Below, piece after piece: positions 1 to 56,564 of a stretch of DNA of 56,564 bases; within the stretch, counting starts at the first letter, position 1; the number at the start of each line of letters is the position of its first letter. The stretch spans positions 1-56,564 of the forward strand of contig JAMOPY010000040.1 of the NCBI GenBank assembly GCA_027064305.1. The letters run 5' to 3'. Source of the stretch: Methanobacteriota archaeon (GTDB lineage Archaea; JAADCQ01; Methanopyri; Methanopyrales; Methanopyraceae). The position numbers and the translations under genes were made by a program. Under the pieces are notes generated by a model, which worked only from the letters and a program-made list of their open reading frames with translations, had not been told where the DNA came from and did no database searches.

Positions 1-188
1 AGGTCCGCGGCCCTGGCGAGGGCGTCCAGGACCGCCAGCTCCTCCGCGACCCGCCTGGTGAGCCCGAACCCGGTCCCCCGACCCCCGGCCACCCGGCACC
101 GGCACAGGTACCCGCGCACCCTCTCCACGGCGCCCCGGGAGATCCTAAACGGGCGGCGCAGCTCCAGCCTCACGGGCCTGACCCTCAA
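1..188 (-). CDS. N-terminal part of a probable enolase-superfamily (mandelate racemase/dipeptide epimerase-like) protein; runs off the window
   Basis: TTG at 188 reads MRVRPVRLELRRPFRISRGAVERVRG; LxxPFxISRG is typical of the MR/MLE N-terminus. Confidence 0.5.
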   Translation of the reverse strand, partial: MRVRPVRLELRRPFRISRGAVERVRGYLCRCRVAGGRGTGFGLTRRVAEELAVLDALARAAD

Positions 189-202
189 CCTCCCAACCCC
201 GG

Positions 203-988
203 GTGGTCGGGTTGCGGGACGTGCTCTGGGGGACGTTGGAGGCGATCGCGGTGATCGGGGCGGGTCACCTGCTGGCCCACGGGCTGGGCGCGGCCTCCTC
301 CCGGGTCGTGGGGCCCGTGCCGCTGGTGGTGCTGGGCGCGATCAATCCCCACGCGGCGCTCGCGGCGGCGCGCGAGGTGGGGCTCCGGGGGACCCGGCTC
401 CTGGTGGCGAAGCTCTCCTTCAACTCGCTCCCGTACCTGGCCTCCGTCTGGTGCACCTCGCTGGCGCTTCTGGGCCGGGAGGTGGGCGTCCCGTACGCCG
501 TGACGCTGACCCTGGTCGACGCGACCGAGACGCTGATCGGGGCGCTCGCGCTGCGCGGGATCCGAGTCGAGCCGCCGCGTCACCGGTCGTGGAGGGGCGC
601 GCTCCGGGCCGCGCTGCGGTCGACCGCCCGGGCGACCGTGTTCCTGGTTCCCGGGGTGGTGGCCGGGACGCTGCTGGCCCGCTGGGCGTCCGGGTGGCTC
701 GCTCACGGGACCGTGCTGGGTGCGTTCCTGGTGAACCCGGTGGCGGGGTGCTCCGTGCTGTCCGGGCTGCTGGGTGGGGGAGGGGTAAGCCCGGCGGAGG
801 CGTACCGGGCCGCCGTGACCGGTGCCGCGGTGGCGTACGTGGGGAGGTTCCTGCGCAGCTGCGGGCCCGTCACGGTGGCCGTCGCCGGGCCGGCGGAGGG
901 GGCCTGGCTCTCCGCCGCCACCACGCTCGCGGACGTGATCCTGGTGCTGGCGTACGGGGCGTTGGTGGGGAGGCTCGCCTTCGGTTAG
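203..988 (+). CDS. Hypothetical multi-pass membrane protein
   Basis: 261 aa with several hydrophobic segments; its stop overlaps the fen stop. Confidence 0.65.
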   Translation: MVGLRDVLWGTLEAIAVIGAGHLLAHGLGAASSRVVGPVPLVVLGAINPHAALAAAREVGLRGTRLLVAKLSFNSLPYLASVWCTSLALLGREVGVPYAVTLTLVDATETLIGALALRGIRVEPPRHRSWRGALRAALRSTARATVFLVPGVVAGTLLARWASGWLAHGTVLGAFLVNPVAGCSVLSGLLGGGGVSPAEAYRAAVTGAAVAYVGRFLRSCGPVTVAVAGPAEGAWLSAATTLADVILVLAYGALVGRLAFG

Positions 989-2031
989 AAGAACGCGTCC
1001 AGCGTCTCTTGCTTGCCCTTCCGCTCCAGCTCCCTCACGGCCTTCTTCAGCCGGTCGACCGCGCGTCGGACGCGGTCCTCGGAGAAATCGCGCTCCTTGA
1101 CCAGAAACTCGACGATCCCCTCCTCGTCCGGCTCCTCCCACTCGAGCTCGTAGTCGTCCGTGACCTCCGGCTCCAGGAACAGCGAGCGGATCTCCTCGGG
1201 GTCGGCGGGCAGGTGGCGCTCGATCTTGGGCCAGAGCTCGGTGTCCCTGAGCCCGTCCAGGGACCCGTACCGCCGGATCAGCTTGAGCGCCTGCTTGGGT
1301 CCTATCCCGGGGACCCCGTCGGGGTTGTAGTCCGTGCCCAGCAGGATGGCGAGGTCCACCAGCTGCTCCCGGGACTCCAGCCCCAGCTGGTCGAGCACGT
1401 CCTCCAGCCTCAGGAGCTCCGGTTTCACCTCGATGATCTCGCCGGTGTGCGGGTGCCTTCGTTGGCCCACGATCGTGAGGTTCCTCACGAGCCGCGGGGA
1501 CCCGAACAGGAGCGAGTCGTAGTCCTGGCTGCCGGCCGCCCACACGTCCCCTCGCCGCGCCATGTGCGCGCACTGGGCCTCGCCCTCGGACGGGGCCTGC
1601 ACCCAGGGGATGCCCATCAGGTCGAGCAGCCGCTTCGCGTCCTCGATCAGCTCGTCGCTGAGCCGCACGACCTGCCGGGCGTACTTCTCCCGCTCCTCCG
1701 GGGTCGAGGCCCGCTTCAGCCGTTCCTCCGCCTCCCGCTTCCGCTCCTCCCGCTCGCGCAGGGTTCGGCGCTTCAGCTCGGGTGGCTCCCCGTCGAACAC
1801 GTACACGGGCTTGATGCCCTCCTCCACCAGGTTCACCGTCCGGTACAGGAGCCCGTTCAGATGGCTGGTGATCCGGCCCTGAGAGTCCATGAGCGGGCGG
1901 CCGTCCTTCATGATCGTGGTCAGGAACTGGTACAGCGCGTTGAACGCGTCGATCGCGATCTCCCGGCCGGACAGGGCCTTCAGCTCCGTCTCCTCCGGCT
2001 CGATCAGCTCCCGCAGCTCCGACAGTCCCAC
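985..2031 (-). CDS. fen: Flap endonuclease 1
   Basis: IAIDAFNALYQF, VFDG, APSEGEAQ, SQDYDSLLFG, GTDYN motifs; C-terminal PIP box QETLDAFF; start moved to GTG 2031. Confidence 0.97.
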   Translation of the reverse strand: MGLSELRELIEPEETELKALSGREIAIDAFNALYQFLTTIMKDGRPLMDSQGRITSHLNGLLYRTVNLVEEGIKPVYVFDGEPPELKRRTLREREERKREAEERLKRASTPEEREKYARQVVRLSDELIEDAKRLLDLMGIPWVQAPSEGEAQCAHMARRGDVWAAGSQDYDSLLFGSPRLVRNLTIVGQRRHPHTGEIIEVKPELLRLEDVLDQLGLESREQLVDLAILLGTDYNPDGVPGIGPKQALKLIRRYGSLDGLRDTELWPKIERHLPADPEEIRSLFLEPEVTDDYELEWEEPDEEGIVEFLVKERDFSEDRVRRAVDRLKKAVRELERKGKQETLDAFF

Positions 2032-2079
2032 GGTTGGCCCCTCAACGGAGTGACCGGCCCGCACTTTTAACCCGTGGGG

Positions 2080-2142
2080 CGTCGGGTAAGTCCGCCCTCG
2101 TCATCCCGAACCGGTCAGGACCGAGGGCGCTCCTCATCCTCG
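2080..2142 (-). ncRNA. Box C/D sRNA overlapping the pyrK stop codon
   Basis: C AGGATGA (2140-2134), D' CTGA (2118-2115), C' GGGATGA (2107-2101), D CCGA (2085-2082); D guide complementary to 16S TAAGTCCGCC (12058-12067). Confidence 0.8.
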
Positions 2143-2915
2143 GGCAGGCCGGACGCGCCCCGGCGGACCCGGCCGAACTCCGTGCCCTCCAGCTCCTCCG
2201 CCCAGAAGACCGGGCCGTCCCGGCAGACGAGGAGCCCCCGGCCCAGCGCGCACGACCCGCACACGCCCTCCCCGCACTTGACGTACCGCACCACGCTCAC
2301 CTGGCAGGGCACCCGGAACCTCCGGGCGAGCTCCACCACGCGGGCGAGCATGGCCTCCGGACCGCAGGCGTACACCGCGTCCACGCGACCGTCCCGCAGC
2401 AGCCCCTCGAGCACGTCCGTCGGGTACCCCTTCCGCCCCGCGCTCCCGTCCTCCGTCGTCAGGTAAAACTCGTCCGAAAACCGCTCCAGCTCGCGGCGCC
2501 TGGGCAGGCGATCCCGGTGCGGGCCGCCCAGGATCCCGTGGACCCGGATCCCGCGCTCCCGCAGCCACCGGGCCAGGGGCACCAGCGGCGCGACCCCGGT
2601 CCCGCCGGCCACGACCGCGGCCCGACGCCCCACCGGTTCGAACGGTCGTCCGTAGGGGCCCCGCACCCACACCCAGTCCCCGGGCCGGAGCCGGGCGCAC
2701 CGCCTCGTGAACGGTCCCACCACCTCCACGGTTAGCACGAGCTCCCGCTCGTCGCCCCCGGAGAACGCCATCGGTTTCTCGTCCACGCCCGGGATTCCCA
2801 GCATCAGGAACTGCCCGGGGAGCCACCTCACCTCCTCCTCCGGCTCGAGCCGCAGCACGCGCGTGCGCTCGCACTCCCGCCGGTTCTCCACGACCCGGGC
2901 CGGCACCGGGTTCAC
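2115..2915 (-). CDS. pyrK: Dihydroorotate dehydrogenase electron transfer subunit
   Basis: PGQF, RGPYG, AGGTGVAP, ACGPE, KCGEGVCGSC...VCRDGPVF; GTG start overlaps the pyrD stop. Confidence 0.93.
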   Translation of the reverse strand: MNPVPARVVENRRECERTRVLRLEPEEEVRWLPGQFLMLGIPGVDEKPMAFSGGDERELVLTVEVVGPFTRRCARLRPGDWVWVRGPYGRPFEPVGRRAAVVAGGTGVAPLVPLARWLRERGIRVHGILGGPHRDRLPRRRELERFSDEFYLTTEDGSAGRKGYPTDVLEGLLRDGRVDAVYACGPEAMLARVVELARRFRVPCQVSVVRYVKCGEGVCGSCALGRGLLVCRDGPVFWAEELEGTEFGRVRRGASGLPEDEERPRS

Positions 2916-3868
2916 CCGACCCACCCCAACCGCCGCAGCCGCTCCTCGTACTCCGGAAGCGCCGCCCCGATCACCTCCTCAAAGTCACCGTACCCCAGGT
3001 CCCGGAGCGCCCGCTCGGCCTCCCGCGCGATCTCCGAGAAGGAGCGGTCCCGGGCGGCCGTGGCGACCTGCACGGCCCGGGCCCCCGCCATCAGGAACTC
3101 GAGCACGTCCTCGCCCGAGCGCACGCCGCCGACGCCGAGGATCTCCACCTCGTCGCCCAGCTCCAGGGCCAGGTCGGCCACGACCCGGAGGGCCACCGGC
3201 TTGAGGGCCGGACCGGAGAGTCCTCCCACGCCGGCCCCCAGGAGCGGGCTCGCGGTGCGCAGGTCGATCCGCAGGCACGGGCCCAGGGTGTTGACCGCCG
3301 TGAGCGCGTCCGCCCCCGCGTCCACGGCCGCCGCGGCCACCTCCAGTAGGGTGCGGCGGTCCACGTTCGGGGTTAGCTTGACGGAAACCGGGCCGTCGAA
3401 CGCGCCGACCACCGCCTCCACGATCTCCCCCACGAGCTCCGGGTCCGTGCCCAGCTCGGCCCCCATCCCCCGCCCCGCGTGCGGGCACGAGACGTTGACC
3501 TCCAGCCCGTCGACCTCCCCGCGGAGCCCCCTAGCCAGCCGCTCGAACCCCTCCGGGTCCTCCGCGGCGATGCTGGCGTACAGGGGCACGTCGTACCGCT
3601 CCCGGAAGGCGCGGAGCTCGCGCCGCATCCCCTCCAGCCCGGGGTTGGGCAGCCCCATCGCGTTGAGCGCGTACCCCTCGTCATCGAACGTCAGAAAGGC
3701 GGGGCCGGGATGGCCGTCGCGCGGCTCCTCGGTGATCGTCTTGGTGAACACGGCGGACGCGCCGCGCGTCACGGCGCTCTCCAGGCCGGGAAGGTGGGCG
3801 GCGAGGGCGCCGGAGGCGCAGGCCACCGGGTGCCTCCACTCGCGCCCCAGCACCCGCACGCGGCTCAC
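2912..3868 (-). CDS. pyrD: Dihydroorotate dehydrogenase catalytic subunit
   Basis: ASG, KTIT, NAMGLPNPG, NVSCPH, KLTPN, NT, GGLSG motifs. Confidence 0.95.
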   Translation of the reverse strand: MSRVRVLGREWRHPVACASGALAAHLPGLESAVTRGASAVFTKTITEEPRDGHPGPAFLTFDDEGYALNAMGLPNPGLEGMRRELRAFRERYDVPLYASIAAEDPEGFERLARGLRGEVDGLEVNVSCPHAGRGMGAELGTDPELVGEIVEAVVGAFDGPVSVKLTPNVDRRTLLEVAAAAVDAGADALTAVNTLGPCLRIDLRTASPLLGAGVGGLSGPALKPVALRVVADLALELGDEVEILGVGGVRSGEDVLEFLMAGARAVQVATAARDRSFSEIAREAERALRDLGYGDFEEVIGAALPEYEERLRRLGWVG

Positions 3869-4473
3869 CCGAGGAACCGAACCTTGATCCGACTCACCCC
3901 GTCCAGCGCCCGGTCCATGTCGGTCAGCGCCCGCTCGATCTCCAGCACCAACGGGGCCACGTCCCCACCCAACCCCTCCTCCGACAGCAGCGAGCGGAGC
4001 TCCGTCCTTACCTTTTCCTCCTCCTCCCGCACCTCCTCCGCGCGCTTCGCGGCCTCCTCCACGTCCTCCTCCAGCTTTTCCACCGCCTCCCGGAGCCCGG
4101 AGGCCAGCTTCGCGATCATCTCCGCGACCCGGTCGATCCTCTCCCGCTGCTCCTCGCTGAGCTCGTCGTAGCTCCCTATCAGGAGCGAGACCACGCTGAG
4201 CAGCGCCTCCGCCGCGCGTCGAACGTTCTCCGCGATGTAGTTCAGGTCCTCCCGGACGACCGGGACCATGGGACCGCTCTCCATCTCCTCCTCGACGCGG
4301 TCCCGGAGCTCGGTCACCTCCTCGCTCAGGGACTCCTGCCGCTCCTCCAGGTCCTTACTGGGCCCGTCACCCAGCGCGTCGTGGACGAGGGAGCACGCCT
4401 CGATCATCGCGTCCAGCTCCTCGAGCAGCACGGTCAGGGCCCGCTCCGCGGGGCGGGTGCTCGGGCGGAGCAT
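3865..4473 (-). CDS. PhoU-like/DUF47 phosphate transport regulator
   Basis: Helical acidic 202 aa protein (C-terminal part of the 3865..5175 ORF) directly downstream of a PiT transporter. Confidence 0.75.
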   Translation of the reverse strand: MLRPSTRPAERALTVLLEELDAMIEACSLVHDALGDGPSKDLEERQESLSEEVTELRDRVEEEMESGPMVPVVREDLNYIAENVRRAAEALLSVVSLLIGSYDELSEEQRERIDRVAEMIAKLASGLREAVEKLEEDVEEAAKRAEEVREEEEKVRTELRSLLSEEGLGGDVAPLVLEIERALTDMDRALDGVSRIKVRFLG

Positions 4474-4478
4474 CAAGC

Positions 4479-5444
4479 TCAGACCGCCCCTTTGGCCAGG
4501 AGGTATAGGCGAGCGAGCGCGAAGGCCATGAGGAACGCCCCGACGGGGCTCGCGACCCAGGTTATGAGAATCTTCCTGACCGTGTACAGGTTCAACTCTC
4601 CCTGAGACAGCCCCACCCCGATGACCGCGCCCGAGGTCGTCTCGTTGATCGAGATCGGGAGGCCGAACTCCGAGGCGCCGTGGGTCACCATCGCGGCGGA
4701 GAGCTGGGCGGAGAAGGCCGTAATCGGGTCGAGCTTGGTGATCTTGCGCCCCACGGTCTCGATCACGCGGGAGCCGGCCGTCAGGGCGCCCAGGGAGATC
4801 ATGACGCCGCCGATCACGGACGCCGTTCGGACGTCCAGCACCCCCGCCATCACGAGCGGGGCGACCGCGTTGGCCGCGTTGTTCGCCCCGATGGAGTACG
4901 CCACGTAACAGCCGGAGACCATGAGGAACAGCCTCATCATGCGCTCCAGCTCGCCCAGCGAGCGCCGCCTGGAGCGCAGCTCCCTGCGCAGCCACCGCGA
5001 GATCACGTACGCGGGCGCGGCGGCGATCGTGGGCGCGACCAGCCAGCTCACGGCGATCTCGGAGAGCTTGTCCCAGTTCACGGGGAGCCCGAGGGCGTAC
5101 CCCGTCCCGGCGATGGCGCCCACGGTGGCCTGGGTGGTGGAGATCGGTACGCCGAGCATGACCGCCACGTGGCACCAGACGGCCGCGACGAACACGGTCG
5201 CGCCCGCCAGGACGGGGTCCAGGTGGGCCTGGACCACGCCCTTACCCAGCGTCTTGACGACCTTGTGCCCCTCCAGCACGGCGCCCGCGGTCGTGAACAC
5301 GGCGATCAGGAGGACGGCCCGCCGGATCGTGAGCACGCCGGCCCCTACCGCCGATCCCATCGCGGCGCCCGCGTCGTCCGCCCCGATCGTCCAGCCCATG
5401 TACAGGGACGGGATCGCCACCGCCAGGAGGTCGAGAAGGCTCAC
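4479..5444 (-). CDS. Inorganic phosphate transporter, PiT family
   Basis: GADDA and GANNAANA signatures, GVPISTTQ, GSRVIETVG..IT.L; hydrophobic. Confidence 0.9.
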   Translation of the reverse strand: MSLLDLLAVAIPSLYMGWTIGADDAGAAMGSAVGAGVLTIRRAVLLIAVFTTAGAVLEGHKVVKTLGKGVVQAHLDPVLAGATVFVAAVWCHVAVMLGVPISTTQATVGAIAGTGYALGLPVNWDKLSEIAVSWLVAPTIAAAPAYVISRWLRRELRSRRRSLGELERMMRLFLMVSGCYVAYSIGANNAANAVAPLVMAGVLDVRTASVIGGVMISLGALTAGSRVIETVGRKITKLDPITAFSAQLSAAMVTHGASEFGLPISINETTSGAVIGVGLSQGELNLYTVRKILITWVASPVGAFLMAFALARLYLLAKGAV

Positions 5445-5462
5445 ACTCGCACCCCGTGGCTC

Positions 5463-5518
5463 CCTCGGCTCGGCTCTCCGTCGTCATACCTCGGACTGGG
5501 GCTGCCTCCTCATCGGGC
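5463..5518 (-). ncRNA. Box C/D sRNA; guides match the 23S peptidyl-transferase region
   Basis: C CCGATGA (5516-5510), D' CCGA, C' GGTATGA, D CCGA (5468-5465); targets CTGGGGCTG and TCGGCTCT match the conserved 23S sequence GAUGUCGGCUC...CCUGGGGCUG (recalled; 23S is not in the window). Confidence 0.75.
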
Positions 5519-5524
5519 CCCTCC

Positions 5525-5580
5525 TTTCACGGGGGACCGCCTCATCACGGTGTCAGGAGGGGTGAATCCAGTCATCGGGA
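5525..5580 (-). ncRNA. Box C/D sRNA targeting 16S
   Basis: C CCGATGA (5578-5572), D' CTGA, C' GTGATGA, D GTGA (5530-5527); guides complementary to 16S AGGGGTGAA (11870-11878) and GGGGGACCGCC (11893-11903). Confidence 0.85.
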
Positions 5581-5593
5581 CCCGGCTCCCACG

Positions 5594-5601
5594 TATAAAA
5601 A
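5594..5601 (-). promoter_or_regulatory. TATA box for the sRNA-sRNA-pit-pyrD-pyrK unit
   Basis: TTTTTATA on the minus strand, about 16-23 nt upstream of the box C at 5578. Confidence 0.6.
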
Positions 5602-5611
5602 GTGGACGGTG

Positions 5612-5668
5612 GCTCAGAGCGGGAGTAACTCGTCATCCGCGCGTCGGCTAGCGAAACGCTCATCACGG
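5612..5668 (-). ncRNA. Box C/D sRNA directly after fibrillarin; guides match 23S H69-H70
   Basis: C GTGATGA (5666-5660), D' CCGA, C' CGGATGA, D CTGA (5617-5614); targets GCGGGAGTAACT and TAGCGAAA resemble conserved 23S GGCGGGAGUAACUAU and GGUAGCGAAA (recalled). Confidence 0.85.
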
Positions 5669-5678
5669 TCGGGCCGGG

Positions 5679-6377
5679 TTACCCCTGGTACTCCGCCACG
5701 ATGCCCACGTGATCGCGCTCGTACGGCTCCAGGTCGATGACCTCCAGGATCTCGAAGCCCCGCTCCTCCAGCTTCCGCTCCTCCTCCCGGAACACTTCCT
5801 CCGGCTCCTTCGTCACGTCGATCGAACGGGCCTTGACCGCCACGATGATGACGCCGCCCGGCTTCAGGAACGCCTCCGCGTTGTCCGCCACGACCTCCGC
5901 CTGCTTCGGCTGCGCGATGTCCTGGTAGATCACGTCCACCTGCTCCACGATCTCCGCGTACTCGTGCGGCTTGGTCGCGTCGCCCAGGATCGGGACCATG
6001 TTCGGCCGCTTCTCGCACACCGGGATCAGCTCCTGCATCATTCGCGACGCGAACTCCACGCAGTACTCGATCCCCTCCTCCCTGATGATGTCCGACACGT
6101 GCGAGGGCGTCGTACCCGCCGCCGCGCCCAGGTAGAGGACCTTGCTCCCCTCCTCGAACGGGAAGTGCTCCATCCCGTTCATGATCATCGCGGCCAGCTT
6201 GCTCCGGTTGGGCTCCCACACTCGGTACTCCGTCCCGTCCTGCTTGACCAACCGCTCCCCGTACACCTGATGACCGGGCACCAGGTTCTCCGTCGCGGGC
6301 TTCCGCGTCCCGTCCTCGAAGATCGCCCAGTACACGCCCTCAAACTCCTCGTGCGGCTCGATCTCGATCTCCACCAT
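5679..6377 (-). CDS. flpA: Fibrillarin-like rRNA/tRNA 2'-O-methyltransferase
   Basis: VYGE, YRVWEPNRSKLAA, VLYLGAAAGTTPSHVSD, DIAQPKQ, KARSIDVT. Confidence 0.98.
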   Translation of the reverse strand: MVEIEIEPHEEFEGVYWAIFEDGTRKPATENLVPGHQVYGERLVKQDGTEYRVWEPNRSKLAAMIMNGMEHFPFEEGSKVLYLGAAAGTTPSHVSDIIREEGIEYCVEFASRMMQELIPVCEKRPNMVPILGDATKPHEYAEIVEQVDVIYQDIAQPKQAEVVADNAEAFLKPGGVIIVAVKARSIDVTKEPEEVFREEERKLEERGFEILEVIDLEPYERDHVGIVAEYQG

Positions 6378-6420
6378 CCGGCCCCACCCCCGTGGACCGT
6401 GGGGTTAGGAGGGGAAAAAT

Positions 6421-7695
6421 TCAGCGCCGGCGGGAGCGACGCCTCCGATCCCGACGCGAGCGCCGGGGCGAGCGCCGCCGCCGACCCCCGCGACGACCAC
6501 CGCGACGACCGCGCGGCGGCCGACCGCGCCCGCGCCGCTTCGGCGGCCGCGGGTACTTCTCCTTGATCTCCTTCACCCGCTGCTCCAGCTGCCGCTTCAG
6601 CTCGTCGCCCCGGTACTCGCCCGAGTACGCGTCGATCCGCGCCGCGATCGCCAGCTTGCCCGCCAGCGCCCGCGCGATCTTACCCCGCTGCCACCACGGG
6701 CTCCGGTGAATGAGCGGGTGCTGGAAGATCACCCCGTGCTTCGGCGGCTTCGTGCCCTTCGTCAGGTGCCGGAACAGCGCCTTCTCCGCGCCCAGCAGCT
6801 GGATCGTGCTCGCCGGCAGCCGCGCCATCTCCTTCAGCCCGCCGGCCAGCGCGATCAGCCGCGCCCCGATCAGCGGGCCCACCAGCGCCTTGATGTTCGG
6901 GGCCACGTCGTCCATCGACTCGTCGATGTACTCCGCCGTCTTCCGCCGGATCTCGTACAGCTCCCGCGCGATCTCCGCCACCCGCTGCACGGCCCGCAGG
7001 TCCTTCTCGTCCATCTCCGCCCCCATCGAGTCCTTCGCCGCCTCCTCCAGCTTCTCCGCCAGGTGGTCCGGGAAGTCCGGCAGCACCTCCTTGATCCGCT
7101 CCTTCGTGAAGTTGTCCCGGTGCCCCAGCTCCGCCACCAACGTCACGAAGTCATCGTGTTTCTTCACGATCTTGTTGATCTCCGGGAAGTGGATCCCGTA
7201 CCACTCCCGCACCCGATCCGTCAGGATGTTCAGGATCCGGTCGATGTCGTCGATCGTGTTGATCGCCTGGATGATCATCTGGTCCCGCTCCTCGACCGTC
7301 TCCCGCACCTTCCGCTTCGACAGCTTGATCCCGACCTCGTACGCCAGCTCCGCGAACTCCTCCTCCGACCCGACCACGCCCGCCTCCACGGCCAGCTCCC
7401 GCGCCCGCTCCCGCAGGATCTCGCCCGCCACGTTCGGAAACTCCACGATCAGCTCGCCGTCCACCACCTCCTCCAGCCGCTGCCGGTCCGCCTTCGTCCC
7501 CTCGAAGTTGATCGTGTCCGCCTCCAACCGGGAGAGCAGCTTCTCCTCCTCCTCCAACACCTCTCCGCGCTCCTTCCGGATCAACCGCTCCACGATCTCG
7601 TCCGGGTCCGACGGGAACGGCTCGCTGTCGATCAGGTTCCCCTCCTCATCGAACGCGTACACGCCCGTGATGTTCTCGGCCACGTACACGCCCAA
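6421..7695 (-). CDS. nop5: C/D box RNP protein Nop5 (Nop56/58)
   Basis: REWYGIHFPE, PASTIQLLGAEKALF, PKHGVIF, RGKIARALAGK; Arg-rich tail. Confidence 0.98.
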   Translation of the reverse strand: MGVYVAENITGVYAFDEEGNLIDSEPFPSDPDEIVERLIRKERGEVLEEEEKLLSRLEADTINFEGTKADRQRLEEVVDGELIVEFPNVAGEILRERARELAVEAGVVGSEEEFAELAYEVGIKLSKRKVRETVEERDQMIIQAINTIDDIDRILNILTDRVREWYGIHFPEINKIVKKHDDFVTLVAELGHRDNFTKERIKEVLPDFPDHLAEKLEEAAKDSMGAEMDEKDLRAVQRVAEIARELYEIRRKTAEYIDESMDDVAPNIKALVGPLIGARLIALAGGLKEMARLPASTIQLLGAEKALFRHLTKGTKPPKHGVIFQHPLIHRSPWWQRGKIARALAGKLAIAARIDAYSGEYRGDELKRQLEQRVKEIKEKYPRPPKRRGRGRPPRGRRGGRRGGRRRRSPRRSRRDRRRRSRRR

Positions 7696-7823
7696 CGCGC
7701 CCGCACCCCCTCGATCATCGACCCCTCACCGCCGAGGGCCCGCGACACCTCAGAAAAACCCTCGTTTCCCATTCCCGCGCGGCGCGCGCCCACCCACGCT
7801 CCCGAGTTATTTGAACCCTTTTC

Positions 7824-8810
7824 TCACCCGCGCACCTCGAACCCCTCGTTCCGCGGCTCCGACACGATCACCTCGCCCCCCACCCCCCGCTCCCTCAGGA
7901 ACCGCTCCAACTCCCGCGCCACGCCGCCCGCCGACGCCGAGTCGCACACCGCGTACACCGTCGGACCGAACGAGCTCAACCCCGCCCCGTACGCGCCCGC
8001 CTCCCGCGCCACCTCCATCAACTCCCGCACCACCGCGTCCTGCAGCCCCACCTCCACCCGCTTGAACCCCAACCCCTGCACCTCATCCACCGCCCGACCG
8101 AACGCCTCCGCGTCACCCTCCGCCACCGCCGGCAGCATCACCATCAGCACCAACCGACACACCCGCTCCACCTCCCGCGCCGGCACCGGGCAGTACCGCC
8201 GGAAGATGTCCACCTCCTCCTCCCCGTGCGCCCCCCGCCGAACCTCCGGGATCGCCAGCACGAACCGCCAGTCCCCCGGCACCTCCAACCGCGCCACCAC
8301 CGGCGCCGGCGGCACCTCCCCCGACGCCGCCGACGGCTTGAACCCCTCCTTACCCCCCGGACCGAACCGGTGCCCCCCATCCACGATGAACCCACCACCC
8401 TCGAACGCCGCCACCCCGATCCCCGACGTCCCACCGCGACCCAGCAGGTCCGCCAGCCCCCGCACGTCGTAATCCTCCACCCCGAACGCCTCCAACACGC
8501 CCACCGCCACCGACAACGTCGCCTGCGTCCCCGAGCCCAACCCCACGTGCTCCGGGTACGACCGCCGCACCACCACCCGCACCCCGCCCTCCAGCCCGAA
8601 CCCCTCCAACACCGCCCGCGCCGCCCGCTCCGCCTTCACCGCCACCTCCCCCTCACCCTCCACCGTCACCCCCTCCTCCGCCCGCTCCACCTCGAACTCC
8701 ATCCACGGCCGCTCCAACGTCACCCCCACGCTCCCGTCCACCCGACCCAACCCACCGTGCAGGTCGATCAGCGTCACGTGCAGCCGCGAGACCGACCGCA
8801 CCACGACCAA
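7824..8810 (-). CDS. mptG: Beta-ribofuranosylaminobenzene 5'-phosphate synthase (GHMP family)
   Basis: SRLHVTLID, HVGLGSGTQ, GRGGTSGIG, GGFIVDGGH, SSFGPTVY; TTG 8810 follows an SD-like GGGGTG. Confidence 0.9.
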   Translation of the reverse strand: MVVVRSVSRLHVTLIDLHGGLGRVDGSVGVTLERPWMEFEVERAEEGVTVEGEGEVAVKAERAARAVLEGFGLEGGVRVVVRRSYPEHVGLGSGTQATLSVAVGVLEAFGVEDYDVRGLADLLGRGGTSGIGVAAFEGGGFIVDGGHRFGPGGKEGFKPSAASGEVPPAPVVARLEVPGDWRFVLAIPEVRRGAHGEEEVDIFRRYCPVPAREVERVCRLVLMVMLPAVAEGDAEAFGRAVDEVQGLGFKRVEVGLQDAVVRELMEVAREAGAYGAGLSSFGPTVYAVCDSASAGGVARELERFLRERGVGGEVIVSEPRNEGFEVRG

Positions 8811-8864
8811 GACCCGGGCACCCCTCACCCCCACCCAAGGGAAAGCGTAAAACCGCTGCGACCC

Positions 8865-8929
8865 GGTCGGGGGCCGTGGAGGCCGATCATCGGGAACCCC
8901 CTCACCCCCGGACTAGCTCCCCATCCCGG
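8865..8929 (-). ncRNA. Possible box C/D sRNA
   Basis: Degenerate C GGGATGG, D' GTGA, C' CCGATGA, D CCGA at sRNA spacing; one guide has only an 8-nt match to 16S (CGGACTAG, 12005-12012). Confidence 0.45.
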
Positions 8930-8940
8930 GGCCCACCCAC

Positions 8941-9492
8941 TTGCACGCGCTCGAGCGCGTCCTACGGCTCCTCCAGGACCTCGAATCCCACCTCGAGGGC
9001 GCCGCCGACCTCCCCGAGCCCGAGCCCATCGCCCGCTTCGCCCTCCAGCGCACCACCCCCCACGACCTCCGCCTCTGCACCGCCATCGTCGAGACCGAAC
9101 TCGAGCTCTGGGAGGACTCCGGCCTCCACGTCCGCCCCGCCCTCCACCCCTACGTCGCCGAACGCCTCGGCGCGTACACCCTCGACGACCGCCTCATCGG
9201 CCGCCTCCTCGACTACCCCGACTGCTGCATCGAACACTTCCTCCAGGGCCGCACCCACTACGACCACGACCCACCCACCACCGTCGTCCTCACCGAGGGC
9301 TTCGTCCCCTGCCGGGCCACCTGCGACCCCGCCCGCCGCGCCCACCTCCTCGAGACCACCGACGACCCCACCCCCTACCGCGAGCTCGAGCGCGAGCTCG
9401 AACAAGCCCTCCACCGCCTCGGCGCCCCCACCTACCACTCCGCCTACCAAGGCTTCTACGAGATCCACCGCCCGGGCGGGCCCCACCCATGA
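8941..9492 (+). CDS. DUF483-like archaeal protein
   Basis: RPALHPYV...GRLLDYPDCC...F and FVPC...C motifs; ATGA overlap with the next gene. Confidence 0.7.
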   Translation: MHALERVLRLLQDLESHLEGAADLPEPEPIARFALQRTTPHDLRLCTAIVETELELWEDSGLHVRPALHPYVAERLGAYTLDDRLIGRLLDYPDCCIEHFLQGRTHYDHDPPTTVVLTEGFVPCRATCDPARRAHLLETTDDPTPYRELERELEQALHRLGAPTYHSAYQGFYEIHRPGGPHP

Positions 9493-10322
9493 AACGCTTC
9501 AAAACCCACGTCCCCGGCCTCGACGACCTCATCGGCGGCGGACTCCCCCACCGCGGCGTCACCCTCCTCCTCGGACCCCCCGGCACCCCCCGCCAACTCC
9601 TCCTCGAGAACGTCCTCTGGAACGCCCTCGAACGCGACCACCGCGTCCTCCTCCTCACCACCGGCACCAGCCCCCACGAACTCCTCCGCCGCGCCGAGGA
9701 GTACGGCCACGACCTCCGCGAACCCCACCAACGCGGCGACCTCACCATCCTCAACGCCTTCAGCATCCGCGCCGGCGTCTACCACCGCACCCTCGGCGAG
9801 ATCGTCCAGGACCTCAACCCACACCGCCTCCGCGACCAACTCCTACAACACGACCACGACCTCCTCCTCATCGACCTCCTCCAACCCATCCACCGCGACG
9901 ACCCCGACCGCTACCTCCACACCCTCACCACCCTCAAGATCGTCGCCCTCGAACGCGACACCACCATCCTCGCCGGCTGCACCTCCGACCTCGCCCAACA
10001 CCACGCCGACCTCCCCGACACCCTCCTCCGCACCGACGCCCACGAACTCCACGGCGCCCTCACCTACAGCCTCCTCCCCCTCACCACCCAACCACCCCAC
10101 CTCCCCAAGTACCGCGCCCCCCTCACCCTCCTCGACGACGGCACCGTCCTCGTCCACCACGACAAGATCCTCGACCCCCACACCGGCGACATCCGCGACG
10201 CCGACGACCACATCGACCGCACCTTCCACGTCCCCCAAGACGTCGCCCGCGACGCCACCGAGGACTCCGACGTCCTCGAAGACCTCGACCAACTCCTCCG
10301 CGAACTCGACGAAGAGGGATGA
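9489..10322 (+). CDS. RecA-superfamily (KaiC/RAD55-like) ATPase with a degenerate Walker A
   Basis: MKRFKTHVPGLDDLIGGGLP...LLLGPPGTPRQ...LLLID; C-terminal part of the 8226..10322 ORF. Confidence 0.8.
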   Translation: MKRFKTHVPGLDDLIGGGLPHRGVTLLLGPPGTPRQLLLENVLWNALERDHRVLLLTTGTSPHELLRRAEEYGHDLREPHQRGDLTILNAFSIRAGVYHRTLGEIVQDLNPHRLRDQLLQHDHDLLLIDLLQPIHRDDPDRYLHTLTTLKIVALERDTTILAGCTSDLAQHHADLPDTLLRTDAHELHGALTYSLLPLTTQPPHLPKYRAPLTLLDDGTVLVHHDKILDPHTGDIRDADDHIDRTFHVPQDVARDATEDSDVLEDLDQLLRELDEEG

Positions 10323-10378
10323 CGACACGGCCACGGGAGGCGACCACACCGGGATGACCGCAACCCGCCCACCCGACC
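10314..10378 (+). ncRNA. Probable box C/D sRNA whose box C contains the ATPase stop codon
   Basis: C GGGATGA (10316-10322), D' GCGA, C' GGGATGA (10351-10357), D CCGA (10373-10376); target not in the window. Confidence 0.6.
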
Positions 10379-10415
10379 GCACCCATTAAACCCCGAAAGC
10401 CGGCACCATCCCCGG

Positions 10416-10496
10416 GGGCGGCCGGGATGACGCGGGGATTAGCCCCAGCTTGAGCCACCCGCGATGATAGGTCCCGAGGGTGCCGACCGGCCGCCC
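10416..10496 (+). ncRNA. Box C/D sRNA targeting the 5' domain of 16S
   Basis: 10-bp terminal stem; C GGGATGA, D' TTGA, C' GCGATGA, D CCGA; guides pair perfectly with 16S 11358-11372 (15 nt) and 11327-11337 (11 nt). Confidence 0.92.
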
Positions 10497-10507
10497 GACC
10501 GCGACAA

Positions 10508-10528
10508 TCGTTACGAAGAACGTAACGA
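10508..10528. repeat. 21-bp palindrome, copy 1 (TCGTTACG AAGAA CGTAACGA)
   Basis: Perfect 8-5-8 inverted repeat just after a C/D sRNA. Confidence 0.85.
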
Positions 10529-10531
10529 CAA

Positions 10532-10594
10532 CCGGGATGACGACTGCCCGCGAAGGGGAGGCCCACCCGATGACCTACCCACCCTTGACCGACC
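10532..10594 (+). ncRNA. Possible box C/D sRNA, antisense to the LAGLIDADG 3' end
   Basis: C GGGATGA (10534-10540), C' CCGATGA (10567-10573), D CCGA (10589-10592); D' is degenerate. Confidence 0.5.
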
Positions 10595-10963
10595 ACGCCT
10601 CCCGCACCCGCTCCAACCCCTCCCGCGACCCGTGCACGCCCGCCTCCAACAGCTCCAACACCCTCCCCAACCGCTCCAACGCGCCCCGCTTCACCACCAC
10701 CCTACCCACCATCAGATCCACGAACCGACGCAGGTCCTCCCGACGGTAGATCTCGAGGTACCACACGCCGTCGCGCCGACGGTACAGGTGCCCCATCCCG
10801 AGCGTCTCACGGATCTCCTCGAGCACCCCCCCCGCTCCTTCTGCACGAAGACCACCTTGGTGGAAACCCGGTAACCCGCCCGGTACCGCCCATCCCGCAC
10901 GAACCGGACCACCACCGACCCCTCACCGTCGAAGAAACCCGCCACGTAGTCCAGCGAGACCAA
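10575..10963 (-). pseudogene. Single-motif LAGLIDADG homing-endonuclease-like gene split by a frameshift in a G8 run
   Basis: MVSLDYVAGFFDGEGSV...FVQKERG continues in another frame as VLEEIRETLGMGHLY...; the break is at the C8 run 10826-10833 on the + strand. Confidence 0.85.
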
Positions 10964-11030
10964 GCGACCGCACCCCCACCGCCCGCGCGCCCACCCCCGA
11001 TAAACCCCGCGATCCCGCCCCGAACCGTAC

Positions 11031-11046
11031 CGAAATCTTCATATAG
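11031..11046 (+). promoter_or_regulatory. Probable 16S rRNA promoter (BRE/TATA)
   Basis: CGAAATC TTCATATA, an AT-rich patch about 165 nt upstream of mature 16S. Confidence 0.55.
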
Positions 11047-11141
11047 AACGACCTTACCGCCCCCGACGGACGCGAGGGAGAGCCCCCCGATGGGGCCCCG
11101 GGCAACCCCGGGGGGAACCACCCCCGGGGCCCCGGGGCCGA

Positions 11142-11179
11142 CGCAAGCCCGCCCCCCGGGGCCGTGACGGCCCCGCCGC
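11142..11179 (+). other. 5' arm of the 16S processing stem (relaxed bulge-helix-bulge)
   Basis: Pairs with 12740-12777 as 21-bp and 10-bp helices around CGTGACG/AACGACA. Confidence 0.85.
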
Positions 11180-11208
11180 GGACCCAAATCCTTGCGGCCG
11201 CCACCCTA

Positions 11209-12724
<1,516 letters not shown>

Positions 12725-12739
12725 AGCGGAGGGGATGAT

Positions 12740-12777
12740 GCGGCGGGGCAACGACAGCCCCGGGGGGCGGGCTTGCG
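12740..12777 (+). other. 3' arm of the 16S processing stem
   Basis: Reverse complement of 11142-11179 except for the BHB-like core. Confidence 0.85.
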
Positions 12778-12804
12778 CGGGGGGCGATGACCTCCTTCCG
12801 AGAA

Positions 12805-12825
12805 TCGTTACGAGTTCCTTAACGA
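12805..12825. repeat. 21-bp palindrome, copy 2 (TCGTTACG AGTTC CTTAACGA)
   Basis: One mismatch to consensus; just past the 16S processing stem. Confidence 0.85.
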
Positions 12826-12828
12826 ATC

Positions 12829-12891
12829 GGGCGTGATGAATCACTCCCCTGCTGAGGGCGCCGCTGATGACTTTTCCTCCGACTGAGCGCC
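12829..12891 (+). ncRNA. Box C/D sRNA with canonical boxes, probably targeting 23S
   Basis: C GTGATGA (12833-12839), D' CTGA, C' CTGATGA, D CTGA (12883-12886); targets AGGGGAGTGA and GGAGGAAAAG resemble conserved 23S domain I sequences (recalled). Confidence 0.9.
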
Positions 12892-12952
12892 GGGATGATC
12901 GCAGTCCCGCAGGCGTACCGCGCCGGATGACGAGCCCTTTTAGGGGTGACCG
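12891..12952 (+). ncRNA. Box C/D sRNA targeting 16S
   Basis: C GGGATGA (12892-12898), C' CGGATGA, D GTGA (12946-12949); guides pair with 16S 11826-11835 and 11751-11761 (one G-U). Confidence 0.75.
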
Positions 12953-12963
12953 CCCCGGGCCAA

Positions 12964-12984
12964 TCGTTACGGATTTCATAACGT
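12964..12984. repeat. 21-bp palindrome, copy 3 (TCGTTACG GATTT CATAACGT)
   Basis: Directly after the last sRNA of the 16S trailer. Confidence 0.8.
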
Positions 12985-13044
12985 TGGATCGCCGGGTTAA
13001 TGGGCGGGGGTGCCGGGCCCGGGTCGGGGCGTCCGGCCTTGTCC

Positions 13045-13488
13045 ATGGTGGACGTGACGGGGAAGCGGGAGCAGGTGCGCATCGCGGAGGCTCGCGGGTT
13101 CCTGAGGCTGTCGGAGGAGGGTGTGGAGGCGCTGAGGAGGCGGGAGTCGCACCCGGAGGGGAAGGGTGACCCGATCGAGGCGGCGAGGTTGGCGGCGATG
13201 CTGGCGGTCAAGCGGACGCCGGAGCTGGTTCCGCACTGTCATCCGGTGCGGATTACGGGGGTCGACGTGGACGTGGAGGTGAAGGAGGATGGAGCGGAGA
13301 TGACGGTGCGGGTGAAGTCGGTGGGTCGGACGGGGGTGGAGATGGACGCGCTCACGGGGTTGGTGGTGGGGTTGGTCACGCTCTGGGACATGGTGAAGTA
13401 CGCGGAGAAGGATGAGGAGGGGCGGTACCCGCACACGAGGATCGAGGACGTGCGGGTGGTGAGGAAGGTCAAGAGGGACGTCGGGTGA
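13045..13488 (+). CDS. moaC: Cyclic pyranopterin monophosphate synthase
   Basis: MVDVTGK, KGD, AVKRTPELVPHCHP, TGVEMDAL, WDMVK. Confidence 0.95.
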   Translation: MVDVTGKREQVRIAEARGFLRLSEEGVEALRRRESHPEGKGDPIEAARLAAMLAVKRTPELVPHCHPVRITGVDVDVEVKEDGAEMTVRVKSVGRTGVEMDALTGLVVGLVTLWDMVKYAEKDEEGRYPHTRIEDVRVVRKVKRDVG

Positions 13489-13513
13489 GTGGTTTTTCCG
13501 CCCGCCTCGTCGC

Positions 13514-14035
13514 CTAGGCCTTGCCTTGGGCGTGGGCGACGGCGTGGGGTAGTAGTTCGAGGAGGAGTTCGGCGCCGAGTTCGGCGGCGTGGGGGGAGCC
13601 GGGGAGGCAGGCGACGGGGGTTTGGTTCACGACGTACATCTCGGCGCGGGTGAGGGCGGCGTGGGCGCCGATCTCCTTCTCGGAGTGGCGGCGGAAGAGC
13701 TCGCCGAAGCCGGGGAGGCGTTTGTCGGCGATGCGTTCGAGGGCTTCGATGGTGGTGTCGGTGGGGGTGATGCCGGTGCCGCCGGTGGTGATGATGGCGT
13801 GGGCGCGTTCGGTGAGCCATTTGACGGCGCCGGTGATCATGTCGGGCTGGTCGGGGGTGAGGAGTCGGTAGCGGACCTCGTGGCCGGCTTCTTCGAGCTT
13901 TCGTTGGAGGGTGTCGCCGGAGGGGTCGTCGGGGTCGTCGCCGCGGGCGGCCTGTTCGAACTTGCTGGTGCTGATGGTGATGATGGCGAGGTGGAGGGTC
14001 TCGGGGGCGTGTTGTAGGTGTTCGTGGAGGGTCAG
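13514..14035 (-). CDS. moaB: Molybdenum cofactor biosynthesis protein MoaB/MogA; apparent CTG start
   Basis: IITISTS, DPSG, TTGGTGITPTD.T.EA, LPGFGELFR, LPGSPHA; no ATG/GTG/TTG near the 5' end. Confidence 0.9.
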   Translation of the reverse strand: MTLHEHLQHAPETLHLAIITISTSKFEQAARGDDPDDPSGDTLQRKLEEAGHEVRYRLLTPDQPDMITGAVKWLTERAHAIITTGGTGITPTDTTIEALERIADKRLPGFGELFRRHSEKEIGAHAALTRAEMYVVNQTPVACLPGSPHAAELGAELLLELLPHAVAHAQGKA

Positions 14036-14061
14036 GGTGGGGTCCCCCGTTGGTCTCGGGG

Positions 14062-15333
14062 TTAGCGTGTTCGTAGGAGGCGTTTGGCGAGGGGTTGGGC
14101 CCAGGTGGCTTCGAGGATGACGCTGAGGAGGATGGTGAGGAAGGTGGCGACGAGGATGGTGCCGGCGAGGGCGTGTGGGGGCATTTGTCGGGTGATGTGG
14201 GGTGGGAGTAGGTGGGGGTGGGTGGTGATCTTGGTGTAGACGGTGCCGACGAGGGCGGCGGGGACGACGCCGCGGGGGCCTTCGAGGGCCAGGTAGAGGC
14301 GCTCTTTCAGGGTGAGGGGTTCCTTGGGGGGCAGGTAGGTGCCGGCGAGGACGCCGAGGGGTCGGGCGAGGAAGATGTTGCCGAGGGCGCAGAGGAGTCC
14401 GCCGAGCCAGTATCGTTTCAGGAGTGGGAGGCTGACGCAGGCGCCGAGGGTGGTGAAGACGATGATGCGGACGACGGTGGAGAGTTCCTCCATGAAGCCT
14501 TTGAGGAATTGGAGGTCCTCTCGGAGGTGCTCGTGTTCGGTGAGTCGGTTGCCGATGTACATGCCCAGGATGGCCACGGCCATGAATCCGCTCAGTTCGT
14601 ACCCGGTGAGGTGGGGTATGGTTTCCTCGCAGAGGTACCAGGTGGCGAGGGCGGCGCCGAGGGTGATGGGGACGACGTACTCCTTGAAGGGTTCTCGGGC
14701 GAGGAGTTGTTCGAGTGCGGCGCCCGCGATCGCGCCGGCGGCGGCGCCGCCGGCGGCGAGGGAGAGGAAGAGGGCGATGGGGTTGTGGTGGGCTCCGATG
14801 CCGATGGTGGAGAGGGAGGTCTTGGTGAGTACGACGCCGAGTGGGTCGTTGAACACGCTCTCGGCGATGAGGGTGGTGGAGATCTCGGCGGGTAGGTCGA
14901 GCTTGGTGAAGACGGGGATGAGGGTGGCGGGGTCGGTGGCGCACGTGATGGCCCCGTAGAGGAAGCCGATGGGGCTGAGGGGGTTCACGTGGAAGGCGAG
15001 GTTGAAGATGAGGGAGGAGAGGGCGGCCGTGATGAGGAGGGTGATGAGGTCGAGCTTGGCGACGAGGGTGGCGACGCGGCGGAGGACGTCGATGCTGATC
15101 TCGAAGCCGCCGTCGAGGAGGATGATGATGAGTCCGACGGTGCCTAGGAAGGGGAAGATTTGCTGGGCGTGTTCGGGTCGGATGATGCCGGTGAGGGGAC
15201 CGAGGAGGAATCCGAGGAGGAGTAGGAAGGGGATGTCGGGGAGTCGGGCTTCCTCGGAGAGTCGGGCGACGATGGCGCCGAGGGTGAGTAGTAGGGCGGT
15301 GTAGCCGAGGAGGGTGAAGAACCCGAACTTCGT
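14062..15333 (-). CDS. nhaP: CPA1/NhaP-type Na+/H+ antiporter; apparent ACG start
   Basis: ATDPATLIP, ESVFNDP, GPRGVVPA; the frame stays open 115 codons upstream of the called GTG and includes LPDIPFLLLLGFLLGP and GLIIILLDGGF. Confidence 0.9.
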   Translation of the reverse strand, partial: TKFGFFTLLGYTALLLTLGAIVARLSEEARLPDIPFLLLLGFLLGPLTGIIRPEHAQQIFPFLGTVGLIIILLDGGFEISIDVLRRVATLVAKLDLITLLITAALSSLIFNLAFHVNPLSPIGFLYGAITCATDPATLIPVFTKLDLPAEISTTLIAESVFNDPLGVVLTKTSLSTIGIGAHHNPIALFLSLAAGGAAAGAIAGAALEQLLAREPFKEYVVPITLGAALATWYLCEETIPHLTGYELSGFMAVAILGMYIGNRLTEHEHLREDLQFLKGFMEELSTVVRIIVFTTLGACVSLPLLKRYWLGGLLCALGNIFLARPLGVLAGTYLPPKEPLTLKERLYLALEGPRGVVPAALVGTVYTKITTHPHLLPPHITRQMPPHALAGTILVATFLTILLSVILEATWAQPLAKRLLRTR

Positions 15334-15352
15334 CGGTGCTCCCCCCGCCGTT

Positions 15353-15916
15353 TTAGGCCTTGGTGCACAGTTTGGCGAAGTTCTTCAGGATGTCGGGGCC
15401 GTACTCGGTGTATTTGAGCTCGGGATGGAACTGGACGCCGTAGAGTGGGAGTTCACGGTGGCGCATGGCCTCGACCTCGCACTTGTCGGAGCGGGCGGTG
15501 ACGAGGAACTCGTCCGGGACCTCCTTGACCTCGTCGCGGTGTGAGGTCCAGGCGGTGATGCGGTCGGGGAGTCCCTCGAAGATGCCCTCGTGGTCGAGGA
15601 TTTCGATCTCGGTGCGGGCGTAGTCTTCGCGGCCGGCGGCCCAGTCGACCCGGCCGCCGAAGACCTCGGCCATGAGCTGATGGCCGAGGCAGATGCCGAG
15701 GATGGGGAGCTCGCCGGCGAGTTCTTCGATGATCTGGGGGGAGTTGCCGGCGCGGTCGCGGGAGGGGCCGCCGCTGATGATGACGCCGTCGGCGCGGCGG
15801 CGGATGTCGTCGGGGTCGGTGGTGTTGGGGACGATCTCGGCGGGGATGTTGAGGTAGTCGTAGTTCTTGCGGATGAGGTGGACGTACTGGCCGTGGTTGT
15901 CGACGATGAGGATCAA
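15353..15916 (-). CDS. guaAA: GMP synthase glutamine amidotransferase subunit
   Basis: VDNHGQY, ISGGP, PILGICLGHQL, SHRDEV, GVQFHPE. Confidence 0.95.
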   Translation of the reverse strand: MILIVDNHGQYVHLIRKNYDYLNIPAEIVPNTTDPDDIRRRADGVIISGGPSRDRAGNSPQIIEELAGELPILGICLGHQLMAEVFGGRVDWAAGREDYARTEIEILDHEGIFEGLPDRITAWTSHRDEVKEVPDEFLVTARSDKCEVEAMRHRELPLYGVQFHPELKYTEYGPDILKNFAKLCTKA

Positions 15917-15931
15917 GCGGGGGTGGGTCCC

Positions 15932-17158
15932 CTAGGCGAGTTCGACGTCGGAGCCGGCCATCTTGACGCCGGTGATGCGGGCGACGTCCTCGGAGAGGGC
16001 GCGGAGGTCCTCCTTCTCGAGGTTGTGCACGTCGGTCTTGCCGGCGAGTTGGGCGAGCATCTTACACTCCTCGGTGATGACCTTGAGGTAGTTGGCGACG
16101 CGTTCGGCGGCCTCGTCGACGTCGAGGTTCTTGCGGAGTTCGGGGTCCTGGGTGCAGATGCCCTTGGGGCACTTGCCGGTGTGGCACTGCATGCAGGCGG
16201 TGCAGCCCATGGCGATGAGGACGCCGGTGCAGACGTACACGGCGTCGGCGCCGAGGGCGAGGGCCTTGGCCACGTCGGCCCCGTCGCGGATGCCGCCGGA
16301 GATGATGATATCGACCTCGTCGCGGAGTCCGAGCTCGTTGAGGGCCTCGACGGCCTGGACGAGGGCTGCGATGGTGGGGATGCCGGCGTTCTCGGTGGCG
16401 ATCTCGGGGGAGGCGCCGGTCCCGCCCTGCATGCCGTCGATCGCGATGATGTCGGCGCCGGCCTTGGCCGCGATCTTGACGTCCTCCTTGACGCGGCCGG
16501 GGCTGTACTTGACGATGATCGGGACCTTCCAGTCGGTGATCTCGCGGAGCTGCTCGATTTTCATCTTGAGGTCCTCAGGCCCGACGATGTCCATGTGCCG
16601 GGCCGGGGAGAGCGCGTCGGTGCCCTCGGGGATGCCGCGGATCTCCGCGATCTCCTTGGTCACCTTTTCGCCCATGAGGTGGCCGCCCATGCCGGGCTTG
16701 GCGCCCTGTCCGATCTTGATCTCGATCGCGTCCGCGGCGTTGAGGTACTCGGCGGACACGCCGAAGCGGCCGGACGCGTACTGGGCGATGAGCCACTCGG
16801 CCTCCTCGCGCTCCTCGGGGAGCATGCCGCCCTCGCCGGTGTTGGTCGCGGTCCCGACCTTGGCGGTGCCTCGGGCGACCGCGATCTTGGCCTCCCGGCT
16901 CAGGGCGCCGAAGGACATCGCGCCGACGAGGACGGGCGTGTCCAGCTTGAGGGGCCGCTCGGCGAACCGGTCCCCGAGCACGGTCTTGGTCCGGCACGGC
17001 TCCCGGTACTTGTCGATGGGCGGGCGGGAGACCTGGGCGGGTACGATGACCAGGTCGTCGAAGTGCGGGACCTTGCGGCTCGTGCCGAACCCTCGGACCA
17101 CGTACTGCCCGGTCTCGGCCTTCTGCTGGATCTCCTTCACGTGGTCACGCCACCACAC
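15932..17158 (-). CDS. Archaeal glutamate synthase FMN-binding subunit
   Basis: AMSFGALS, NTGEGG, QYASGRFGV, EIKIGQGAKPGMGGHL, GCTACMQCHTGKCPKGICTQ. Confidence 0.95.
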   Translation of the reverse strand: MWWRDHVKEIQQKAETGQYVVRGFGTSRKVPHFDDLVIVPAQVSRPPIDKYREPCRTKTVLGDRFAERPLKLDTPVLVGAMSFGALSREAKIAVARGTAKVGTATNTGEGGMLPEEREEAEWLIAQYASGRFGVSAEYLNAADAIEIKIGQGAKPGMGGHLMGEKVTKEIAEIRGIPEGTDALSPARHMDIVGPEDLKMKIEQLREITDWKVPIIVKYSPGRVKEDVKIAAKAGADIIAIDGMQGGTGASPEIATENAGIPTIAALVQAVEALNELGLRDEVDIIISGGIRDGADVAKALALGADAVYVCTGVLIAMGCTACMQCHTGKCPKGICTQDPELRKNLDVDEAAERVANYLKVITEECKMLAQLAGKTDVHNLEKEDLRALSEDVARITGVKMAGSDVELA

Positions 17159-17311
17159 CCGCGGCCGCCCCCGGGGAGCGTTCCGCGTTCACCCGGGGGG
17201 AGGGTGTTTTAAACCGGTCGGGAGTCCTCGGGCCGGGGAGGAGCGCCCCGCGGGCCCGATCGCGACCACAGGTTTTTTAAGTCCGGTCCGGAGGGGGCGG
17301 GACCGGGGGGA

Positions 17312-17388
17312 GGCCCCGCAGTCTAGCCTGGATAGGACGCGGGCCTGCGGAGCCCGTAGCCCGGGTTCAAATCCCGGCGGGGCCACCA
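17312..17388 (+). tRNA. tRNA-Arg(GCG) with genomic C8 and encoded CCA
   Basis: GGCCCCG/CGGGGCC acceptor stem, anticodon GCG 17347-17349, TTCAAAT T-loop, C at position 8 (17319); TATA TTTTTTAA at 17273-17280. Confidence 0.97.
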
Positions 17389-17397
17389 GTCGGCGCA

Positions 17398-17418
17398 TCG
17401 TTACGATTATCGTAACTA
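17398..17418. repeat. 21-bp palindrome, copy 4 (TCGTTACG ATTAT CGTAACTA)
   Basis: 9 nt after the tRNA CCA; overlaps the rimI stop. Confidence 0.85.
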
Positions 17419-17895
17419 TTTTCGCAGCCGCTTGACCATGATGACGGCCGTCTCCCCGTCCTGGTAGTACCCCGGTTCCCGCCGCTCCACCCGGTACCCC
17501 AGCCGCTCGTAGAACCGGCGCGCGGGGAAGTTGGACTCCCGCACCTCCAGCCGCACCACGTCGCACCCGCGCTCCCGGATCCGGCGCTCCGCCTCCCGCA
17601 TGAGGATCGTGCCGATCCCGCACCGCCGGTGCTCCGGGTGTACGGCGATGGAGACGATGTGACCCTCGTTCAGCCACCTCCGGACCTCGAAGATGACGTA
17701 CCCGACCACGCGCCCGTGCACCTCCGCCACCAGGAAACCCTCCGGGTTGTTGGACAGGGTGTACAGGAAGACGTAGGTGGGGTAGGGGGACTTCGGGAAC
17801 GCCAGCTCCTCGATCTCGGTGATCTCGGGGATGTCCCGCCGGTGCGCCCGGCGCACCCGGACGCGACGTCCCCGGCGGTCCACGTACTCGATCAC
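17416..17895 (-). CDS. rimI: RimI/Ard1-like N-acetyltransferase
   Basis: GHIVSIAVHPEHRRCGIG, LEVRESN..A..FY..LGY, YYQDGE. Confidence 0.9.
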   Translation of the reverse strand: MIEYVDRRGRRVRVRRAHRRDIPEITEIEELAFPKSPYPTYVFLYTLSNNPEGFLVAEVHGRVVGYVIFEVRRWLNEGHIVSIAVHPEHRRCGIGTILMREAERRIRERGCDVVRLEVRESNFPARRFYERLGYRVERREPGYYQDGETAVIMVKRLRK

Positions 17896-18470
17896 TCCTT
17901 CCGGCAACGCTCCAACCACCATCGGCGCACGCGCTTCAGCAGGGTCTGGGCGCATCGGTCGCAGAAGTTCGGGGACTTCCGGTCCACGTGCATCACGGTG
18001 CTGGAAAAGCTCATCACGCACCGGGGATCGTCGCAGTGCTCCAGGCCGAAGGTGTGGCCGAGCTCGTGCGTGACCTCCTTCACGACCCGTTCCAGGTAGC
18101 GGTCTCGATCCTCGTCCAGCAGCCGGGCCACCGAGACCACGGCCTCACGGCCGTTCACTCGGGCCAGCCCGAAGATGAAGTTCAGCCCGGGCTCGTACAG
18201 GTCCTCGCGCGTGAGCCCTACGATCCGGTGGCACCGTCCGTCCACCTCGGTGAGCCGCTCGAGCAGGGCCTTCCCGAGGTACTGGCCGCGCGCCTCGGAG
18301 TACGCGTCCTCGGGCAGGCTCGCCCTGAGCTCCCGGATCTCCAGGGGCCCGAGGTACCGTCGAAGGTGCCGGGACAGCCGGTCCCGGATCTCGGGGAACC
18401 TCGGGATCGGTTCCCCCATCTCCACGAGCCCGAGGATCAGCCGGGACGTCCCGCCCCCGGTCATCTCCAC
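17892..18470 (-). CDS. amzA: Archaemetzincin zinc protease
   Basis: RGQY, LNFIFGLA, KEVTHELGHTFGLEHCDDPRCVMSFS...FCDRC. Confidence 0.93.
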   Translation of the reverse strand: MEMTGGGTSRLILGLVEMGEPIPRFPEIRDRLSRHLRRYLGPLEIRELRASLPEDAYSEARGQYLGKALLERLTEVDGRCHRIVGLTREDLYEPGLNFIFGLARVNGREAVVSVARLLDEDRDRYLERVVKEVTHELGHTFGLEHCDDPRCVMSFSSTVMHVDRKSPNFCDRCAQTLLKRVRRWWLERCRKE

Positions 18471-18695
18471 TCACCTCACGCGGCAGGTTAACACGACGGT
18501 GCCGACCATTAGGAGGAGGAAGCCCGCGAGCCCCATCACCCGGTCCCCTCCCCGGCGGGCGCAGATGATCACGTCGAGGGCTCCGACGAGGAGGGAGAGC
18601 ACTCCGAGGGGCCAGACGGGCCCGCCGAGGAGGGCGACGGCGAGCGCCGCGAGGAGGAGGATCGCGGAGATCCGGGCGATCCGGTTGAGGTCCAC
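18471..18695 (-). CDS. Small membrane protein (about 74 aa)
   Basis: GTG after GGGGGAGG; three hydrophobic segments; abuts amzA. Confidence 0.65.
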   Translation of the reverse strand: MDLNRIARISAILLLAALAVALLGGPVWPLGVLSLLVGALDVIICARRGGDRVMGLAGFLLLMVGTVVLTCRVR

Positions 18696-18708
18696 CCGGC
18701 CTCCCCCA

Positions 18709-18729
18709 TCGTTACGATTATCATAACGA
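18709..18729. repeat. 21-bp palindrome, copy 5 (TCGTTACG ATTAT CATAACGA)
   Basis: About 10 nt past the 5S rRNA 3' end. Confidence 0.85.
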
Positions 18730-18739
18730 TTTTCGGGGT

Positions 18740-18870
18740 GGACGGCGGCGGCATCCCGGGCTTCCCGCGCCCTCTCGGAGCGCAGTACCACCCGGGACGC
18801 GGCCGGGCTTAACTTCCGGGTTCGAGATGTGGCCCGGGTGTGGCCCCGGCCGCTGTGGCCGCCGCCGTCC
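18740..18870 (-). rRNA. rrf: 5S rRNA (stand-alone)
   Basis: Minus strand reads GGCGGCCACAGCGG...CACACCCGG...TCGAACCCGGAAGTTAAGCCC...GGTACTGCG..CCGAGAGG; 13-bp terminal stem; TATAAGTA upstream at about 18890-18897. Confidence 0.95.
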
Positions 18871-18907
18871 CCGCGCGTCCAACCCCGCCTACTTATAGTT
18901 TTCTCCC

Positions 18908-19678
18908 TCAGCGGTCGTAGAACTCCAGGGCGTTCTCGGCCGTGGTCTCCACGACCCTGCCGACCGGCTCCCCCTTCACCTCGGCCACGAGCTCCACGAT
19001 CCGCCAGACGTTCGCGGGCTCGTTCCGCCTCCCCCGCTCGGGCGAGAGGTACGGGCTGTCCGTCTCGGTCAGGGCGCGGTCCAGCGGCACGGACTCAAGC
19101 AGCCGTCGGGTGCGGTCGGTTGGGCCGCGGATGACGTGGATGGTGGAGAGGGAGACGTAGTGTCCCTCCTCCGCGATCCGCCGGGCGAGCTCCGGCGGGC
19201 CGTCGTAGCAGTGGAACATGGCGGTCACGTCGTGCTCCCTCAGGATCCGGAAGGCGTCCTCCTCCGCCTCCCGGGCGTGGATCACGACCGGCTTGTCGAG
19301 CTCCTCGGCGAGCCGGAGGAACCGCTCGAAGACCTCGCGCATGCGCTCGCGCTCCTTGGACCGTTTCACGTAGTGATAGTCCAGTCCGATCTCGCCGATC
19401 GCCGCCAGCTCGTCCGCGTGTTCCCGGATGAGTCGGACGATCTCGTCGATGGCCCGGTCCTGCATTCGGGGGGCCCGGGGCGGGTGCAGGCCGATCGTGG
19501 GGAACACGAAGCCCTCGAACCGGCGGGCCAGCTCGAGGGTGCGCCGGGCGGTGCCGGGGGTGACCCCGCAGTCGTACACGCGCAGGACCCGCTCCCGGGC
19601 GCGTTCGACGACCTCGTCCACGTCCCTCCGGAAGTGGTCGAAGCAGAGGTGGCAGTGGGCGTCCACGGGCCGGTTCAA
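18908..19678 (-). CDS. tatD: TatD-family deoxyribonuclease
   Basis: DAHCH, GLHP, AIGEIGLDY, IHAREA, FHCY, ETDSPYL. Confidence 0.93.
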   Translation of the reverse strand: MNRPVDAHCHLCFDHFRRDVDEVVERARERVLRVYDCGVTPGTARRTLELARRFEGFVFPTIGLHPPRAPRMQDRAIDEIVRLIREHADELAAIGEIGLDYHYVKRSKERERMREVFERFLRLAEELDKPVVIHAREAEEDAFRILREHDVTAMFHCYDGPPELARRIAEEGHYVSLSTIHVIRGPTDRTRRLLESVPLDRALTETDSPYLSPERGRRNEPANVWRIVELVAEVKGEPVGRVVETTAENALEFYDR

Positions 19679-19691
19679 GCCGGGAGCCCCC

Positions 19692-19751
19692 GGTCAGCGA
19701 AAGGGCTGGCTCCTCATCGGCCTCGGGTAGGGAGGGCCTGCATCATCCCGA
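19692..19751 (-). ncRNA. Box C/D sRNA
   Basis: C GGGATGA (19749-19743), D' CCGA, C' CCGATGA, D CTGA (19697-19694); target not identified in the window. Confidence 0.8.
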
Positions 19752-19808
19752 GGCGCGGGGTGTTACCCAGAAAAGCCCCTTCGGTGCGCGCACCCGGGGG
19801 CCGTCGTC

Positions 19809-20297
19809 ATGGAGGATGGTGAGAAGCGGCGGATCCTGTCGGTGCTCGTGCGGGATCGTCCGGGGGTCATGCAGCGGGTCTCCGGCCTGTTCCGGCGGCG
19901 AGGGTTCAACATCGACTCGATCGCGGAGGGACCGTCGGAGCGGGAGGGGCTGGCGCGGATGACGCTCACGGTGCGCGGGGACGAGCGGACCATCGAGCAG
20001 GTCGTGAAGCAGCTTAACAAGCTTGTCGACGTGATCAAGGTCTCGGAGCTGGACCCGGAGCGCACGGTGGAGCGGCAGCTGGCGCTGGTGAAAATTAAGA
20101 CGAGGGACCGGGCGAGGGCGGCCGAGCTGGCGCGGGCGGCGGGCGCCGAGGTGGTGGACGTGGGGCGCGAGACGATCACGGTGGAGATCGTGGGAGAGCC
20201 GCGGGACGTGGAGTCGCTCCTGGAGCTCATGAACGACATCGGCAGCGTCGTGGAGATCGCGAGAACCGGGATCGTGGCGATGGAGCGGGAGTCCTGA
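19809..20297 (+). CDS. ilvN: Acetolactate synthase small (regulatory) subunit
   Basis: LSVLVRDRPGVMQRVSGLFRRRGFNIDS, EQVVKQLNKLVDV, EIARTG. Confidence 0.95.
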   Translation: MEDGEKRRILSVLVRDRPGVMQRVSGLFRRRGFNIDSIAEGPSEREGLARMTLTVRGDERTIEQVVKQLNKLVDVIKVSELDPERTVERQLALVKIKTRDRARAAELARAAGAEVVDVGRETITVEIVGEPRDVESLLELMNDIGSVVEIARTGIVAMERES

Positions 20298-20299
20298 GC

Positions 20300-22174
20300 T
20301 CAGCGTCCGAACCGCGGCCGCTCGCTGAGCCGCATCGGCGCGGTCAGCGGCACCCGCGGCTTGCCCTCCGTCTCCCGCTCGAGCCGCTCGACGAGCTCCT
20401 CGAGCGTCATCTCCACCCGCTTCTGCTCCTTGAGCGTTGACTCCTCCCGGATCGTCACCGACAGCGTGCCCTTCTCCACCTCCTCCTCTCCGATAACCAC
20501 CACGTAGGGTACCCACTCCTTGCCCGCGTCCCTGATCTTCCTGCCCACCGGCTCGTCCCGGTCGTCCAGATCGACCCGGAACCCCTCCTCCCGCAGCCGC
20601 TCGGCCACCTTCTCCGCCTCGTCCAGCACCTTCTCGGACACCGGGATCACCCGCACCTGCACGGGGGACAGCCAGGTCGGCAGCGTGGGCAGCCGACCCT
20701 CCCGTTCGAACCGCTTCTGCTGGTGCTCGAGCAGCGCGCAGATCACCCGCTCCAGGCTGCCGGTGGGTGAACAGTGCAGGATCACCGGGTGCCGCTCCTC
20801 CCCGGACTCGTCCGCGAACGTGATGTCGAACCGCTCCCCGCTCTCCACGTCGATCTGCACGGTCGGGTTCTCGATGGGCCGGCCCAGGCTGTCGATGAAC
20901 GCGAAGTCCACCTTGCACTCCCAGTAGTGCTTCCGCTCGGAGAGCACCTCCACGAGGATTGGCTTGGAGTCCCCGTACACCTCCTCCACGGCCTCGGCCA
21001 GCCCCTCGAGCACCTCGGGTCGCTCGTCCAGGAAGTCCTCCGTGACCCGCAGCACGACCTCGTACTCCAGCCCCAGCTCCCGCCCCACCTCCAGGCACAG
21101 CCTCGCCTGCTCCAGGAACTCCTCCACCGCCTGGTCCATGTCGGCGCACACCGTGTGCAGGTCCGGCATCGTGAACGCCCGCAGTCGCTTCAGCCCGACC
21201 ACCTCGCCGCTCTGCTCCAGCCGGAAGCTCTGCGACAGCTCGTACACCTTGAACGGCAGGTGCCGTCGGCTCAGCGTCGTGTCGGCGAGCAGCCGGAACG
21301 CCCCGAAGCAGGCCGCGTACCGGAGCATCAGCGCCCGGTTGCCCGCCCGCAGCCGGTACTGCCGCTCGCCGAACCGGTCCGCGTGCTCCCGGATCGCCTC
21401 CTCGCCCAGGTCGTACATAACCGGCGTCTCCACCACCGCCGCGCCCATCCCCGCCATCAGGTCCTCCACGTACTCCGCCAGGCACCGTCGGATCACGTGC
21501 CCGTACGGGTACCAGCGCACGTGACCCACGTCCGCCGCCGGCTCGTGATCGCAGATCCCCTTCTCCCGCATCAACCGCACGTGGGCCGGCTCCTCCCCGC
21601 CCGACTCCCGCTCCTCGCCCAGCTCGTGCAGCACCAGCCGTCGGAAGTCCTCGGGGCACTCCGACAGGTCCACCTCCTCCACGTCCCTCAGCTCACCGTC
21701 CACGTACACCATGAACGACGACTCGACCTCCCGCTCCTCCCCCGCCTCGGCCGCCTCCGGGGTGACCGTGCGGGACAGCTCCGAGAGCGGGTGCCCCTTG
21801 CAGGCCAGCCGGAACGCCTTGTACCAGCCGAAGGGGGCGCGCACCACCTCGTACCCACGCTCCCGCAGGAGCTCCTCCATCCTCCTCAGCACCTCGACGG
21901 CCACGTCCGGGGAGGCCAGATCCTCCGCGAGGTGCGCGTACGGGTACAGGACGATCCGATCCACCTTCAGCTCGCCGGCGACGTCCTCCACCTCCCGCAC
22001 GGCCGCCTCGGCGACCGCCTCCGGGTCCTCCTCGTCGACCTCCTGCACCGCCGCGAACACGACCAGGCAGTCCTCCACCTCCGCCTCCTTCGTCGGCGGC
22101 TCCTCCTCCGCGATCCCGGTCCTCTGCCGCGCCTCGAACGCCATCTCGTCCGCGTGAATGAGCAGCATCCTCAC
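20300..22174 (-). CDS. thrS: Threonine--tRNA ligase, archaeal type with editing domain
   Basis: MRMLLIHAD, YPYAHL, APFGWYK, CKGHPLSELSR, LRYAACFG, PDLHT, LHCSPTGSLER. Confidence 0.97.
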   Translation of the reverse strand: MRMLLIHADEMAFEARQRTGIAEEEPPTKEAEVEDCLVVFAAVQEVDEEDPEAVAEAAVREVEDVAGELKVDRIVLYPYAHLAEDLASPDVAVEVLRRMEELLRERGYEVVRAPFGWYKAFRLACKGHPLSELSRTVTPEAAEAGEEREVESSFMVYVDGELRDVEEVDLSECPEDFRRLVLHELGEERESGGEEPAHVRLMREKGICDHEPAADVGHVRWYPYGHVIRRCLAEYVEDLMAGMGAAVVETPVMYDLGEEAIREHADRFGERQYRLRAGNRALMLRYAACFGAFRLLADTTLSRRHLPFKVYELSQSFRLEQSGEVVGLKRLRAFTMPDLHTVCADMDQAVEEFLEQARLCLEVGRELGLEYEVVLRVTEDFLDERPEVLEGLAEAVEEVYGDSKPILVEVLSERKHYWECKVDFAFIDSLGRPIENPTVQIDVESGERFDITFADESGEERHPVILHCSPTGSLERVICALLEHQQKRFEREGRLPTLPTWLSPVQVRVIPVSEKVLDEAEKVAERLREEGFRVDLDDRDEPVGRKIRDAGKEWVPYVVVIGEEEVEKGTLSVTIREESTLKEQKRVEMTLEELVERLERETEGKPRVPLTAPMRLSERPRFGR

Positions 22175-22289
22175 CCGGCGAGCCCCGGGCCGGGTCCCCG
22201 ACCCCAGCTGATAGCATCATCGGCCTCGGGTGCAGAAAGGAAACGCCAACGTTCACGGACGTGACCGACGGGCGCGCCCGCTTAAAAAC

Positions 22290-22309
22290 CGTTCCATCCT
22301 GGTCGAACG
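22290..22309. promoter_or_regulatory. MsvR-like box CGTTCCA-N6-TCGAACG upstream of the CMD gene
   Basis: One mismatch to TTCGA-N6-TCGAA; adjacent to CTTAAAAA. Confidence 0.55.
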
Positions 22310-22360
22310 CGATCCACGCTTAACCGGAGCGCGCGATGCACCGTGCGGGGTGCCCAACTC

Positions 22361-22702
22361 ATGTCCAGGCAGCCCGGAGAACCCGCCCGGGACGAGGAGG
22401 AGAAGGGCCTCATCGCCGTGAAGTACGCCCGGGAGATGCTGGGTGACGAGTACGCGGACCTCGTGGAGAAGATGCACGAGCTCGTCTGGAAGGAGTCCCC
22501 CTTGGACCCCAAGACGACGCACCTGATCGCGCTCGCCCTGGCCGCGGCGTCCGGGGACGACCGTCGGGTGGAGCTGATCGCCGAGACGGCCAAGAACGTC
22601 GCGGACGTGACGGACGAGGAGATCGCCGCCACGCTGGCCCTCGTGGCGTGGGTGGAGGGCGTGTCCAAGTCGACTAGGGCCTGGGGCGTTCTTCGTCGCT
22701 AG
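22361..22702 (+). CDS. Carboxymuconolactone decarboxylase (CMD/AhpD-like) family protein
   Basis: SPLDPKTTHLIALALAAA...VTDEEIA signature; no CxxC. Confidence 0.8.
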   Translation: MSRQPGEPARDEEEKGLIAVKYAREMLGDEYADLVEKMHELVWKESPLDPKTTHLIALALAAASGDDRRVELIAETAKNVADVTDEEIAATLALVAWVEGVSKSTRAWGVLRR

Positions 22703-23411
22703 CGGGCTCCGCCACGAACACGCATCGGCCCGCCCCCTCACCGCAGCACTCCACCTCCCGGGCCCGGTACCGCCTGCCCCGGAGCTCCGACAGGAACCCG
22801 GCGATGATCCCGGCCTCCAGGGGACACGCGGGACCGTACGGCAGGTCCGAGCACTCGCGGCACCCCTCGATCTCCACGATCACTCGGTCTCCGTCCCTCC
22901 GCACCCTCACGTCGTCCGCTATGGGGCTCAGGTACTCCTCCAGCCTACCCTCGTCCCCGCCCTTCCGAGCCAGCCGGCGGCCGATCTCCCTCCCGATCTC
23001 GTACAGGACCTCCTGAGCGTCGATCCCCAGCGACTCGATCACCGACCGGTAGGCGGCCGAGATCGCGAGCAGGATCGAGGTCCTCGGGTCCCTCCCCCGC
23101 TCCAACGCCCTGGCCACGTACTTCACGGCGTCATCCAGCCGGGGACCCGACACGGTGACCGGGCGACCTGCCAACCCGTAGTAGCGTCGCGGCCTCGGCA
23201 CGCCCCGCTCCTCCCGCACGACGCGGACCAGCCCGGCCCGCTCCAGCTCCTTCAGGTGGTGGTGCACCGTCGACTTGGACATGCCCAGCTCCCGGGCCAG
23301 GTCGGACAGCGTCATCGGTCCACGCTCTCGGAGCAGCTCCAGGATCCGGCGCCGAGACTCGCTGTTCAAGGCCCGGGCCATATCTTCTGGAACGTTAACT
23401 AAAAGCCTCAT
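22674..23411 (-). CDS. msvR: ArsR-type HTH plus V4R regulator (MsvR-like)
   Basis: ALNSESRRRILELL...MSKSTVHHHLKELERAGLV; V4R with CRECS, CPLEAGIIAG, EVECC, CVF. Confidence 0.85.
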   Translation of the reverse strand: MRLLVNVPEDMARALNSESRRRILELLRERGPMTLSDLARELGMSKSTVHHHLKELERAGLVRVVREERGVPRPRRYYGLAGRPVTVSGPRLDDAVKYVARALERGRDPRTSILLAISAAYRSVIESLGIDAQEVLYEIGREIGRRLARKGGDEGRLEEYLSPIADDVRVRRDGDRVIVEIEGCRECSDLPYGPACPLEAGIIAGFLSELRGRRYRAREVECCGEGAGRCVFVAEPASDEERPRP

Positions 23412-23454
23412 GCTGAGACCCCCCGCTGGGCCGTCCCGCTCCCGGGATCGCCGG

Positions 23455-23474
23455 TGTTCGATGCTCATCTAATT
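23455..23474. promoter_or_regulatory. Degenerate MsvR-like box upstream of msvR
   Basis: TGTTCGA-N6-TCTAATT. Confidence 0.4.
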
Positions 23475-23515
23475 TGCCCGGTTGGGTGCCCGGGTGAGTT
23501 GGGGAGGAGGGGGCG

Positions 23516-23977
23516 TTACCCCTCCTCCCGAATGATGACCCGGCAGTGGCTGCGCTCTATGGGATCATGCTCCAGCTTCACGTCGTCCCGACCCATCGCC
23601 CTGAGCACTTCCTCCATGGTCGTCACGAACGGGCACACGTTGTACCCGAACACCGCCTCGCGCAGCTTCGGATGCCGCTCCACGAACTCCTCCACCAGGT
23701 CCCGGGTGCAGATCTTGCAACCCTTGATCTCCACCACCGTCCCCGAGTCCTCCTCGGTCACCTCGGGGTCCGCGCCCAGCAGGCTCTCCGCGGCCTCCCG
23801 AATCAGGTCGACGGGGTCGTACTCCTCCATCTCCCGATGCTCCCGAAGCAGGGCCCGGGCGGCGTTGCGGCACACGGACCGCCTCAGGGCCGGGGCCCGG
23901 TTACCCAGCAGCTCCGCGGAGGTCACCACGTACGAGTACATGAACGCGCGCAGGAAGTCCCGGGGACCGATCTCCAT
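23516..23977 (-). CDS. Small Cys-containing V4R-like hypothetical protein
   Basis: VVEIKGCKIC, NVCPF, C-terminal CRVII pattern; lies between frhB-like and msvR. Confidence 0.65.
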   Translation of the reverse strand: MEIGPRDFLRAFMYSYVVTSAELLGNRAPALRRSVCRNAARALLREHREMEEYDPVDLIREAAESLLGADPEVTEEDSGTVVEIKGCKICTRDLVEEFVERHPKLREAVFGYNVCPFVTTMEEVLRAMGRDDVKLEHDPIERSHCRVIIREEG

Positions 23978-24024
23978 CCCGACTTCCCCTGCGGGGGAAC
24001 GGGGCCGGGTGGTAAAAAAATGGA

Positions 24025-24936
24025 TCACGGGCCCGAGGGGTGGTAGGGGCGCCACGTCGCGCACCGGGAGTCGCGCACCCGCTCCCGCTTGTCCCGGGCC
24101 AGCCGCTCCAGCACCTTCGGATCGCCCTCACTCACCTCCCGGGTCTCCAGCCTCCCGGCGTCCACGGCGGACTGCAGGATCTCCTCGCCCCGGTCGGTGC
24201 GCGTCAGCACGACGTTCCAACCGTCCGGGGCGCCCGTGGATCCGACGCTCACGTCCGCGTCCTCGGCCGTCAGGTCGGCGCAGAAGTGGCACGCCTCGTT
24301 AGCGTACCGGCTCAGCCGCGAGACGGGCACCGTCCGCTCCTCGCCGTCCTCGGTGACCACGGTGAACTTGCCCGCCGTGATGTCCATGCGTTCCACCCGT
24401 GAGGGGTCGACCCCGAGCTCCTCGCGCAGCAGGCGTTGCAGGTTCTCGTACTCCAGGTTCTCGGAGCAGAAGATGCCCACGAGCAGTCGAACGCGCTCCG
24501 CGACGTCGGCCACCCCGTGCGCGTACCGCTCCGCCTTCCGCACGGCGGTGACCTGGCACGGCGTGCCGACCAGGGCGACGGACTCGTGGGCGCTCACGGC
24601 CTCCTCGAGCAGGCTCACGTTCGGTGAGATGGCGTACTTCGAGCCCGCCGCCTCGAGCAGCTCCTCCGGGCTCGTGACGACGGTGGGCTCGGGCTTCCAC
24701 GGGTCGGACCCGGTCGTCGCCACGATCGCGGCCTCGACGAGCCCCTCCTCGAGCGCGTGGGTGAGGAGGGCGGTGGTGACTCCGCCGTCCTGGCCGGCCT
24801 CGCGGACGCGCTCGTCCGTGGCCCGGGCCAGGTACGCGCTCCGGTACGGTCCCACGAGCTCGGGGTCGAGCTCCTCACCGCCGTCGCGCCGGCTCCTGCC
24901 GAGTACCTTCCGCAGCAGACCGCGCACGGGTTTCAC
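24025..24936 (-). CDS. F420-binding FrhB-like subunit
   Basis: QDGGVTTALL, AAGSKY, VGTPCQ, GIFCSEN, CHFCAD..AEDADVSVGS. Confidence 0.93.
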   Translation of the reverse strand: MKPVRGLLRKVLGRSRRDGGEELDPELVGPYRSAYLARATDERVREAGQDGGVTTALLTHALEEGLVEAAIVATTGSDPWKPEPTVVTSPEELLEAAGSKYAISPNVSLLEEAVSAHESVALVGTPCQVTAVRKAERYAHGVADVAERVRLLVGIFCSENLEYENLQRLLREELGVDPSRVERMDITAGKFTVVTEDGEERTVPVSRLSRYANEACHFCADLTAEDADVSVGSTGAPDGWNVVLTRTDRGEEILQSAVDAGRLETREVSEGDPKVLERLARDKRERVRDSRCATWRPYHPSGP

Positions 24937-24943
24937 CCCCCGG

Positions 24944-25660
24944 CTACGGCCGGAACGATCTCGGACAGACGACGAAGCACGTGCCGCATCGAATGCATCG
25001 TTCCTGACGGACCTCGGGCTTCTCGTCGAGCTCGATGGCCCGCGCCGGGCACGCGGCGGCGCACGTGCCGCAGCCCACGCAGAACAGGTCCCTCTCGATG
25101 ACGTCCAGGTCGCAGCCCAGGCACAGGTCCTTGTTGGACGTCAGCAGGACGTCCTCCACCTCCAGCTCCGGGCCGCGGACGGGCGCGGGCAGGTCCGGGG
25201 CCAGCCCGTGGAAGTCCCCGGACAGGACCCGGTACGGCTCGAGTCGGTCCTCGTCGCCCTCCTCCAGCGCCCGGAGGAAGGCGGCGATGGCGTCCTCGGT
25301 GGGCGGGCAGCCCGGGATCGCGTAGTCCGTGCCGGCGAACTTGGCGGCCGGGAACACCGTGAAGTGGTACCGGGCGGGCTCCCGCATGCCGATCGCGTGC
25401 CGGGCGAAGCCCCCGGTGGCGGCGCAGGAGCCCAGCGTCACGACCGTGTCGGCCGAGGTCACCGCCCGCTCGAGCCGCTCCTGGGCCTCCGCGTCCTCGA
25501 AGTCCACGGCGCCCTCCACGAACAGGACGTCCACGTCGGGCACTTCCCCGTCGTCCGTCAGGCTCGACCAGGCCAGCTCGTGACCCGTCCTCCGGCAGGC
25601 GAGCTCCAGGTTCTCCGCGCAGGACCCGCAGGACATGAGGGAGAGCAGGGCCACCCTCAC
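24944..25660 (-). CDS. FrhG-like Fe-S small subunit
   Basis: SCGSC, VEGAV, GSCAATGG, IPGCPP, plus ferredoxin motifs CVGCGTCAAACP and CIRCGTCFVVCP. Confidence 0.92.
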   Translation of the reverse strand: MRVALLSLMSCGSCAENLELACRRTGHELAWSSLTDDGEVPDVDVLFVEGAVDFEDAEAQERLERAVTSADTVVTLGSCAATGGFARHAIGMREPARYHFTVFPAAKFAGTDYAIPGCPPTEDAIAAFLRALEEGDEDRLEPYRVLSGDFHGLAPDLPAPVRGPELEVEDVLLTSNKDLCLGCDLDVIERDLFCVGCGTCAAACPARAIELDEKPEVRQERCIRCGTCFVVCPRSFRP

Positions 25661-25672
25661 GGTGCGAACCCC

Positions 25673-26770
25673 CTAGTGCGTGAGGCACCGTCCGGACAGT
25701 CCGAGCGGGCGCAGGGCCGTCTCCACCTGCTCGACCTCCAGCCCGGTCAGCAGGTCGCCCGCGAGGGCCACCTTGAAGTTGGAAGGCGTGATCATCTCGG
25801 CCCAGTCCACGCGGCCGTTCCGGAGCCGCAGTCGGACGATCAGGGTCCCCTCAGGGGCCTCCACCGCGGCCGTCCCCTCGCCGGAGCCGGCCTCCGCCTC
25901 GGCGCGGAACTCGCCGGTCGCGTCCAGGCTCGAGGCGGTGTCCGCGATCCGGTCCAGCAGCTCCGTGAGCTCCTCGGCCCGGGCCACGTGGTGGTCGGCT
26001 GGGTGCTCCGCGCCTCCCCGCCGCGCGGCGGGTCCGACCAGCGCGGGCTCGCCGTCGTACCGGGCCACGTGGTTGGTGGCCAGGCTCCTCGTGGTCCTCA
26101 TACGGTAGAACTCCGAGGGGGGTAGGACCTCGATCCTGTCGGGGTCCACCTCGCCCGTGTACGTGTCCGAGACGCTCAGCTCGGTCGGCCGGATCCGGGA
26201 CTCCACGCTCACCTCCTCCCGGAGCTCGTCCGCGGCCGACTCCACCCGGTCCCGGAGCCCCTCCGCCGCCTCGGCCGCGTCCTTGGCCACGCTCTCGAGG
26301 CGCTCCACCGGCAGCCGCTCGAGCTCCAGCCCGCCCACGGTCACGGCCGGCGGGTGGTGGGGCTTGCCGCCCACCATCCTCAGGAGCTCTCGGGCCGCGC
26401 GGACGACCTCGTGGGCCTCCTCCGCCGCGCCCGGGACGGCGGAGGCCAGCGTCCGGGCGTGGGCGCGGACCACGTTGGCCATGTTCAGCAGCTCGCGGGC
26501 CCGCCTCGCGTCGTCCGGCACGCTCACGTTCAGGGCGTCCTCGGCCGCCTCCGCCACGGCCAGTCCGGCGCTGGCGTCGCAGCCGCGGCACACCCGCTCG
26601 GCGGCCACGATGGCGAACTCCACGGGCTTCTCCAGGACCAGCGTCTCCCAGGAGAGGGGGACGGTCGTGGAGCACACCTCGGCGTTCACGATCCGGCCGT
26701 CGGAGACCTCCGCCACGGCCCGCAGCTCGCCCGGCTCCCCGGTTTTGACCGTGAGGGTTTTCACCTCCAT
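25673..26770 (-). CDS. FrhA-like hydrogenase large-subunit homologue with a degenerate [NiFe] site
   Basis: ERVCRGC (L1), GGKPHHP, GPAAR, VEAPEG, ITPS, C-terminal PLGLSGRCLTH-stop (L2 remnant). Confidence 0.88.
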   Translation of the reverse strand: MEVKTLTVKTGEPGELRAVAEVSDGRIVNAEVCSTTVPLSWETLVLEKPVEFAIVAAERVCRGCDASAGLAVAEAAEDALNVSVPDDARRARELLNMANVVRAHARTLASAVPGAAEEAHEVVRAARELLRMVGGKPHHPPAVTVGGLELERLPVERLESVAKDAAEAAEGLRDRVESAADELREEVSVESRIRPTELSVSDTYTGEVDPDRIEVLPPSEFYRMRTTRSLATNHVARYDGEPALVGPAARRGGAEHPADHHVARAEELTELLDRIADTASSLDATGEFRAEAEAGSGEGTAAVEAPEGTLIVRLRLRNGRVDWAEMITPSNFKVALAGDLLTGLEVEQVETALRPLGLSGRCLTH

Positions 26771-26805
26771 GCCCACCACCGTCCCGGAAAACGGGTTGGG
26801 AGGAA

Positions 26806-28719
26806 TCAGATACCCAGGCGCTTCCGCTTCTCCTCGATCTTGTCGGCCAGGATCTCGGCGGCCTTCTCCATGTCCGTCTCGATGATCAGCTCGCCTCCGG
26901 TGAGATCCGGCAGGTCCTCGGTCAGCGTCTTCGTGACCACCTCGCTGCCGGTCACGGGCGGGACCGGGCTCACGTGCAGCGTGAGTCCCAGCGCCAGGGC
27001 CGAGGACGCGTCCGCCAGCGCCTGTTCCTCGAGCCACTGCGGCGCGCTCGCGACGGCCGGGACGTCCGGGATGTCGATCTCTTCGCCGGTCTGCTCCCGG
27101 AGGATCTCGGCGATCTCGAAGACCAGGTGCTCGATCTTACCGATCGCGAGGCACGGTCCGTAGTGGAGCACGGGCGGAATGCCCAGGTCCTCGCAGACCT
27201 GTCGGAGGTTCTCACCGGCGAGCTCGGCCGCCTCGGGGTTGAACAGGCCGGCGTTGGCCAGGGCGCCGTTCACGCAGCCGGCGCCGAGGACGAGGATGTC
27301 CCGCTTGATCATCTCCTTGGCCAGCGTGGCGGCCGGCACGTTGTGCCCACCGCTGGCCAGGTTCGTGCAGCCCACGATCGCGCAGACGCCGCGGATGGTG
27401 CCCTCCTGGATCAGCTTGAGCACGTTCTCCCAGCCGACCGCCTCCTCGATGGAGAAGTAGCCGAAGCCCACCACGTTCTCGTGCCGGTGCTCGGGCTCCA
27501 GGATCTTGTCCTCGTGCTTCGAGCGGCGCTCCTTGAACGCCTCGATGGCCCGCCTCACGGCCTCCTCGGCCACCTCCTCCGCGCGCTCCGGGTCCCACAG
27601 GATCAGCTCCGCGCCCCACACCTTGGCCACGTCGTCCACGGCGACCAGCTTGACGTCCAGCTTCTCCCCGTAGAACTTCAGGCCCGGGAACGTGCAGTTG
27701 AACTCGCTCACGATCGCGTCCACGAGGCCCGTCGCGGCCAGGGCCTCCGTCGTGAAGTTGTTGCCCGCGAAGCCCGCGTACGTGTCCGGCAGGTGCTCCG
27801 CGCGCGCCTCGAAGTCGTCACCGACGCACGTCGCCCCGATGATCCGGATCCCCTTGGCCCCGGCCTTCTTGGCCTCCTCCTCCAGCCGCTCGGCGGCGTC
27901 CGTGAGGTACTTCTGCAGGGACATCTGGTGCCCGGTGACCATGATGTTCACGTAGTCCGGGTCCAGGATGCCCGGGCCGCCCTCCGTCTTCGTGATCCGC
28001 GGGCTCCCGAAGAGGATGTCGTTGATCGTTTCCACGCCGAACAGGGAGACCGGGCCCGTGATCAGGCCCAGCCGGAGCACGTGCAGGAGCATGTCCTCCG
28101 GGTCCGAGTTCAGGTTCGTGCTCGTCTTCACCAGCGCGTCGTGAATCTCGGCCTTGGCGCCGCCCGGGATCAGCCCCATCTCCTCGTACATCTCGACCCG
28201 CCAGTCCGGCACGACGGCCTTGAACACCTCCGACTCCTCGTACCGGGGCCGGTAGATGTCCTCCAGGATGAAGTCCGCGATCTCCTCCGCCACGTCCTCG
28301 GGCTTGCCCGAGGCGTCTAGCCCGTACACCTCCGCCGCGTGCCGCAGGGCCTCCTCGTCCGCGACCTCGTACGGGGAGTCCTCGTCCGCCACGGACTTCA
28401 GGGCCCGCGCCGCGTTCTCCAGGCAGTGCACGTAGCACGCGGCGCCCGCGGCCACGTGCCGGAGGAAGTTGCGCGCCACGATCACGTCCGCCGTGGCGCC
28501 GCACACGCCGCGCGGCGTCTTCTCCGTGATCCGACAGGGACCGTTCGAGCAGATGTTGCACCACACGCCCTGCTTACCGTACGGGCACTTCGGGAACTGC
28601 ACCGGCCACCGGATGTGCGGGGTCTCGATCTCCGGGATCTCCTCGTTCAGCCGCTTCGCGTGCTCAACCAGCTCGCGGACGACCTCGTCCGTGTACGGGC
28701 ACCGCTCCTCCTCCGACAT
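26806..28719 (-). CDS. cooS: CooS-type Ni-CODH homologue with atypical catalytic residues
   Basis: CPYGKQGVWCNICSNGPC, RGVCGA, TGHQ, ATCVG, FNCTFP, VGCTN, GAGC, YGPC, PQWLEEQA. Confidence 0.93.
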   Translation of the reverse strand: MSEEERCPYTDEVVRELVEHAKRLNEEIPEIETPHIRWPVQFPKCPYGKQGVWCNICSNGPCRITEKTPRGVCGATADVIVARNFLRHVAAGAACYVHCLENAARALKSVADEDSPYEVADEEALRHAAEVYGLDASGKPEDVAEEIADFILEDIYRPRYEESEVFKAVVPDWRVEMYEEMGLIPGGAKAEIHDALVKTSTNLNSDPEDMLLHVLRLGLITGPVSLFGVETINDILFGSPRITKTEGGPGILDPDYVNIMVTGHQMSLQKYLTDAAERLEEEAKKAGAKGIRIIGATCVGDDFEARAEHLPDTYAGFAGNNFTTEALAATGLVDAIVSEFNCTFPGLKFYGEKLDVKLVAVDDVAKVWGAELILWDPERAEEVAEEAVRRAIEAFKERRSKHEDKILEPEHRHENVVGFGYFSIEEAVGWENVLKLIQEGTIRGVCAIVGCTNLASGGHNVPAATLAKEMIKRDILVLGAGCVNGALANAGLFNPEAAELAGENLRQVCEDLGIPPVLHYGPCLAIGKIEHLVFEIAEILREQTGEEIDIPDVPAVASAPQWLEEQALADASSALALGLTLHVSPVPPVTGSEVVTKTLTEDLPDLTGGELIIETDMEKAAEILADKIEEKRKRLGI

Positions 28720-28743
28720 GGAGATCCCCCGAGGCTCGGGGTA

Positions 28744-28803
28744 TGTTCGACCCGTATCGAACAGGGGGCCCGCCAATATAAATTTTTCGAACACCATCGA
28801 ACG
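28744..28803. promoter_or_regulatory. cooS promoter with two MsvR-like boxes flanking the TATA
   Basis: TGTTCGA-N6-TCGAACA (28744-28763), minus-strand TTTATA (28783-28778), TTTTCGA-N6-TCGAACG (28784-28803). Confidence 0.8.
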
Positions 28804-28846
28804 GCCGAATCCACTACACTACCGTTAAGGTGGAGTACAACCAACG

Positions 28847-29617
28847 TTACTTATCGGTCGCGGTCCGGCCCTCACCGAGCGCCCGCTCCAGCGCCCGGAG
28901 CGCCGCCCGGATGTGCAGCCGGGCCCCCACGTGCAGCGGGGTGTCACCCAGCCTCTCGTCCACCTCCATCGACGCCGTGCACGGGAAGGAGTGATGCGCC
29001 TCGAACGCCGCCTCCCTCACCGCCTCCGGCTCCGCGTCCACGCCCACCAGCCTCCGGGCCACGAACCACGTGCACCCGCACGGGGCCGACCGGATCACGC
29101 CGGCCCCCACCACGACCCCGCCCTCCACCCTCAGGGACAGTCGAGGGCGCCCGATCCGCCCCCTCTCGCAGAACCGCTCGGTCACGGGGCCGGGCGGCTC
29201 CAGGTCGCACCCCGGTCGGGCGATGGTGAGCTCCACCCCGGCCCCCTCGCAGGCCTCCCTCAGCCGATCCTCCGTCCACGGGTCGATCCAGTCGGGCGCC
29301 TCGACGGGAACGATCAGGGCCCGGATCTCGTACCGCTCCGGCAGCTCCATCAGCAGGTCGGGGTGCAGCCGGACCGCCAGCAGCACGTCGACCCGGGGCA
29401 GCTCGGGCAGGTACTCGTCCGGATCCTCGAGCATCTCGGGCAGCTCTTCGGGCCCGGGGAGCCGCTCCGCGGTGACCAGGTCGTCGAGCAGGGAGTACTC
29501 CCCGTACTTGCACCCGTCGCACGCGGATCCGCAGGCGCGGCAGTGACCGGGCTCGTTCACCAGGTTGGAGATCACCCTCTCCCCGAACGGGTGGGAGTAG
29601 AGGACGGCGAAGCGCAC
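28847..29617 (-). CDS. DUF166-family protein
   Basis: FGERVISNL, CRACGSACDGC, LHPD, SAPCGCTWFVA, HHSFPCTASM. Confidence 0.75.
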   Translation of the reverse strand: MRFAVLYSHPFGERVISNLVNEPGHCRACGSACDGCKYGEYSLLDDLVTAERLPGPEELPEMLEDPDEYLPELPRVDVLLAVRLHPDLLMELPERYEIRALIVPVEAPDWIDPWTEDRLREACEGAGVELTIARPGCDLEPPGPVTERFCERGRIGRPRLSLRVEGGVVVGAGVIRSAPCGCTWFVARRLVGVDAEPEAVREAAFEAHHSFPCTASMEVDERLGDTPLHVGARLHIRAALRALERALGEGRTATDK

Positions 29618-29667
29618 CCCTCTCACCCCGGGGTTCGGCCTCACGATCCTTCCGCCGCCCCGGATTA

Positions 29668-29688
29668 TCGTTTTGATAATCATAACGA
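29668..29688. repeat. 21-bp palindrome, copy 6 (TCGTTTTG ATAAT CATAACGA)
   Basis: 24 nt past the stop of the rubrerythrin-like gene. Confidence 0.7.
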
Positions 29689-29712
29689 TTCGCCCGGTGG
29701 GGGGGAAGGGGC

Positions 29713-30099
29713 CTACTCCTTCAGCCGCTCCAGGGCCGCCTCCAGCATCTTCTTGTGGTGCTTCTCGTCGTAGGCCGTGGCCTTCAGGATGGTGATCACC
29801 TCGTCGTCCAGCTCGTCGGAGTGGTGGTCCGCCTCGTCCATCCTCGTCTCGTGGGCGTTCTGCTCGCCCTCGATCATCTCCTCCATCTTCTCGATCAGCC
29901 CGTCCAGGCTGTTCTCCACCTTACCGGCGATCAGCGCCGCGGCGGCCGCGTGCCGGGCCTCGTCCATGGCGATCTGCTCCAGTAGGTCGGCCACGTCCGG
30001 GTAGCCCTGCTCCCGCGCGACGATGGCCATGGCCATGTAGATGCCCACCTCGGTGGTCTCACCCTTGAACCACTCCTCCAGGTACTTCTCGAACTCCAT
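29713..30099 (-). CDS. Rubrerythrin-like/ferritin-like di-iron protein
   Basis: GET.EVGIY.AMA..A..QGYP, DEARH, E, DEKHH di-iron motifs. Confidence 0.88.
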   Translation of the reverse strand: MEFEKYLEEWFKGETTEVGIYMAMAIVAREQGYPDVADLLEQIAMDEARHAAAAALIAGKVENSLDGLIEKMEEMIEGEQNAHETRMDEADHHSDELDDEVITILKATAYDEKHHKKMLEAALERLKE

Positions 30100-30137
30100 G
30101 CTCGGTCCACCCCCAGGCCCGGGGCCGGGCCCTCCCT

Positions 30138-30165
30138 TTTAAACTTTTTCGAATTTGATCGAACA
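30138..30165. promoter_or_regulatory. Promoter of the rubrerythrin-like gene with an MsvR-like box
   Basis: TTTAAA (30138-30143) next to TTTTCGA-N6-TCGAACA (30146-30165). Confidence 0.75.
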
Positions 30166-30281
30166 TTGCCGTGCCCGGTTCGTGAACCAGGGTCCCGATT
30201 CGGGAACCCGGGTGCCCGGTTTTAACGCGTCTTCTTTTTTACCGACCCGAAAGTACCGGGGGAAGGAGGGGGTGCCCCCCG

Positions 30282-30413
30282 ATGGGCCTCGGGCACGTGC
30301 TCTGGGCCCTGGTCGGCTCGGACCGGGAGGAGGGCGAGTCGGAGGAGGAGATGCCCGAGATGTGCTCGGCCCTGCTGGTCCCGCGGGTGATCGAGTCGGA
30401 GGCCCGGGTCTAG
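30282..30413 (+). CDS. Putative 43-aa small protein
   Basis: MGLGHVLWALVGSDREEGESEEEMPEMCSALLVPRVIESEARV; SD-like GGAGGGGGTG upstream, T-tract downstream. Confidence 0.5.
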   Translation: MGLGHVLWALVGSDREEGESEEEMPEMCSALLVPRVIESEARV

Positions 30414-30424
30414 GCCCGGGCCCC

Positions 30425-30440
30425 TTCTTTTTCCTTTTTT
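30425..30440 (+). terminator. Oligo-T terminator-like tract
   Basis: TTCTTTTTCCTTTTTT after the small ORF. Confidence 0.55.
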
Positions 30441-30453
30441 CCTCGCCGGCCCG

Positions 30454-32142
30454 TCACTCCTCGCCCAGGATGTCGCGGAGCTCGCCCCCGGGCGGCACCA
30501 TGGGGATGATCTCGTCCGGGTCGACGAGGACGTCCACCACGACGGTGCCCGGGGCCTCCAGCGCCTCTTCCACGGCCGATTCCAGGTCCGAAGGGTCGTC
30601 GACCAGGATCCCGGTCGCCCCGTACGACTCGGTCAGCTGCACGATGTCCGTGCGCTCGTCGAGCTTGGACTCGGACAGTCGCTCGTCGTAGAACAGGCGC
30701 TGCCACTGGGCGACCATGCCGAGCAGGCGGTTGTCCATGACGAACACCTTCACCTCGATGTCGTTGTCCACGGCCGTGGCCAGCTCCTGCGCGGTCATCA
30801 GGAAGCCGCCGTCCCCGACCACGGCGATCACGGTTTTCTCGGGCGCGGCCACCTTGGCCCCGATCGCGGCCGGTAGCCCGAAGCCCATGGTGCCCAGGCC
30901 GCCGGAGGAGATGAACTGTCGGGGCTCCTCGACGGGGAAGTACCGGGCCATCCACATCTGGTTCTGTCCCACGTCGGTGACGACGATGAAGTCCCGGTCT
31001 CGGAGCGCCTCGTGCAGGACGCGGACGAGCTCCTTCGGGTGCACGCGCTCCCCGGACTCGGTGGGCTCCGGTGGCAGCTCCACCTCGCGCTTGAGCTCCC
31101 GGATCCGGTCGCCCCAGCGCGTTCGGTCCCGGAGGCCCTTTCGGCGCTTCAGCTCCTTGATCAGGTCGCGCAGGACGAGCTTGGCGTCGCCCACGATGGG
31201 GACGTCCGCGGGCACGTTCTTGCCGATCTCGGCCGGGTCGATGTCGACGTGGATGATCTTGGCGTCCGGGGCGAACCCGGAGGGATCGCCGGTGGTGCGG
31301 TCGGAGAAGCGGCAGCCGACGGCGAGGAGCACGTCGCACTCGGTGAGGGCGTAGTTCGCGGCCTTGGTCCCGTGCATGCCGGCCATGCCGAGGGCCAGCG
31401 GGTGGTCCTCCGGGAACGCGCCCTTGCCCATCAGGGTGGTGGCGACGGGGGCGCCCAGGAGCTCCGCGAGCTCCACCAGCTCGCGGGTCGCGTTGGAGAG
31501 GACGCATCCGCCGCCCGCGAGGATGACGGGCCGCTCCGCCTCGGCCAGCAGCTCGGCCGCCCGCCGGATCTGACGCGGGTGCCCCCGCTTGACCACCTTC
31601 AGCCCCTCCACCTCGACCCGACGCGGGATCTCGGCCTCCGTCTCCGCCTCCTGCACGTCCTTGGGCACGTCGATGTGCACGGGCCCCGGGCGGCCCGCGG
31701 TCGCGACCTTGAACGCCTCGCGCACGACCTTGGGGACCTCCTCGGGCCGCCGGATCTGGTAGTTGTGCTTCGTGATCGGCATGAACACGCCCACGGCGTC
31801 GACCTCCTGGAACGCGTCCCGGCCGACCATCTCCGTGGGCACCTGGCCCGTGATCGCGATCACGGGGGAGGAGTCCATGTACGCCGTCGCGATCCCGGTC
31901 ACCAGGTTCGTGGCGCCCGGCCCGGACGTGGCCATGCAGACCCCCGGCTCACCCTTCACCCGCGCGTACCCGTCCGCCGCGTGGGCCGCGCCCTGCTCGT
32001 GCCGGACGAGCACGTGCTCGATGGCGACCTCGTCGTAGATCTCGTCGTACACGGGCAGGATGGCGCCGCCCGGGTACCCGAAGATGTGCCGCACACCCTC
32101 CTCCTTCAGGCACTCCACGAGCAGCCGGGCGCCCGTGGGCAA
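30454..32142 (-). CDS. ilvB: Acetolactate synthase large subunit
   Basis: FGYPGGAILP, RHEQGAAHAADGYAR, TSGPGATN, TDVGQNQMW, GDGGF. Confidence 0.97.
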   Translation of the reverse strand: MPTGARLLVECLKEEGVRHIFGYPGGAILPVYDEIYDEVAIEHVLVRHEQGAAHAADGYARVKGEPGVCMATSGPGATNLVTGIATAYMDSSPVIAITGQVPTEMVGRDAFQEVDAVGVFMPITKHNYQIRRPEEVPKVVREAFKVATAGRPGPVHIDVPKDVQEAETEAEIPRRVEVEGLKVVKRGHPRQIRRAAELLAEAERPVILAGGGCVLSNATRELVELAELLGAPVATTLMGKGAFPEDHPLALGMAGMHGTKAANYALTECDVLLAVGCRFSDRTTGDPSGFAPDAKIIHVDIDPAEIGKNVPADVPIVGDAKLVLRDLIKELKRRKGLRDRTRWGDRIRELKREVELPPEPTESGERVHPKELVRVLHEALRDRDFIVVTDVGQNQMWMARYFPVEEPRQFISSGGLGTMGFGLPAAIGAKVAAPEKTVIAVVGDGGFLMTAQELATAVDNDIEVKVFVMDNRLLGMVAQWQRLFYDERLSESKLDERTDIVQLTESYGATGILVDDPSDLESAVEEALEAPGTVVVDVLVDPDEIIPMVPPGGELRDILGEE

Positions 32143-32143
32143 C

Positions 32144-33415
32144 TCACCCACCCTCCACGAGCACGGGTTCACCGACCCTCCGGGACTCCTCCAGGTCGTA
32201 CACGCGATCCTCCAGGATGAGCCGCGTGGGTCGCCCGTACATCCGGAGCCCGTCGTAGGGGAACTTCCGGTCCTCCTCCATGAGTCTCTCGGCGCTCACC
32301 CGGAACTCCCGGGTCTCCACCACCGCGATCCGGGCCCGCCGGCCGGGGGCCACCTCCCCCAGGTCCTCGCGACCCAGGATCCGGGCCGGGTTCCGGGTGA
32401 TCATGTCCACGGCCCGCCGCAGCGACACCCCGTACCGGCGGTGCAGCGTGAGCGCCGCCGGCAGCAGCAGTCCCCCGGAGGAAACCCCGGAGGGCGCCTC
32501 CTCGAACCGATCCACCCGGGGGTGCGGCGCGTGATCGGTGGCCAGCACGTCCACCCGACCCCGCCGCACCCGCTCCAGCAGCCCGAGCCGTTGCCGCCGG
32601 CCCCGGATCGGCGGGTTCACCTTCAGCGTCGGGTCCCGCGCGTCCACCCTCAGCGTGTCGAAGAATAGGTGGTGCGGGGTCACCTCCACGGTCATTCCGG
32701 CCCGCCGGGCCAGGTCCACGGACTCGGGCAGCGTGGCGTGGCACACGTGCGCCCGACCGCCGACGGCCGAGACCGCCCCCGCCAGCAGCCCCACCGCGGT
32801 CGCCTCCGCCTCCGGGGGACGGTTCAGGTGATGGTCCAGTAGATCGCTCGCCCCGTCCTCGGACACCAGCTCCCCCAGCTCCGCGTGGAAGAGCACCGGC
32901 GCGTCGCCCGCGGCCCGTAGGATCCCGGGCACCTCCGACGGCTCGATGACCGGGGCGTCGGTGGACGGGGCCAGGAAGGCCTCCCCGAGGACGGGCGCCC
33001 CGGCGCTCACCAGCTCTCGCACGTTACCCTTGTCCCTCACGGCCCCGGACACGATGACCTCGATCAGGGCCCTGCGCCGGGCTCGTCTCTCCTTCTCCCG
33101 GAACGTCTCCGCGTCGACCGGGGCGGGCCGGGTGTTGGGCATGTCCACGGCGGTGGCCACGCCGCCGAGCAGCAGGCGCAGGGTCTCCGTCCGGAAGTCG
33201 AAGTCGTAGTCCGGGTGCGGGTCCCGGCAGTGCACGTGCAGGTCGATGGGCGCCGGCAGCGCCACCTCTCCCTCCCGCAGCCGGATCCTCCGGTCCACCT
33301 CCTCGCTGATCGAGCGGGAGACCCGCACGATCCACCCGTTCTCGACCAGCACCTTGGCCTCGACGATCCGACCCCGCCGGTAGACGCGCCCCTCGAGCAG
33401 CAGCCTCATGGTCAT
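32144..33415 (-). CDS. pyrC: Dihydroorotase
   Basis: IDLHVHCRDP, DMPNT, HAE, EVTPHHL, KVNPPIR, ATDHAPH. Confidence 0.92.
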   Translation of the reverse strand: MTMRLLLEGRVYRRGRIVEAKVLVENGWIVRVSRSISEEVDRRIRLREGEVALPAPIDLHVHCRDPHPDYDFDFRTETLRLLLGGVATAVDMPNTRPAPVDAETFREKERRARRRALIEVIVSGAVRDKGNVRELVSAGAPVLGEAFLAPSTDAPVIEPSEVPGILRAAGDAPVLFHAELGELVSEDGASDLLDHHLNRPPEAEATAVGLLAGAVSAVGGRAHVCHATLPESVDLARRAGMTVEVTPHHLFFDTLRVDARDPTLKVNPPIRGRRQRLGLLERVRRGRVDVLATDHAPHPRVDRFEEAPSGVSSGGLLLPAALTLHRRYGVSLRRAVDMITRNPARILGREDLGEVAPGRRARIAVVETREFRVSAERLMEEDRKFPYDGLRMYGRPTRLILEDRVYDLEESRRVGEPVLVEGG

Positions 33416-33891
33416 CAACACCTCAGGGTGGCCTTGAGCGCGTTGGGGTTCAGGAGGAGGTTGAGCGCGTCCTCGGGCCGGGTCACCACCACGTCCGCGG
33501 CGAGAAGGGTGCCGGTGTAGGCCCCCTCGGGACCGAGGACGCAGACGCCCAGGGCCGCGTGGCGCAGCATCAGCTCGTCGTTCGCTCCGTTGCCCACGGC
33601 CGCGCACCGTTCGGGCCCCAGCTCCAGCACGACCTCGCCCTTCCGCCGCCGCTCGTCGCCCGACACCCGCTCCACGCGCACGGAGTCCGATAGCCCGTGC
33701 CGCTCCAGCTCCCGATCCACGGTACCGTACGTATCGGCCGACAGCACCCTGACGTCCACCCGCTCGGCCAGCTCGCGCAGGAGGCGCGCCACCTCCTCGC
33801 TCAGCCGCCCTCCCGCGGCCAACGTCCCGTTGTAGTCCAGCAGCACGTGCTCCACGGTCAGCGTGCCGCGGCCCGGCACCTCCACCCGCAC
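33415..33891 (-). CDS. HAD-family soluble P-type-ATPase-like phosphatase
   Basis: LDYNGTLA, SADTYGT, VGNGAND, LLNPNALKATLR. Confidence 0.88.
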   Translation of the reverse strand: MRVEVPGRGTLTVEHVLLDYNGTLAAGGRLSEEVARLLRELAERVDVRVLSADTYGTVDRELERHGLSDSVRVERVSGDERRRKGEVVLELGPERCAAVGNGANDELMLRHAALGVCVLGPEGAYTGTLLAADVVVTRPEDALNLLLNPNALKATLRC

Positions 33892-35055
33892 CTACAGCAC
33901 CCCCTCTCGGAGGAGCTGGCGCAGCTTGTCCTCGGTCCGAACGTACCTTTTCCTCAGCACCGCGCGGACCCTCCCGTCCTCGTCCCGGTCCACCACCTCG
34001 ACCGAGTGGGTGCCCCCGGTGAGCCGCTTGACGAACTCCTCGTACCGTCGGTACCATCGCATCGAGGCGAAGGTGAGCGGGACCTCCTCCACGGCCCCCT
34101 CCCCGCGCCTCGCCCGCTCCAGCGCGCGGCGGAGGCCCTCCACGATGGCGCGCCCCACGTCCTCCGCCCGGCGCCTCAACTCCTCCTCGTCCTCCTCCCA
34201 CTCGAAGGACTGGAAGCCCTCCCGAATGGTGCGCGTCAGCACGAAGTCCCGGCCCAGGTCGAACGCGAACGTGAACGCCCACTCCAGCTCCTCCACGTGC
34301 GCGGCGTGCGTGGTGTACTTCAGCGGCCCCAGCCGCCGCTCCGGGTCCTTGATCACCACCCCCTCCCGGCCCTCCCGATCCAGCCTCCGGATGATGCGCG
34401 GGATCTCCTCCACCGCCTCGTCGACGCTGAACTCGCCGAAGCACCGAACGCGGCTCAGCCCGTACTCGTCCACGGCTTCCCTCTCCCTGAACGACCAGAA
34501 CCGCCCGTCCAGGTCGCGAACGTCGAACACGAAGAGCCCGACGTCCGGCGCCTCCGGGTACTCCTTCGACACGTACGGGTTCTCCCGCCCCACGAACTCC
34601 GCGCAGACCACGGCGTCCGGGTGATCCTCGAAGAACGCGCGCAGCGCCTCGCCGTACCGCTCCCGGACGCGGTGCGTGGTGTACGGGCAGATCAGCCCGC
34701 CCCGGGTCGCGGCGTAGATCTCGCCCTCCACCTCGAACACGCGCACGTTGTGCCCGTTCATCTTCTCTTCCACGATCACGCGGCCCTCCTCGCCGAACCG
34801 GTGCCGCAGCGCGGGCTCCAGCAGCAGGGCGCGCTCGATCTTCGGGAATCCGCGGACGACCAGGTCGTGCTCGGGCACGACGATCGTCCCGCGCTCGTGG
34901 CCCGAGAAGTCCCGGACGAGCCGGTAGTACTCGAAGTCCGGAAACGACAACCGCACGCGCCGGATCGTGCCCCGCTTCAGCGCCTCCCGGACCTTCCACT
35001 CCTCCGCCCCGAGCAGCTCCGACAGGTAATTAACGCCTTCCTCCGACCCGCTCAC
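33892..35055 (-). CDS. ATP-dependent RNA ligase (Pab1020/Rnl3 family)
   Basis: RGFPKIERA, EEKMNGHNVR, TRGGLICPYTT, EFVG.ENPY, REGVVIK, KYTT. Confidence 0.93.
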   Translation of the reverse strand: MSGSEEGVNYLSELLGAEEWKVREALKRGTIRRVRLSFPDFEYYRLVRDFSGHERGTIVVPEHDLVVRGFPKIERALLLEPALRHRFGEEGRVIVEEKMNGHNVRVFEVEGEIYAATRGGLICPYTTHRVRERYGEALRAFFEDHPDAVVCAEFVGRENPYVSKEYPEAPDVGLFVFDVRDLDGRFWSFREREAVDEYGLSRVRCFGEFSVDEAVEEIPRIIRRLDREGREGVVIKDPERRLGPLKYTTHAAHVEELEWAFTFAFDLGRDFVLTRTIREGFQSFEWEEDEEELRRRAEDVGRAIVEGLRRALERARRGEGAVEEVPLTFASMRWYRRYEEFVKRLTGGTHSVEVVDRDEDGRVRAVLRKRYVRTEDKLRQLLREGVL

Positions 35056-35086
35056 GGTCCCACCCCGGGCGCGGGGCGCTGGGGTC

Positions 35087-37291
35087 GTGGAGCGTAGGGA
35101 CGCGGTTCTGGCGCTCCTAACTTTCTTGCTCGGGGCGGGGATCGCGTCCCCCGCCCTGAACTACGGTTGGAACTGGTTCCCGAGCGGGGCCGACGCGCGG
35201 GGCCACATGACCAAGGTCTGGATGCTCGAGCGACTGTGGTCGCTCGGGGATCGTCCCTATCCACCGTGGTCCGACTACTGGTACTGCGGGTATCCTTTCC
35301 TGTGGTACTACCCGCCCCTCTCCTACTTCGTCCCCGCCCTGATGAGCCGCGCCACGGGGGCCGACGTGCTCACGGCGTGGAAGGTCTGGACCGTCCTCGC
35401 GTACGCGCTGGCGGGGCCCACCGTCTACGCGACGGCCCGACTCTTCGGGGCGGGACCGGCGTCCGCGTTCCTTGCGGCCTTCCTGTACCAGACCTCGTAC
35501 AACCACCTGGAGATCACGTTCACCGAGGGTCGCATTCCCACCGTCGCGGCCGTGGCCCTGTACGCGCTGGTTCCGGGACTCCTCGTCGCGCTGTACGACC
35601 CGCGCCGGGACCGGCGCAGGCTCGCCGGCCTTCTCGCCCTACTCCTCGCGCTGACGCTGCTCACGCACCACAGCACCGGTCTGGCCGCCCTGGCCCTGTG
35701 CCTCGCGTACGCGCTCCTGCGACTCCTTCACGCGACCGCCCAGGCGCTCCGGGGTCGGCTCGCGGTCCCGGACCTCCTGCCCGACCTGCCGGGCCACTTC
35801 TGGTCCCTCACGGCCGTGGTCCTCGCGCTGATGATCGCCGCCTGGTGGCTTTACCCCGCCCTGCACTACCGGACGTACCTGTATACGACCAAGCCCCGCT
35901 GGTGGGTGCACATGTCCTCGGTTCACGACCCGCTCGACCTCTTCGTGCCCGGGTACTGGAAGACGCGCTACGCCAAGTACGTCGGGGCCGCCCAGTTCTT
36001 CCTGGGCTGGGCGGGACTACTCCTGGCGGTCCGGCGCCGGTCCCGCGCCTTCCTGCCTTTCGCCGCGCTGCTCCCGTTGGCCGTCTTCCTCTCCTTCGGG
36101 CTCGTGCTGCAGCGGGAGATGGAGGCGATCGGGTTCGAGCCCAAGTGGTTCCTGATGTTCTCGACCCCGGTGCTGTGCGCGTTCGGGGGGCTGGCGGTCG
36201 AGCGGCTCCGGGCCGCCGTGAGCCCGCGCCGGCTCGCCCCGGTGCTGGCCCTGCTCTGCTGCGGGTGCCTCTGCGACGCGGCCCTGGGCCTCTACCACGC
36301 GGACCGTCCCGTGCACTACACCCGGTCCGAGCTGGCCGCGCTGCTGTGGGTGAAGGGGCACGCGGGCCCGTGGGACCGGGTGGCCGTGGTGGGGTACCGG
36401 GCGATGTGGGGGATGTCCCCGTACCTGACGGGGAGGCCGGCCGTGTTCGGCTGGTTCCGTGAGGGTACGACGATCCGGGACGTGATCGTTCAGTACCAGC
36501 GCTCCTTCAAGCGGAGGGAGGTGCACCGCGCGCTGTTCATCGGTCGGGTGCTGGGGACCCGCTACCTGGTGCTCAGCGCCCGCAAGCCGTACGCCCGGGA
36601 GTGCATGCGCGAGCTGCGGAGGCTGGGGCTGCGGCCCGTGCGGGACTACCGGTGGGTGCGGGTGTACGAGTTCCGCGTCCCGATGGGGTACGAGCTGGAC
36701 GGGGTGAAGTCGGTCTTCCTGGGCAACAAGTACCGGTACATGAGGTTGTGCAGGCTGGCCCGGTTCGACCCGAGGGTGGTGCCGGCCTACGCCTTCACCC
36801 GGAGCGTGCGGTGTCGGCTGGTTCGGGAGGCGCGCCCGGAGGTGGTCGTGATGGATCGGGCGCCCACGCCGGAGCAGGTGCGGGAGCTGCGGAGGTTGGG
36901 GGTGCGGAGGGTCCTGGTGATGACGTACGGGCCGGGCCGGGTGGAGACGGTGGAGGGGGTGCCGGTCCGTTACCTGCGTCCGCTGGAGATCGTCCGGGAG
37001 CTACCCCGCCGGCACCTGCGCCCGGTCGCCGTGCGCCTGGGGCACGCGCGGGTGTGGGTGGGGGGTCGGGGACTCGTGTGGGTGAAGGTGCCGTACTTCC
37101 CGTGCTGGCGGCCGGTCCGGGGGGAGCGGTTGGGTGGTATCGACAACATGTTGCTGATCCGAACGCCGGGGCCGACGGTGGTAGCGTTCCGGTGGAGGCC
37201 GTCCGGGTGGGTGTGTTCGGTCTCGGTAGCGGGGTTGGGGGTGTCGCTGCTGTTGGTGGCCCGGCGTCGGTCCGGTTCCCGATTGTTTTGA
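35087..37291 (+). CDS. PTPS-related (GT-C-like) membrane protein
   Basis: D..GH..K, WSDYWYCGYPFLWYYPPL, many TM segments and a soluble C-terminus. Confidence 0.8.
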   Translation: MERRDAVLALLTFLLGAGIASPALNYGWNWFPSGADARGHMTKVWMLERLWSLGDRPYPPWSDYWYCGYPFLWYYPPLSYFVPALMSRATGADVLTAWKVWTVLAYALAGPTVYATARLFGAGPASAFLAAFLYQTSYNHLEITFTEGRIPTVAAVALYALVPGLLVALYDPRRDRRRLAGLLALLLALTLLTHHSTGLAALALCLAYALLRLLHATAQALRGRLAVPDLLPDLPGHFWSLTAVVLALMIAAWWLYPALHYRTYLYTTKPRWWVHMSSVHDPLDLFVPGYWKTRYAKYVGAAQFFLGWAGLLLAVRRRSRAFLPFAALLPLAVFLSFGLVLQREMEAIGFEPKWFLMFSTPVLCAFGGLAVERLRAAVSPRRLAPVLALLCCGCLCDAALGLYHADRPVHYTRSELAALLWVKGHAGPWDRVAVVGYRAMWGMSPYLTGRPAVFGWFREGTTIRDVIVQYQRSFKRREVHRALFIGRVLGTRYLVLSARKPYARECMRELRRLGLRPVRDYRWVRVYEFRVPMGYELDGVKSVFLGNKYRYMRLCRLARFDPRVVPAYAFTRSVRCRLVREARPEVVVMDRAPTPEQVRELRRLGVRRVLVMTYGPGRVETVEGVPVRYLRPLEIVRELPRRHLRPVAVRLGHARVWVGGRGLVWVKVPYFPCWRPVRGERLGGIDNMLLIRTPGPTVVAFRWRPSGWVCSVSVAGLGVSLLLVARRRSGSRLF

Positions 37292-37303
37292 GTCTCGTAA
37301 CGA
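37283..37303. repeat. 21-bp palindrome, copy 7 (TTGTTTTG AGTCT CGTAACGA)
   Basis: At the junction of two convergent genes; right arm is perfect. Confidence 0.65.
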
Positions 37304-37317
37304 TACGCCGGGCGGGC

Positions 37318-38184
37318 TCAGAGACGCTCGGCGATGGCGTGCACGACGTCGCGCTCGGTGATGATGCCGACGAGCTCGCCCCCCTCCACGACGACCAGGC
37401 TGCCGACGTTGGCCCCGCGCATGGTGAGCACCGCCTCCTCGGCGTCGGTCTCGGGCTCGACGGTGATCACGTCCTCCGTCATGATGGACTCCACGGGCTC
37501 GCTCAGGACGTCCTCCACGCGGTCGGCGGCCCGGCCCTCGGTGGCCTGGGAGGAGACGTGGTGCAGCACGTCCGTCATGGTGACGATCCCCTGCAGCCGG
37601 CCCCCCTTCACCACGGGTAGCCGCCGGAACCCGCGCCGGAGCATGGTCCTCACGGCCTCCAGGATGGTGGTGCCCGGCTCGACGGTCTCGGGGTCCGGCG
37701 TCATGAGGTCCTCCACGCGCTCGTCCTCGAGCACCCGGTACAGGTCCATCGCGACGTCGCGCTCGGTGATGATGCCGACGAGGCGGTCGCGGTCCTCGAC
37801 GACGGGGAGGGCGCCCACGTCGAGCTCGAACATCGTGCGGACGGCCTTGCGGACGGTGTCGTACGGGGTGACGACGTACACGTCGGTCGTCATGATCGAG
37901 CGGGCGGGCTCGTGCAGGCCGAGGAGGAAGTTCCCGTCGTACCGTCGGTCGAGCAGCTCGCGCCGCTCCCCGGCGAGGTAATCGAGAACGTCGCGCCCGG
38001 TGACGAGCCCCACCAGGGACTCCCGCTCGGGCTCGATGATGGGGAGGCGGCGGAACCCGTACCGGGTCATCGTGTCGATGAGTCCCTTCACGGTCACCGT
38101 GGGCGGCACCGCGACGACGCGGGTCGTCGCGAGCCGCATGACGGAGGTCTCCGGGAGCCCGGAGGGCCCGGCCAGCACGGTCAC
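37318..38184 (-). CDS. CBS-domain protein (4 CBS)
   Basis: Repeated FRRLPI/V and LVGIITERD motifs. Confidence 0.9.
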   Translation of the reverse strand: MTVLAGPSGLPETSVMRLATTRVVAVPPTVTVKGLIDTMTRYGFRRLPIIEPERESLVGLVTGRDVLDYLAGERRELLDRRYDGNFLLGLHEPARSIMTTDVYVVTPYDTVRKAVRTMFELDVGALPVVEDRDRLVGIITERDVAMDLYRVLEDERVEDLMTPDPETVEPGTTILEAVRTMLRRGFRRLPVVKGGRLQGIVTMTDVLHHVSSQATEGRAADRVEDVLSEPVESIMTEDVITVEPETDAEEAVLTMRGANVGSLVVVEGGELVGIITERDVVHAIAERL

Positions 38185-38777
38185 TCCTCCTCCAGCTCGC
38201 TCTCGTCGATCTCCCGGCCCAGGATCTCCTCGTAGCACTCCGGGCAGACCCACATCCCGTCCACGAAGCGCAGCTCCTCCGAGTACGTCTCGCAGAGGTC
38301 GCACACGCCCTCGACCGTCTCCTCCACCTCCTCCGCCTCGCGCAGCTCCTCCTTGAACCGCTCCATCTCCTCCTCGATCGTCCGCAGGATGTGCGGCTCC
38401 ACGCGGAGGATGTCCTGCATGGTCACGATGCCCACGAGCCGGCCCTCCTCGTCCACGATCGGCAGCCGCCGGATCCCCTTATCCACCATGATCTCCACGG
38501 CCTCGTTCACGTCCACGTCCTCGTTGACCGTGATCACGGGCGAGGACATGATCTCCCGGGCGACCACCTCGTCCGGCCGGAGCCCGCGCGAGACGACCTT
38601 GATGACCAGGTCCCGCTCGGTCACGATCCCGATCGGCCGCTCCTCCTCGTCCACGATCACGACGCTGCCGATCCCGTGCTCCCGCATCTTGTAGGCCAGC
38701 TCCTCCGCGGTCTCGTTCTCCCCGCCCGTGACCACCCTGCGCTGGGCGATCTCTCCCACCGTGACGCTCCGCGCCAA
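38181..38777 (-). CDS. CBS-pair protein with C-terminal zinc ribbon
   Basis: IGSVVI, GIVTERD, IRRLPIV; CDLC...CPEC. Confidence 0.9.
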   Translation of the reverse strand: MARSVTVGEIAQRRVVTGGENETAEELAYKMREHGIGSVVIVDEEERPIGIVTERDLVIKVVSRGLRPDEVVAREIMSSPVITVNEDVDVNEAVEIMVDKGIRRLPIVDEEGRLVGIVTMQDILRVEPHILRTIEEEMERFKEELREAEEVEETVEGVCDLCETYSEELRFVDGMWVCPECYEEILGREIDESELEEE

Positions 38778-38952
38778 CGCCCCGATCCCCCGGACACCCC
38801 GCGCCCGCTCCAGGTATATCACCACCGGGAGCCGCGAGTGAACCGAGACGCTACTCGCCCCGAGGATGAAAACGGATAACTGCGATTCGCCCCGCGCCGC
38901 CGTCCTCCCGTATATAAACCGGGCGGGGGACGGATCCCCCGGGGTAGCCCGC

Positions 38953-40008
38953 ATGGCGGAGAAGGAGGTCTCGTTCGGGATCGAGCTGCTGCCGGACGAC
39001 AAGCCCACGAAGATCGCTCACCTGATCAAGGTGGCCGAGGACAACGGCTTCGAGTACGCGTGGATCTGCGACCACTACAACAACTACTCGTATATGGGCG
39101 TGCTGACCCTGGCGGCGGTGATCACGAGCAACATCCGGCTCGGGCCCGGAATCACGAACCCGTACACCCGACACCCGCTGGTCACGGCCAGCAACATCGC
39201 CACCCTGGACTGGATCTCCGGCGGCCGCGCCGTGATCGGCATGGGCCCGGGCGACAAGGCCACGTTCGAGAAGATGGGCATCCCCTTCCCGTGCAAGGTC
39301 CCGATCTGGAACTTCGAGAGCGAGGACGAGGTGGGCCCGGCGACCGCGATCCGCGAGGCCAAGGAGGTCATCTACGAGTACCTGAAGGGCGGGCCCGTCG
39401 AGTACGAGGGCGACTACGTGAAGACCGGGACCGCGGACGTGAACGCGCGCTCCATCCAGGGCGACAAGATCCCGTTCTACATGGGCGCCCAGGGCCCGAT
39501 CATGCTGAAGACCGCCGGTGAGATCGCGGACGGCGTGCTGGTGAACGCGTCCCACCCGAAGGACTTCGAGGAGGCCATCCCGCACATCGAGGAGGGAGCC
39601 AAGGAGGCGGACCGGAGCCTGGACGAGATCGACGTCGCCGCGTACACGTGCTTCTCCATCGACAAGGACGCGGACAAGGCCATCGAGGAGACGAAGATCG
39701 TCGTCGCGTTCATCGTCATGGGCGCGCCGGACGTCGTCCTGGAGCGGCACGACATCGACAAGGAGAAGGCCGAGCAGATCGCCGAGGCGATCGGCAAGGG
39801 CGACTTCGGCAAGGCCGTCAGCCTCGTCGACGAGGACATGATCGAGGCGTTCTCCATCGCCGGCGACCCGGACACGGTCGTCGACAAGATCGAGGAGCTG
39901 CTCAAGACCGGCGTGACGCAGGTGGTCGTCGGCTCACCGATCGGCCCGGACAAGGAGAAGGCCATCGAGCTCGTCGGCGAGGAGGTCATCCCGCACTTCA
40001 AGGAGTAG
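38953..40008 (+). CDS. mer: F420-dependent methylenetetrahydromethanopterin reductase
   Basis: FGIELLP, WICDHYNN, GITNPYTRHP, GPGDKATF, GAQGPIML, VGSPIGP; TATATAAA at 38911. Confidence 0.98.
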   Translation: MAEKEVSFGIELLPDDKPTKIAHLIKVAEDNGFEYAWICDHYNNYSYMGVLTLAAVITSNIRLGPGITNPYTRHPLVTASNIATLDWISGGRAVIGMGPGDKATFEKMGIPFPCKVPIWNFESEDEVGPATAIREAKEVIYEYLKGGPVEYEGDYVKTGTADVNARSIQGDKIPFYMGAQGPIMLKTAGEIADGVLVNASHPKDFEEAIPHIEEGAKEADRSLDEIDVAAYTCFSIDKDADKAIEETKIVVAFIVMGAPDVVLERHDIDKEKAEQIAEAIGKGDFGKAVSLVDEDMIEAFSIAGDPDTVVDKIEELLKTGVTQVVVGSPIGPDKEKAIELVGEEVIPHFKE

Positions 40009-40106
40009 CCCCCTCCACGCCCCCACCCCCTACTTCCATTCGACCTACTTCTACTCGAAAAAATACAAAGATCCCGGAGCAGGCGGTCACCGCGGGCCAC
40101 CGCGGC

Positions 40107-40556
40107 TTGCCCGTGTGGATGTCCGTGAAGCCCCGGTACGCCGACCTAATTCTGGACGGGCTGAAGACGGTCGAGGTGCGCCGGTGGCTGCCCACCACCA
40201 TCGCGAACGAGGACACGTGCGTGGTGTACGCCTCCAGCCCCACCAAGGCGGTCCTGGGCGAGGTCCGGATTGAAGGGATCCGCCGGGTGCGCGTGGACGA
40301 CAACCTGGACGAGCTCGCCGCCGCGGCCCGAGCGTCCCCCAGGGAGCTCCGGGAGTACCTCGACGGCAGGGACCACGCCTACCTGATCGAGCTCTCCAAC
40401 CCCAGGCGGTACCCGGAGCCGGTCCCGCTGCGGGAGCTGAAGCGGATCGTCCGGCGCGAGCTGGACCGCGAGTTCCACCCCAACCCGCTGTTCCGGATCG
40501 ACTACGAGCTGCTCAACGCGGTTCGCTCCGCCGCCGGCCTCCGCGTCTCGCTTTGA
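40107..40556 (+). CDS. ASCH/PUA-like domain protein
   Basis: MSVKPRYADLILDGLKTVEVRR, VYASSP..AVLGE, Y..PVPL. Confidence 0.85.
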   Translation: MPVWMSVKPRYADLILDGLKTVEVRRWLPTTIANEDTCVVYASSPTKAVLGEVRIEGIRRVRVDDNLDELAAAARASPRELREYLDGRDHAYLIELSNPRRYPEPVPLRELKRIVRRELDREFHPNPLFRIDYELLNAVRSAAGLRVSL

Positions 40557-40896
40557 TCAGCTCGAGCACCCGCCGCTTCTCCTCCTCGTCCTCCTCCAAC
40601 CGCTCGGCACCCCTCAGGATGCTCCCCTCGCCCACCCTCCTTACCTCGCGCAGCAGCAGCCTCGCCACCTCCTCCCGATGCACCAGGTCGCAGTTCTGGC
40701 AGCCCCACACCCGGGACCCGTTTCGGGACCGCACCCACTCACCCAGGTCCTCGTCCAGGCACGGGTACAGCGGGCAGAAGCACCAGGTGCAGTCCTGCCC
40801 CTCGAAGTGGCACGGGTAGTACTCGCAGTCCCTCCTCGGGCCGAGCGGCTCGCGCACGTCCTCCTCGTCCAGCCGCTCGAAGTACTCCCGGGCCAT
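40513..40896 (-). CDS. Cysteine-rich small-domain (zf-like) protein
   Basis: CEYYPCHFEGQDCTWCFCPLYPC...WGCQNCDLVH. Confidence 0.85.
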   Translation of the reverse strand: MAREYFERLDEEDVREPLGPRRDCEYYPCHFEGQDCTWCFCPLYPCLDEDLGEWVRSRNGSRVWGCQNCDLVHREEVARLLLREVRRVGEGSILRGAERLEEDEEEKRRVLELIKARRGGRRRSEPR

Positions 40897-40968
40897 GGGG
40901 TGCACGCGGCGCTCCCCCGATCGACACGGTAATATCTCGATCCGCAGCCGGGGTCGGGGGGATCCGAC

Positions 40969-41403
40969 TTGTTCAAAACGATCATGATCCCGACCGACGG
41001 GTCCGAGAACTCGAAGCGGGCGGCCGAGGTGGGGATCCGGCTCGCGAAGGAGTTCGACGCCAAGATCGTCGCCGTGCACGTGATCCCGCTCTGGAGCCCG
41101 CTGGGCACGAAACCCTCCTACGAGCTGCCCGAGGAGCTCGTGGAGGAGGCGGAGAGGGTGGTGAACGAGGTCTGCGAGATGGCCGAGGAGGAGGGGGTGG
41201 AGGCGGAGCCGGTCGTCGTGGAGTCCCCGTCCATCGTCCAGGGGATCGTGGAGGAGGCGCAGGACCGGGACGTGGACCTAATCGTGATGGGGACGCGGGG
41301 CCTGACCGGGGTGAAGGGATTCGTGCTGGGCAGCACGACGAAGGGGGTCATCGCCCGGGCCCCGTGCCCGGTGCTGGCCGTGCCTCCGGAGGAGTCGGAG
41401 TGA
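40969..41403 (+). CDS. Universal stress protein
   Basis: IMIPTDGSE, DLIVMGTRGLTG...LGSTT, PCPVL. Confidence 0.95.
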   Translation: MFKTIMIPTDGSENSKRAAEVGIRLAKEFDAKIVAVHVIPLWSPLGTKPSYELPEELVEEAERVVNEVCEMAEEEGVEAEPVVVESPSIVQGIVEEAQDRDVDLIVMGTRGLTGVKGFVLGSTTKGVIARAPCPVLAVPPEESE

Positions 41404-43341
41404 TCAGCCCCCTCGCTCCTCCACCCCCACCAGCCCGTACCCCACGTACACGAGCTTGTCCGGGGCGAGCGCGTCGATCACCTCCGACCGGTGCGTGATG
41501 ATGATCGCCGTGATCCCCAGCTCCCGGCACATCTCGGAGAAGCTGCGCGCCACCCGCATCGACGTCTTCGGGTCCAGGTGCGAGCAGAACTCGTCGATCA
41601 CGATCAGGTTCGCGCCCTCCGCGATCATCCGGGCCAGCCGGACCCGCTCCTTCTGACCCGGGGACAGGCGCTCGTAGGGGCTGCGGTACAGGACCGCGTC
41701 CGAGATCCCCGACCGGTTGAGGATCTCCACGGCCAGGTGCACGTCGCCCGTGACGGACACCAGGTCCTCGATGATGGTCACGCCCGGGTTGATGTCCGGC
41801 TCCACCTCACCCGGGATCATCGCCGCCAGCCGGGTGTTGTCGGGGAGCTCCACCCTCCCCTTGTCCGGCCGGTACATCTCCTCGACGAGCTCGCGCACGA
41901 CCTCCTCCGGCGTGGTGCCCATCGAGTAGAGGGCCCGCGACACGATGGGCGAGGAGAGCTTCCGGAGCAGCTCCCGCCGGATGGACTCCAGGAACTCATC
42001 GTGCGCGCCCATGATCATGCGTACGAGCGTCGTCTTGCCCGCCCCGCTGGGCCCCACGATCACCGCCAGCTCGCCCGGCTCCACCTCGAGGTTCACGTCC
42101 TGCAGCGCGTACTGCTGGATGCGCCGGTGCAGGACGCCGAACGCCTCCAACAGCTCCACGATCTCCCGGGGCAGCCCCTTCACGTCCAGCTCGGCCGTGA
42201 ACATCTTGTGCAGGCCCTTGACCCGGATTGGCCCCTCCAGCGGCTCCACCTCGAGCCGCTTCAGCCGGGATCGGTACAGCCGGCCCCCGTGCCGGCGCGC
42301 CAGCCGGTCCGACCGTAGGAACTCGGCGATCGCGCGCTTGGCCTCCCGCGTGAGCGGTTTCACCAGGTACGGCCGGCCCGAGCCCGTGTCCCAGAGGTAG
42401 ATGAAGCCGACGCTCTCGAAGATGGGGTGGTACCGGGCCATCTGCGCGATCACCTCGATCAGGTGCTTCTCCGCCTTCATCTCCGGCACGCGCGCCTCCC
42501 GGACCCACTCCACCGCCGCCCGGACCGCCGTGCGCCCGATCCCGTCCGCCCGGTACTCGGGGTGCACGACCACCCGGGCGATCCGCGCCGCGCGCGTGTC
42601 GCACCGGTGCAGGATCTCCTCCAGCGTCTTGCCCCGCTCCGGCTCGAACGTGGGGTGGAACCAGTCCTCGGAGAACACCTTCTCCCGGATGTTCCGCTCC
42701 ACGTCCCCGTCCAGCCGCCGGTTCAGCTTCGGGATGGGCGGGTCCACGCGCACGTACGCGACGATGTCCGGCTCGTACTCCTCCCCGTTGACCAGCTCCA
42801 GCACCATGAAGCGGGACGCGGGCAGCGAGCCCCGGATCGCCCGCAGCTCAACCCGCTCGGACCCGCACTTGGGGCACTCCTCCGGGCGGACGTTGGAGCG
42901 GATGACCTTCCCGCACTCCCGGCACGCCCAGATCGCCACCACGTCCTTCTCCGAGGCGTAGTGGTACTGCTCCAGGCTGACGATGTACTCGAAGTCCTCC
43001 CGGTAGATCGCCTCCCGGGCCCGGAGCTCGTACCGGTAGATCTCCCGGCCCAGCACGTCCGTGCGCTCCACGGTCAGCTCGGTCTCGAACGGGGGCCAGA
43101 CGCGCACCCACTCGCCCTCGTACTCCCGCTCCACGACCACGTCGTCCTCCTCGAGCGCGTCCACCTCCTCCCCCTCGGCGCCCCGGACGCGCACCCTCGT
43201 GCCCCGGGTCAGCCAGCCGGCGATCGTGCCGGGCAGGCGCAGGGTGACCCGCTCGCCCTCCTCCGTCTCGAGGACGACCCGACCCTCCCAGTAGTTTAAT
43301 CGCCGGCGCTTGAAGTCGTTCCTGACGGTACCAACGATCAA
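41404..43341 (-). CDS. GNAT acetyltransferase fused to an ABC-type ATPase, with zinc ribbon
   Basis: LEQYHY, CRECG..CPKCG, RIARVVVHPEYRADGIG, GPSGAGKTT, LSPGQKER, IDEF. Confidence 0.88.
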   Translation of the reverse strand: MIVGTVRNDFKRRRLNYWEGRVVLETEEGERVTLRLPGTIAGWLTRGTRVRVRGAEGEEVDALEEDDVVVEREYEGEWVRVWPPFETELTVERTDVLGREIYRYELRAREAIYREDFEYIVSLEQYHYASEKDVVAIWACRECGKVIRSNVRPEECPKCGSERVELRAIRGSLPASRFMVLELVNGEEYEPDIVAYVRVDPPIPKLNRRLDGDVERNIREKVFSEDWFHPTFEPERGKTLEEILHRCDTRAARIARVVVHPEYRADGIGRTAVRAAVEWVREARVPEMKAEKHLIEVIAQMARYHPIFESVGFIYLWDTGSGRPYLVKPLTREAKRAIAEFLRSDRLARRHGGRLYRSRLKRLEVEPLEGPIRVKGLHKMFTAELDVKGLPREIVELLEAFGVLHRRIQQYALQDVNLEVEPGELAVIVGPSGAGKTTLVRMIMGAHDEFLESIRRELLRKLSSPIVSRALYSMGTTPEEVVRELVEEMYRPDKGRVELPDNTRLAAMIPGEVEPDINPGVTIIEDLVSVTGDVHLAVEILNRSGISDAVLYRSPYERLSPGQKERVRLARMIAEGANLIVIDEFCSHLDPKTSMRVARSFSEMCRELGITAIIITHRSEVIDALAPDKLVYVGYGLVGVEERGG

Positions 43342-43366
43342 GGACGGCACCCCGGAGGTAGCGGGC

Positions 43367-44089
43367 TTGGAGATCCGGGTGGTCCTGGTCGAGCCCAAGT
43401 ACGATGGGAACGTGGGCCACGTGGCCCGGGTGATGAAGAACTTCGGGGTGAAGGAGCTTTTCCTCGTCCGACCCCGGGCCGAGCTCGGTGAGGTCTCGAT
43501 CGCCCGGGCGATGCACGCGGTGGACGTGCTGGAGCGCGCCCGGATCGTGAGCACGCTGGAGGAGGCCCTCGAGGACGTGGAGGCCGCCGTGGCCACCACC
43601 GCCGTGCTCGGCTCGACCCCCGCCCGGAACCCGCTGACCCCCTGGGAGGCCCGAGAGCAGCTCGCCGACCACGGGAAGGTCGCGCTGGTCTTCGGACCCG
43701 AGGACCGGGGCCTCCGCACGTGGGAGATCGAACTGTGCGACGCGACCGTGTTCATCCCCACCAGCGAGGAGTACCGCTCGATGAACCTGTCCCACGCCGT
43801 GGCCGTGCTCCTGTACGAGCTCACGAAGGACGAGCACGTGCCGGAGCGCTACGGCCGACCCGCGACCAAGCGGGAGAAGGAGGTGCTCGTGGGCGCGCTC
43901 GATCGGCTCATGCGCGCCCTCGGGATCGATGAGGTGCGTCGGGGGAACGTGCGAACGACGTTCCGTCGCTTCCTGGCCCGGGCCCGCTGCACCGACAAGG
44001 AGGTGAAGGCCCTGCTGTGGATCCTGGAGAAGGCCCGAAGGAGGGTGGAGGGGTACTCCCGCTCCGGCGACCCGGGGGGAGACCCGTGA
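43367..44089 (+). CDS. trmJ: TrmJ/YjtD SPOUT tRNA methyltransferase
   Basis: VVLVEPKYDGNVGHVARVMKNFG, VFGPEDRGL, IPTSEEYRSMNLSHAV; TTG after GGAGGT. Confidence 0.93.
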   Translation: MEIRVVLVEPKYDGNVGHVARVMKNFGVKELFLVRPRAELGEVSIARAMHAVDVLERARIVSTLEEALEDVEAAVATTAVLGSTPARNPLTPWEAREQLADHGKVALVFGPEDRGLRTWEIELCDATVFIPTSEEYRSMNLSHAVAVLLYELTKDEHVPERYGRPATKREKEVLVGALDRLMRALGIDEVRRGNVRTTFRRFLARARCTDKEVKALLWILEKARRRVEGYSRSGDPGGDP

Positions 44090-45183
44090 ACGTGGACTCC
44101 TCGATCCTCACGAACCTGATCTACATCATCCTCTCGTTCCTGGTGTTCTGGATCCTGGCGCAGCTCTACTACCGGTGGCTGCTCGTTCGGAGGATCCAGG
44201 GGGAGATCGACGAGATCTCCCGGATCGACGAGCGGGTCCAGGAGATCGTCGTCTCCCGGGCCCGGTGCGACCGGGACGAGGCCCGGACCATCGTCAAGCG
44301 CGCCGCGAACATGTTCATCGTGCAGCCCGTGCAGCTCGACCCGCACGGGATCATCGAGCGGCTGGAGAACCTCGTGGAGCGCAGCGAGGACAAGCTCCGT
44401 TCCTACGCCCGGATCCTGACCGGGAAGCGGAAGGGCGCGGACGTGGACAACATGAGCAAGGCCCTCAGCTGCGTGCTCACCATCCACGCCCTCACCCAGT
44501 ACCTCCGGCACCTCCTCCTCTCGGCCAAGAAGACGAACAACCTGCAGCTCCTCCTGCTCCTCACCATGGTCCTGCCCGAGCTCAAGCAGTACATCAAGAG
44601 CAACTACGAGGGCGCCAAGGCCTTTCTCGACTGCGTCCCCATCGGCGACAGCGTCGGCCCCATGGTCGCCGCCCGATTGATCGGGGACGCCGAGACGCGG
44701 GAGATCGAGCGGGACACCGTGGCGGCGGAGCGCGAGTACAAGGGGCGCCGCCTGGTCATCGTCAAGGCGAACGGCCCGGGCGGTAACCTGGGTCGACTGG
44801 GCCGCGCGGTCCGTCGGCTGGTGCGGGAGTACGGGGACGTGGCCAAGATCATCACCATCGACGCCGCCCTGAAGCTGGAGGGCGAGCGGACGGGGAAGGT
44901 GAGCGAGGGCGTGGGCGTCGCGATGGGCGACCCGGGGCACGAGAGCTACAAAATCGAGCAGATCGCCGCGGAAGAGGGGATCGACCTCGACGCGGTCGCG
45001 ATCAAGATGAGCGCGACCGAGGCCGTCACCCCGATGCCGAAGCCCGTGGTCGACGCCGTGGAGGAGGCCGCGAAGCGCGCGCTCCGGCTCGCCGAGGAGG
45101 CCCCCGAGGGCTCCACCGTCATCATCGTGGGCGTGGGGAACACCGTCGGCGTCCCGAACAACCGACCGTACACCGGGGGGTGA
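44086..45183 (+). CDS. DUF1512-family membrane-anchored protein
   Basis: PVQLDPHG, PIGDSVGP, KANGPG, IDAALKLEGE.TG.V.EGVGVAMG, GVGNTVG. Confidence 0.8.
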   Translation: MNVDSSILTNLIYIILSFLVFWILAQLYYRWLLVRRIQGEIDEISRIDERVQEIVVSRARCDRDEARTIVKRAANMFIVQPVQLDPHGIIERLENLVERSEDKLRSYARILTGKRKGADVDNMSKALSCVLTIHALTQYLRHLLLSAKKTNNLQLLLLLTMVLPELKQYIKSNYEGAKAFLDCVPIGDSVGPMVAARLIGDAETREIERDTVAAEREYKGRRLVIVKANGPGGNLGRLGRAVRRLVREYGDVAKIITIDAALKLEGERTGKVSEGVGVAMGDPGHESYKIEQIAAEEGIDLDAVAIKMSATEAVTPMPKPVVDAVEEAAKRALRLAEEAPEGSTVIIVGVGNTVGVPNNRPYTGG

Positions 45184-45190
45184 GCGCCGG

Positions 45191-46258
45191 CTGATCTGCC
45201 ACCGGTGCGGGCGCGAGGCGACCACGCTCATCGAGGGGCTGTGCCCCGAGTGCTTCCTCGAGGAGCACCCGATGATCCGGGTGCCGGAGGACCTGGAGGT
45301 GCGGGTCTGCGCCCAGTGCCTCAGCCGTCACACCGGGCTCCGCTGGGAGCACCCGCCCGGGGACGCGGAGGACGTCGAGTCCCTGCTCATCGAGTACGCC
45401 CTCCGCGCCCTGGAGGACGAGATGCGGGTCCTTCAGGGGGCCCGGGTGGACGTCCGGCCCCTGGAGGTCAAGGGCGAGCCGGGCGGCCCCGGCTCCCGCG
45501 TGCAGGTCGCGTTCCTGGTCGAGGGCGAGTGGGAGGTGGAGGGGGAGCGACTCCGCCGGGAGTATCACCTTAAGGTCCCGGTCACGTTCACCCTCTGCCA
45601 CCGGTGCATGAAGTACCGGTCCGGGTTCTACGAGGCCATCCTGCAGGTGCGCTCCTTCCGCGGCGGGCTCACGGAGTCCGAGCGGAAGGAGCTGGAGGAG
45701 TTCGTGACGCGGTCCGCGGAGTCCCTGCTCAAGCGCGACCCGATGGCCTTCATCTCGGACGTGAAGCACCGGGACGAGGGCATCGACTTCTACCTCGGCT
45801 CGACCAGCGCCGCCCGGAAGCTGGCCCGACGCCTCGTCGACCGGTTCGGCGGGACCGTGCGGGAGTCCCACGAGCTGGTCGGCGTCGACAAGGACACGGG
45901 CAAGCGGCGCTACCGCACGTCCATCTCCGTGCGGCTCCCACACCTCCGGCCCGGGGACGTGATCGAGCTCGAGGGCGCCCCGTACGAGGTCACGGGCGTG
46001 GGCGAGCGCTGCACCCTCCGCCGCCTGACGGACGGGACCCGGGTCCGCCGGGACTGGGAGGAGCTCGCGGAGGCCCGGCGCCTCAAGCCCGAGCCTGCCA
46101 TCGTCGTGAACACCGACCCGCCCCAGGTCGTGCTGGAGCGCACGGGCGAGACCCTCGACTGCTTCGACACCGGGGCCCTCGACGGGTTAGAAATAGGGCG
46201 GCGGGTGACGGTCGTCGTCCTGGACGAGGGCGCCGTGGTCCTACCCGAGGAGGACTGA
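45191..46258 (+). CDS. nmd3: Nmd3-family ribosome biogenesis protein; apparent CTG start
   Basis: CHRC...GLCPEC upstream of the first ATG, CAQC, CHRC, YEAILQVR, GIDFYLGS, LVGVD. Confidence 0.9.
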   Translation: MICHRCGREATTLIEGLCPECFLEEHPMIRVPEDLEVRVCAQCLSRHTGLRWEHPPGDAEDVESLLIEYALRALEDEMRVLQGARVDVRPLEVKGEPGGPGSRVQVAFLVEGEWEVEGERLRREYHLKVPVTFTLCHRCMKYRSGFYEAILQVRSFRGGLTESERKELEEFVTRSAESLLKRDPMAFISDVKHRDEGIDFYLGSTSAARKLARRLVDRFGGTVRESHELVGVDKDTGKRRYRTSISVRLPHLRPGDVIELEGAPYEVTGVGERCTLRRLTDGTRVRRDWEELAEARRLKPEPAIVVNTDPPQVVLERTGETLDCFDTGALDGLEIGRRVTVVVLDEGAVVLPEED

Positions 46259-46271
46259 CGGGGGGCGCGCC

Positions 46272-47243
46272 ATGGCGGAGGACGCCTGGGAGCTCGTCAC
46301 GCGCAACGCCGTCGAGATCGTCACGGAGGAGGAGCTCCGCCGGATACTCGAGGAGAAGGACGAGCCCGTCGCCTACGTCGGGTTCGAGCCCTCGGGCGAC
46401 ATCCACCTCGGGCACAAGCTCGTGATCGACAAGATGGTGGACCTCCAGCGGGCCGGGTTTCGGGTGATCATCCTGCTCGCCGACCTGCACGCGTACCTGA
46501 ACGAGAAGGGCTCCCTCGAGGAGGTGCGGGAGCTGGCCGAGTACAACAAGCGCTGCTTCACGGCCCTCGGCCTCGACCCCAAGCGCACGGAGTTCGTCCT
46601 CGGCTCCGAGTTCCAGCTCGAGGAGGACTACGCCCTCGACGTGTACCGCATGGCCCGCCACACGACCATGCGCCGCGCCCGCCGGAGCATGGACATGATC
46701 GCCCGCCGCGAGGAGAACCCACCCGTCTCCCAGGCCGTCTACCCGCTCATGCAGGCGCTCGACATCGTGCACCTCAACGTGGACCTCGCCGTGGGCGGCC
46801 TCGAGCAGCGGAAGATCCACATGCTCGCCCGGGACGTCCTGCCCAAGCTCGGCTACGACGCCCCCACCTGCCTGCACACCCCCATCATCCACGGGCTCGA
46901 CGGCGAGGAGAAGATGTCCTCGAGCAAGGGGAACTACATCGCCGTGAACGACGACCCCGAGACCATCCGCGAGAAGCTCCGGCGGGCCTACTGCCCGGCG
47001 GGCGAGGCCGAGGGCAACCCCGTCCTCGAGATCTACCGGTACTTCATCTTCCGCGAGTACGACGAGGTCACGATCGAGCGCCCCGAGAAGTACGGCGGGG
47101 ACGTGACCTACACCAGCTACGAGGAGCTCGAGCGCGACTTCGTCAACGAGGACCTCCACCCGCTCGACCTCAAGGAGAACGCCGCCCGGTACCTCGCCGA
47201 GATCCTCGAACCCGTGCGCAAGGCCGTGGGCACCCCCTCCTGA
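46272..47243 (+). CDS. tyrS: Tyrosine--tRNA ligase
   Basis: [39 protein letters not shown]. Confidence 0.98.
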
Positions 47244-47258
47244 CGGGGGCCCACCCCC

Positions 47259-47564
47259 TCGCGCCTCCGCGGCCGGCTCCTCCTCCGCGACCTGCCCCCG
47301 CCCCTCCGCGACGGTCCCCTCTGGGAGGGCGGACCCCGCGGCTTCCGCGCCCGCGCCCGCGTCGACGCGGACCGCGTGGAACTCACCTTCCGGGCCCGGA
47401 GCCCGGCCAAGGCCGCGTCGGGACTGGACGCGGTGCTCGCCTGCGTCCGCGTTTCCGAGGAACTACTTAACCTGGTACGGGAACGATCGGCCCGGGGTGA
47501 TCCCGGTGGGCAAGCGCATCGACGACGAGACCCTGAAGAAGATCCGGCTGCCCAAGGAGGGTGA
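47259..47564 (+). CDS. Probable KEOPS subunit Pcc1-like protein; start and stop uncertain
   Basis: Frame open from 47244: [12 protein letters not shown]...[39 protein letters not shown] resembles the Pcc1 pattern; fills the gap between tyrS and aIF-1A. Confidence 0.5.
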
Positions 47565-47841
47565 GATCTTCGGCGTCGTGGAGAAGATGCTCGGGGACGA
47601 CCGCGTCCAGGTCCGGTGCGTGGACGGGAAGACCCGGATCGCCCGCATCCCGGGCAAGATGCGCAAGCGCGTCTGGATCCGCGAGGGCGACGTCGTCCTC
47701 GTCAAACCCTGGGACTTCCAGCCGGAGCGCGCCGACGTCACCTGGCGGTACACCCGGGTCCAGGTGGACTGGCTCAAGCGCAAGGGCAAGCTGGACGAGC
47801 GGGTCATCAAGCTCCTCGAGGAGATCATCCCCGGCGGCTAA
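47506..47841 (+). CDS. eif1a: Translation initiation factor aIF-1A
   Basis: [43 protein letters not shown]. Confidence 0.97.
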
Positions 47842-47862
47842 CCCCGACCGGGAGGCGCCCCG

Positions 47863-48651
47863 TTGGCCGAGGACAAGTACTTCTCCGCCATCGAACGGGT
47901 CGACGTCGAGCCCCAGAAGGTGAAGCGCCTGGAGAAGACCCTCGAGGACCTCAAGGTCGAGGAGGAGGTCTTCGACCAGTACACCCTGATGACCCTCTAC
48001 GAGCTCTCCCGACGCGGCTACCTTGACGGGCTGATGGGCTTCGTCAAGACCGGGAAGGAGGCGAACGTCGCCCGGGGCGTCCGCGGCGACGAGCTCGTCG
48101 CCGTCAAGCTCTACCGCGTCGCCACCAGCGACTTCCGACGCATGTGGCGCTACATCCGGGGCGACCCCCGCTTCCACCGGATCGGGCGCAAGCGCCACCA
48201 GATCGTCTACGCCTGGGCCGAGAAGGAGTTCAAGAACCTCGCCCGCGCGTACGAGGCCGGCGTCCGCTGCCCCGAGCCCATCGCCCACATGAACAACGTC
48301 CTGATCATGGAGTTCATCGGCGACGACGAGGGCAACCCCTACCCCCTGATCAAGGACTACCCGCCCGAGGATGAGGAGACCGCGGAGGAGGTCTTCTGGG
48401 GCATCCTCGAGGACTACCGGCGCATGTACCGCCGGGCCGAGCTCGTGCACGGGGACCTCAGCGAGTACAACATCCTGTACGGGGGCGACGGAGACTACCG
48501 CATCATCGACTTCTCCCAGGGCGTCCTCCTCGACCACCCCCTGGCCGAGGAGCTCCTCCTCCGCGACATCCGCAACGTGACCAACTTCTTCACCCGACTC
48601 GGGGTCGACACGCCCCCCATCGACGAGCTCGTGGAGGAGATCCGGGGGTGA
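47863..48651 (+). CDS. rio1: RIO1 serine/threonine kinase
   Basis: TGKEANV, AVKLYR, WAEKEFKNL, MEFIG, HGDLSEYNIL, IDFSQ. Confidence 0.95.
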   Translation: MAEDKYFSAIERVDVEPQKVKRLEKTLEDLKVEEEVFDQYTLMTLYELSRRGYLDGLMGFVKTGKEANVARGVRGDELVAVKLYRVATSDFRRMWRYIRGDPRFHRIGRKRHQIVYAWAEKEFKNLARAYEAGVRCPEPIAHMNNVLIMEFIGDDEGNPYPLIKDYPPEDEETAEEVFWGILEDYRRMYRRAELVHGDLSEYNILYGGDGDYRIIDFSQGVLLDHPLAEELLLRDIRNVTNFFTRLGVDTPPIDELVEEIRG

Positions 48652-49301
48652 GCTCCGTGGCCGAGGAACCCCACGAGGAGGCGCCCGAGGGCGAACCCGA
48701 GCTGGCCGAGGAGTTCTACGAGCGGGTGGAGCGCGTCAAGATCCCCAAGGACCGGATCGGCGTGCTCATCGGCCGGAACGGCGAGACGAAGCGGTACATC
48801 GAGCGCAAGACCGGCGTCGAGCTGCGCATCGACAGCAAGACCGGGGAGGTGGAGATCCGACCGACCAAGCGCGTGAAGGACCCGCTCGACCTGCTCAAGG
48901 CCAAGGAGTGCGTGCTCGCCATCGGCCGCGGCTTCTCGCCCGAGCGCGCGTTCCGCCTCCTCCGGGAGGACGACGCCAGCCTCGAGATCATCAACCTGTA
49001 CGAGCTCGTCGGCCGCAATCCCAAGGCCCTCGAGCGACAGCGGGCCCGCATCATCGGCCGAGAGGGCCGCACCCGCGAGCTCATCGAGGAGCTCAGCGGG
49101 GCCGACGTCTCCATCCGAGGCAAAACCGTCGCCCTCATCGGCAAGCCCCGAGAGCTCGAGATCGCCCGCAAGGCCATCGAGATGCTCGCCTCCGGCGCCC
49201 CCCACGGCCGCGTGTACCGATACCTCGAGAGCGAGCGCCGCCGCATGAAGCGCGAGAAGCTGCGACTCTGGAAGGACTCCGAGCCCCCCGAGCTCCTCTG
49301 A
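48648..49301 (+). CDS. KH-domain pre-rRNA processing protein (Dim2/Pno1/Krr1-like)
   Basis: RIGVLIGRNGE, AIGRGFSPE.A, RIIGREGRTR, GAPHGRVY. Confidence 0.93.
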   Translation: MSSVAEEPHEEAPEGEPELAEEFYERVERVKIPKDRIGVLIGRNGETKRYIERKTGVELRIDSKTGEVEIRPTKRVKDPLDLLKAKECVLAIGRGFSPERAFRLLREDDASLEIINLYELVGRNPKALERQRARIIGREGRTRELIEELSGADVSIRGKTVALIGKPRELEIARKAIEMLASGAPHGRVYRYLESERRRMKREKLRLWKDSEPPELL

Positions 49302-49314
49302 CCGGGGCGCCACC

Positions 49315-50352
49315 ATGACCGCCCTTGACCGACTCCGCTCACTCGCCCGCCGCGTCCTCCGCTGCCTCGAGCACGACGAGCCCCTCGAGGTGCCCAAGCG
49401 CACCACCTCCAACATCCGGTACGACCCCGAACGGCGCGTGTACACCCTCGGCGACGACGCGTACCGACGCCGCCCGAACACCCTCCGCGGCGCCAAGAAA
49501 CTCGCCCAGATGATGAGCGTCGCCGCCTTCGCCAAGGAGCTCGTCGAGACCGGCCGCTCCGCCACCCTCCGCGAGCTGTACTACACGAGCGAGGGCTGGG
49601 ACCTCCCCTTCAAGGACCAGCGCGAGAGCGACGCCATCGTCGAGGACCTCGAGGCCGTCCTCGGGCTCAAGCGCGAGGAGTTCGGCATCTGGCCCGAGGA
49701 GGACGGGGCCGCCGTCTACGGCGACCTCCTCGTCGAGGAGGACGGGGTCAAGATCCACGCCGAGCGGGCCGGCATCAGCGGCTACAACATCCCACCCAAC
49801 GTGGACGCCGTCGAGCTCCTCGACTGCGGGGCCGAGCGCGTCATCGCCGTCGAGACCATGGGCATGTACCGACGCCTCGTTCAGGAGCGCGCCCACGAGA
49901 AGCTCGACGCCCTCATCGTCGGACTCAAAGGACAGGCCGCCCGAGCCACCCGCCGCCTCCTCCGCCGCCTCAACGAGGAGCTCGACCTCCCCGTGTACGT
50001 GTTCACCGACGGCGATCCCTACGGCTGGCACATATACATGGTCATCCGGAGCGGGAGCGCCAAGGCCGCCCACCTGAACCACGAGCTCGCCTGCCCCGAC
50101 GCCAAGTTCATCGGCGTCACCGCCACCGACATCGTCGAGTACGACCTCCCCACCGAACCCCTCACCGAGGCCGACCGCAAGCGCATCGAAGAGCTGAAAC
50201 GGGACCCCCGCTACGACAGCGAGTTCTGGCGGCGCGAGCTGGACCTCCTCGCCCGACTGGGCAAGAAGGCCGAGCAGCAGGCCTTCGCCAAGTACTCCCT
50301 CGACTACGTGGTCGAGGAGTACCTCCCGACCAAGCTGGAGGAGCTCGAGTGA
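49315..50352 (+). CDS. top6A: DNA topoisomerase VI subunit A
   Basis: TLRELYY, DQRESD, VET, KGQAARATR, FTDGDPYG, KAEQQA. Confidence 0.95.
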   Translation: MTALDRLRSLARRVLRCLEHDEPLEVPKRTTSNIRYDPERRVYTLGDDAYRRRPNTLRGAKKLAQMMSVAAFAKELVETGRSATLRELYYTSEGWDLPFKDQRESDAIVEDLEAVLGLKREEFGIWPEEDGAAVYGDLLVEEDGVKIHAERAGISGYNIPPNVDAVELLDCGAERVIAVETMGMYRRLVQERAHEKLDALIVGLKGQAARATRRLLRRLNEELDLPVYVFTDGDPYGWHIYMVIRSGSAKAAHLNHELACPDAKFIGVTATDIVEYDLPTEPLTEADRKRIEELKRDPRYDSEFWRRELDLLARLGKKAEQQAFAKYSLDYVVEEYLPTKLEELE

Positions 50353-50367
50353 CCGCGCCCCTGGGAA

Positions 50368-50388
50368 ACGTTGCAACGACCGTAACGA
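50368..50388. repeat. 21-bp palindrome, copy 8 (ACGTTGCA ACGAC CGTAACGA)
   Basis: Between convergent top6A and the secreted-protein gene; right arm is perfect. Confidence 0.65.
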
Positions 50389-50408
50389 TAGGCCCGGGGT
50401 GAGGGGGC

Positions 50409-51602
50409 CTAACCCGACCGGCGCCGAGGCAACGGCGGCACCACCGGGATCACCGGAAGCCCGTGCCTCCCACCCCGCTCGCCACCACCGGACGGCCGAC
50501 CGGACGGAGAGCCCGACGGCACCCGCTCCAACCACGCCGCCAACGCCGCCAGGCACCACCCCGTGGAGTACGCCCGACAGGCCACCTCCTGCGGCTTGCT
50601 CGGATCGTCCATCGACGGCCAGAACCACGACCCGTCCGGATCCTGACTCTTGGTGCTCAGCAGGAACTCCACGGCCCGTTTGACTCGATCGTCGAGCGGG
50701 TCCATCCCCGTCTTCATCAGGGCGAAGAGCACCCGAGCCGTCTTGTGCGGGCAGGGCGCCGCCGTCCCGTTCGGACCGTACACCGGGTCGTTCACCGAGG
50801 CGTGCGCCGCGAACGCCCCATCCTTCCGCTGGAACCCCAGCAACCCCTGCTGCAGCTTCGGCACGAAGCCCCGGTAGTAGCGATCCCCGGAGTAGTAGAA
50901 CGCCAGCAAGTCCCACGCGGTGAAGTCGATCTTGACCCCCTGCGAGATCAGGCCGCCCAGCGGGGACTTCGTCAGGACCCCCTCGATCCACCTCAACCCC
51001 TTCTTCACGTGCGGATCATCGGGCCCGTACTTGCCGGACCACTCCGCCAGCCAGACCACGATCGGCGTGCACCGGTACGGATCCTGCCAGGACCCCGGCC
51101 CGAACCCGCGCCACGACCCGTCGTCCCCCTGCAGGCTCATCAGCCGCTCCAGCGCCTCCGACACGTACCGATCCACCCCGTGCTTCCGGGCCACGTCCGG
51201 GAACCGCTTCTCCACCGCGATCAGCCCCATGAGCGCGTGAACGGTGTACATCCCCAGCCAGTCCTCGTGCGAGGTCTGCCCCGGGTAATCCCAGAACATC
51301 CTCCGATTCGGGTCCCAGCACCTCAGGATGTACGAAACGCCCCGATCCACGGCCTCCCGGATCCTCGGCCTCAGATCCTGCGGCGCCCGATCGTAGAACT
51401 CGGACAGTCCGAGCAGCACCACTCCCGTGTCCATGCTCGAGGACCGGTTGGTCCCCTCGTACAACCACCCACCGTCCGGCCGCTGATGCTCCACCAACCA
51501 CCGCGCCGCCTTCACGCACCGATCCTGCACCCGACCAACCAAGTCCGCCTGAACGGGCGCGGCCAGCAGCGCCAGACCGAGGAGGATCGCCACCCACCTC
51601 AT
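50409..51602 (-). CDS. Secreted prenyltransferase/squalene-cyclase-repeat (alpha-alpha barrel) protein
   Basis: Signal peptide; QW-like repeats WLVEHQRPDGGW, LMSLQGDDGSW, LLGFQRKDGAF; tail LPVIPVVPPLPRRR. Confidence 0.8.
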   Translation of the reverse strand: MRWVAILLGLALLAAPVQADLVGRVQDRCVKAARWLVEHQRPDGGWLYEGTNRSSSMDTGVVLLGLSEFYDRAPQDLRPRIREAVDRGVSYILRCWDPNRRMFWDYPGQTSHEDWLGMYTVHALMGLIAVEKRFPDVARKHGVDRYVSEALERLMSLQGDDGSWRGFGPGSWQDPYRCTPIVVWLAEWSGKYGPDDPHVKKGLRWIEGVLTKSPLGGLISQGVKIDFTAWDLLAFYYSGDRYYRGFVPKLQQGLLGFQRKDGAFAAHASVNDPVYGPNGTAAPCPHKTARVLFALMKTGMDPLDDRVKRAVEFLLSTKSQDPDGSWFWPSMDDPSKPQEVACRAYSTGWCLAALAAWLERVPSGSPSGRPSGGGERGGRHGLPVIPVVPPLPRRRSG

Positions 51603-51649
51603 CCGGCCCACCCCCAGCCGGAAGAAGGGGTGGTGGGAACGGGGCGAGC

Positions 51650-53059
51650 CTAGCGTCGCCGACCGAGCGCGGCCAGGAGGGCCAGCAGCGCGATCACCGG
51701 GCTCACCGGACTACCACTCTTACCACCCTGCTGCCGACCTCCCTGGCCGCCCGGCTGACTGGTCCGCTGCTGACCCTGGGCCGCACCGCCCGAGCCCACC
51801 TTCTGCTCCAGCCGACTGACCTTCTGCTGCAGCGCCCGCACCTCGTCGAACAGCCGCCCCACCGCCCAGTCCTTCACCGCCGGCGCGCACTCGATCGGGT
51901 TGGACTCCAGGCGGGCCTTCGTGACCCCCACGTCCGCCCACGCGTTCAGCCGGTCCAGCACGGACTCGAGGTCCTTCACCGCCTTCTGGATCTCGTCACG
52001 CGCCAGCTTTGCGTCCTCGGCCGCGGGCGGGAAGAAGTGACCGTACTGGTGCACGTACTCCTCGTACTCTTTCCACACTTTCTCAATGCTGAACAGCACC
52101 GCGAACGCCAGCGCCTCCTCCGGCAACGGCTGTCCGTAGACATCCTTACCCTGCCTGAACAGCTCGATCACCTTCTTCACTTCGTCCTTGGTGAAGCCGC
52201 CCGGGTGCGGCTGGTACTGACCGCCCTCCAGGTACGTCTCGACGAAGTTGTCGCCCAGGCCGAAGTGCTTCGCCTCCTTGTCGATGAGCTGGATCACGCG
52301 GTCCGGCATCAGCTGGCTGTCGCCGAAGACCGCGTTGATCAAGTCCCTCTTGATGGCGTTCGCCACGTCCTCGGGCGTCTCGCACTTGCTGAGGTCCAGC
52401 GTAATGGCGGACTGGTTGCCGTACACGTTGGCCGGGATCGTCACGCTCCCGAGGTTCTCGGCTACGCGCGCGGCCTTGTTCACCTCGTTGAAGATCGCCC
52501 GCCAGTTCCCGGACACGACCAGCCCCAGCACCGCCAGCGTCCGGGATGCGATGGCCGTCTTCAGGTCATCGGAGCCCTTGTGCTGCTCCCACGCGTCCCA
52601 CGTCTCACCCACCTTCTCCACGGCTCCCTCCCACGCGTGCGTCTCCTCGTGCACCTTCAGCGCCCACCGGGCCGGCTCCTGCGCCAGGTCGACCACGGTG
52701 CTGACGCGCTTGAACCAGTCCTTCCCCAGCTCGCCGATCCCGTAGATCAGCGCCCGGAAGTCGCCCGGGCCCACCTCCACCCACGAGCCGGACTCCGCGA
52801 CGTCGGTCCCCTGGAACGCCGCCTGGATCGCGTTCCTGTCGTCCTTGAACGCCATGTACGGGTACGCCGTGGGGATCACCTTCAGCCCGCACGGTGGCTG
52901 GAAGCCGCCGATGGTGTTGAGCGCCTCCCGGAGCTTGCCCCCGTACTCCTCGATCTTGGCGGCGTCCAGGTAGGCCTGTCGGTAGTCCTGCAGGGAGGCC
53001 GCGGCGGGGGCGCCGGCCAGGGCCAGCGCTCCAATCAGGGTGAGCAGCGCTAATCTCAC
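51650..53059 (-). CDS. Secreted, membrane-anchored surface protein of unknown function
   Basis: Signal peptide; Gly/Gln linker; C-terminal SPVSPVIALLALLAALGRRR. Confidence 0.8.
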   Translation of the reverse strand: MRLALLTLIGALALAGAPAAASLQDYRQAYLDAAKIEEYGGKLREALNTIGGFQPPCGLKVIPTAYPYMAFKDDRNAIQAAFQGTDVAESGSWVEVGPGDFRALIYGIGELGKDWFKRVSTVVDLAQEPARWALKVHEETHAWEGAVEKVGETWDAWEQHKGSDDLKTAIASRTLAVLGLVVSGNWRAIFNEVNKAARVAENLGSVTIPANVYGNQSAITLDLSKCETPEDVANAIKRDLINAVFGDSQLMPDRVIQLIDKEAKHFGLGDNFVETYLEGGQYQPHPGGFTKDEVKKVIELFRQGKDVYGQPLPEEALAFAVLFSIEKVWKEYEEYVHQYGHFFPPAAEDAKLARDEIQKAVKDLESVLDRLNAWADVGVTKARLESNPIECAPAVKDWAVGRLFDEVRALQQKVSRLEQKVGSGGAAQGQQRTSQPGGQGGRQQGGKSGSPVSPVIALLALLAALGRRR

Positions 53060-53196
53060 TTAGAGCAATCCCCCGTGGCACGTTGGTAGTACTTTCCGGC
53101 CCGGAGTTGTTACCGATGAGTACCAAAAAGGTTTCGGGAATGACCTTTATCGGGCCACCCGGGTCCCCGGTGCGATCCCCGGGGGAGACCGGGATC

Positions 53197-56100
53197 GTGC
53201 CGATCCCGCTCGTTCTTCTCCTGCTGACGGTGTCGATCCAGCCCGCGGGGGCCGCGGGCGCGCAACCGCTGCAGTTCCACGAGCCGGACGCGGGCGTGCC
53301 GCCGGGGGAGTACTGGGCGGACCCCTTGGGTCACCCCACCCCGTCCTTCTTCCGGGAGGTCGTGCTGCCGGACTCGAGGGGCCTGCTCGTCACCCCGCCA
53401 ACCCGGCTGGCGGGCCGCCCCTATCCGGAGAACGAGGCCCTGGTGGGGAGGCTCGAGGCGCGCTGGCGGGGGCTGGCGGGGAGGCCCAACCGGGAGAAGG
53501 TCGTGGCCCTGGTCTACTACAACTGGCCCCCGGGCCGGGAGTCCGTCACCGCCGATGGGCTGGACGTGTTCGGCTCGCTCGTTAACATCCTGGCCAATCT
53601 CAAGGCCGCGGGCTACGACGTGAGGACGCCCTGGGACCGGGAGCTGCTGGAGATCGCCCGGCTCGAGCGGGCTGGCCGGTGGGACGAGGCGGCCCGGCTG
53701 GTGAGGAGGCTCGAGGCCGAGCTCGCCCGGCTGGTCTGGCGGTACGGGATCAACGTGGGCTGGTGGAGCGGGGAGCGGCTGCGTCGGATGTACGAGGGTC
53801 GGGCCTACCTCGCGCTCATCCCCGTCGACGCGTACCGTCGGTGGTACGAGCGGCTGCCCGAGGTGGATCGGCTGTACGTGGAGGACGGTCTGCCCGGGCT
53901 CCTCTACGGGTACGCCCGGCTGCTGAGACCGCCGCTGGGCGGGCGGGAGCTGGAGTCGCTGAGGCGAGACCTGGAGGCGCTGCTGGCGGAGGCGCGGCGG
54001 CTGCTGTCGTCCGTGGGGCCGGTCGGGGTCGGTTCCGGCGATCCTAGGGAGCTCCAGGCCGCCCGGGAGGGGGCGCTGAGGGAGCTCTCCCGGCTGGCGG
54101 AGGCGGTGTTGGAGTACGCCTCGGGGCGCCTGGGCGCGTCGGAGCTCCGCCGGGCGTTCGAGCGGGCGTTGGAGGCGGGCCGGCGGCTGGAGCGGCTGCT
54201 GGGGTACCGCACGGGCCTGTTCGGGTGGGGGCCGCCGCCCGGGGACGTGATGGTCGTGGACGGGTACTTCGTGGTCCCGGGGCTGAGGTTCGGGAAGGTG
54301 CTGCTGGTGCCTCAGCCCCCGCGCGGCTGGCTCTGGGGCTCGCTGGAGTCGTCGGTCGCGTACCACTCGCTGCTGCTCCCGCCGCCGCACCACTACCTGG
54401 CCGTGTACCTGTGGCTGAAGCGGACGGTCGACGTCGTCGTGCACGTGGGCACGCACGGGACGCTGGAGTGGCTGCCGCTGCGTCGGACGCTCCCCTCGCA
54501 CGTGGACTTCCCGACGGTGCTGCTCGGGGACGTTCCGCACGTGTACCTATGGTGCGTGACGAGTGGGGAGCTGCTGAACGTCAAGTGGAGGACGAGCGCG
54601 GTGGTGATCGGGCACCTGCCGCCGCCCCCGGAGACGGCGACCGAGTTCTACCTGCGGACGCTCGTGGAGGCGCTGCACGAGTGCTTCCACTGGTTCCAGT
54701 CCGGCAGCCCGGGGCTCGCGGAGCGGTTGCGTCCGCTCATCCTGGAGGCGCTCCGCGTCACCCGGCTGTACGAGTGGATGGGTCTCTCCTGGGAGGACGT
54801 GGTCCGGATGGCGGGGACGGAGCGGGGCTTCGAGCGGCTGGTGGACCGGCTGCACCTCTACCTGCACGCGATGCAGGCCCACGGTGAGCGCCCGGTGCCG
54901 GCGAGCCTGGCGCGCTCGCTGCACGTGTACGGGCTGGTCACCTCGGACGAGGCGCGCGCCTACGTGCGCGCCGTCCTCTTCCGAGAGTTCCTGAGGCGGG
55001 AGCTCGAGCGCCGCGGGCTGAGCCTCGACGAGCTGGATCGGATGCTCCGGGGCCACCCCGACCGGGCCCTCCGGCTCCTGAACGAGCTCTGGGGCGAGTG
55101 GGACCGGCTGGTGTCCCACCCGGGGGAGCTGCGGTCCCTTTACCCCGACCTCTACCGGGAGGCGGAGCGGATCCGGCGGCTCGTGATCGAGTCCGCCCGG
55201 CTCGAGATCGAGAGTCTGCTGAGCGCGCTCTCCGGGCGCCGGATCCCGGTGGGGCCCCCGGGCGACCCCACCCTGGACCCCTCCGTGCTGCCCACGGGGC
55301 GCCTGCTGTACGCCCTGGACCCGAACGCGCTCCCGTCCGAGGCCGCCTGGAGGGCGACCGAGGGGTTGCGGCCGCCTCAACGACCCACCCTGTTCCTGCT
55401 CTCCGCCACGGACCTGATCAACGACCGCGGCGTCTCCCTGGCCTACCTGATGAGGAGCTCGGGCCTGGTGAGGCTCGCCGAGGGGTACGGGCTCACGGGC
55501 TCCCCGGTCTACGCCCCGGTCCTCGTCTGCCAGGGTCTGGAGTCCGTCTTCGCCCGGTGCACCCCGGGCCTCGCGCTGCTCAAGGCGCACCTGGCGTGCG
55601 TCCTTAGGGCCTCGGAGCGGTGCCCACCGTCGGAGCTGGAGCGGCTCCTGGAGCGGCTGCGGGGCGGGTGCCGGGACCCGGAACTCCGGGCCGCGCTCTC
55701 GAGGATCCACGTCGACCCGGGCCTGCTCCGCCGGGGTCTGGAGGCGCTGCGGCGGTGGTACGAGTCCCTCCCGGTCCGGGTGCTCGAGCTCCCGGACTTC
55801 CGACCGGACCCGAGCTGGTACGAGGCGTGGGCGGTGAAGTTCCTGTACGGGGTGCAGGTGGAGGGATTGCCGGTGGAGGAGGCCGCCCGACGCGCCGCCG
55901 CGGCCCTGTACGGGCCGGCCGACTACACGACGGGGGTGCGGGCGCTCGCCGAGCGGCTGGAGCCCCGCGAGTGGGACCTCTTCGTGGCCTCGCTGCCCGC
56001 CAAGCTGGGCCGGATCCTGCTGCCCGAGGGTCCCGTCTCGGACCCCGGGATGTTCGAGCTGGAGCTCCTGCTGGTCGACCAGCTCGTGAAGGCGGAGACC

Positions 56101-56564
56101 GACCGCATCTGGGGGGCCCTGGCGGAGGACGTCCTGGAGTTCGGCGTCGCCTGCCTCGCCCTCTCCCGGGCCGTGCGCGGCGCGTGCCTCGACCTGCTGC
56201 TCCTGGACCCGACCACCCGGGAGCTGACCCCGTTCCACGCGGAACTGCTGCGCGAGTTCCACTCGCTGTTCCTCGACCGGGACTGGATCCTCTCGCTGAG
56301 CACCCCGGGCCAGGCCGCCGCGCTCTTCGAGCGGGTGTCGAGGCTGCTGGGCCTGATCGCCGCGCTGAGCCCCGTCATCGAGTCCCCGGGCACCCCGGTG
56401 GAGGAGGCGCTCGCGGGCGCCCTGGGGCAGCTCCTGTACGAGGTCACCCACCGGTTGGTGCTCGACCGCGAGGTGGCCCGGCACCTGGAGCGGATCAACC
56501 CGTACGCGCTGGAGGCGATCACCGCCCGGGTCTTCCACCTGTACTACCGGGCCGGGGAGGCCCT
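53197..56564 (+). CDS. CobN/BchH-like chelatase homologue with N-terminal signal-like segment; runs off the window
   Basis: Frame open from GTG 53197: YYNWPPGR, QPPRGW, YHS..PPPHHYLAVYLW, HVGTHGTLEWLP, GDP....VLPTGR; absent from the ORF track because no stop is reached. Confidence 0.88.
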   Translation, partial: MPIPLVLLLLTVSIQPAGAAGAQPLQFHEPDAGVPPGEYWADPLGHPTPSFFREVVLPDSRGLLVTPPTRLAGRPYPENEALVGRLEARWRGLAGRPNREKVVALVYYNWPPGRESVTADGLDVFGSLVNILANLKAAGYDVRTPWDRELLEIARLERAGRWDEAARLVRRLEAELARLVWRYGINVGWWSGERLRRMYEGRAYLALIPVDAYRRWYERLPEVDRLYVEDGLPGLLYGYARLLRPPLGGRELESLRRDLEALLAEARRLLSSVGPVGVGSGDPRELQAAREGALRELSRLAEAVLEYASGRLGASELRRAFERALEAGRRLERLLGYRTGLFGWGPPPGDVMVVDGYFVVPGLRFGKVLLVPQPPRGWLWGSLESSVAYHSLLLPPPHHYLAVYLWLKRTVDVVVHVGTHGTLEWLPLRRTLPSHVDFPTVLLGDVPHVYLWCVTSGELLNVKWRTSAVVIGHLPPPPETATEFYLRTLVEALHECFHWFQSGSPGLAERLRPLILEALRVTRLYEWMGLSWEDVVRMAGTERGFERLVDRLHLYLHAMQAHGERPVPASLARSLHVYGLVTSDEARAYVRAVLFREFLRRELERRGLSLDELDRMLRGHPDRALRLLNELWGEWDRLVSHPGELRSLYPDLYREAERIRRLVIESARLEIESLLSALSGRRIPVGPPGDPTLDPSVLPTGRLLYALDPNALPSEAAWRATEGLRPPQRPTLFLLSATDLINDRGVSLAYLMRSSGLVRLAEGYGLTGSPVYAPVLVCQGLESVFARCTPGLALLKAHLACVLRASERCPPSELERLLERLRGGCRDPELRAALSRIHVDPGLLRRGLEALRRWYESLPVRVLELPDFRPDPSWYEAWAVKFLYGVQVEGLPVEEAARRAAAALYGPADYTTGVRALAERLEPREWDLFVASLPAKLGRILLPEGPVSDPGMFELELLLVDQLVKAETDRIWGALAEDVLEFGVACLALSRAVRGACLDLLLLDPTTRELTPFHAELLREFHSLFLDRDWILSLSTPGQAAALFERVSRLLGLIAALSPVIESPGTPVEEALAGALGQLLYEVTHRLVLDREVARHLERINPYALEAITARVFHLYYRAGEA

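Follow-up and report, generated by a model that had tools for sequence, protein, structure and literature searches.

In mammalian genomes, 'N-domains' are marked by skew jumps at replication initiation zones. Like the locus described here, they combine a sharp upward jump with outward decay at many sites and no consensus; unlike it, they extend over hundreds of kilobases with an amplitude of a few per cent, are partly transcription-coupled and occur where the eukaryotic ORC is present. The skew of vertebrate mitochondrial DNA is attributed to deamination of a lastingly single-stranded strand and is graded by exposure time. It reaches similarly extreme values at silent sites (~0.7-0.9), but it belongs to one asymmetric replicon, whereas two mirror-image arms lie here within a chromosome. 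At CpG-island promoters and immunoglobulin switch regions, GC skew goes together with R-loops and changes sign at bidirectional promoters. These regions share with the present locus kilobases of a G-rich non-template strand near strong promoters; their skew follows gene transcription, whereas six of the ten genes here are transcribed against it. In Escherichia coli, the highly transcribed rrn operons are candidate sites of stable DNA replication. One account of RNase HI-deficient cells describes this replication as constitutive and as starting from R-loops (PMC4631800).

The window, the whole stretch of 56,564 nucleotides analysed here, lies on contig C40 of a 50-contig genome (G000) from an uncultured, very GC-rich relative of Methanopyrus, a heat-loving methanogen. 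[quoted passage not shown] The differences are that its amplitude is several-fold higher (third-position GC skew, GC3 skew, up to 0.9), that its reach is only ~4-5 kb per side rather than a whole replichore, and that several copies occur per genome, with no initiator gene, ORB repeats or DUE found.

A symmetric skew switch is centred on the 16S rRNA gene

On the + strand, the GC skew is -0.40 in the left arm (7000-11100) and +0.33 in the right arm (12950-16500). The AT skew has the contrary sign in each arm (+0.18 and -0.14, respectively). Between 7001 and 11000, the GC skew of 1-kb windows lies between -0.35 and -0.45 and A exceeds T; between 13001 and 16000, it lies between +0.31 and +0.41 and T exceeds A. 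An earlier note on this DNA had counted 36 C and 6 G at 10081-10140 and 36 G and 6 C at 14161-14220, and these counts are exact. The polarity is of the bidirectional-origin type, as that note had stated, with T in excess of A on the G-rich side. The switch is organized as a bubble of two arms around the 16S gene. The skew forms a plateau of ~3 kb, is down to half its value, on either side, at a distance of ~4.6-4.9 kb from the gene's midpoint and is equally strong upstream and downstream. Background is reached within ~5 kb, with a slight negative sign on both outer flanks. The 16S gene itself has a GC skew of +0.11, which is the ordinary G excess of an rRNA and no more; it is 99% identical to the 16S genes of G001 and G002 and is unlinked to the 23S gene. 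The features are as follows, with GC3 skew given for the coding strand and the value of the G002 orthologue in parentheses.

5679-6377, -: Fibrillarin gene (Pfam Fibrillarin, 7.8e-104), at the outer edge of the left arm
6421-7695, -: Nop5 gene (Pfam Nop, 1.7e-74); coding strand G-rich, +0.38 (+0.25)
6900-11100, no strand: left arm; + strand C- and A-rich, plateau ~7.8-11.1 kb, faded by ~6 kb
7824-8834, -: GHMP-kinase gene (Pfam GHMP_kinases_C/N); coding strand G-rich, +0.65 (+0.29)
8941-9492, +: unnamed gene, called from ORF and codon score, orthologous to a 190-aa G002 gene; coding strand C-rich, -0.71 (-0.18)
9489-10322, +: KaiC-like ATPase gene (Pfam ATPase (KaiC), 3.2e-16); coding strand extremely C-rich, -0.89 (-0.36)
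10575-10963, -: LAGLIDADG endonuclease gene, two ORFs with the motif, immediately upstream of the 16S promoter region
11209-12725, +: 16S rRNA gene (Rfam SSU_rRNA_archaea, 1464.9 bits), the bubble centre
12829-12888, +: C/D-box sRNA-like element in the 16S trailer
12950-16700, no strand: right arm; + strand G- and T-rich, plateau 13.0-15.9 kb, faded by ~17 kb
13045-13488, +: MoaC gene (Pfam MoaC, 6e-40); coding strand G-rich, +0.63 (+0.06)
13514-14050, -: MogA/MoaB-like gene with a molybdopterin-binding domain (Pfam MoCF_biosynth, 5.4e-30, in the C-terminal part of ORF 13514-14944; start approximate); coding strand C-rich, -0.75 (-0.02)
14062-14988, -: Na+/H+ exchanger gene (Pfam Na_H_Exchanger, 4.8e-35); coding strand C-rich, -0.74 (-0.06)
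15353-15916, -: glutamine amidotransferase gene (Pfam GATase, 3.6e-49); coding strand C-rich, -0.64 (-0.11)
15932-17158, -: Glutamate-synthase-domain gene (Pfam Glu_synthase, 3.5e-135), at the outer edge of the right arm; -0.36 (+0.04)
18743-18866, -: 5S gene
46000-55000, no strand: weak change of the same sign at ~52-53 kb, at a divergent pair of an unnamed gene (-) and CobN (+)

Read on the + strand, gene-wise GC3 skew runs through -0.38, -0.65, -0.71, -0.89 and -0.45 up to the 16S gene, and through +0.63, +0.75, +0.74, +0.64 and +0.36 to ~0 beyond it. Its sign follows the arm across genes of both strands and not gene direction; the coding strand is G-rich in only four of the ten bubble genes and C-rich in six. 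Independence of gene direction, which the earlier note had proposed, is borne out by this constancy, and the silent sites carry the strongest skew, with third positions reaching -0.89 and +0.75. The accompanying shift in protein composition is likewise real: in the KaiC-like ATPase, the 'His/Pro/Thr-rich ATPase' of that note, H+P+T+Q+L amounts to 0.46, compared with 0.26 in the G002 orthologue.

The substitution spectrum is strand-specific and mirrored between the arms

In comparison with G002, + strand changes in the left arm are dominated by G>C (41/95/56 versus 8/7/9 per kb for C>G) and those in the right arm by C>G (79/80/74 versus 10/8/3 per kb for G>C). When read on the G-rich strand, the ratios in the two arms are 263:24 and 234:37 for C>G:G>C, 94:16 and 91:20 for C>T:G>A, and 186:69 and 192:62 for A>G:T>C; the arms mirror each other in every substitution class. 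Over ~4-5 kb per side, the strand pointing outward when read 5'-to-3' (+ on the right, - on the left) has become poorer in C and richer in G and T. Such a signature is the one that would be expected for loss of cytosine and adenine on one strand. The same signature, in weaker form, is found in the long one-signed contigs of G000 (ratios in the 84-kb C23: 1.7 for C>G, 2.0 for C>T, 1.5 for A>G), which points to a replication-type skew process that may be intensified locally at the bubble. Divergence from G002 is not raised (0.23-0.28 in the arms, 0.22-0.26 in controls), and G000-G003 identity in the arms is within the range of the remaining sequence. Because the differences stem from saturated silent sites (76% mean identity), a deamination reading of this spectrum is not secure. 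The GC3 skew across genes of both orientations, set against that of the G002 orthologues, marks the bias as mutational and as coming from neither gene orientation nor selection.

The bias is old, lineage-specific and shared with the 23S gene

G001 and G002 are complete genomes of the same genus with a GC content of 0.58-0.61. The flanks of their 16S genes are fully syntenic with the window, and despite this neither genome has such a switch; the G002 orthologues of the bubble genes have GC3 skews of only -0.36 to +0.29. The closer, high-GC relatives G003 and G005 share the 16S switch, and the loci that carry the pattern are the same in G000, G003 and G005; outside the high-GC clade, the effect is not strong. 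When G003, G002 and G001 serve as references, the bias is seen to have arisen on the branch that G000 and G003 share. On the G000 branch it continues, with counts of 31:7 for C>G and 21:7 for C>T in the right arm and of 28:8 for G>C and 24:5 for G>A in the left; on the G003 branch it is reverting. Old and still active, the feature is a mutational footprint specific to this lineage.

An extension of the switch to the other rRNA loci, raised in the earlier note, holds for 23S and fails for 5S, which has no bubble. In G005 (95% identical), the unlinked 23S gene lies in a minus-then-plus bubble, where GC3 skews range from -0.3 to -0.7 on its upstream side and are +0.4/+0.9 downstream; the 23S bubble of G004 is weaker. 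In G002, the change at 23S from -0.16 to +0.11 corresponds to the ~99th to 99.5th percentile of the switch values of that genome (99th percentile, 0.24; 99.5th, 0.28), and the change at 16S to the ~95th percentile. A faint version of the bubble is present at both G002 rRNA genes, and the link to rDNA is strengthened by these observations.

Further centres lie away from rRNA genes

Across G000, |skew| exceeds 0.3 in 99 of 2,344 1-kb windows, 12 of which make up the two 16S arms, and none of 1,035 4-kb windows is more negative than the left arm (C40:7001, -0.40). In a scan with 3-kb arms, only C15:19200 (0.65) and C40:11300 (0.63) reach 0.6, the next value being 0.41. Inside contigs, two switches of at least 0.6 run from minus to plus and only two run in the opposite direction, both of the latter at block edges; full-strength switches occur in outward polarity only. 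The 16S gene is not the single centre that it had been taken for. At ~19.0 kb of C15, a bubble as strong as that at 16S surrounds a 240-bp gap between convergent gene ends, where the genes for a PIN protein and a TPP enzyme have C-rich coding strands. A third bubble straddles the C10/C50 contig junction, and another is centred at ~24 kb of C29 in G003. At least these three centres lack an rRNA gene, and a search for a sequence element common to the rRNA and non-rRNA centres found none. No bubble accompanies the 5S and tRNA genes of the window. The second switch suspected near 52-53 kb is present as a weak change, from a phase-based GC3 skew of about -0.3 (46-51 kb) to +0.2/+0.3 (53-55 kb), and stays below the 0.6 threshold of the scan.

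Genome-wide, the locally G-rich strand is the coding strand for only 345 of 740 genes. Among the 24 genes with the most G-rich coding strands, the 22 that were scanned have ordinary biosynthetic functions; none of them belongs to the ribosome or to methanogenesis. No replichore-scale switch was found at the centres in G000 or in a 230-kb stretch of G003. A chromosome-level origin is therefore not indicated. The statement of the earlier note that no cdc6/orc1 gene, ORB repeats or AT-rich element is visible was confirmed by search on all three counts: G000 has no Pfam Cdc6_C match, and neither ORB-like repeats nor an AT-rich element was found. Passages of two papers likewise give Cdc6/Orc1 as missing in Methanopyrales (PMC3914693, PMC2643942), and firm identification of the origins of Methanopyrus strains is reported not to have been possible (PMC5504354).

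Short-range outward opening or synthesis of DNA is a tentative explanation

The bubble is neither a coding or selection feature nor the main origin of the chromosome. The favoured reading, with a probability of only about one in three, is that the rRNA genes, together with a small number of other loci, may be short-range zones of outward, bidirectional opening or synthesis of DNA. At heavily transcribed rRNA genes and the few other loci, R-loops or recombination intermediates would prime such events, the genus being without Orc1/Cdc6. On each side, the displaced (lagging-template) strand would remain single-stranded longest near the centre, and its cytosines would deaminate at ~100 C. Together with the strong G+C pressure of the clade, this deamination would drive third positions to G on the displaced strand. 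Tracts would seldom exceed ~5 kb and would thus leave no replichore-scale switch; conversely, the lack of such a switch at the centres makes a short range an ad hoc requirement. The proposed mechanism resembles E. coli stable DNA replication, that is, origin-independent initiation at persistent R-loops, with a displaced strand of the mitochondrial kind. In E. coli such replication is the phenotype of a mutant, whereas RNase HII is present here, as in all five genomes tested; its presence leaves persistent R-loops without an obvious cause. In favour of the proposal are the mirrored substitution spectrum, the recurrence at 23S, the outward polarity of all full-strength switches and the missing initiator. 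Counting against it are the unraised divergence of the arms, the centres that have neither an rRNA gene nor an element in common with the rRNA centres, and the restriction of a strong effect to high-GC genomes.

Outward transcription alone is a less probable reading, though one to be taken seriously. Read-through downstream from the very strong rRNA promoter and divergent transcription upstream from the same region would expose the non-template strand for several kilobases, leading to transcription-associated mutation and R-loops with no DNA synthesis. Enrichment of the non-template strand in G and T is established for transcription-associated asymmetry, and the observed polarity suits it; both rRNA genes are at centres. 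A TATA-like word upstream of 16S lies ~60-90 bp from the start of the leftward LAGLIDADG gene, which makes a shared bidirectional 16S promoter conceivable. At 70% GC, few T-tract terminators would be expected. M. kandleri is described, in a passage of PMC2643942, as having no transcript-cleavage factor TFS. Against this stand the C-rich coding strands of six of the ten 16S-bubble genes, where antisense would have to swamp sense transcription. The coding strands of the PIN and TPP enzyme genes at C15 are C-rich as well, as are probably those of the three + strand genes upstream of 23S (skew from G005; strand from G002 gene calls, with synteny of G005 assumed). The equal strength of the upstream and downstream arms, the convergent gene ends at the 240-bp C15 centre and the lack of a bubble at 5S or tRNA genes also speak against it, as do the 345 of 740 count and the ordinary biosynthetic nature of the 22 genes scanned among the 24 with the most G-rich coding strands.

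Double-strand breaks that recur at the centres, with the neighbouring LAGLIDADG endonuclease as one candidate agent and with kilobase resection and repair synthesis, are rather unlikely as the source of the bias, though likewise a rival to be taken seriously. The new strand would be laid down with G/T-biased errors or be displaced and single-stranded, as in break-induced replication; a resynthesized strand turning G+T-rich would suit the polarity. Homing leaves co-conversion tracts whose length and decay are similar to those seen here. The LAGLIDADG gene adjoins the 16S gene, and the centres coincide with variable gene content. Exactly at the centre of the C15 site, G002 has a PD-(D/E)XK nuclease-like gene (Mrr_cat, 2.3e-6) in a 0.9-kb stretch with no blastn alignment to G000. 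End resection, the alternative offered in the earlier note, is not supported if taken literally, since resection of the canonical 5'-to-3' type, in which the remaining 3' overhang takes the damage, should give the opposite polarity. Furthermore, arm divergence is not raised. The LAGLIDADG gene has one copy only and does not occur at the other centres; in G002, which has no 16S bubble, it is intact. At the 23S and C10/C50 centres, the search turned up no nuclease.

Stalling of inbound forks at rRNA genes or other barriers, with nascent leading strands degraded over a few kilobases and the template exposed, is very unlikely. The rRNA genes are classic fork barriers and both are among the centres, but ordinary inbound forks should produce the opposite polarity, so that special degradation of the leading nascent strand would be needed on both sides. 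Head-on and co-directional encounters should also differ, whereas the arms are equal, and the non-rRNA centres have no obvious barrier.

A classical chromosomal origin at the 16S gene is disfavoured to the point of being scarcely credible. Its GC and AT skew polarity is origin-like and the genus has no known origin (PMC5504354; a passage of PMC3914693), but the skew is at background within ~5 kb, with a slight negative sign on both outer sides, no orc1/cdc6, ORB-like repeats or AT-rich element was found, at least two further bubbles are equal to it, and G001 and G002 lack the 16S switch despite full synteny. Selection for strand-specific G-richness near the centres, such as favouring or avoidance of G-quadruplexes or R-loops or a polar motif, would fit the unraised divergence and the long retention of the pattern by G000, G003 and G005 at identical loci, but is highly improbable given the distorted amino-acid composition of conserved enzymes, the reversion on the G003 branch, the same signature at a low level genome-wide and a search that found no motif.

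Additional features of the 16S flanks

The C/D-box sRNA-like element in the 16S trailer resembles Rfam sR9/sR7 at 22-24 bits (E 0.05-0.08), below the Rfam gathering score, with C and D box words visible in the sequence. The LAGLIDADG gene spans two frames in the window (tblastn with the G002 copy as query, 78-88% identity), and the G002 copy matches Pfam LAGLIDADG_1 at 9e-11. Two letters at 10826 are missing from the contigs of all four public runs, and without them the gene would be in one frame. Finally, the Na+/H+ exchanger ORF has 308 aa, compared with 428 aa for the G002 orthologue, and its Pfam match covers profile positions 106-374 only.

A strand-skew inversion centred on the 16S rRNA gene

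In the studied genome (G000; 1.21 Mb in 50 contigs, 70% G+C, assembly 89% complete), the plus strand of the contig described here (C40; 56,564 b, all of which forms the window) turns from C-rich to G-rich at the 16S rRNA gene. The genes around this point, with the protein-coding genes identified by Pfam, are as follows.

Left of the 16S gene, minus strand: fibrillarin
Left of the 16S gene, minus strand: Nop5
Left of the 16S gene, minus strand: GHMP kinase
Left of the 16S gene, plus strand: KaiC-like ATPase
11209-12725, plus strand: 16S rRNA gene, not linked to the 23S gene
Right of the 16S gene, plus strand: MoaC
Right of the 16S gene, minus strand: MogA-like gene
Right of the 16S gene, minus strand: Na+/H+ exchanger
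Right of the 16S gene, minus strand: glutamine amidotransferase (GATase)
Right of the 16S gene, minus strand: glutamate-synthase-domain gene
17312-17388, plus strand: tRNA-Arg gene
18743-18866, minus strand: 5S gene

In 1-kb windows, the plus-strand GC skew lies between −0.35 and −0.45 over 7-11 kb and between +0.31 and +0.41 over 13-16 kb, and the AT skew is opposite in sign in both arms (arm means: GC skew −0.40 and AT skew +0.18 on the left, GC skew +0.33 and AT skew −0.14 on the right). As in replication-type asymmetry, an excess of T accompanies that of G on the same strand, and the skew is reversed in sign at one point. Such a minus-then-plus pair of arms is referred to as a bubble. The C and G counts that an earlier note had reported for 60-base windows are exact on recount, and the extreme C-to-G inversion that it described is confirmed at the scale of the genome: the two arms supply 12 of the 99 1-kb windows (among 2,344) with an absolute skew above 0.3, and the left arm is the most negative among 1,035 4-kb windows. 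A genome scan with 3-kb arms found switches of at least 0.6 only at C40:11300 and, on another contig, at C15:19200. Scanning by GC3 skew (third-codon-position G versus C skew) also returned only two full-strength switches within contigs, both minus-then-plus; the two switches of opposite sign are both block edges.

Gene by gene, the plus-strand GC3 skew is −0.38, −0.65, −0.71, −0.89 and −0.45 up to the 16S gene and +0.63, +0.75, +0.74, +0.64 and +0.36 beyond it, and then approximately 0. Its sign is set by the side of the 16S gene and not by gene strand, just as had been claimed from the sequence; the coding strand is G-rich in only 4 of the 10 bubble genes, and the other 6 run against the skew. 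Codon position 3 is shifted most, with positions 1 and 2 shifted in the same way, so that the composition of the KaiC-like protein is altered: His, Pro, Thr, Gln and Leu make up 46% of its residues versus 26% in the orthologue. Both the fading of the skew over several kb and the unusual ATPase composition are thereby borne out, and the latter illustrates how far a local mutation bias can push a conserved enzyme. As a practical warning, codon-usage-based gene callers choose the wrong strand within such zones; here, the C-rich-coding genes of the arms were assigned to the wrong strand, and the arm genes were instead defined by Pfam matches together with orthologues called in G002, a complete genome of the same genus. 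The Na+/H+ exchanger ORF (within 14062-15350, minus strand) encodes 308 aa that match only Pfam profile positions 106-374, and the G002 orthologue has 428 aa. The 5′ third of this gene may be frameshifted, or too diverged to recognise, in the C-rich coding strand.

Age and substitution pattern of the arms

The nearest relatives found in a search are five genomes of the same genus (G001-G005), all others returned being related at domain level only. G002 (1,694,969 b, 61% GC) was used whole, and its alignment with the studied genome spans 1.05 Mb, over which identity averages 76%. The 16S flanks are in full synteny with G001 and G002, with amino-acid identities of 91% for Nop5, 90% for fibrillarin, 79% for GHMP kinase, 77% for MoaC, 72% for the Na/H exchanger, 86% for GATase and 94% for GluS. 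No comparable switch is present at the syntenic 16S gene of G001 or G002, where orthologue GC3 skew ranges from −0.36 to +0.29 and the faint switch of G002 falls at about the 95th percentile of switch values. The 16S bubble is lineage-specific. It is shared by the closer relatives at 68-70% GC, namely G003 (~88% identical; arms of about −0.4 and +0.2 in raw skew and ±0.4 at GC3) and G005 (95% identical). Branch polarisation with G003, G002 and G001 as references shows that the bias first appeared on the branch shared by G000 and G003, continuing on the G000 branch and reverting on the G003 branch. The same arms occur, with ~0.5-1% differences (19/3,604 and 36/4,444 letters), in assembled contigs of public runs from two separate studies and are thus not an assembly artefact; this comparison covered the contigs of 4 of 20 listed runs, one of which may be the source sample. 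Unitig word depth, which is not a copy number, is ~760-900 in the arms versus ~875-990 outside them in one run (X1), and shows no rise over the arms in the four runs.

Relative to G002, every class of difference is polarised within the arms, with the left arm mirroring the right. Per kb of plus strand, the left arm has 41/95/56 G>C versus 8/7/9 C>G changes and is also enriched in T>C, A>C and G>A, and the right arm has 79/80/74 C>G versus 10/8/3 G>C changes and is also enriched in A>G, T>G and C>T. Because silent sites are saturated between the two genomes, these spectra reflect less the raw spectrum of mutation than an equilibrium that has shifted. In the one-signed contigs C23, C36 and C46, the substitution classes and their ranks are as in the arms, at 1.2-2 fold versus 3-11 fold. 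As for replication-type skew, the arms carry the same substitution signature as the long-range skew, which suggests the same process as that behind the replication-type skew of the genome, locally intensified.

The GC3 skew of these three contigs is contig-long, about ±0.2, independent of orientation and gained, G002 being without it. The clade of the studied genome is at 70% GC versus 58-61% in G001 and G002, and the standard deviation of gene GC3 skew is 0.22 in G000 versus 0.12 in G002. Among the genes considered as a cause of the strong form being confined to the high-GC clade, none differs across G000-G004 (EndoV 5/5, RNase HII 5/5, Pfam UDG 0/5); the UDG superfamily, found in none of these five genomes, has Pfam matches in 13 of 14 control genomes.

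Further centres and the link to rRNA genes

The 16S gene is not the only centre. The C15 bubble equals it in strength and is centred at 19,022, where the cumulative G−C minimum and the keto-amino minimum coincide; its GC3 skew runs −0.34, −0.67, −0.52, −0.54, −0.67 and then +0.67, +0.59, +0.59, +0.53, +0.53, +0.40. The centre is a 240-bp gap between convergent genes with no Rfam RNA gene at gathering score, and the bubble is common to G003 and G005 and absent from G001 and G004. The two halves of a third bubble lie on separate contigs, the minus half at the end of C10 (−0.3 to −0.5) and the plus half at the start of C50 (+0.5); in G002 coordinates these contig ends adjoin. One more bubble occurs in G003 (C29, ~24 kb), and several one-sided skew blocks lie at rearranged or contig-end positions.

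Since the 23S gene is absent from the 89% complete G000 assembly, its switch was examined in the relatives. In G005, the unlinked 23S gene lies in a bubble: GC3 skew is −0.3 to −0.7 over the ~9 kb before the gene and +0.4/+0.9 after it, where 2.6 kb of sequence is available. A weaker version of the same switch is seen in G004, and G002 has a faint one (−0.16 to +0.11), between the 99th (0.24) and 99.5th (0.28) percentiles of switch values. No bubble is seen at the window's 5S or tRNA genes. Of the two loci proposed for comparison with the 16S locus, the 23S locus shows the switch in the relatives and the 5S locus lacks it. A link between the skew switch and rDNA is supported, as the 23S and 16S genes are unlinked and both lie at centres, which is unlikely to be coincidence. 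The 75-kb stretch of G002 that holds the 23S gene (530-605 kb) has no counterpart in the G000 assembly.

At the non-rRNA centres, no RNA gene reaches the Rfam gathering scores, and only sub-threshold C/D-box matches are seen. A k-mer comparison found no element shared across centres except a generic RNA-gene trailer word, and BLAST among the G002 centre regions returned 16S/23S promoter similarity only. The word AATCGTTACGA, present at the 16S flanks and at the C15 centre, was rejected as a centre-specific element because its 24 genome-wide matches follow tRNA and rRNA genes, which marks it as this generic trailer; an inverted copy often comes after it, and it is found behind the 16S gene and behind about a dozen tRNA genes. 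Words of the C-box and D-box type (RUGAUGA, CUGA) are arrayed on either side of the 16S gene (10400-10600 and 12730-12990) and at the C15 centre (L001 9215-9267), the corresponding Rfam C/D sRNA matches being below threshold. DUF1678, a genus-specific family, has only two copies in G000 (C10:17130-17690, plus strand; C31:36026-36589, minus strand). Both adjoin strongly C-skewed blocks, two copies being too few to interpret, and a G002 copy lies at the position matching the further G003 bubble.

Polarity and candidate mechanisms

On each side of a centre, the strand running 5′-to-3′ away from it has lost C and gained G and T. Three situations leave this depleted strand exposed: at outward forks it is the template for the lagging strand, in outward strand-displacement synthesis it is the strand displaced, and in outward transcription it is the non-template strand. 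In vertebrate mitochondrial DNA, silent-site skew of this range is attributed to long single-strandedness during strand-displacement replication, and the silent-site amplitude here (0.7-0.9) is within the range of that system. The outward-strand loss of C, the weak signature shared with long contigs and the mitochondria-like amplitude together favour short-range, outward, bidirectional DNA opening or synthesis at the centres. Such events would be anchored on R-loops at rRNA genes and on a few other, possibly recombination-prone, loci, and their displaced strands would undergo heat-driven deamination. The probability of this reading is put at roughly 0.35. It is best to class the feature with strand asymmetry of the replication or R-loop type, as a new and extreme variant of short range.

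Outward transcription alone, starting from the rRNA promoter region and exposing the non-template strand, is considered unlikely. Sense transcription is opposed by the 6 of 10 bubble genes that run against the skew, the non-template strand being the G+T-rich one in the other 4 only. Genome-wide, the coding strand is locally G-rich in only 345 of 740 genes (local absolute GC3 skew of at least 0.05), and the most skewed genes elsewhere encode ordinary enzymes. Outward antisense transcription from the rRNA promoter region is conceivable; a LAGLIDADG endonuclease gene reads away from a TATA-like word that lies ahead of the 16S gene. As to a link with high transcription, centres coincide with the 16S and 23S genes and not with the 5S and tRNA genes, and the C15 centre has no known RNA gene.

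The same LAGLIDADG gene places an endonuclease at the 16S centre (the G002 copy matches Pfam at 9e-11), and a PD-(D/E)XK-like gene occupies the C15 site of G002; both are consistent with break repair at the centres. This explanation is nevertheless improbable. Simple end resection, the alternative raised in the earlier note, would give the wrong polarity, and divergence is not raised in the arms; the LAGLIDADG gene is single-copy and thus absent from the other centres. It is free-standing (10575-10963, minus strand), with the KaiC-like gene on one side and the promoter region of the 16S gene on the other, and is split over two frames in the window. The contigs of all four examined runs are without 2 letters at 10826, which would bring it into one frame, and the single-copy G002 gene is intact (135 aa). 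The PD-(D/E)XK nuclease-like gene (L106:565-1341, minus strand, equal to G002 1,220,565-1,221,341; UPF0102 2.1e-8, Mrr_cat 2.3e-6) occupies the exact position of the 240-bp C15 centre of G000, in a stretch of G002 with no blastn alignment to G000. Stalling of inbound forks at rRNA genes and other barriers is very improbable, as it gives the wrong polarity unless extra assumptions are added.

Comparison with a chromosomal replication origin

The succession of C-rich and G-rich arms with opposite AT skew supports the origin-like polarity noted earlier. As also noted, the usual landmarks are missing. No Orc1/Cdc6 was found among the Pfam-scanned ORFs of the window between 3.9 and 17.4 kb, and Pfam Cdc6_C has 0 matches in the 89% complete G000 assembly. 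Methanopyrales are described as lacking Cdc6/Orc1 in passages of two papers (PMC3914693, PMC2643942), and a passage of a third reports that the origins of Methanopyrus strains eluded firm identification (PMC5504354). For ORB/mini-ORB-like repeats, a general repeat search, as opposed to one with the ORB consensus, found only two-copy, low-identity repeats in four centre regions. No AT-rich unwinding element was seen, the A+T content of the top 40-nt windows being 52-57% next to the 16S gene, 55% for the C15 centre and 67% for that of C10.

The genome-wide skew likewise has no replichore-scale sign change at the 16S gene, GC3 skew being approximately 0 to slightly negative on both outer sides. 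In a difference map against G002, the 16S bubble lies inside one long domain, and domains alternate in G002 coordinates. The C15-type bubble of G003 (its contig C15, 200-430 kb) is an isolated spike in 230 kb, and C23 has a replichore-like, orientation-independent skew of about −0.2 over 84 kb. The cumulative skew of G002 forms no clean V shape, and gene orientation offers no bias by which to calibrate fork direction (coding strand locally G-rich in 46-49% of genes). None of the features of a canonical Orc1/Cdc6-dependent oriC (gene, ORB, AT-rich element, replichore switch) is present, and a unique or classical chromosomal origin at the 16S gene is not supported and is highly improbable.

We know of no Orc1/Cdc6 initiator or origin in Methanopyrus and Methanococcales, and several other archaea can copy their genomes without origins, in a way that is still under debate. 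The footprint described here assigns short, outward, strand-asymmetric events to the 16S and 23S genes and to a few other loci, which gives the origin question concrete coordinates and makes the bubbles valuable as a guide to the places where an archaeon that lacks an initiator may open its DNA. Tentatively, and with more doubt than confidence, the bubbles might be the replication-initiation zones of an Orc1/Cdc6-less archaeon with no dedicated origin. Replication would then begin from R-loops at both unlinked rRNA genes and from a few recombination-prone loci, and long-lived displaced strands would have inscribed these sites in the genome as a local strand asymmetry stronger than any other known from a prokaryotic chromosome. 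If true, sites of origin-independent initiation would have been mapped for the first time in Archaea, and from sequence alone. A narrow literature search, over the portions of the sources that it returned, gave no description of such local bubbles, which is not proof that none is in print.

The long-range skew of G000 has a sign change with origin polarity near 232-234 kb in G002 coordinates. Within the window, the gene for topoisomerase VI subunit A (49315-50352, plus strand) lies in a mildly C-skewed stretch just left of a weak switch at 52-53 kb, and its coding-strand GC3 skew is −0.43 versus −0.06 in G002.

Follow-up and report, generated by a model that had tools for sequence, protein, structure and literature searches.

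A dispersed inverted repeat at the 3′ ends of genes in the Methanopyrus lineage: distribution, conservation and a possible role at transcription-unit boundaries

The palindrome and its copies in the window

What is the short palindrome that recurs beside rRNA, tRNA and protein genes on a single contig of a Methanopyrus relative, and what might it do there? The window, which is the whole stretch of 56,564 nucleotides that we analysed, had been described in a first-pass annotation as carrying eight dispersed copies. Using the pattern TCGTTACG-N5-CGTAACGA with up to three mismatches, we recovered all eight starts (10508, 12805, 12964, 17398, 18709, 29668, 37283 and 50368) along with a ninth, overlapping match at 12793 with three mismatches. 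Nine matches compare with 0.03 expected, and none of 100 shuffles reached nine. The GTT-N10-TAAC spacing is kept in 8/8 copies, and the arms are indeed AT-rich against a window GC of 66–74%. The full element is a 25-bp inverted repeat, AATCGTTAYGA-N3-TCRTAACGATT, and a symmetrised 25-nt matrix run on the window returned the same eight copies and zero others (Table 1).

Table 1. Copies of the palindrome and the features placed around them in the window
Feature	Coordinates	Strand	Remarks
Palindrome copy 1	10506..10530	.	exact 21-nt core 10508-10528; matrix 32.4 bits
16S rRNA gene	11209..12725	+	1464.9 bits
Palindrome copy 2	12803..12827	.	3′ of 16S processing stem; 37.5 bits
Candidate C/D-box sRNA	12829..12888	+	in 16S trailer, flanked by copies 2 and 3; sub-threshold Rfam
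Palindrome copy 3	12962..12986	.	16S trailer end, immediately 5′ of MoaC gene; 38.2 bits
tRNA-Arg(GCG)	17312..17388	+	CCA encoded
Palindrome copy 4	17396..17420	.	7 nt past tRNA-Arg(GCG); 38.7 bits
Palindrome copy 5	18707..18731	.	11 nt past 5S rRNA 3′ end (5S on minus strand); 42.5 bits
5S rRNA gene	18743..18866	-	69.3 bits
Palindrome copy 6	29666..29690	.	22 nt past rubrerythrin-family stop; 41.6 bits
C-rich, G-poor tract	29691..29712	-	stop codon to palindrome copy 6
Rubrerythrin-family gene	29713..30099	-	PF02915, E 2.1e-12
Palindrome copy 7	37281..37305	.	convergent junction; 33.8 bits
Palindrome copy 8	50366..50390	.	convergent junction, topoisomerase VI A / cyclase-like gene; 26.0 bits, weakest copy

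All eight copies had been placed near 3′ ends, and for copies 2–8 their measured positions bear this out; the C/D-box sRNA said to adjoin copy 1 gave no Rfam match, and that copy lies 44 nt beyond the stop codon of an ORF on the minus strand (10575-10826). Copy 2 lies 77 nt past the 16S end and about 23 nt past the 3′ strand of the processing stem, 1 nt ahead of the sub-threshold C/D match and 5 nt ahead of its TGATGA box. This candidate shows canonical TGATGA/CTGA boxes and has sub-threshold matches to several archaeal C/D families (best 23.9 bits, E 0.005-0.009), and copy 3 comes after a second, weak C/D-like stretch. No 23S gene was found within the window. Copy 7 overlaps the end of the plus-strand gene, with the stop of a CBS-domain gene 12 nt off, and the two stops flanking copy 8 are 13 nt and 18 nt away.

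Distribution, conservation and earlier description

We scanned the source genome (G000) and the complete genome of a congener (G002) with the matrix at a threshold of at least 12 bits, with the reversed genome sequence as control. This gave 87 sites in G000 versus 0 reversed and 115 in G002 versus 1 reversed. In G000, 70 of the 87 are intergenic, though called features cover 85% of the genome, and a facing 3′ end lies within 30 nt of 51 of these 70; in G002, 103/115 are intergenic. Sites occur in 24/183 convergent, 39/711 tandem and 2/172 divergent intergenic regions of G000, and in 33/254, 58/981 and 8/254, respectively, of G002. Thus the proposal that the palindrome marks 3′ ends holds genome-wide and genus-wide, the element being frequent at convergent junctions and near-absent at divergent ones. 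About 5% of protein genes (about 40–60) have it behind them, including those for thermosome, doublet histone, L7Ae, S10, S15, ferredoxin and rubrerythrin.

Stable-RNA genes carry it far more regularly. In G000, it follows 22 of 24 assessable tRNAs (22/26 aragorn predictions); two of the four tRNAs without a site are at contig edges, and two have no promoter-like upstream region. The congeners G002, G001 and G003 have it behind 32/33, 30/30 and 30/30 tRNAs. It starts 5–8 nt past the aragorn tRNA end in G000, and in G003 the modal start is 8 nt past the Rfam tRNA end, which is CCA + 5 nt, for 22/30 tRNAs. A site is also found behind 5S, 16S, RNase P and SRP RNA in G000, and the G002 offsets past the Rfam match end are +7 for 5S, +81 for 16S, +144 for 23S, +21 for RNase P and +11 for SRP. 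The tRNA genes have upstream BRE/TATA-like boxes, even one tRNA that sits behind another tRNA's palindrome, which suggests that each unit bounded by the palindrome has its own promoter.

Across 20 orthologous tRNA pairs, core positions are 0.8–1.0 identical versus 0.26–0.33 for the downstream flank. Behind orthologous protein genes, a site is present in both genomes for 27, in G002 only for 13, in G000 only for 15 and in neither for 809 (odds ratio 112). Judged by core identity and ortholog co-occurrence, the palindrome is under selection. Of the window copies, copy 6 is conserved behind the G002 rubrerythrin ortholog, and no site was found behind the G002 orthologs at copies 7 and 8.

The first-pass annotation knew of no such archaeal element, and in this it was wrong, since the core has been published. 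Tong et al. (BMC Genomics 2017, PMC5217627) described CGTTA(N)9TAACG in M. kandleri AV19, some 10 bp beyond the ends of tRNA genes, linked it to roughly half the tRNA genes, called it specific to M. kandleri and guessed that it is a tRNA 3′ maturation signal. With the same core, N9 spacing and place past tRNAs, the present palindrome is the M. kandleri element, here occurring in a different member of its lineage. Relative to what they report, our analysis goes further in finding it at essentially all tRNAs, every other stable-RNA class tested, dozens of protein genes and convergent junctions, and in its 25-bp extent and DNA-level reading.

Double-stranded DNA or RNA

Spacing between the halves is rigid: CGTTA-N9-TAACG occurs 42 times in G000 and 34 times in G002, and each other spacing from 0 to 24 only 0–2 times. 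Lone half-sites number 13 versus 13.4 expected, with zero at 3′ ends. The halves vary independently, and mismatches are non-compensatory genome-wide, as had been noted for the window: double compensatory changes number 18 versus 24.2 expected, and Fisher tests on the two variable position pairs gave p 0.40 and 0.45. Counted sense versus antisense, G:U pairs were 30 vs 26 in G000 (n=47), 48 vs 62 in G002 (n=61), 20 vs 30 in G001 and 15 vs 25 in G003; G:U is not above C:A on the transcribed strand in the four genomes, and three show the opposite bias. The view that a stable RNA hairpin is unlikely in the heat was also upheld, in that negative energy at 98 °C was obtained in 0/47 and 0/61 sites and no stable hairpin was predicted at 85–98 °C with standard-salt parameters. 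The Methanopyrus cytoplasm is reportedly far saltier than such folding parameters. The gene-proximal half is kept better than the distal one (28 vs 12 sites, p 0.017; 34 vs 15, p 0.009). Taken together, independent halves, no sense-strand G:U bias, rigid N9 spacing and no stable hairpin fit the proposed two-fold symmetric site, and this sequence evidence points to double-stranded DNA over an RNA hairpin as what is read.

A possible boundary of transcription units

What we observe directly is where the palindrome lies, its symmetry, its rigid spacing, the independent variation of its halves and its conservation. From these we infer protein binding and an effect on transcription, by termination or insulation. 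Our leading explanation, to which we give a probability of roughly 0.45, is that a Methanopyri-specific inverted repeat, bound as double-stranded DNA by a dimer-like protein, delimits transcription units on their downstream side and that polymerase is slowed or stopped there. The palindrome would be read by a sequence-specific protein of two-fold symmetry, probably a dimer, which would slow or halt RNA polymerase arriving from either side; the transcript would then end a few bases beyond the gene, possibly with the aid of aCPSF1/FttA, and read-through to neighbouring units would thereby be limited. To our knowledge, aCPSF1/FttA is the universal archaeal cleavage factor, and its family is present in 6/6 genus genomes. 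TFS restarts stalled polymerase. A TFS zinc ribbon was matched in 0/6 genus genomes versus 4/4 archaeal controls, and T5 runs lie behind 31/1017 genes and ahead of 33/1017. Thus the genus lacks canonical termination signals and rescue factors; the absence of TFS in the lineage agrees with the literature.

Several observations sit uneasily with a strict roadblock. Only about 5% of protein genes bear the palindrome. In G002, 21/58 tandem sites are less than 45 nt ahead of the next gene's called start, start calls being crude (longest ORF), and at least seven sites have a Shine-Dalgarno-like G-run directly after them with a start codon 10–28 nt further. Where the palindrome abuts such a run, the gene must be transcribed through it or from within it, so the palindrome is no absolute terminator. 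Copy 2 lies between the 16S gene and the C/D candidate, where a promoter would not fit. With about one third of tandem copies abutting the next gene start and one copy within the 16S trailer, a strict roadblock is unlikely at those copies. The palindrome also begins only about 5 nt past the encoded CCA. In bacterial and yeast work, polymerase halts 10–15 nt short of a roadblock, and by analogy a polymerase halted that early might miss the tRNA 3′ end. Nor is the better-kept proximal half predicted by a simple symmetric dimer.

The same half-site asymmetry would suit an RNA-level signal, in which the transcribed palindrome, as a hairpin or as protein-bound RNA, directs 3′ trimming, maturation or end protection. 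Such a signal would account for the very tight spacing to tRNA ends and for the copies that must be transcribed, lying as they do inside apparent operons or the 16S trailer, and it accords with the published proposal of a target for a tRNA 3′ maturation enzyme (PMC5217627). We nevertheless consider it unlikely, given the pairing and folding results above, the roughly 30% of stem positions that are not Watson-Crick and the lack of site-specific pairing found in the flanks; moreover, an element that also lies behind rRNAs, protein genes and the RNase P and SRP RNAs, and that serves convergent pairs, is not tRNA-specific. A protein-bound DNA site might instead do something other than stop transcription, such as bounding chromatin domains, handling replication-transcription conflicts or recruiting a topoisomerase that would remove supercoils in front of busy polymerases, in the manner of gyrase at bacterial REP elements. 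The DNA-level evidence is identical for this explanation, which is compatible with read-through at operon-internal copies, and several followed protein genes belong to families expected, from their names, to be highly expressed; genes with a site score higher for codon usage in G000 (p 0.006), and only weakly higher in G002 (p 0.077). Topoisomerases of this lineage form an unusual set, which includes topoisomerase V. However, a topology or chromatin role needs no fixed few-base distance to RNA 3′ ends and has no known partner here, and the sites are evenly spread with no domain-scale pattern along the chromosome (KS p 0.60), so that the chromosome-organising alternative gains nothing; we judge such a role improbable.

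Two further explanations start from resemblance. Each half of the palindrome (AATCGTTAYGA) looks like the local BRE/TATA consensus, GAAA-NN-TTTATA, and the whole could be two weakened, promoter-like boxes in inverted orientation, at which TBP/TFB is trapped or short divergent transcripts begin. A promoter matrix derived from 33 regions upstream of tRNAs gave a mean best score of 4.55 bits on palindromes versus -3.56 on random intergenic 37-mers, with at least 8 bits in 22% versus 3.8% and a consistent preferred register (84/230), and G-runs past the palindrome fall roughly at the expected start-site position. But real promoters average 13.9 bits, far above palindromes, neither the invariant C-G step nor the YGA looks like part of a TATA box, and divergent junctions are nearly without the element, which makes promoter-like boxes very unlikely. 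Hardly credible is a selfish extragenic palindrome dispersed by a RAYT/IS200-type transposase: REP elements are likewise imperfect palindromes enriched at 3′ ends and convergent junctions, but the Y1 transposase PF01797 was found in 0/6 genus genomes (6 controls matched), no clusters or tandem arrays occur, and the position is fixed within a few bases of tRNA ends and conserved at orthologous sites.

If the boundary reading is right, the palindrome would resemble by analogy Reb1/Nsi1 (yeast), TTF-I (mammalian Pol I) and mTERF1 (mitochondria) in halting polymerase just past rRNA or tRNA genes. Reb1, TTF-I and mTERF sites are asymmetric and polar, whereas the Methanopyrus site is palindromic and implicates no Myb- or mTERF-type protein; an mTERF profile matched 0/6 genus genomes, a result that carries no weight, as the control genomes gave no match either. 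Literature searches found no archaeal protein roadblock terminator of this kind. With archaeal oligo-T terminators the palindrome shares the gene-3′-end position and presumed job, but T5 occurs within 60 nt in only 1/46 palindrome-bearing genes. Bacterial intrinsic and bidirectional terminators are likewise inverted repeats at 3′ ends that serve convergent genes both ways; unlike their hairpin and U-tract, the palindrome has AT-rich arms, no U-tract and G-rich sequence after it, and conserves sequence, not structure, without compensatory changes. Bacterial REP/BIME elements, some of which bind gyrase or IHF, are also dispersed, extragenic and at 3′ ends, whereas our palindromes are single, at fixed distances and conserved in position, in a genus without a RAYT gene.

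Of the four CRISPR arrays detected, only one has a site within 400 nt. The C-rich tract ahead of copy 6 is typical for palindromes behind protein genes (C 0.5–0.7 genome-wide in G000), and in G002 the tract before palindromes is 70% pyrimidine versus 51% in controls.

Extent, copy number and relatives of the palindrome

The first-pass annotation had marked eight copies of a 21-bp palindrome in the window, and all eight carry TCGTTACG-N5-CGTAACGA with no more than three mismatches. The window holds nine such matches against 0.03 expected (0 of 100 shuffles reach nine), the ninth being a weak match that overlaps another copy. Throughout the source genome (1.21 Mb in 50 contigs, 69.8% GC), 73 matches were found at ≤3 mismatches, and when these are aligned the symmetry reaches 25 bp, with the form AATCGTTACGA-N3-TCGTAACGATT. 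A symmetrised matrix applied at ≥12 bits returns 87 sites in this genome and none in the reversed genome, and within the window it returns exactly the eight annotated copies. The exact core, CGTTA-N9-TAACG, is present in 42 copies in the source genome and 34 in the complete genome of a congener (G002), and each other spacing from 0 to 24 gives 0–2 copies. The arms are AT-rich, as had been described, against a GC content of 66–74% for the window.

Coordinates of the palindrome copies and of associated features in the window and in the complete congener G002
Feature	Sequence	Position	Strand	Remark
Palindrome copies 1–8 (25-nt starts)	window	10506, 12803, 12962, 17396, 18707, 29666, 37281, 50366		
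16S rRNA	window	11209–12725		without 23S
5S rRNA	window	18743–18866		
tRNA-Arg(GCG)	window			
ORF	window	10575–10960	minus	beside 16S promoter region; interrupted near C-run at ~10830; no Pfam match
Pyrimidine-rich, G-poor tract	window	29691–29712	minus	fills gap from stop codon to palindrome
16S rRNA	G002	516776–518289		
5S rRNA	G002	510731–510854		
23S rRNA	G002	585271–588370		
Counterpart of window ORF	G002	518513–518920		likewise beside 16S gene

A search of 31 genomes found the motif in each of the six that belong to the genus, at 4–41 copies with ≤1 mismatch; the remaining 25 represent other archaeal genera, and only one of them has it, in a single copy. When 185,579 species genomes (one per species) were scanned for the exact 9-3-9 form, 46 stretches came up. 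Genomes with several of them are confined to records titled as Methanopyri or Methanobacteriota MAGs (15 of the 46 stretches); the other stretches are one per genome, for example in 13 Halorubrum species and several Prevotella/Segatella genomes, where each is presumably a conserved single locus with no relation to the Methanopyri element. By both the 31-genome search and the species-wide scan, CGTTA(N)9TAACG is thus restricted to this lineage.

The complete congener (1,694,969 bp, 61.2% GC) has 115 sites at ≥16 bits compared with one in its reversed control, and the palindrome is conserved across species that are 9% apart in GC. In 20 orthologous tRNA pairs from the source genome and G002, palindrome positions 1–7 and 17–20 are 0.80–1.00 identical, the three central bases 0.25–0.75, and the next 30 nt downstream 0.26–0.33. 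The 864 reciprocal-best protein pairs (median identity 77%) divide into 27 with a site after both members, 13 with one after the G002 member only, 15 with one after the source-genome member only, and 809 with none, which is an odds ratio of 112. The window copy after the rubrerythrin-family gene is kept in G002, and the two weak copies at gene junctions are not.

The annotation's remark that no such archaeal element had been described has to be corrected. In M. kandleri AV19, PMC5217627 reports CGTTA(N)9TAACG ~10 bp past the ends of tRNA genes, calls it specific to this organism, and guesses that a 3′ maturation enzyme uses it as a signal. Because the core is already in print, the element itself is not new; what is new is its reach past tRNAs to all stable-RNA classes and to protein genes, its presence in every searched genome of the genus, the extension to 25 bp, and the evidence for a DNA-level reading. 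A small-RNA study of M. kandleri (PMC3695527) does not mention the motif in the passages searched, and our literature search found no work on its function or on its presence after other genes.

Position relative to stable-RNA and protein genes

In the source genome, the palindrome lies 4–8 nt past the end of 22 of the 26 tRNA genes called by aragorn; two of the remaining four calls are at contig edges and two have no promoter-like box upstream. Two more sites come after tRNA-like 3′ ends that aragorn missed. Among the tRNA genes examined in other genomes of the genus, a site follows 32 of 33 in G002, 30 of 30 in G001, and 30 of 30 in G003, and in G001 and G003 the modal site start is 8 nt past the Rfam tRNA end, i.e., CCA plus 5 nt. 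All four genomes therefore show the published tRNA-downstream placement of the core. The two calls without a box (C31 35064–35155 and C46 59186–59277, on other contigs of the source genome) also have no palindrome downstream and may be false positives, and since they are doubtful, the palindrome could be used to check tRNA annotation in this lineage.

The tRNA genes are separate units, because each has its own BRE/TATA-like box, including one that begins 49 nt past the palindrome of the preceding tRNA. Their promoters, 40–50 nt upstream in the source genome and G002, fit G(A/T)AA-NN-TTTATAAA, and two in the source genome (C33 21361 and C50 19000) contain TAATCGTT.

Sites in the source genome are also found 3′ of the 5S gene, the 16S gene (past the processing stem), the RNase P RNA gene (contig C15) and the SRP RNA gene (contig C11); this assembly has no 23S gene. 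Offsets from gene to site in G002 are +7 nt for 5S, +81 for 16S, +144 for 23S, +21 for RNase P RNA, and +11 for SRP RNA. The rRNA genes are unlinked, with 16S, 23S, and 5S apart from each other and partly on different strands, and each has its own palindrome 3′ of it. About 200 nt before the G002 23S gene there is a tRNA that likewise has a palindrome of its own. The C/D sRNA that had been placed beside the first copy (10508) was not borne out: on its plus strand this copy has C-box-like GGGATGA motifs on either side, yet none of the C/D families gives a match. The regular expression used for a genome-wide test of whether sites follow C/D sRNAs gave only 2–3 matches per genome.

Protein genes were called with a simple codon-usage model, in which stops are exact and starts are crude (the longest ORF was taken). 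Although the called features cover 85% of the source genome, 70 of its 87 sites are intergenic, and for 51 of these 70 the facing gene 3′ end is within 30 nt, so the scan for 3′-end enrichment proposed as a check came out in favor of the annotation; 103 of 115 sites are intergenic in G002. Sites occupy 24 of 183 convergent, 39 of 711 tandem, and 2 of 172 divergent regions in the source genome (one of the two "divergent" regions contains the window 16S gene, which is absent from the feature list) and 33 of 254, 58 of 981, and 8 of 254, respectively, in G002. In both genomes the element thus sits just 3′ of gene ends, as roadblock-type terminators do. The low divergent counts set against the convergent ones argue against a transcription-factor operator at promoters, and a location mainly at promoters, which the annotation had named as a refuting outcome, is not seen.

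The protein genes that carry a site include those for thermosome, doublet histone, L7Ae, S10, S15, a ferredoxin, P-II, ArgRS, and rubrerythrin. By a codon-usage proxy, expression of site-bearing genes is higher in the source genome (p 0.006) and not significantly so in G002 (p 0.077). The 20 nt before palindromes that follow protein genes are pyrimidine-rich and G-poor, with a C fraction of 0.5–0.7 in the source genome and 70% pyrimidine in G002 compared with 51% after genes without a site. This pyrimidine-rich tract is reminiscent of the C-rich loading sites of termination factors.

Reading of the element as DNA or as RNA

For strand tests, each site was oriented by the gene it follows. An element acting as an RNA hairpin, as in a bacterial-type intrinsic terminator, has the inverted repeat itself in its favor, and the annotation had considered it unlikely on the grounds that the mismatches are not compensatory and that a hairpin would not be stable at hyperthermophilic temperatures; the counts and the predicted energies agree with this. 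There are 18 pairing-restoring double changes, compared with 24.2 expected from shuffling right halves between sites, and with standard parameters the folding energy at 98 °C is negative for 0 of 47 and 0 of 61 sites. About 30% of stem positions are non-Watson–Crick, and G:U wobbles, which an RNA stem would tolerate, are no more frequent on the transcribed than on the other strand, at 30 versus 26 in the source genome (n=47), 48 versus 62 in G002 (n=61), 20 versus 30 in G001, and 15 versus 25 in G003. A hairpin extended through the C-rich and G-rich flanks fares no better, as flanks make 6.42 matches with their own partner versus 6.45 with a permuted one (p 0.59), with duplex energies of −16.7 versus −17.1. 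Nor does a U-tract follow, because positions +1 to +6 past the palindrome are 51–60% G in the source genome. Both the hairpin and the U-tract results argue against an intrinsic terminator.

The two halves vary independently at two variable pair positions (Fisher p 0.40 and 0.45). They are not two separate one-way signals, since lone half-sites are at chance level (13 found vs 13.4 expected) with none at 3′ ends, and the spacing is rigid. The proximal half, nearer the preceding gene, is better kept than the distal half at 28 versus 12 sites in the source genome (p 0.017) and 34 versus 15 in G002 (p 0.009). Two conserved blocks separated by roughly one helical turn, with halves that vary independently and a spacer of constant length, are the classic pattern of a dimeric protein on double-stranded DNA, and we infer that the element would be read in this way.

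Transcription termination and other possible roles

To our knowledge, the ends of archaeal transcription units are poorly understood beyond oligo-T tracts and aCPSF1/FttA, and T-tracts are scarce in GC-rich hyperthermophiles. T5 runs, the usual archaeal terminator, occur after 31 of 1017 genes and before 33 of 1017, and a T5 run is within 60 nt of only 1 of 46 palindrome-bearing genes, which argues against an oligo-T intrinsic terminator there. All six genomes of the genus have a member of the aCPSF1/FttA family. The TFS/TFIIS zinc ribbon (PF01096) gave no match in these six genomes, with matches in 4 of 4 archaeal controls; a review gives M. kandleri as the sole archaeon without this factor, which restarts stalled polymerase.

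We consider it possible, with a probability of about one in three, that in Methanopyri, which are without TFS and largely without oligo-T terminators, a dedicated protein binds the 25-bp palindrome as a dimer and makes it a bidirectional terminator. The 3′ ends of all stable RNAs would then be set there, as would those of some protein genes, several of which belong to families with presumably high expression. If true, a protein-roadblock termination system would be described in archaea for the first time, analogous but unrelated to Reb1/TTF-I/mTERF; 7kMk, a small Methanopyrus chromatin protein, might be considered as a candidate binder. Confirmation would extend to archaea a mechanism of eukaryotic Pol I and mitochondria, and would link it to the unique TFS loss of the genus. 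Reb1/TTF-I/mTERF sites are polar and asymmetric, whereas the Methanopyri site is palindromic with only a mild conservation bias toward the proximal half. An mTERF family search matched none of the six genus genomes, and the control genomes also gave no match.

Several observations make a simple terminator doubtful. In G002, 21 of 58 tandem sites are <45 nt before the next called start, and several tandem sites have a G-run directly after them and a start codon 10–28 nt on; the genes starting just past such sites are therefore transcribed through the site. After tandem sites, promoter scores reach ≥10 bits in 10 of 37 cases versus 60 of 318 controls. The copy at 12803 has the 16S gene on one side and a candidate C/D sRNA on the other, and only 1 of the 4 CRISPR arrays detected in G002 has a site within 400 nt. 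The palindrome also begins so soon after the CCA that a roadblock stopping polymerase well upstream, at the stall distance generally given, might leave the tRNA incomplete. The annotation's observation is thus confirmed, and of its interpretation as a roadblock terminator, the marking of 3′ ends and the DNA-level site are supported by the counts, symmetry, spacing, and independent halves, but a strict terminator is unlikely at the copies that are read through.

Other roles for the palindrome were considered as well. A promoter-like decoy could draw on the halves scoring above background with a local BRE/TATA matrix, but their mean of 4.55 bits (background, −3.56) is far from the 13.9 bits of real promoters. 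A selfish REP/BIME-like element with a RAYT is made unlikely by the Y1 transposase (PF01797), which was found in 0 of 6 genus genomes and matched in six control genomes. Sites are spread evenly along G002 (KS p 0.60), which argues against an origin- or partition-type site and lends no support to the chromosome-organising site that the annotation had offered as another option.

Even without a roadblock, annotators of Methanopyri genomes can rely on the element to mark gene ends and unannotated small RNAs. A single rigid palindrome 3′ of every stable-RNA class tested (nearly all tRNA genes) is an unusually clean signal, and because it is clean and conserved, the gene-end question is directly testable; a run search found four small-RNA sequencing runs that contain a G002 locus.

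Two smaller observations concern sequence likeness and the CRISPR arrays. The half-site AATCGTTAYGA is weakly like the tRNA promoter boxes, in a consistent register. In G002, a conserved AT-rich 25-mer lies at a fixed distance, ~126 nt, from one end of three of the four CRISPR arrays detected (1112650, 1297745, and 1363582) and, reverse-complemented, 127 nt before 1306914; it probably belongs to the leader and has no relation to the palindrome.

Follow-up and report, generated by a model that had tools for sequence, protein, structure and literature searches.

Apparent near-cognate translation starts behind Shine-Dalgarno motifs in Methanopyrus

In the window analyzed here, a 56,564-nt stretch of DNA from a heat-loving methanogenic archaeon of the Methanopyraceae (genome G000), four genes appear to begin at codons other than ATG, GTG or TTG. 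This raises the question of whether translation truly starts there and, if so, whether at the codon as encoded or at one created by C-to-U editing of the mRNA. The original prediction placed CTG at the start of a moaB-like gene and of nmd3, ACG at an nhaP-like gene and TCG at a pcc1-like gene, each behind a G-rich Shine-Dalgarno (SD) motif, and all four are found at these positions:

12715..12724, plus strand: anti-SD sequence GATCACCTCC at the 3' end of the 16S rRNA gene
13514..14035, minus strand: moaB-like gene (MoCF_biosynth, Pfam PF00994), 173 codons, proposed start CTG at 14035-14033
14044..14048, minus strand: SD motif GGGGG of the moaB-like gene, spacing 8
14062..15333, minus strand: nhaP-like Na+/H+ exchanger gene (Pfam PF00999), 423 codons, proposed start ACG at 15333-15331
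15341..15346, minus strand: SD motif GGGGGG of the nhaP-like gene, spacing 7-8
45176..45183, plus strand: SD motif GGGGGTGA of nmd3, spacing 10, the TGA inside it being the stop codon of the upstream gene
45191..46258, plus strand: nmd3, 355 codons, proposed start CTG at 45191-45193, Pfam PF04981 from residue 3
47245..47249, plus strand: SD motif GGGGG of the pcc1-like gene, spacing 9
47259..47564, plus strand: small Pcc1/Pcc2-like gene, conserved part about 76 codons, proposed start TCG at 47259-47261

Proposed start sites of the four genes and their conservation

The spacing at all four sites matches the 7-10 nt, counted from the U of GGUGA, that was learned from the ATG, GTG and TTG starts of G000. 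None of the sites has a usable in-frame canonical start in this genome, the next one lying 27-115 codons downstream of conserved sequence. In the frame of the moaB-like gene, no canonical codon occurs between a GTG at -303 and an ATG at +65. An in-frame stop precedes the nhaP-like start at -18, the nmd3 start at -61 and the pcc1-like start at -6, and the first canonical codons are met at +115 (GTG), +27 (ATG) and +39 (GTG), respectively; initiation at the nmd3 ATG would remove the N-terminal CxxC.

Related genomes of the genus carry the same codons, or TTG, ACG or TCG, at these places. The CTG of nmd3 occurs at the identical codon in G001, G002, G003 and G005 and one codon higher in G004, and the codon immediately 5' of it is an in-frame TAG in G001 and G002. 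The N-termini of outgroup Nmd3 proteins fall just ahead of the CxxC found in Methanopyrus, and both readable nmd3 loci of the G007 family, out of four, start at ATG. Among seven Methanopyrus-like Nmd3 database entries, five lack the first CxxC and a sixth begins one codon late; shortened Nmd3 forms of 327-341 aa occur in databases, and the Nmd3 of Methanopyrus sp. SNP6 at NCBI (P0123) already has the N-terminus MICHRCG. The moaB-like gene has CTG in G003 too, and TTG in G001, G002 and G004. The nhaP-like gene is present in two of the five relatives, and the string ACG-AAG-TTC-GG follows the G run in G000, G003 and G002, the last of which has an additional in-frame ATG at -5, upstream of the SD. 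The pcc1-like gene has TCG in G000, G001, G002 and G005, ACG in G003 and TTG in G004.

The relationship of this small protein to Pcc1 is weakly marked: it has no Pfam match and does not reach the Pcc1 family cut-off, its best PDB match (7A67, residues 2-73) is weak (E 0.093), and an Atlas value of 0.80 to Pcc1 clusters is accompanied by an hhalign probability of only 30%. A Pcc1 above the family cut-off is encoded elsewhere in the same genome (C30:30355). The end of the interval originally given for the four starts, 47486, proved to be a CGA codon, the pcc1-like frame continuing to a stop at 47562-47564 with a tail that overlaps the aIF1A gene. Editing of this CGA (47484-47486) to a stop was considered and rejected because the tails of the relatives, variable in length, end in true stops.

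T-to-C mutation pressure had been put forward as the simpler explanation, all four genes supposedly lying on C-rich coding strands. This description holds for the moaB-like and nhaP-like genes (third-position C of 0.78 in both, strongly C-rich) but not for nmd3 (0.52 C, 0.45 G) or the pcc1-like gene (0.49 C, 0.26 G). Such pressure is insufficient alone, because the nmd3 CTG, the nhaP-like ACG and the pcc1-like TCG are shared with G002, a genome of 61% GC. It probably contributes, since near-cognate genes are slightly C-richer (C above 0.7 at four-fold sites in 5/31 near-cognate genes vs 47/1131; p = 0.01) and most start-codon swaps, counted below, put C for T. Judged by comparative sequence evidence, the four starts are real, neither errors nor merely local T-to-C drift, because the relatives retain them or have TTG, ACG or TCG there.

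Genome-wide census of start codons

A free EM model spread noise across many codons, and we therefore used a codon-blind version with decoys, comparing G000 with G002. The strict set comprised 420 of 1183 anchored genes, a strict non-canonical call being one with no canonical codon within 2 codons. Near-cognate codons made up 31 of the 37 non-canonical calls in G000, compared to 26 of 336 decoys (decoy counts were 26/336 and 37/336). The observed numbers (expected in brackets) were CTG 14 (1.3), ATC 8 (1.0), ATT 3 (0.12), ACG 3 (0.8) and TCG 2 (0.75), with one TTA, whereas NRG codons, with a middle purine, were found once against 8.6 expected. The 38 calls in G002 included CTG 9, ATC 8, ACG 3, TCG 3, TTA 2 and ATT 1. 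Starts are thus not limited to C-for-T variants, ATC, ATT and TTA together with CTG, ACG and TCG being found in the census of G000. The near-cognate class was partly defined post hoc (ACG, TCG, TTA), so that its enrichment tests are inflated; the class set a priori, CTG plus ATH, accounted for 25/37 calls vs 7/336 decoys.

Some near-cognate candidates carry an in-frame GTG within the SD. A harsher filter, dropping a call if any canonical codon lay within -15..+4, removed 34 of 58 non-canonical calls, and 19 of the remaining 24 were near-cognate. Under this filter ATH stood at 5 vs 0.77 expected, ACG plus TCG was marginal (4 vs 1.0 in G000; 1 vs 0.83 in G002), and the C-less codons ATT, ATA, TTA and GTA taken alone were not significantly enriched (2 vs 0.67). 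Altogether, near-cognate codons account for 19-31 of the 420 strict SD-led starts (4.5-7.4%), the lower figure holding under the harsher filter. On these counts, about 1 in 15-20 genes in Methanopyrus and its relatives appear to start at CTG, ATC, ATT, ACG, TCG or TTA behind a normal SD.

Where one genome has a canonical start, the codons opposite it (n = 28) were CTG 15, TCG 6, ATC 3 and one each of ACG, TTA, TCC and ACC; 22 of the 28 are C-for-T variants. TCG is frequent at these sites (6/28 vs 22/672 decoys; p = 5e-4) and GCG was seen at none of the 28, for which simple pairing rules give no explanation. An earlier version of the swap census, which accepted GTG inside the SD as an alternative and yielded just 3 and 5 cases, was discarded, as was anchoring on BLAST starts, which over-extended into upstream DNA, scored SD glycines as conserved and included selenoprotein TGA and rRNA frames. 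Rare codons are retained at start sites across three genomes, as ATT/ATT/ATT in one case and ATA/TTA/ATA in another; ATT and ATA make up 2.8% and 1.3% of Ile codon usage in G000.

Near-cognate starts more often adjoin an upstream stop in G000 (19/31 vs 140/362, p = 0.02), an enrichment that is not significant in G002 (12/26 vs 125/366, p = 0.29). The 45 candidate genes, 27 of them NCBIfam-named, show no functional theme and are spread over translation, transport and metabolism. A raw tally of in-frame codons after SDs found enrichment for ATG, GTG and TTG only (CTG 29 vs 29.7), and a tally of this kind therefore has no power where the class sought amounts to a few per cent. The census itself is not free of error: in G000 it called nmd3 from CGG, one codon too early, and the pcc1-like gene lay outside it.

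Probable initiation at the encoded codon and its alternatives

Relaxed, SD-led initiation by the normal initiator tRNA, one of the three possibilities originally raised, is very probably the correct reading, being supported by conservation, SD spacing and codon spectrum. From the position, conservation, SD and codon spectrum of these sites we infer that ribosomes start with Met at near-cognate codons. A strong SD, either a G run or GGGGUGA, would pair with the 16S end GAUCACCUCC and position the 30S subunit, which would often have just finished translating the upstream gene of the operon. Normal Met-tRNAi would then pair with a near-cognate codon 7-10 nt downstream (CUG, AUC/AUU/AUA or ACG) and less frequently with the two-mismatch codons UCG and UUA, the mRNA being translated as encoded, without editing. 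Such codons would arise by transitions from TTG and ATG, aided by GC pressure, and be tolerated by selection even in nmd3, ABCE1, trpS and mcrC. The initiator tRNA is ordinary (A1-U72, CAU anticodon, three G-C pairs).

A second possibility, that CDAT8 or another deaminase converts the start-codon C to U in all or a minority of mRNA molecules and so restores AUG or UUG, is extremely improbable. Its ingredients are present: G000 encodes a full-length homologue (C37:2408-1572, E 7.8e-125) of PDB 3G8Q, which we take to be CDAT8, and its tRNA genes carry C8, including, as originally noted, the tRNA-Arg(GCG) gene at 17312..17388 on the plus strand (C8 at 17319). A context-selective deaminase could also yield a pattern of predominantly C-for-T swaps with frequent TCG and missing GCG. 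The published CDAT8 substrate, according to the available text of PMC3695527, is folded tRNA edited at C8 in Methanopyrus, with a requirement for a matured acceptor stem and T arm. Moreover, no C-to-U step turns ATC, ATT, ATA or TTA into AUG, GUG or UUG. Internal codons and stops likewise lack an editing pattern: across 93,333 well-conserved columns within the genus there were 1 Leu/Ser, 2 Phe/Ser, 21 Leu/Pro and 16 Arg/Trp differences, C/T exchanges (877) were far fewer than A/G (2908), and CGA, CAG and CAA showed no preference for positions opposite stops.

RNA from the relative G002 keeps C at both sites it bridges, namely the nmd3 CTG (contigs X7 record 15 and X8 record 22) and the pcc1-like TCG (X8 record 21), where other letters are absent, a result that describes the majority form in one sample at depth 9-14 (three contigs, two sites). 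No G>A row occurred in 20 kb of this comparison, which covers 32 of 190 RNA pieces, that is, among the pieces listed. Two further runs, X9 and X10, fail to bridge the nmd3 C, ending 5 and 0 letters away from it. A contig does not show minority variants, nor did the tRNA C8 control appear edited, and both points leave editing some room: the C8 of tRNA-Ala reads C, covered only by a long contig entering from upstream. Three differences at 1957-1963 in tRNA-Ala were rejected as editing, being identical to the other tRNA-Ala. Every word sampled from the nmd3 locus of G002 was also present in six DNA runs, which were not counted because the G002 DNA may itself derive from them.

The near-cognate codons might instead be decayed starts, left by mutation pressure in genes that initiate elsewhere (at a downstream ATG or GTG, at a GTG within the SD, or by read-through or frameshift out of the upstream gene) or that are weakly expressed relics. 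The many calls removed by the harsher filter, the ATG upstream of the G002 nhaP-like gene, the C-rich strand domain of the moaB-like and nhaP-like genes with the slight C-richness of near-cognate genes, and the shortened Nmd3 forms in databases all fit this explanation. We nevertheless consider it unlikely, given the distance to the next canonical codon at the four sites, the stop immediately before the nmd3 CTG in G001 and G002, the outgroup Nmd3 N-termini just before the matching CxxC and a codon spectrum unlike that of decoy picks. Initiation by another tRNA, either tRNA-Ile(GAU) at AUC and AUU or an initiator with a modified anticodon (inosine at A35) for NCG, is very unlikely. A GGG-CCC anticodon stem is present in tRNA-Ile(GAU) and in the elongator CAU tRNA as well, and TCG and ACG are found at start positions, but G-C-rich stems are general among these tRNAs, and no single non-initiator tRNA could cover CUG, AUH, NCG and UUA together. 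In addition, selection by aIF2 depends on the Met group and on A1-U72, as described in the accessible part of PMC6412873, and only the initiator has A1-U72.

Initiation factor aIF1 and its possible bearing on the stringency of start selection

Loop 1 of aIF1 reads (V/P)RPGK in all six genus genomes instead of (K/R)R(Y/F/W)GK, with Pro at the Y32 position and Val or Pro replacing the preceding basic residue. The residue at the Y32 position is aromatic in 22 of 23 archaea outside the genus and, within the best 120 of 1177 homologues, in each of the other 117. According to the available portion of PMC6237735, aIF1 counters non-canonical starts, loop-1 residues R31, Y32 and K34 contact the 30S subunit and mRNA, and Y32A in P. 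abyssi aIF1 abolishes the synergy between aIF1 and mRNA binding. This genus-wide change, seen in one lineage, is a tentative candidate cause that may weaken start-codon proofreading, although we put its chance somewhat below even.

E. coli infC starts at AUU. The aIF1 gene itself starts at ATG in all six genomes, and therefore infC-type feedback is absent: unlike in that autoregulation, the factor gene has no weak start. In plant organelles, ACG start codons are converted to AUG by C-to-U editing. Methanopyrus resembles such editing systems in having C8 tRNA genes, a deaminase gene and some starts one step from AUG or UUG; it differs in the C kept in RNA at two sites, the non-C starts and the missing internal signature, and archaeal mRNA editing at start codons is unlikely. 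Bacterial SD-led near-cognate starts likewise combine a strong SD with a codon one base from AUG or UUG. NCBI table 11 lists CTG, ATT, ATC and ATA among alternative starts; the ACG, TCG and TTA of Methanopyrus are not in it. In E. coli, the accessible text of bioRxiv 10.1101/063800 gives AUA, AUC, AUU and CUG 1-2% of AUG activity and other codons 0.1-1%, with N-terminal Met. The 4.5-7.4% of strict starts in Methanopyrus contrasts with more than 99.9% ATG, GTG and TTG among annotated bacterial starts, an annotation-dependent figure from partly available sources; 6 of about 800 start switches, also annotation-dependent, led to CUG or AUU (PMC5622118, in the part available).

Among archaea, L12ae of Staphylothermus marinus has an ATC start (PMC2678158, accessible portion), and, like the SNP6 Nmd3, it is a homology-defined non-canonical start in an essential gene. 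These are, respectively, an isolated gene and a silent annotation, whereas Methanopyrus presents a genome-wide set. For archaeal starts, the available text of a review from 2020 mentions AUG, GUG and UUG alone (PMC7531240). A literature search, covering few subscription papers and no supplements, found no published work on Methanopyrus start codons.

Gene callers restricted to ATG, GTG and TTG would truncate about 1 in 15-20 genes in the genus, and a genomic UCG start conserved between species would enlarge the archaeal start set. Possibly, though with odds that we place below even, Methanopyrus is a natural low-stringency lineage in which loss of the aromatic and of one basic residue of aIF1 loop 1 permits SD-positioned ribosomes to start routinely at an expanded codon set, the two-mismatch UCG and UUA included, in essential genes. 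If so, it would be a natural counterpart of the yeast Sui- mutants, from which it differs in that the Pro at the Y32 position and the Val or Pro before it, whose effect is putative, are natural and occur throughout the genus, and start choice would be mainly SD-based. The Y32P change may bear on archaeal start fidelity, and on the share of it that belongs to aIF1 as opposed to the SD.

Four proposed non-canonical starts and their counterparts in relatives

The genome under study, G000, is a 1.21-Mb assembly (70% GC, 89% complete) in which the window is contig C40 and whose closest named proteins carry the labels Methanopyrus or Methanopyri. Five genomes of the same genus, G001–G005, served for comparison. 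The proposed non-canonical starts of the moaB-like, nhaP-like, nmd3 and Pcc1-like genes lie exactly where originally predicted:

14035, minus strand: CTG, moaB-like; in-frame GTG at −303 codons upstream, first canonical codon downstream at +65
15333, minus strand: ACG, nhaP-like; in-frame stop at −18, first canonical codon at +115
45191, plus strand: CTG, nmd3; in-frame stop at −61, first canonical codon at +27
47259, plus strand: TCG, Pcc1-like gene; in-frame stop at −6, first canonical codon at +39
12715–12724: 16S rRNA 3' end, GATCACCTCC, putative pairing partner of the Shine-Dalgarno (SD) motifs

None of the four G000 sites has a usable canonical start (ATG, GTG or TTG) in frame, and all four codons are preceded by a G run or GGGGGTGA, able to pair with the 16S rRNA end, at a spacing of 7–10, the range where ATG, GTG and TTG peak. 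The end originally given for the interval, 47486, is a CGA codon rather than a stop.

The nmd3 CTG occupies the same codon in G001, G002, G003 and G005 and is shifted up by one codon in G004. Immediately 5' of it, G001 and G002 have an in-frame TAG, and the Pfam model of Nmd3 begins at the Ile-Cys-His-Arg-Cys segment that follows the CTG. The moaB start is CTG in G003 and TTG in G001, G002 and G004, with no match to the gene in G005. Both of the relatives (of five) in which nhaP was found keep ACG-AAG-TTC after the G run, G002 additionally having an ATG at −5, and the Pcc1-like start is TCG in G001, G002 and G005, ACG in G003 and TTG in G004. Because the codons are kept or swapped among relatives, this comparison excludes both sequencing errors and mutation of a purely local kind as their source.

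The Pcc1-like gene (window 47259–47564), which may be a Pcc2 paralogue, lies between tyrS and aIF1A-RIO1, its frame overlapping aIF1A by 68 bases in G000. The genuine Pcc1 (G000 C30:30346) starts with TTG in G000 and G004, CTG in G003 and GTG in G002; the start is thus labile both in this gene and in the putative second KEOPS small-subunit gene.

Genome-wide census of start codons

Genes were paired by BLAST across G000, the complete G002 and a 693-kb part of G003; 87 of 1350 G000–G002 pairs were removed for frame, and 1183 gene pairs were anchored. The score of a candidate start combined an SD model, itself trained on canonical starts, with coding potential and homology, and made no distinction among non-canonical codons. 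The strict set (420/1183) comprised 362 canonical G000 starts (GTG 151, TTG 126, ATG 85) and 58 non-canonical calls, 21 of which were set aside because a canonical codon lay no more than two codons away; the 37 kept were CTG (14), ATC (8), ATT (3), ACG (3), TCG (2), TTA (1) and six singles, so that the starts are not limited to C-for-T variants, the census check originally proposed. With the same set and filter, 26 of 38 calls in G002 were near-cognate (CTG, ATH, ACG, TCG or TTA), and a harsher filter, allowing no canonical codon from −15 to +4, left 19/24 in G000 and 11/19 in G002. When the true start was forbidden in 336 canonical genes, near-cognate decoys were picked only 26 and 37 times. 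Given these filtered counts and low decoy picks, near-cognate codons account for 19–31 of the 420 inferred starts (4.5–7.4%).

As predicted start codons, CTG and ATH hold up whichever filter is applied; the harsher filter weakens ACG and TCG. TCG faces a canonical start in 6 of 28 swaps versus 22 of 672 decoy picks, and GCG in none of the 28; G000 and G003 share TCG where G002 has ATG in dapF (C29:5275) and at C34:4273. Affected genes include ABCE1 (ATC), trpS (ATC/ATA), mcrC (ACG/TCG), argD (CTG) and uppS (TTA).

ATG is the rarest canonical start in G000, and which canonical codon is used varies freely among species: G000 and G002 differ at 104 of 212 aligned starts. Two conserved G000 genes with an SD, at C10:4626 (CCC/ATC) and C5:688 (CTG/CTC), lack a canonical or clearly placed near-cognate start. 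Selenoprotein-like in-frame TGA codons, conserved between G000 and G002, occur inside aligned proteins at G000 C33:5966, C32:1930, C7:16245 and C1:26214, and G000 has a tRNA-Sec gene (C42:1622–1713). A tRNA-Pro gene whose anticodon loop carries a short intron-like insert is found at G000 C16:7181–7273 and C17:1–93 and at G002 C1:1499268–1499359.

Editing and mutation pressure as possible sources

The premise for C-to-U editing of start codons in mRNA holds, because PDB 3G8Q, which we take to be CDAT8, the tRNA C8-to-U deaminase, has a full-length homologue in G000, and most G000 tRNA genes carry C8. However, such editing could not convert ATC, ATT, ATA or TTA into a canonical codon, and three genomes have conserved the rare codons ATT, ATA and TTA at start positions. 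Nor are Ser/Leu, Ser/Phe, Pro/Leu or Arg/Trp exchanges over-represented in well-conserved columns, and stops show no preference for facing CGA, CAG or CAA. For the proposed RNA check, 20 kb of the relative G002 were compared with four RNA runs from one study that covered two samples; poly(T) ends at several places in this stretch point to sense-strand RNA. The contigs, which give the majority form only and bridge the sites in one sample, keep C without other letters at nmd3 (two contigs) and the Pcc1-like gene (one contig), and no G>A difference was listed over the 20 kb. C8 of tRNA-Ala is unedited in one long contig, the sole form seen; edited tRNA reads are reported to start at +1 (PMC3695527), which would place position 8 too near a contig end to be listed. 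Majority-form contigs, a single bridging sample and this unedited C8 leave room for minority editing, which as an explanation of the starts we consider highly improbable.

T-to-C mutation pressure, the simpler explanation in the original prediction, likely supplies near-cognate codons, because one T-to-C transition turns TTG or ATG into CTG, TCG or ACG and near-cognate genes have a slightly higher C content (median four-fold-site C 0.45 vs 0.40, p = 0.01). Its reach is narrower than envisaged: of the four coding strands described as C-rich, those of moaB and nhaP are strongly so but those of nmd3 and the Pcc1-like gene are not, 26 of 31 near-cognate genes sit outside C-rich domains, and many near-cognate starts are common to G000 and the 61%-GC G002.

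The regions flanking the 16S rRNA gene (window 6000–10000 and 13000–17200) show extreme mirror-image strand bias, four-fold sites reaching 0.93–0.94 C on the plus strand to the left of the gene and the minus strand to the right, regardless of gene direction. C-rich strand domains also occur on other G000 contigs, less often in G003 and hardly ever in G002.

Relaxed SD-led initiation as the probable explanation

The codon spectrum, conservation and SD spacing make relaxed SD-led initiation, the other option raised originally, the preferred and very probable explanation. A strong SD, often together with a ribosome coming from the upstream gene, would let Met-tRNAi settle on a near-cognate codon when proofreading is weakened; enrichment of near-cognate starts next to the upstream gene's end was significant in G000 only. 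The Methanopyrus starts do not fit C-to-U start editing, known from plant organelles, or the autoregulation known from E. coli infC; the aIF1 gene itself starts with ATG within the genus.

The initiator tRNA is ordinary, and aIF1 was found in 31/31 genomes searched. This factor reportedly acts against initiation at non-canonical codons, and in P. abyssi the binding synergy of aIF1 and mRNA reportedly disappeared with the Y32A substitution (PMC6237735). At the position of Y32, 22 of 23 archaea outside the genus have an aromatic residue and the remaining one has a gap (in two further genomes the locus is cut or missing); among the best 120 of 1177 homologues, all 117 others are likewise aromatic there. 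In the genus itself, 6/6 genomes carry QVRPGK or QPRPGK as loop 1, with Pro at this position, a change that might weaken proofreading by aIF1; as a cause of the relaxed starts it would represent one coincidence in one lineage.

E. coli is reported to initiate weakly from most codons (10.1101/063800), and single archaeal cases of non-canonical starts are in print (PMC2678158). Among the papers searched, none dealt with Methanopyrus start codons. NCBI table 11 already lists CTG and ATH, both among the proposed Methanopyrus starts, and in one of NCBI's Nmd3 entries for the genus the protein already starts at the proposed position. The Methanopyrus starts would work like bacterial SD-led near-cognate initiation, differing from it in their frequency and in the use of ACG, TCG and TTA.

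Follow-up and report, generated by a model that had tools for sequence, protein, structure and literature searches.

A candidate CooS:F420 oxidoreductase operon containing a degenerate hydrogenase large subunit in a heat-loving methanogen

Gene order and promoters of the cooS locus

The locus under study occupies positions 24025-28719 of JAMOPY010000040.1 (GCA_027064305.1, Methanobacteriota archaeon), a 56,564-nt stretch of DNA which is referred to here as the window; the host is a heat-loving methanogenic archaeon. Four genes, cooS followed by frhA-, frhG- and frhB-like genes (products CooS, FrhA', FrhG' and FrhB'), all lie on the minus strand, and the gaps calculated from their coordinates are 35, 12 and 7 bp, as had been read from the sequence in the original prediction (Table 1). 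That prediction also held that the locus lacks frhD and cooC/cooF, and none of these genes was found between the ThrRS gene (20300-22174) and the gene for the AHAS large subunit (30454-32172).

Table 1 Genes and promoter elements at the cooS locus
Feature	Position	Strand	Description
MsvR-like regulator	22674-23468	(-)	HTH_20 66.6 bits, V4R 65.4 bits; closes the co-directional block
orf182	23516-23977	(-)	small conserved protein; likely start 23977; downstream of and co-directional with frhB'
frhB-like (FrhB')	24936-24025	(-)	303 aa; predicted F420/FAD/[4Fe-4S] subunit
frhG-like (FrhG')	25660-24944	(-)	238 aa; PF01058 and Fer4 domains
frhA-like (FrhA')	26770-25673	(-)	365 aa; degenerate [NiFe]-hydrogenase large subunit
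cooS	28719-26806	(-)	637 aa; predicted Ni-CODH catalytic subunit, clade C-3 signature
cooS promoter palindromes	28801-28786, 28761-28746	(-)	TTCGA-N6-TCGAA; either side of the TATA-like box
cooS TATA-like box	28782-28775	(-)	TTTATATT; about 55 nt before the cooS ATG
DUF166 protein	28847-29683	(-)	Cys-rich; PF02593 214 bits; synteny in related loci
Rubrerythrin-like diiron protein	29713-30099	(-)	128 aa, without rubredoxin domain; PF02915 48 bits
Promoter of the rubrerythrin-like gene	30137-30163	(-)	third palindrome at 30163-30148, TATA-like box directly downstream

Domain matches confirmed the rubrerythrin-like, DUF166 and MsvR-like neighbours. The rubrerythrin-like protein is 89-95% identical across related loci. 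An unrelated archaeal family (L037) likewise has a DUF166 gene directly upstream of its clade C cooS. The regulator has the HTH and V4R architecture of MsvR, with a score against NF053755 (101.8 bits) that lies under the curated cut-off of 220. Between it and frhB' is orf182, which is kept in the Methanopyri loci; its product had no match in Pfam or NCBIfam, and an atlas search gave weak leads only. A further neighbour, of the CMD family, has no cysteine in its sequence and so carries little weight in any argument about stress.

The four genes had been placed behind one promoter. A TATA-like box between two palindromes does stand ahead of cooS, the palindrome at 28761-28746 overlapping the expected transcription start; internal promoters may exist as well. 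The MsvR boxes that had been proposed correspond to MsvR-type palindromes: TTCGA-N6-TCGAA occurs three times in the 1,208,994-base (1.21 Mb) assembly, each time at one of the two promoters of this locus, and its sequence fits the published MsvR site, TTCGN7-9CGAA (PMC3729527). The layout of the cooS promoter is kept in six Methanopyri loci, with exact boxes in three and mismatched versions in the other three, and a box in the equivalent place upstream of the rubrerythrin-like gene was seen in five loci (L001, L002, L003, L041 and L042). A similar box precedes the clade C cooS of the L037 family.

CooS and its hydrogenase-like neighbours

The sequence of CooS identifies it as a bona fide Ni-CODH. 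It scored 499.6 bits with PF03063 and 732.5 bits with TIGR01702, passing the equivalog cut-off of 478, and its best match in the PDB was 6t7j (4.5e-117). The score with the cdhA model (34.7 bits vs 781) places it with the CooS-type enzymes and not with CdhA. When it was aligned with 20 other CooS sequences all six C-cluster ligands (one His and five Cys) and all four B-cluster Cys were present, and one of the two D-cluster Cys was left, the second being Trp. Both members of the acid-base pair are replaced, His by Tyr and Lys by Gln, and an extra C-Y-V-H-C motif is found at this position; the residue numbering follows ChCODH-II. Clade C Ni-CODHs are without the His/Lys pair (Inoue 2019, PMC6344411), and group C-3 is marked by a full C-cluster, Tyr/Gln at the acid-base sites, a single D-region Cys and archaeal origin (Inoue 2019, Table 2, PMC6344411). 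By these signature residues, CooS fits structural group C-3 of clade C.

FrhA', judged from its motifs, is a pseudo-hydrogenase and not a hydrogenase, because four active-site features have been lost. The N-terminal RxEGH is replaced by xxPGE, the first motif (RxCGxCxxxH) is without the His that follows CxxC, EAPRG reads EAPEG, and DPCxxC reads GLSGRC, with Ser at the first Cys of the motif DPCxxCxxH. RxEGH and the Arg of EAPRG have a catalytic role. Three of the four Ni/Fe-binding Cys are kept. The loss of active-site residues that had been predicted for FrhA is thus broader than was claimed, and the four changes are invariant among nine homologues; the nearest relatives outside this group carry the canonical motifs (seen in A2 and A5). 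FrhA' gave just 41.9 bits with PF00374 and missed the TIGR03295 equivalog (114.7 vs a cut-off of 392.5), and matched FrhA in the PDB (4ci0/3zfs, 5e-23) over residues 11-364. The structural model (pLDDT 90.9; TMq 0.86-0.92 to 9r51_A, 6qgr_A and 3zfs_A) indicates that the fold of the FrhA large subunit is kept. The protein ends exactly at the His that ends mature large subunits and has no C-terminal extension.

FrhA' is still under purifying selection. All dN/dS values were below 1 (CooS 0.04-0.16, FrhA' 0.29-0.43, FrhG' 0.11-0.25 and FrhB' 0.24-0.39), and the FrhA' alignment contains 117 invariant columns. A canonical F420 hydrogenase is encoded elsewhere in the same genome (fruA/frhG/frhB, contig C36), with a stop codon where Sec is expected. 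No account of this dead FrhA was found in the literature consulted.

FrhG and FrhB had been said to retain their Fe-S and FAD/F420 motifs, and all the cluster and flavin-domain hallmarks are indeed present. FrhG' has Cys at every proximal-cluster position (C11, C14, C79 and C118), two full CxxCxxCxxxCP ferredoxin motifs (8 Cys) and a lineage-specific insert, VLLTSNK[DE]LCLGCD; 14 of its Cys are invariant in both of the lineages described below. It matches FrhG in the PDB (3zfs_B, 2.3e-33) and does not reach the TIGR03294 equivalog (145.6 bits vs 245.5). The four proximal-cluster Cys would be unexpected if FrhA' were a mere scaffold and electrons entered at the ferredoxin domain. FrhB' scored 108.3 bits with PF04422 and 161.4 bits with PF04432, passed NF006807 (334 bits vs 269) and did not reach the TIGR03289 equivalog (286 vs 331.5). 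Residues 28-290 align with the solved FrhB (3zfs_C, 1.5e-71), and there are further matches to 8rja_E and to 8riu_B (1.9e-52), which we take to be the FrhB-like subunit of the F420-reducing CODH of Ca. Ethanoperedens.

Distribution of the four-gene block

A synteny search for cooS together with a degenerate frhA found the order conserved in two archaeal classes. The complete cooS-frhA'-frhG'-frhB' block was present in all six Methanopyri genomes searched and in three MAG loci. Of 40 genomes from a second class of methanogens, 15 had a match to FrhA', and in 14 of these 15 CooS is encoded directly upstream of it. Within one family of this class (f24), CooS and the intact Frh' set are either both present or both absent: four genomes are without both CooS and FrhA', and one genome without CooS has just a fused relic, in which FrhA' is joined to the N-domain of FrhG'. 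An intact FrhA'G'B' set without CooS was not found in the genomes examined. Gene order in two classes and joint presence and absence support the conclusion that the Frh-like set is tied to CooS.

The second-lineage FrhA' is shorter, having the first Ni-site Cys only and stopping ahead of the second motif. Genes for peroxiredoxin, rubrerythrin, a flavodiiron protein, flavoproteins, NikR and HCP surround the block in this lineage, that for NikR adjoining it. FrhB' and FrhA' are 55-77% identical across loci as against 90-93% for CooS, and their faster evolution could mean a looser partnership. In a tree of FrhB sequences the sisterhood of the CooS-linked FrhB' proteins of the two lineages was not resolved (AU p = 0.22). 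In public databases the FrhA' homologues are named 'Ni/Fe hydrogenase subunit alpha' or 'coenzyme F420 hydrogenase subunit alpha'.

Proposed coupling of CooS to F420 and alternative readings

On balance, the operon appears to encode a CooS:F420 oxidoreductase under redox-stress control, forming one cytoplasmic complex that would be the archaeal counterpart of bacterial CooS-CooF-FNOR. Gene content, motif states, conservation, co-occurrence and operator sites are observed; that the four proteins form a complex, what it acts on, which way electrons run and how it is regulated are inferred. The Ni,Fe C-cluster of CooS would be coupled to coenzyme F420 by way of the B-cluster, from which electrons would pass to a bound iron-sulfur partner; such a partner would be needed because CooS is without a complete D-cluster. 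FrhG' would act as a wire of three [4Fe-4S] clusters, and FrhB' would bring FAD, the F420 site and a [4Fe-4S] cluster of its own. FrhA' would be inactive on H2; its remaining role would be structural, in partnership with FrhG', and it may also offer CooS a docking surface. This copy of a dead hydrogenase has probably been kept so that its remaining Fe-S and flavin parts link the CO enzyme to F420. With potentials of about -520 mV on the CO side and about -340 mV on the F420 side, CO + F420 -> CO2 + F420H2 would be the thermodynamically favoured direction.

The adjacent MsvR-like regulator may repress the operon and the rubrerythrin-like/DUF166 pair while the cell is reduced, with release under oxidising stress. 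Two observations support a link to redox stress: the palindromes, found at this locus only, and the island of stress genes in the second lineage. The unit would thus be an F420-using archaeal version of the bacterial clade C module. With the query used, an FprA-type F420H2 oxidase was not detected in five of five Methanopyri genomes, and neither peroxiredoxin nor HCP was found in the window's genome; a use of F420H2 under stress is therefore left without an identified consumer in the Methanopyri lineage.

The original prediction had the Frh scaffold reused as an electron wire between F420 and CooS. Two parts of this stood, namely that the set is not an ordinary hydrogenase, given the NiFe-site losses in FrhA', and that it is tied to CooS by gene order and co-occurrence; the wire itself is a proposal. 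A more detailed version is tentative and, taken as a whole, somewhat improbable: a soluble group 3a enzyme would have been exapted much as a group 4 one was in complex I, with the C-cluster of CooS taking over from the NiFe site as the point of electron entry to the Frh wire. CooS, without a complete D-cluster, would dock on the remodelled FrhA'/FrhG' face and its B-cluster would feed the still conserved proximal cluster, the dead subunit being the adaptor. Hyperthermophilic methanogens recovering from oxidative stress would thereby draw F420H2 from CO under an MsvR switch.

The same complex might instead run in reverse, F420H2 being the donor and the C-cluster reducing NH2OH, NO, N2O, O2 or peroxide, as an HCP-like detoxifying reductase, a use already raised in the original prediction, where the fold common to CODH and hybrid-cluster proteins was one argument. 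We consider this unlikely, although several features would suit it: the change of the acid-base His/Lys to Tyr/Gln with the C-Y-V-H-C motif there, the MsvR-type control indicated by the palindromes, the HCP, rubrerythrin, peroxiredoxin and flavodiiron protein around the second-lineage block, and the cytochrome bd subunit I-like genes that adjoin the clade C cooS of L037. The activity of clade C enzymes has been called unresolved and the clade D enzyme ChCODH-V had no CO activity, which also favours a reductase, but the single clade C enzyme that has been isolated, with low activity, oxidised CO (PMC13056359). Moreover, every Ni/Fe ligand of a normal C-cluster is kept here, whereas Glu occupies the Cys295 position in the HCP-like enzymes of clade D-1 listed in that residue table, and the presence of NikR beside the second-lineage block also argues against reduction.

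It is decidedly unlikely that the Frh-like trimer works independently, its remodelled FrhA' pocket being a new active or binding site, as came about in the large subunit of complex I, and CooS, merely co-transcribed, using ferredoxin. The invariant proximal-cluster Cys of FrhG' do point to electron flow towards FrhA', which is itself conserved by selection, and the fused FrhA'-FrhG' protein does occur in a genome without CooS. However, the FrhA' proteins of the two lineages have one of the four Ni-site Cys in common, so that no metal site common to both is evident; an intact FrhA'G'B' set never occurred without CooS in the genomes examined, and the D-cluster that is incomplete in CooS is the usual exit to ferredoxin. 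That the genes encode an ordinary second F420-reducing hydrogenase next to an unrelated lone cooS is scarcely credible. The database names of the homologues would agree with this, as does a 2026 survey, in which archaeal clade C Ni-CODHs are mostly found beside 'F420-reducing hydrogenase' genes (PMC13240472). Against it stand the low TIGR03295 score of FrhA', the loss of four active-site features which its nearest canonical relatives keep, and the separate canonical enzyme in the genome, with a stop codon at the expected Sec position.

As the original prediction remarked, no complex of the CooS-FrhA'G'B' architecture is known to have been characterised, but an F420-reducing CODH and the association of the genes are already in print (PMC11493965, PMC13240472). 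The former is the F420-reducing CODH subcomplex (alpha2 epsilon2 zeta2) of the ACDS of Ca. Ethanoperedens thermophilum, for which a solved structure and an assay of CO-dependent F420 reduction have been described (PMC11493965). As in the CooS:F420 unit proposed here, [4Fe-4S] clusters connect a Ni-CODH with an FAD/F420 subunit of the FrhB type; that enzyme consists of a clade A CdhA with CdhB, its zeta subunit is an FrhB-like protein with a fused ferredoxin domain, and its role is catabolic (PMC11493965). The present unit differs in its CooS-type C-3 enzyme with an incomplete D-cluster, its separate FrhG' and FrhB', its added dead large subunit and its stress-type regulator. The bacterial clade C CooS-CooF-FNOR shares the Tyr/Gln pair with a full C-cluster, and a gene set of CooS, FeS protein, flavoprotein and regulator (PMC6344411, PMC13056359); FeS proteins (72%), NAD(P)/FAD oxidoreductases (71%) and regulators (58%) are the usual gene neighbours of clade C CooS (PMC13056359). 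Both units are linked to oxygen exposure, induction of the C-1 CooS-FNOR-CooF cluster by O2 having been reported (Inoue 2019, PMC6344411). The bacterial module has an NAD(P) flavoprotein, a CooF partner and a type II D-cluster in CooS (PMC6344411, PMC13056359), whereas the archaeal one has hydrogenase-derived parts, F420 as cofactor and an incomplete D-cluster.

FrhABG of group 3a (4omf/3zfs, 6qgr, 9r51) has the same three subunit folds, the same order A-G-B and the same FrhG and FrhB cofactor motifs; here, neither the NiFe-site features nor the C-terminal extension is present in the large subunit, frhD is missing and cooS stands in front. In complex I (NuoD/NuoB) and Fpo a group 4 [NiFe] large subunit without its metal ligands is still paired with a proximal-cluster small subunit. 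Those are membrane complexes with a quinone or methanophenazine site, whereas the unit described here would be a soluble one, descended from group 3a and partnered by a CODH.

In these genomes, the genes next to cooS that carry the name 'F420 hydrogenase alpha' probably do not encode hydrogenases, which alters the hydrogenase counts in deep-branching methanogens. The operon would also be a clear soluble case of a dead hydrogenase large subunit retained within another enzyme, and would connect the methanogen redox regulator MsvR with the metabolism of CO or F420. Since a genetic system exists for one host lineage, gene knock-outs and the purification of tagged proteins seem feasible. For the clade C Ni-CODHs, whose function surveys have called unresolved, the operon gives a defined, conserved set of partners and a testable activity; if the more detailed version above is right, this would be the first defined physiological role for clade C CODHs.

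The gene block and its distribution

The window has a G+C content of about 70% and the closest named relatives of its proteins come from Methanopyrus. Its minus strand carries a co-directional block (see table) of open reading frames with the codon-position G+C pattern typical of real genes, bordered on one side by the genes for ThrRS and a convergently oriented CMD-family protein and on the other by the acetolactate synthase large subunit gene. The gaps of 35, 12 and 7 bp reported between cooS and the frhA-, frhG- and frhB-like genes (products FrhA', FrhG' and FrhB') are exact by coordinates, and cooC, cooF and frhD, said in the original prediction to be absent from the locus, were not found inside the block. 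Two ATPases of the MinD/ParA type encoded elsewhere in the same genome (G000) carry a CxC motif, which we take to be a mark of CooC. One is next to cdhC and one next to a ferredoxin resembling CooF on contig C23, and both are candidates for nickel insertion in trans. The CMD neighbour had also been offered as a hint of stress function. It adds little to that argument: the protein contains no cysteine and therefore lacks the CxxC motif of AhpD-type peroxidases.

Downstream of frhB', orf182 encodes a conserved small protein that contains the motif GCKIC and matched no family at E values up to 10. One stretch of 27 residues resembles the V4R part of the regulator (E = 0.009 in a single comparison). 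The atlas leads RdxA_C and MJ0207 were discarded, as their scores of 0.89-0.91 are within the chance range.

Features of the window and of the loci compared; dN/dS was computed against four Methanopyri loci
Feature	Sequence	Coordinates	Strand	dN/dS
Rubrerythrin-like gene	window	30099-29713	-	
DUF166 gene	window	29683-28847	-	
cooS	window	28719-26806	-	0.04-0.16
C-Y-V-H-C, CooS residues 95-99	window	28425-28439	-	
frhA-like gene (FrhA')	window	26770-25673	-	0.29-0.43
frhG-like gene (FrhG')	window	25660-24944	-	0.11-0.25
frhB-like gene (FrhB')	window	24936-24025	-	0.24-0.39
orf182, small protein without family	window	about 23977-23516 (also given as 23516-24064)	-	
MsvR-like regulator gene	window	23468-22674	-	
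CMD-family gene	window	22343-22702	+	
Canonical F420-reducing hydrogenase genes A, G, B	C36 of G000 (L055)	57413-54389		
Ferredoxin-like stretch and FrhB-like region	C23 of G000 (L056)	76768-77760		
CooS orthologue of 684 aa	L036 (G093)	9067-11121		
MsvR-like, DUF166, cooS and membrane protein genes	L037 (G039)	3599-9771		
Fused FrhA'-FrhG' protein	L095 (G104)	1501-2688		
Possible RNA 3' end	L041	7531-7532		

A synteny check for cooS with a degenerate frhA returned the full block with its neighbours in three loci from Methanopyri MAGs and in a pair of complete genomes of the genus. CooS is present in all six genomes searched of the phylum-level group, FrhA' and FrhG' follow it in three further Methanopyri loci that were checked, and 23 of 101 relatives have a CooS at E ≤ 1e-50. 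The two closest CooS outside Methanopyri (57-58% identity) come from the AT-rich family f24, which belongs to a second methanogen class, and both stand in a cooS-frhA'-frhG'-frhB' arrangement. Within this second lineage FrhA' was matched in 15 of 40 genomes (13/17 in f24, 2/2 in genus g78 and 0/21 in the rest). CooS lies directly upstream in 14 of the 15, and FrhG' and FrhB' lie downstream wherever the locus extends far enough. The fifteenth genome, G104, has only a fused protein of 395 aa, made up of FrhA' and the N-terminal domain of FrhG' without the ferredoxin domain, with neither CooS nor FrhB' beside it; it looks to be a remnant of an operon that was lost. A query search for CooS gave no match in G104 or in the four f24 genomes without FrhA'. 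This distribution fits that given by Inoue 2019 (PMC6344411), which places group C-3 in Methanocaldococcus and Methanotorris.

CooS is much better conserved than its partners in the two lineages alike, with identities of, for example, 95% against 57% in locus L094 and 90% against 55% in the Methanopyri locus L003. FrhA' is the least constrained of the four genes and is not a pseudogene.

CooS and its hydrogenase-like partners

CooS scored 732.5 bits on the curated Ni-CODH model, passing the cut-off of 478, and its closest solved structures are 6t7j, 7b7q and 6elq. In an alignment with 20 other archaeal CooS, the histidine and five cysteines of the C-cluster and the four cysteines of the B-cluster are kept in CooS and its Methanopyri orthologues, which have Trp at the second D-cluster cysteine, Tyr at the acid-base His and Gln at the acid-base Lys. 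According to PMC6344411, these substitutions are the signature of clade C, and a single D-cluster cysteine defines the archaeal group C-3; the activity of clade C Ni-CODHs is called unresolved in PMC13056359. Around the Tyr, at the catalytic-His position, both lineages share a C-Y-V-H-C sequence that none of the remaining 16 CooS in the alignment has. The orthologue in L036, a locus of genome G093, is 684 aa long compared with 627 aa in a close relative; it matches in two pieces with no stop, and so contains about 57 inserted residues.

The whole length of FrhA' can be aligned with the solved FrhA (5e-23), and the structural model of FrhA' (pLDDT 90.9) gave TMq values of 0.86-0.92 on FrhA structures. 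The predicted loss of active-site residues was confirmed. At the N-terminus RxEGH has become xxPGE, EAPRG has become EAPEG and the first CxxC is no longer followed by its His; the second motif, DPCxxCxxH, reads GLSGRCLTH, the final His being the last residue of the protein. These altered states are invariant in nine homologues, and the nearest proteins outside the group keep all the canonical motifs. When 1.84 billion cluster representatives were searched in full with HMMER, only the protein's own cluster came out above 1e-30, the next match having 92 bits and 27% identity. In the second lineage FrhA' is shorter (298 aa), without the first 40 or so residues, has RLCCLN and EGGEG at the motif positions and ends ahead of the second Cys motif. 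Therefore only one Ni-site cysteine is common to both lineages. The residues altered are needed for H2 activation in hydrogenases. Given the motif data, the reading of the trimer as an ordinary hydrogenase is very unlikely.

The genome also has a canonical F420-reducing hydrogenase (locus L055), with no frhD seen between its A and G genes. The A reading frame ends with ...RCYDI at the place expected for the DPC motif, and hence this is probably a selenocysteine (Fru-type) enzyme; the in-frame stop is presumably selenocysteine, from what is generally known of FruA. Its position corresponds to the Ser of the second motif in FrhA'.

The other two subunits keep their cofactor hallmarks, as had been proposed. 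In FrhG' the proximal-cluster positions are still occupied by four cysteines and both CxxCxxCxxxCP motifs are complete, and FrhB', the FAD/F420 subunit, aligns with the solved FrhB at 1.5e-71. FrhG' of both lineages has an insert, VLLTSNK[DE]LCLGCD, that neither this genome's canonical FrhG nor that of the solved enzyme contains. A tree built from FrhB-type domains places the canonical FrhB of the two lineages together in a single starred clade, outside which each group of CooS-linked FrhB' forms a starred clade of its own; the tree does not settle whether the CooS-linked groups have one origin, and an AU test did not reject their union (p = 0.22).

A further FrhB-like region (L056) lies on contig C23, about 70 kb from the cdh genes. 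Immediately 5' of it, on the same strand, is a ferredoxin-like stretch, a 45-residue match to the ferredoxin domain of FrhG'. In the FrhB tree the region groups with those of open frames of 673-674 aa from other Methanopyri genomes and of 627-629 aa from f24.

Promoters and stress-gene surroundings

The MsvR site has been defined as TTCGN7-9CGAA (PMC3729527). The window contains three matches, with 1.65 expected; at least three were found in 24 of 100 shuffles and therefore the count alone is unremarkable. All three have the stricter form TTCGA-N6-TCGAA, of which there are exactly three copies in the 1,208,994-base assembly. The TATA-like box of cooS has a copy on either side, the upstream one abutting it and the other covering the expected start site, and the third copy adjoins the TATA-like box of the gene for the rubrerythrin-like protein. 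All five other Methanopyri loci have an MsvR-type box upstream of that gene; upstream of cooS two of the five have exact boxes, and in the remaining three the layout is kept with 1-2 mismatches. The regulator encoded in the window has an HTH and V4R architecture and scored under the curated MsvR cut-off. MsvR itself represses transcription when reduced, and controls an F420H2 oxidase gene in Methanothermobacter (PMC3729527).

L037, a locus from another archaeal family, brings together genes for an MsvR-like protein, a DUF166 protein and a clade C CooS whose D-cluster is complete. The MsvR-like gene is divergent from DUF166, the CooS (which has Tyr and Gln) and two membrane proteins, and the palindrome TTCGA-N6-TCGAA lies at 5287, before cooS. 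The genes behind this cooS are cytochrome bd subunit I-like, the first membrane protein being a weak match to subunit I (61 bits).

RNA libraries of a cultured relative (4 runs, 1 study) were available as contigs, from which level, strand and operon structure are not readable and in which gaps in cover carry no meaning. They cover pieces of the rubrerythrin-like gene, the 5' region of cooS with upstream sequence, frhA', frhB', orf182 and the regulator gene, although DNA carry-over is possible. Contigs with added A-runs end about 29 nt past the rubrerythrin-like stop in the Methanopyri locus L041 in three of the four runs, a hint of an RNA 3' end at this position.

Flanking the block in the second lineage are genes for a peroxiredoxin (395.9 bits), a rubrerythrin (237.4 bits), a hybrid-cluster protein (853.5 bits), a flavodiiron protein, two flavoproteins, NikR and a ferredoxin. 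With second-lineage queries FprA, the peroxiredoxin, the 195-aa rubrerythrin and the hybrid-cluster protein were not found in G000 (89% complete), and the FprA/flavodiiron query used gave no match in five Methanopyri genomes.

Proposed function of the operon, and its relatives

The operon is real, conserved and mis-named. The simplest account of it is a single enzyme, in which CooS, without its usual surface exit cluster, would pass electrons to FrhG' and from there through FrhB' to F420, FrhA' being retained as a structural partner. With F420 as acceptor, CO oxidation would be downhill by about 180 mV. Two points call for caution. The activity of clade C enzymes is called unresolved (PMC13056359), and FrhG' has kept its proximal cluster, though a pure scaffold role of FrhA' would not require it. 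Complex prediction for a monomer pair of CooS and FrhG' (7-row alignment each) scored 0.00 in two runs, with controls not folded, and so speaks neither for nor against binding. Two rivals have to be weighed against the single CooS-to-F420 enzyme. The electrons may flow in reverse, making it a detoxifying enzyme. Alternatively the Frh' trimer may have a function independent of CooS.

Among characterised systems the F420-reducing CODH of Ca. Ethanoperedens (PMC11493965) comes closest, and among gene clusters the nearest analogue is the CooS-CooF-FNOR cluster of bacteria with a clade C CooS, for which oxygen induction is reported (PMC6344411). The CooS of M. kandleri and Methanocaldococcus was listed as 'unlinked' (Techtmann 2012), and according to Inoue 2019 (PMC6344411) hydrogenase catalytic subunits coexist with groups E-1, F-1 and F-2 only. 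The 2026 marine survey (PMC13240472) places archaeal clade C CODHs mostly with F420-reducing hydrogenase genes, their role being given as unclear. A degenerate FrhA is not described in the accessible part of PMC6775978, and no statement of a degenerate large subunit, of a role of the set as CODH partner or of MsvR-type control was found in the literature searched, though the supplementary tables of Inoue 2019 and of the 2026 survey may hold context lists that give the Frh COGs for C-3. With its function inferred, the operon would stand with two known kinds, CODHs coupled to F420 and redox modules built on a clade C CooS, and its unusual feature is the pseudo-hydrogenase that it retains.
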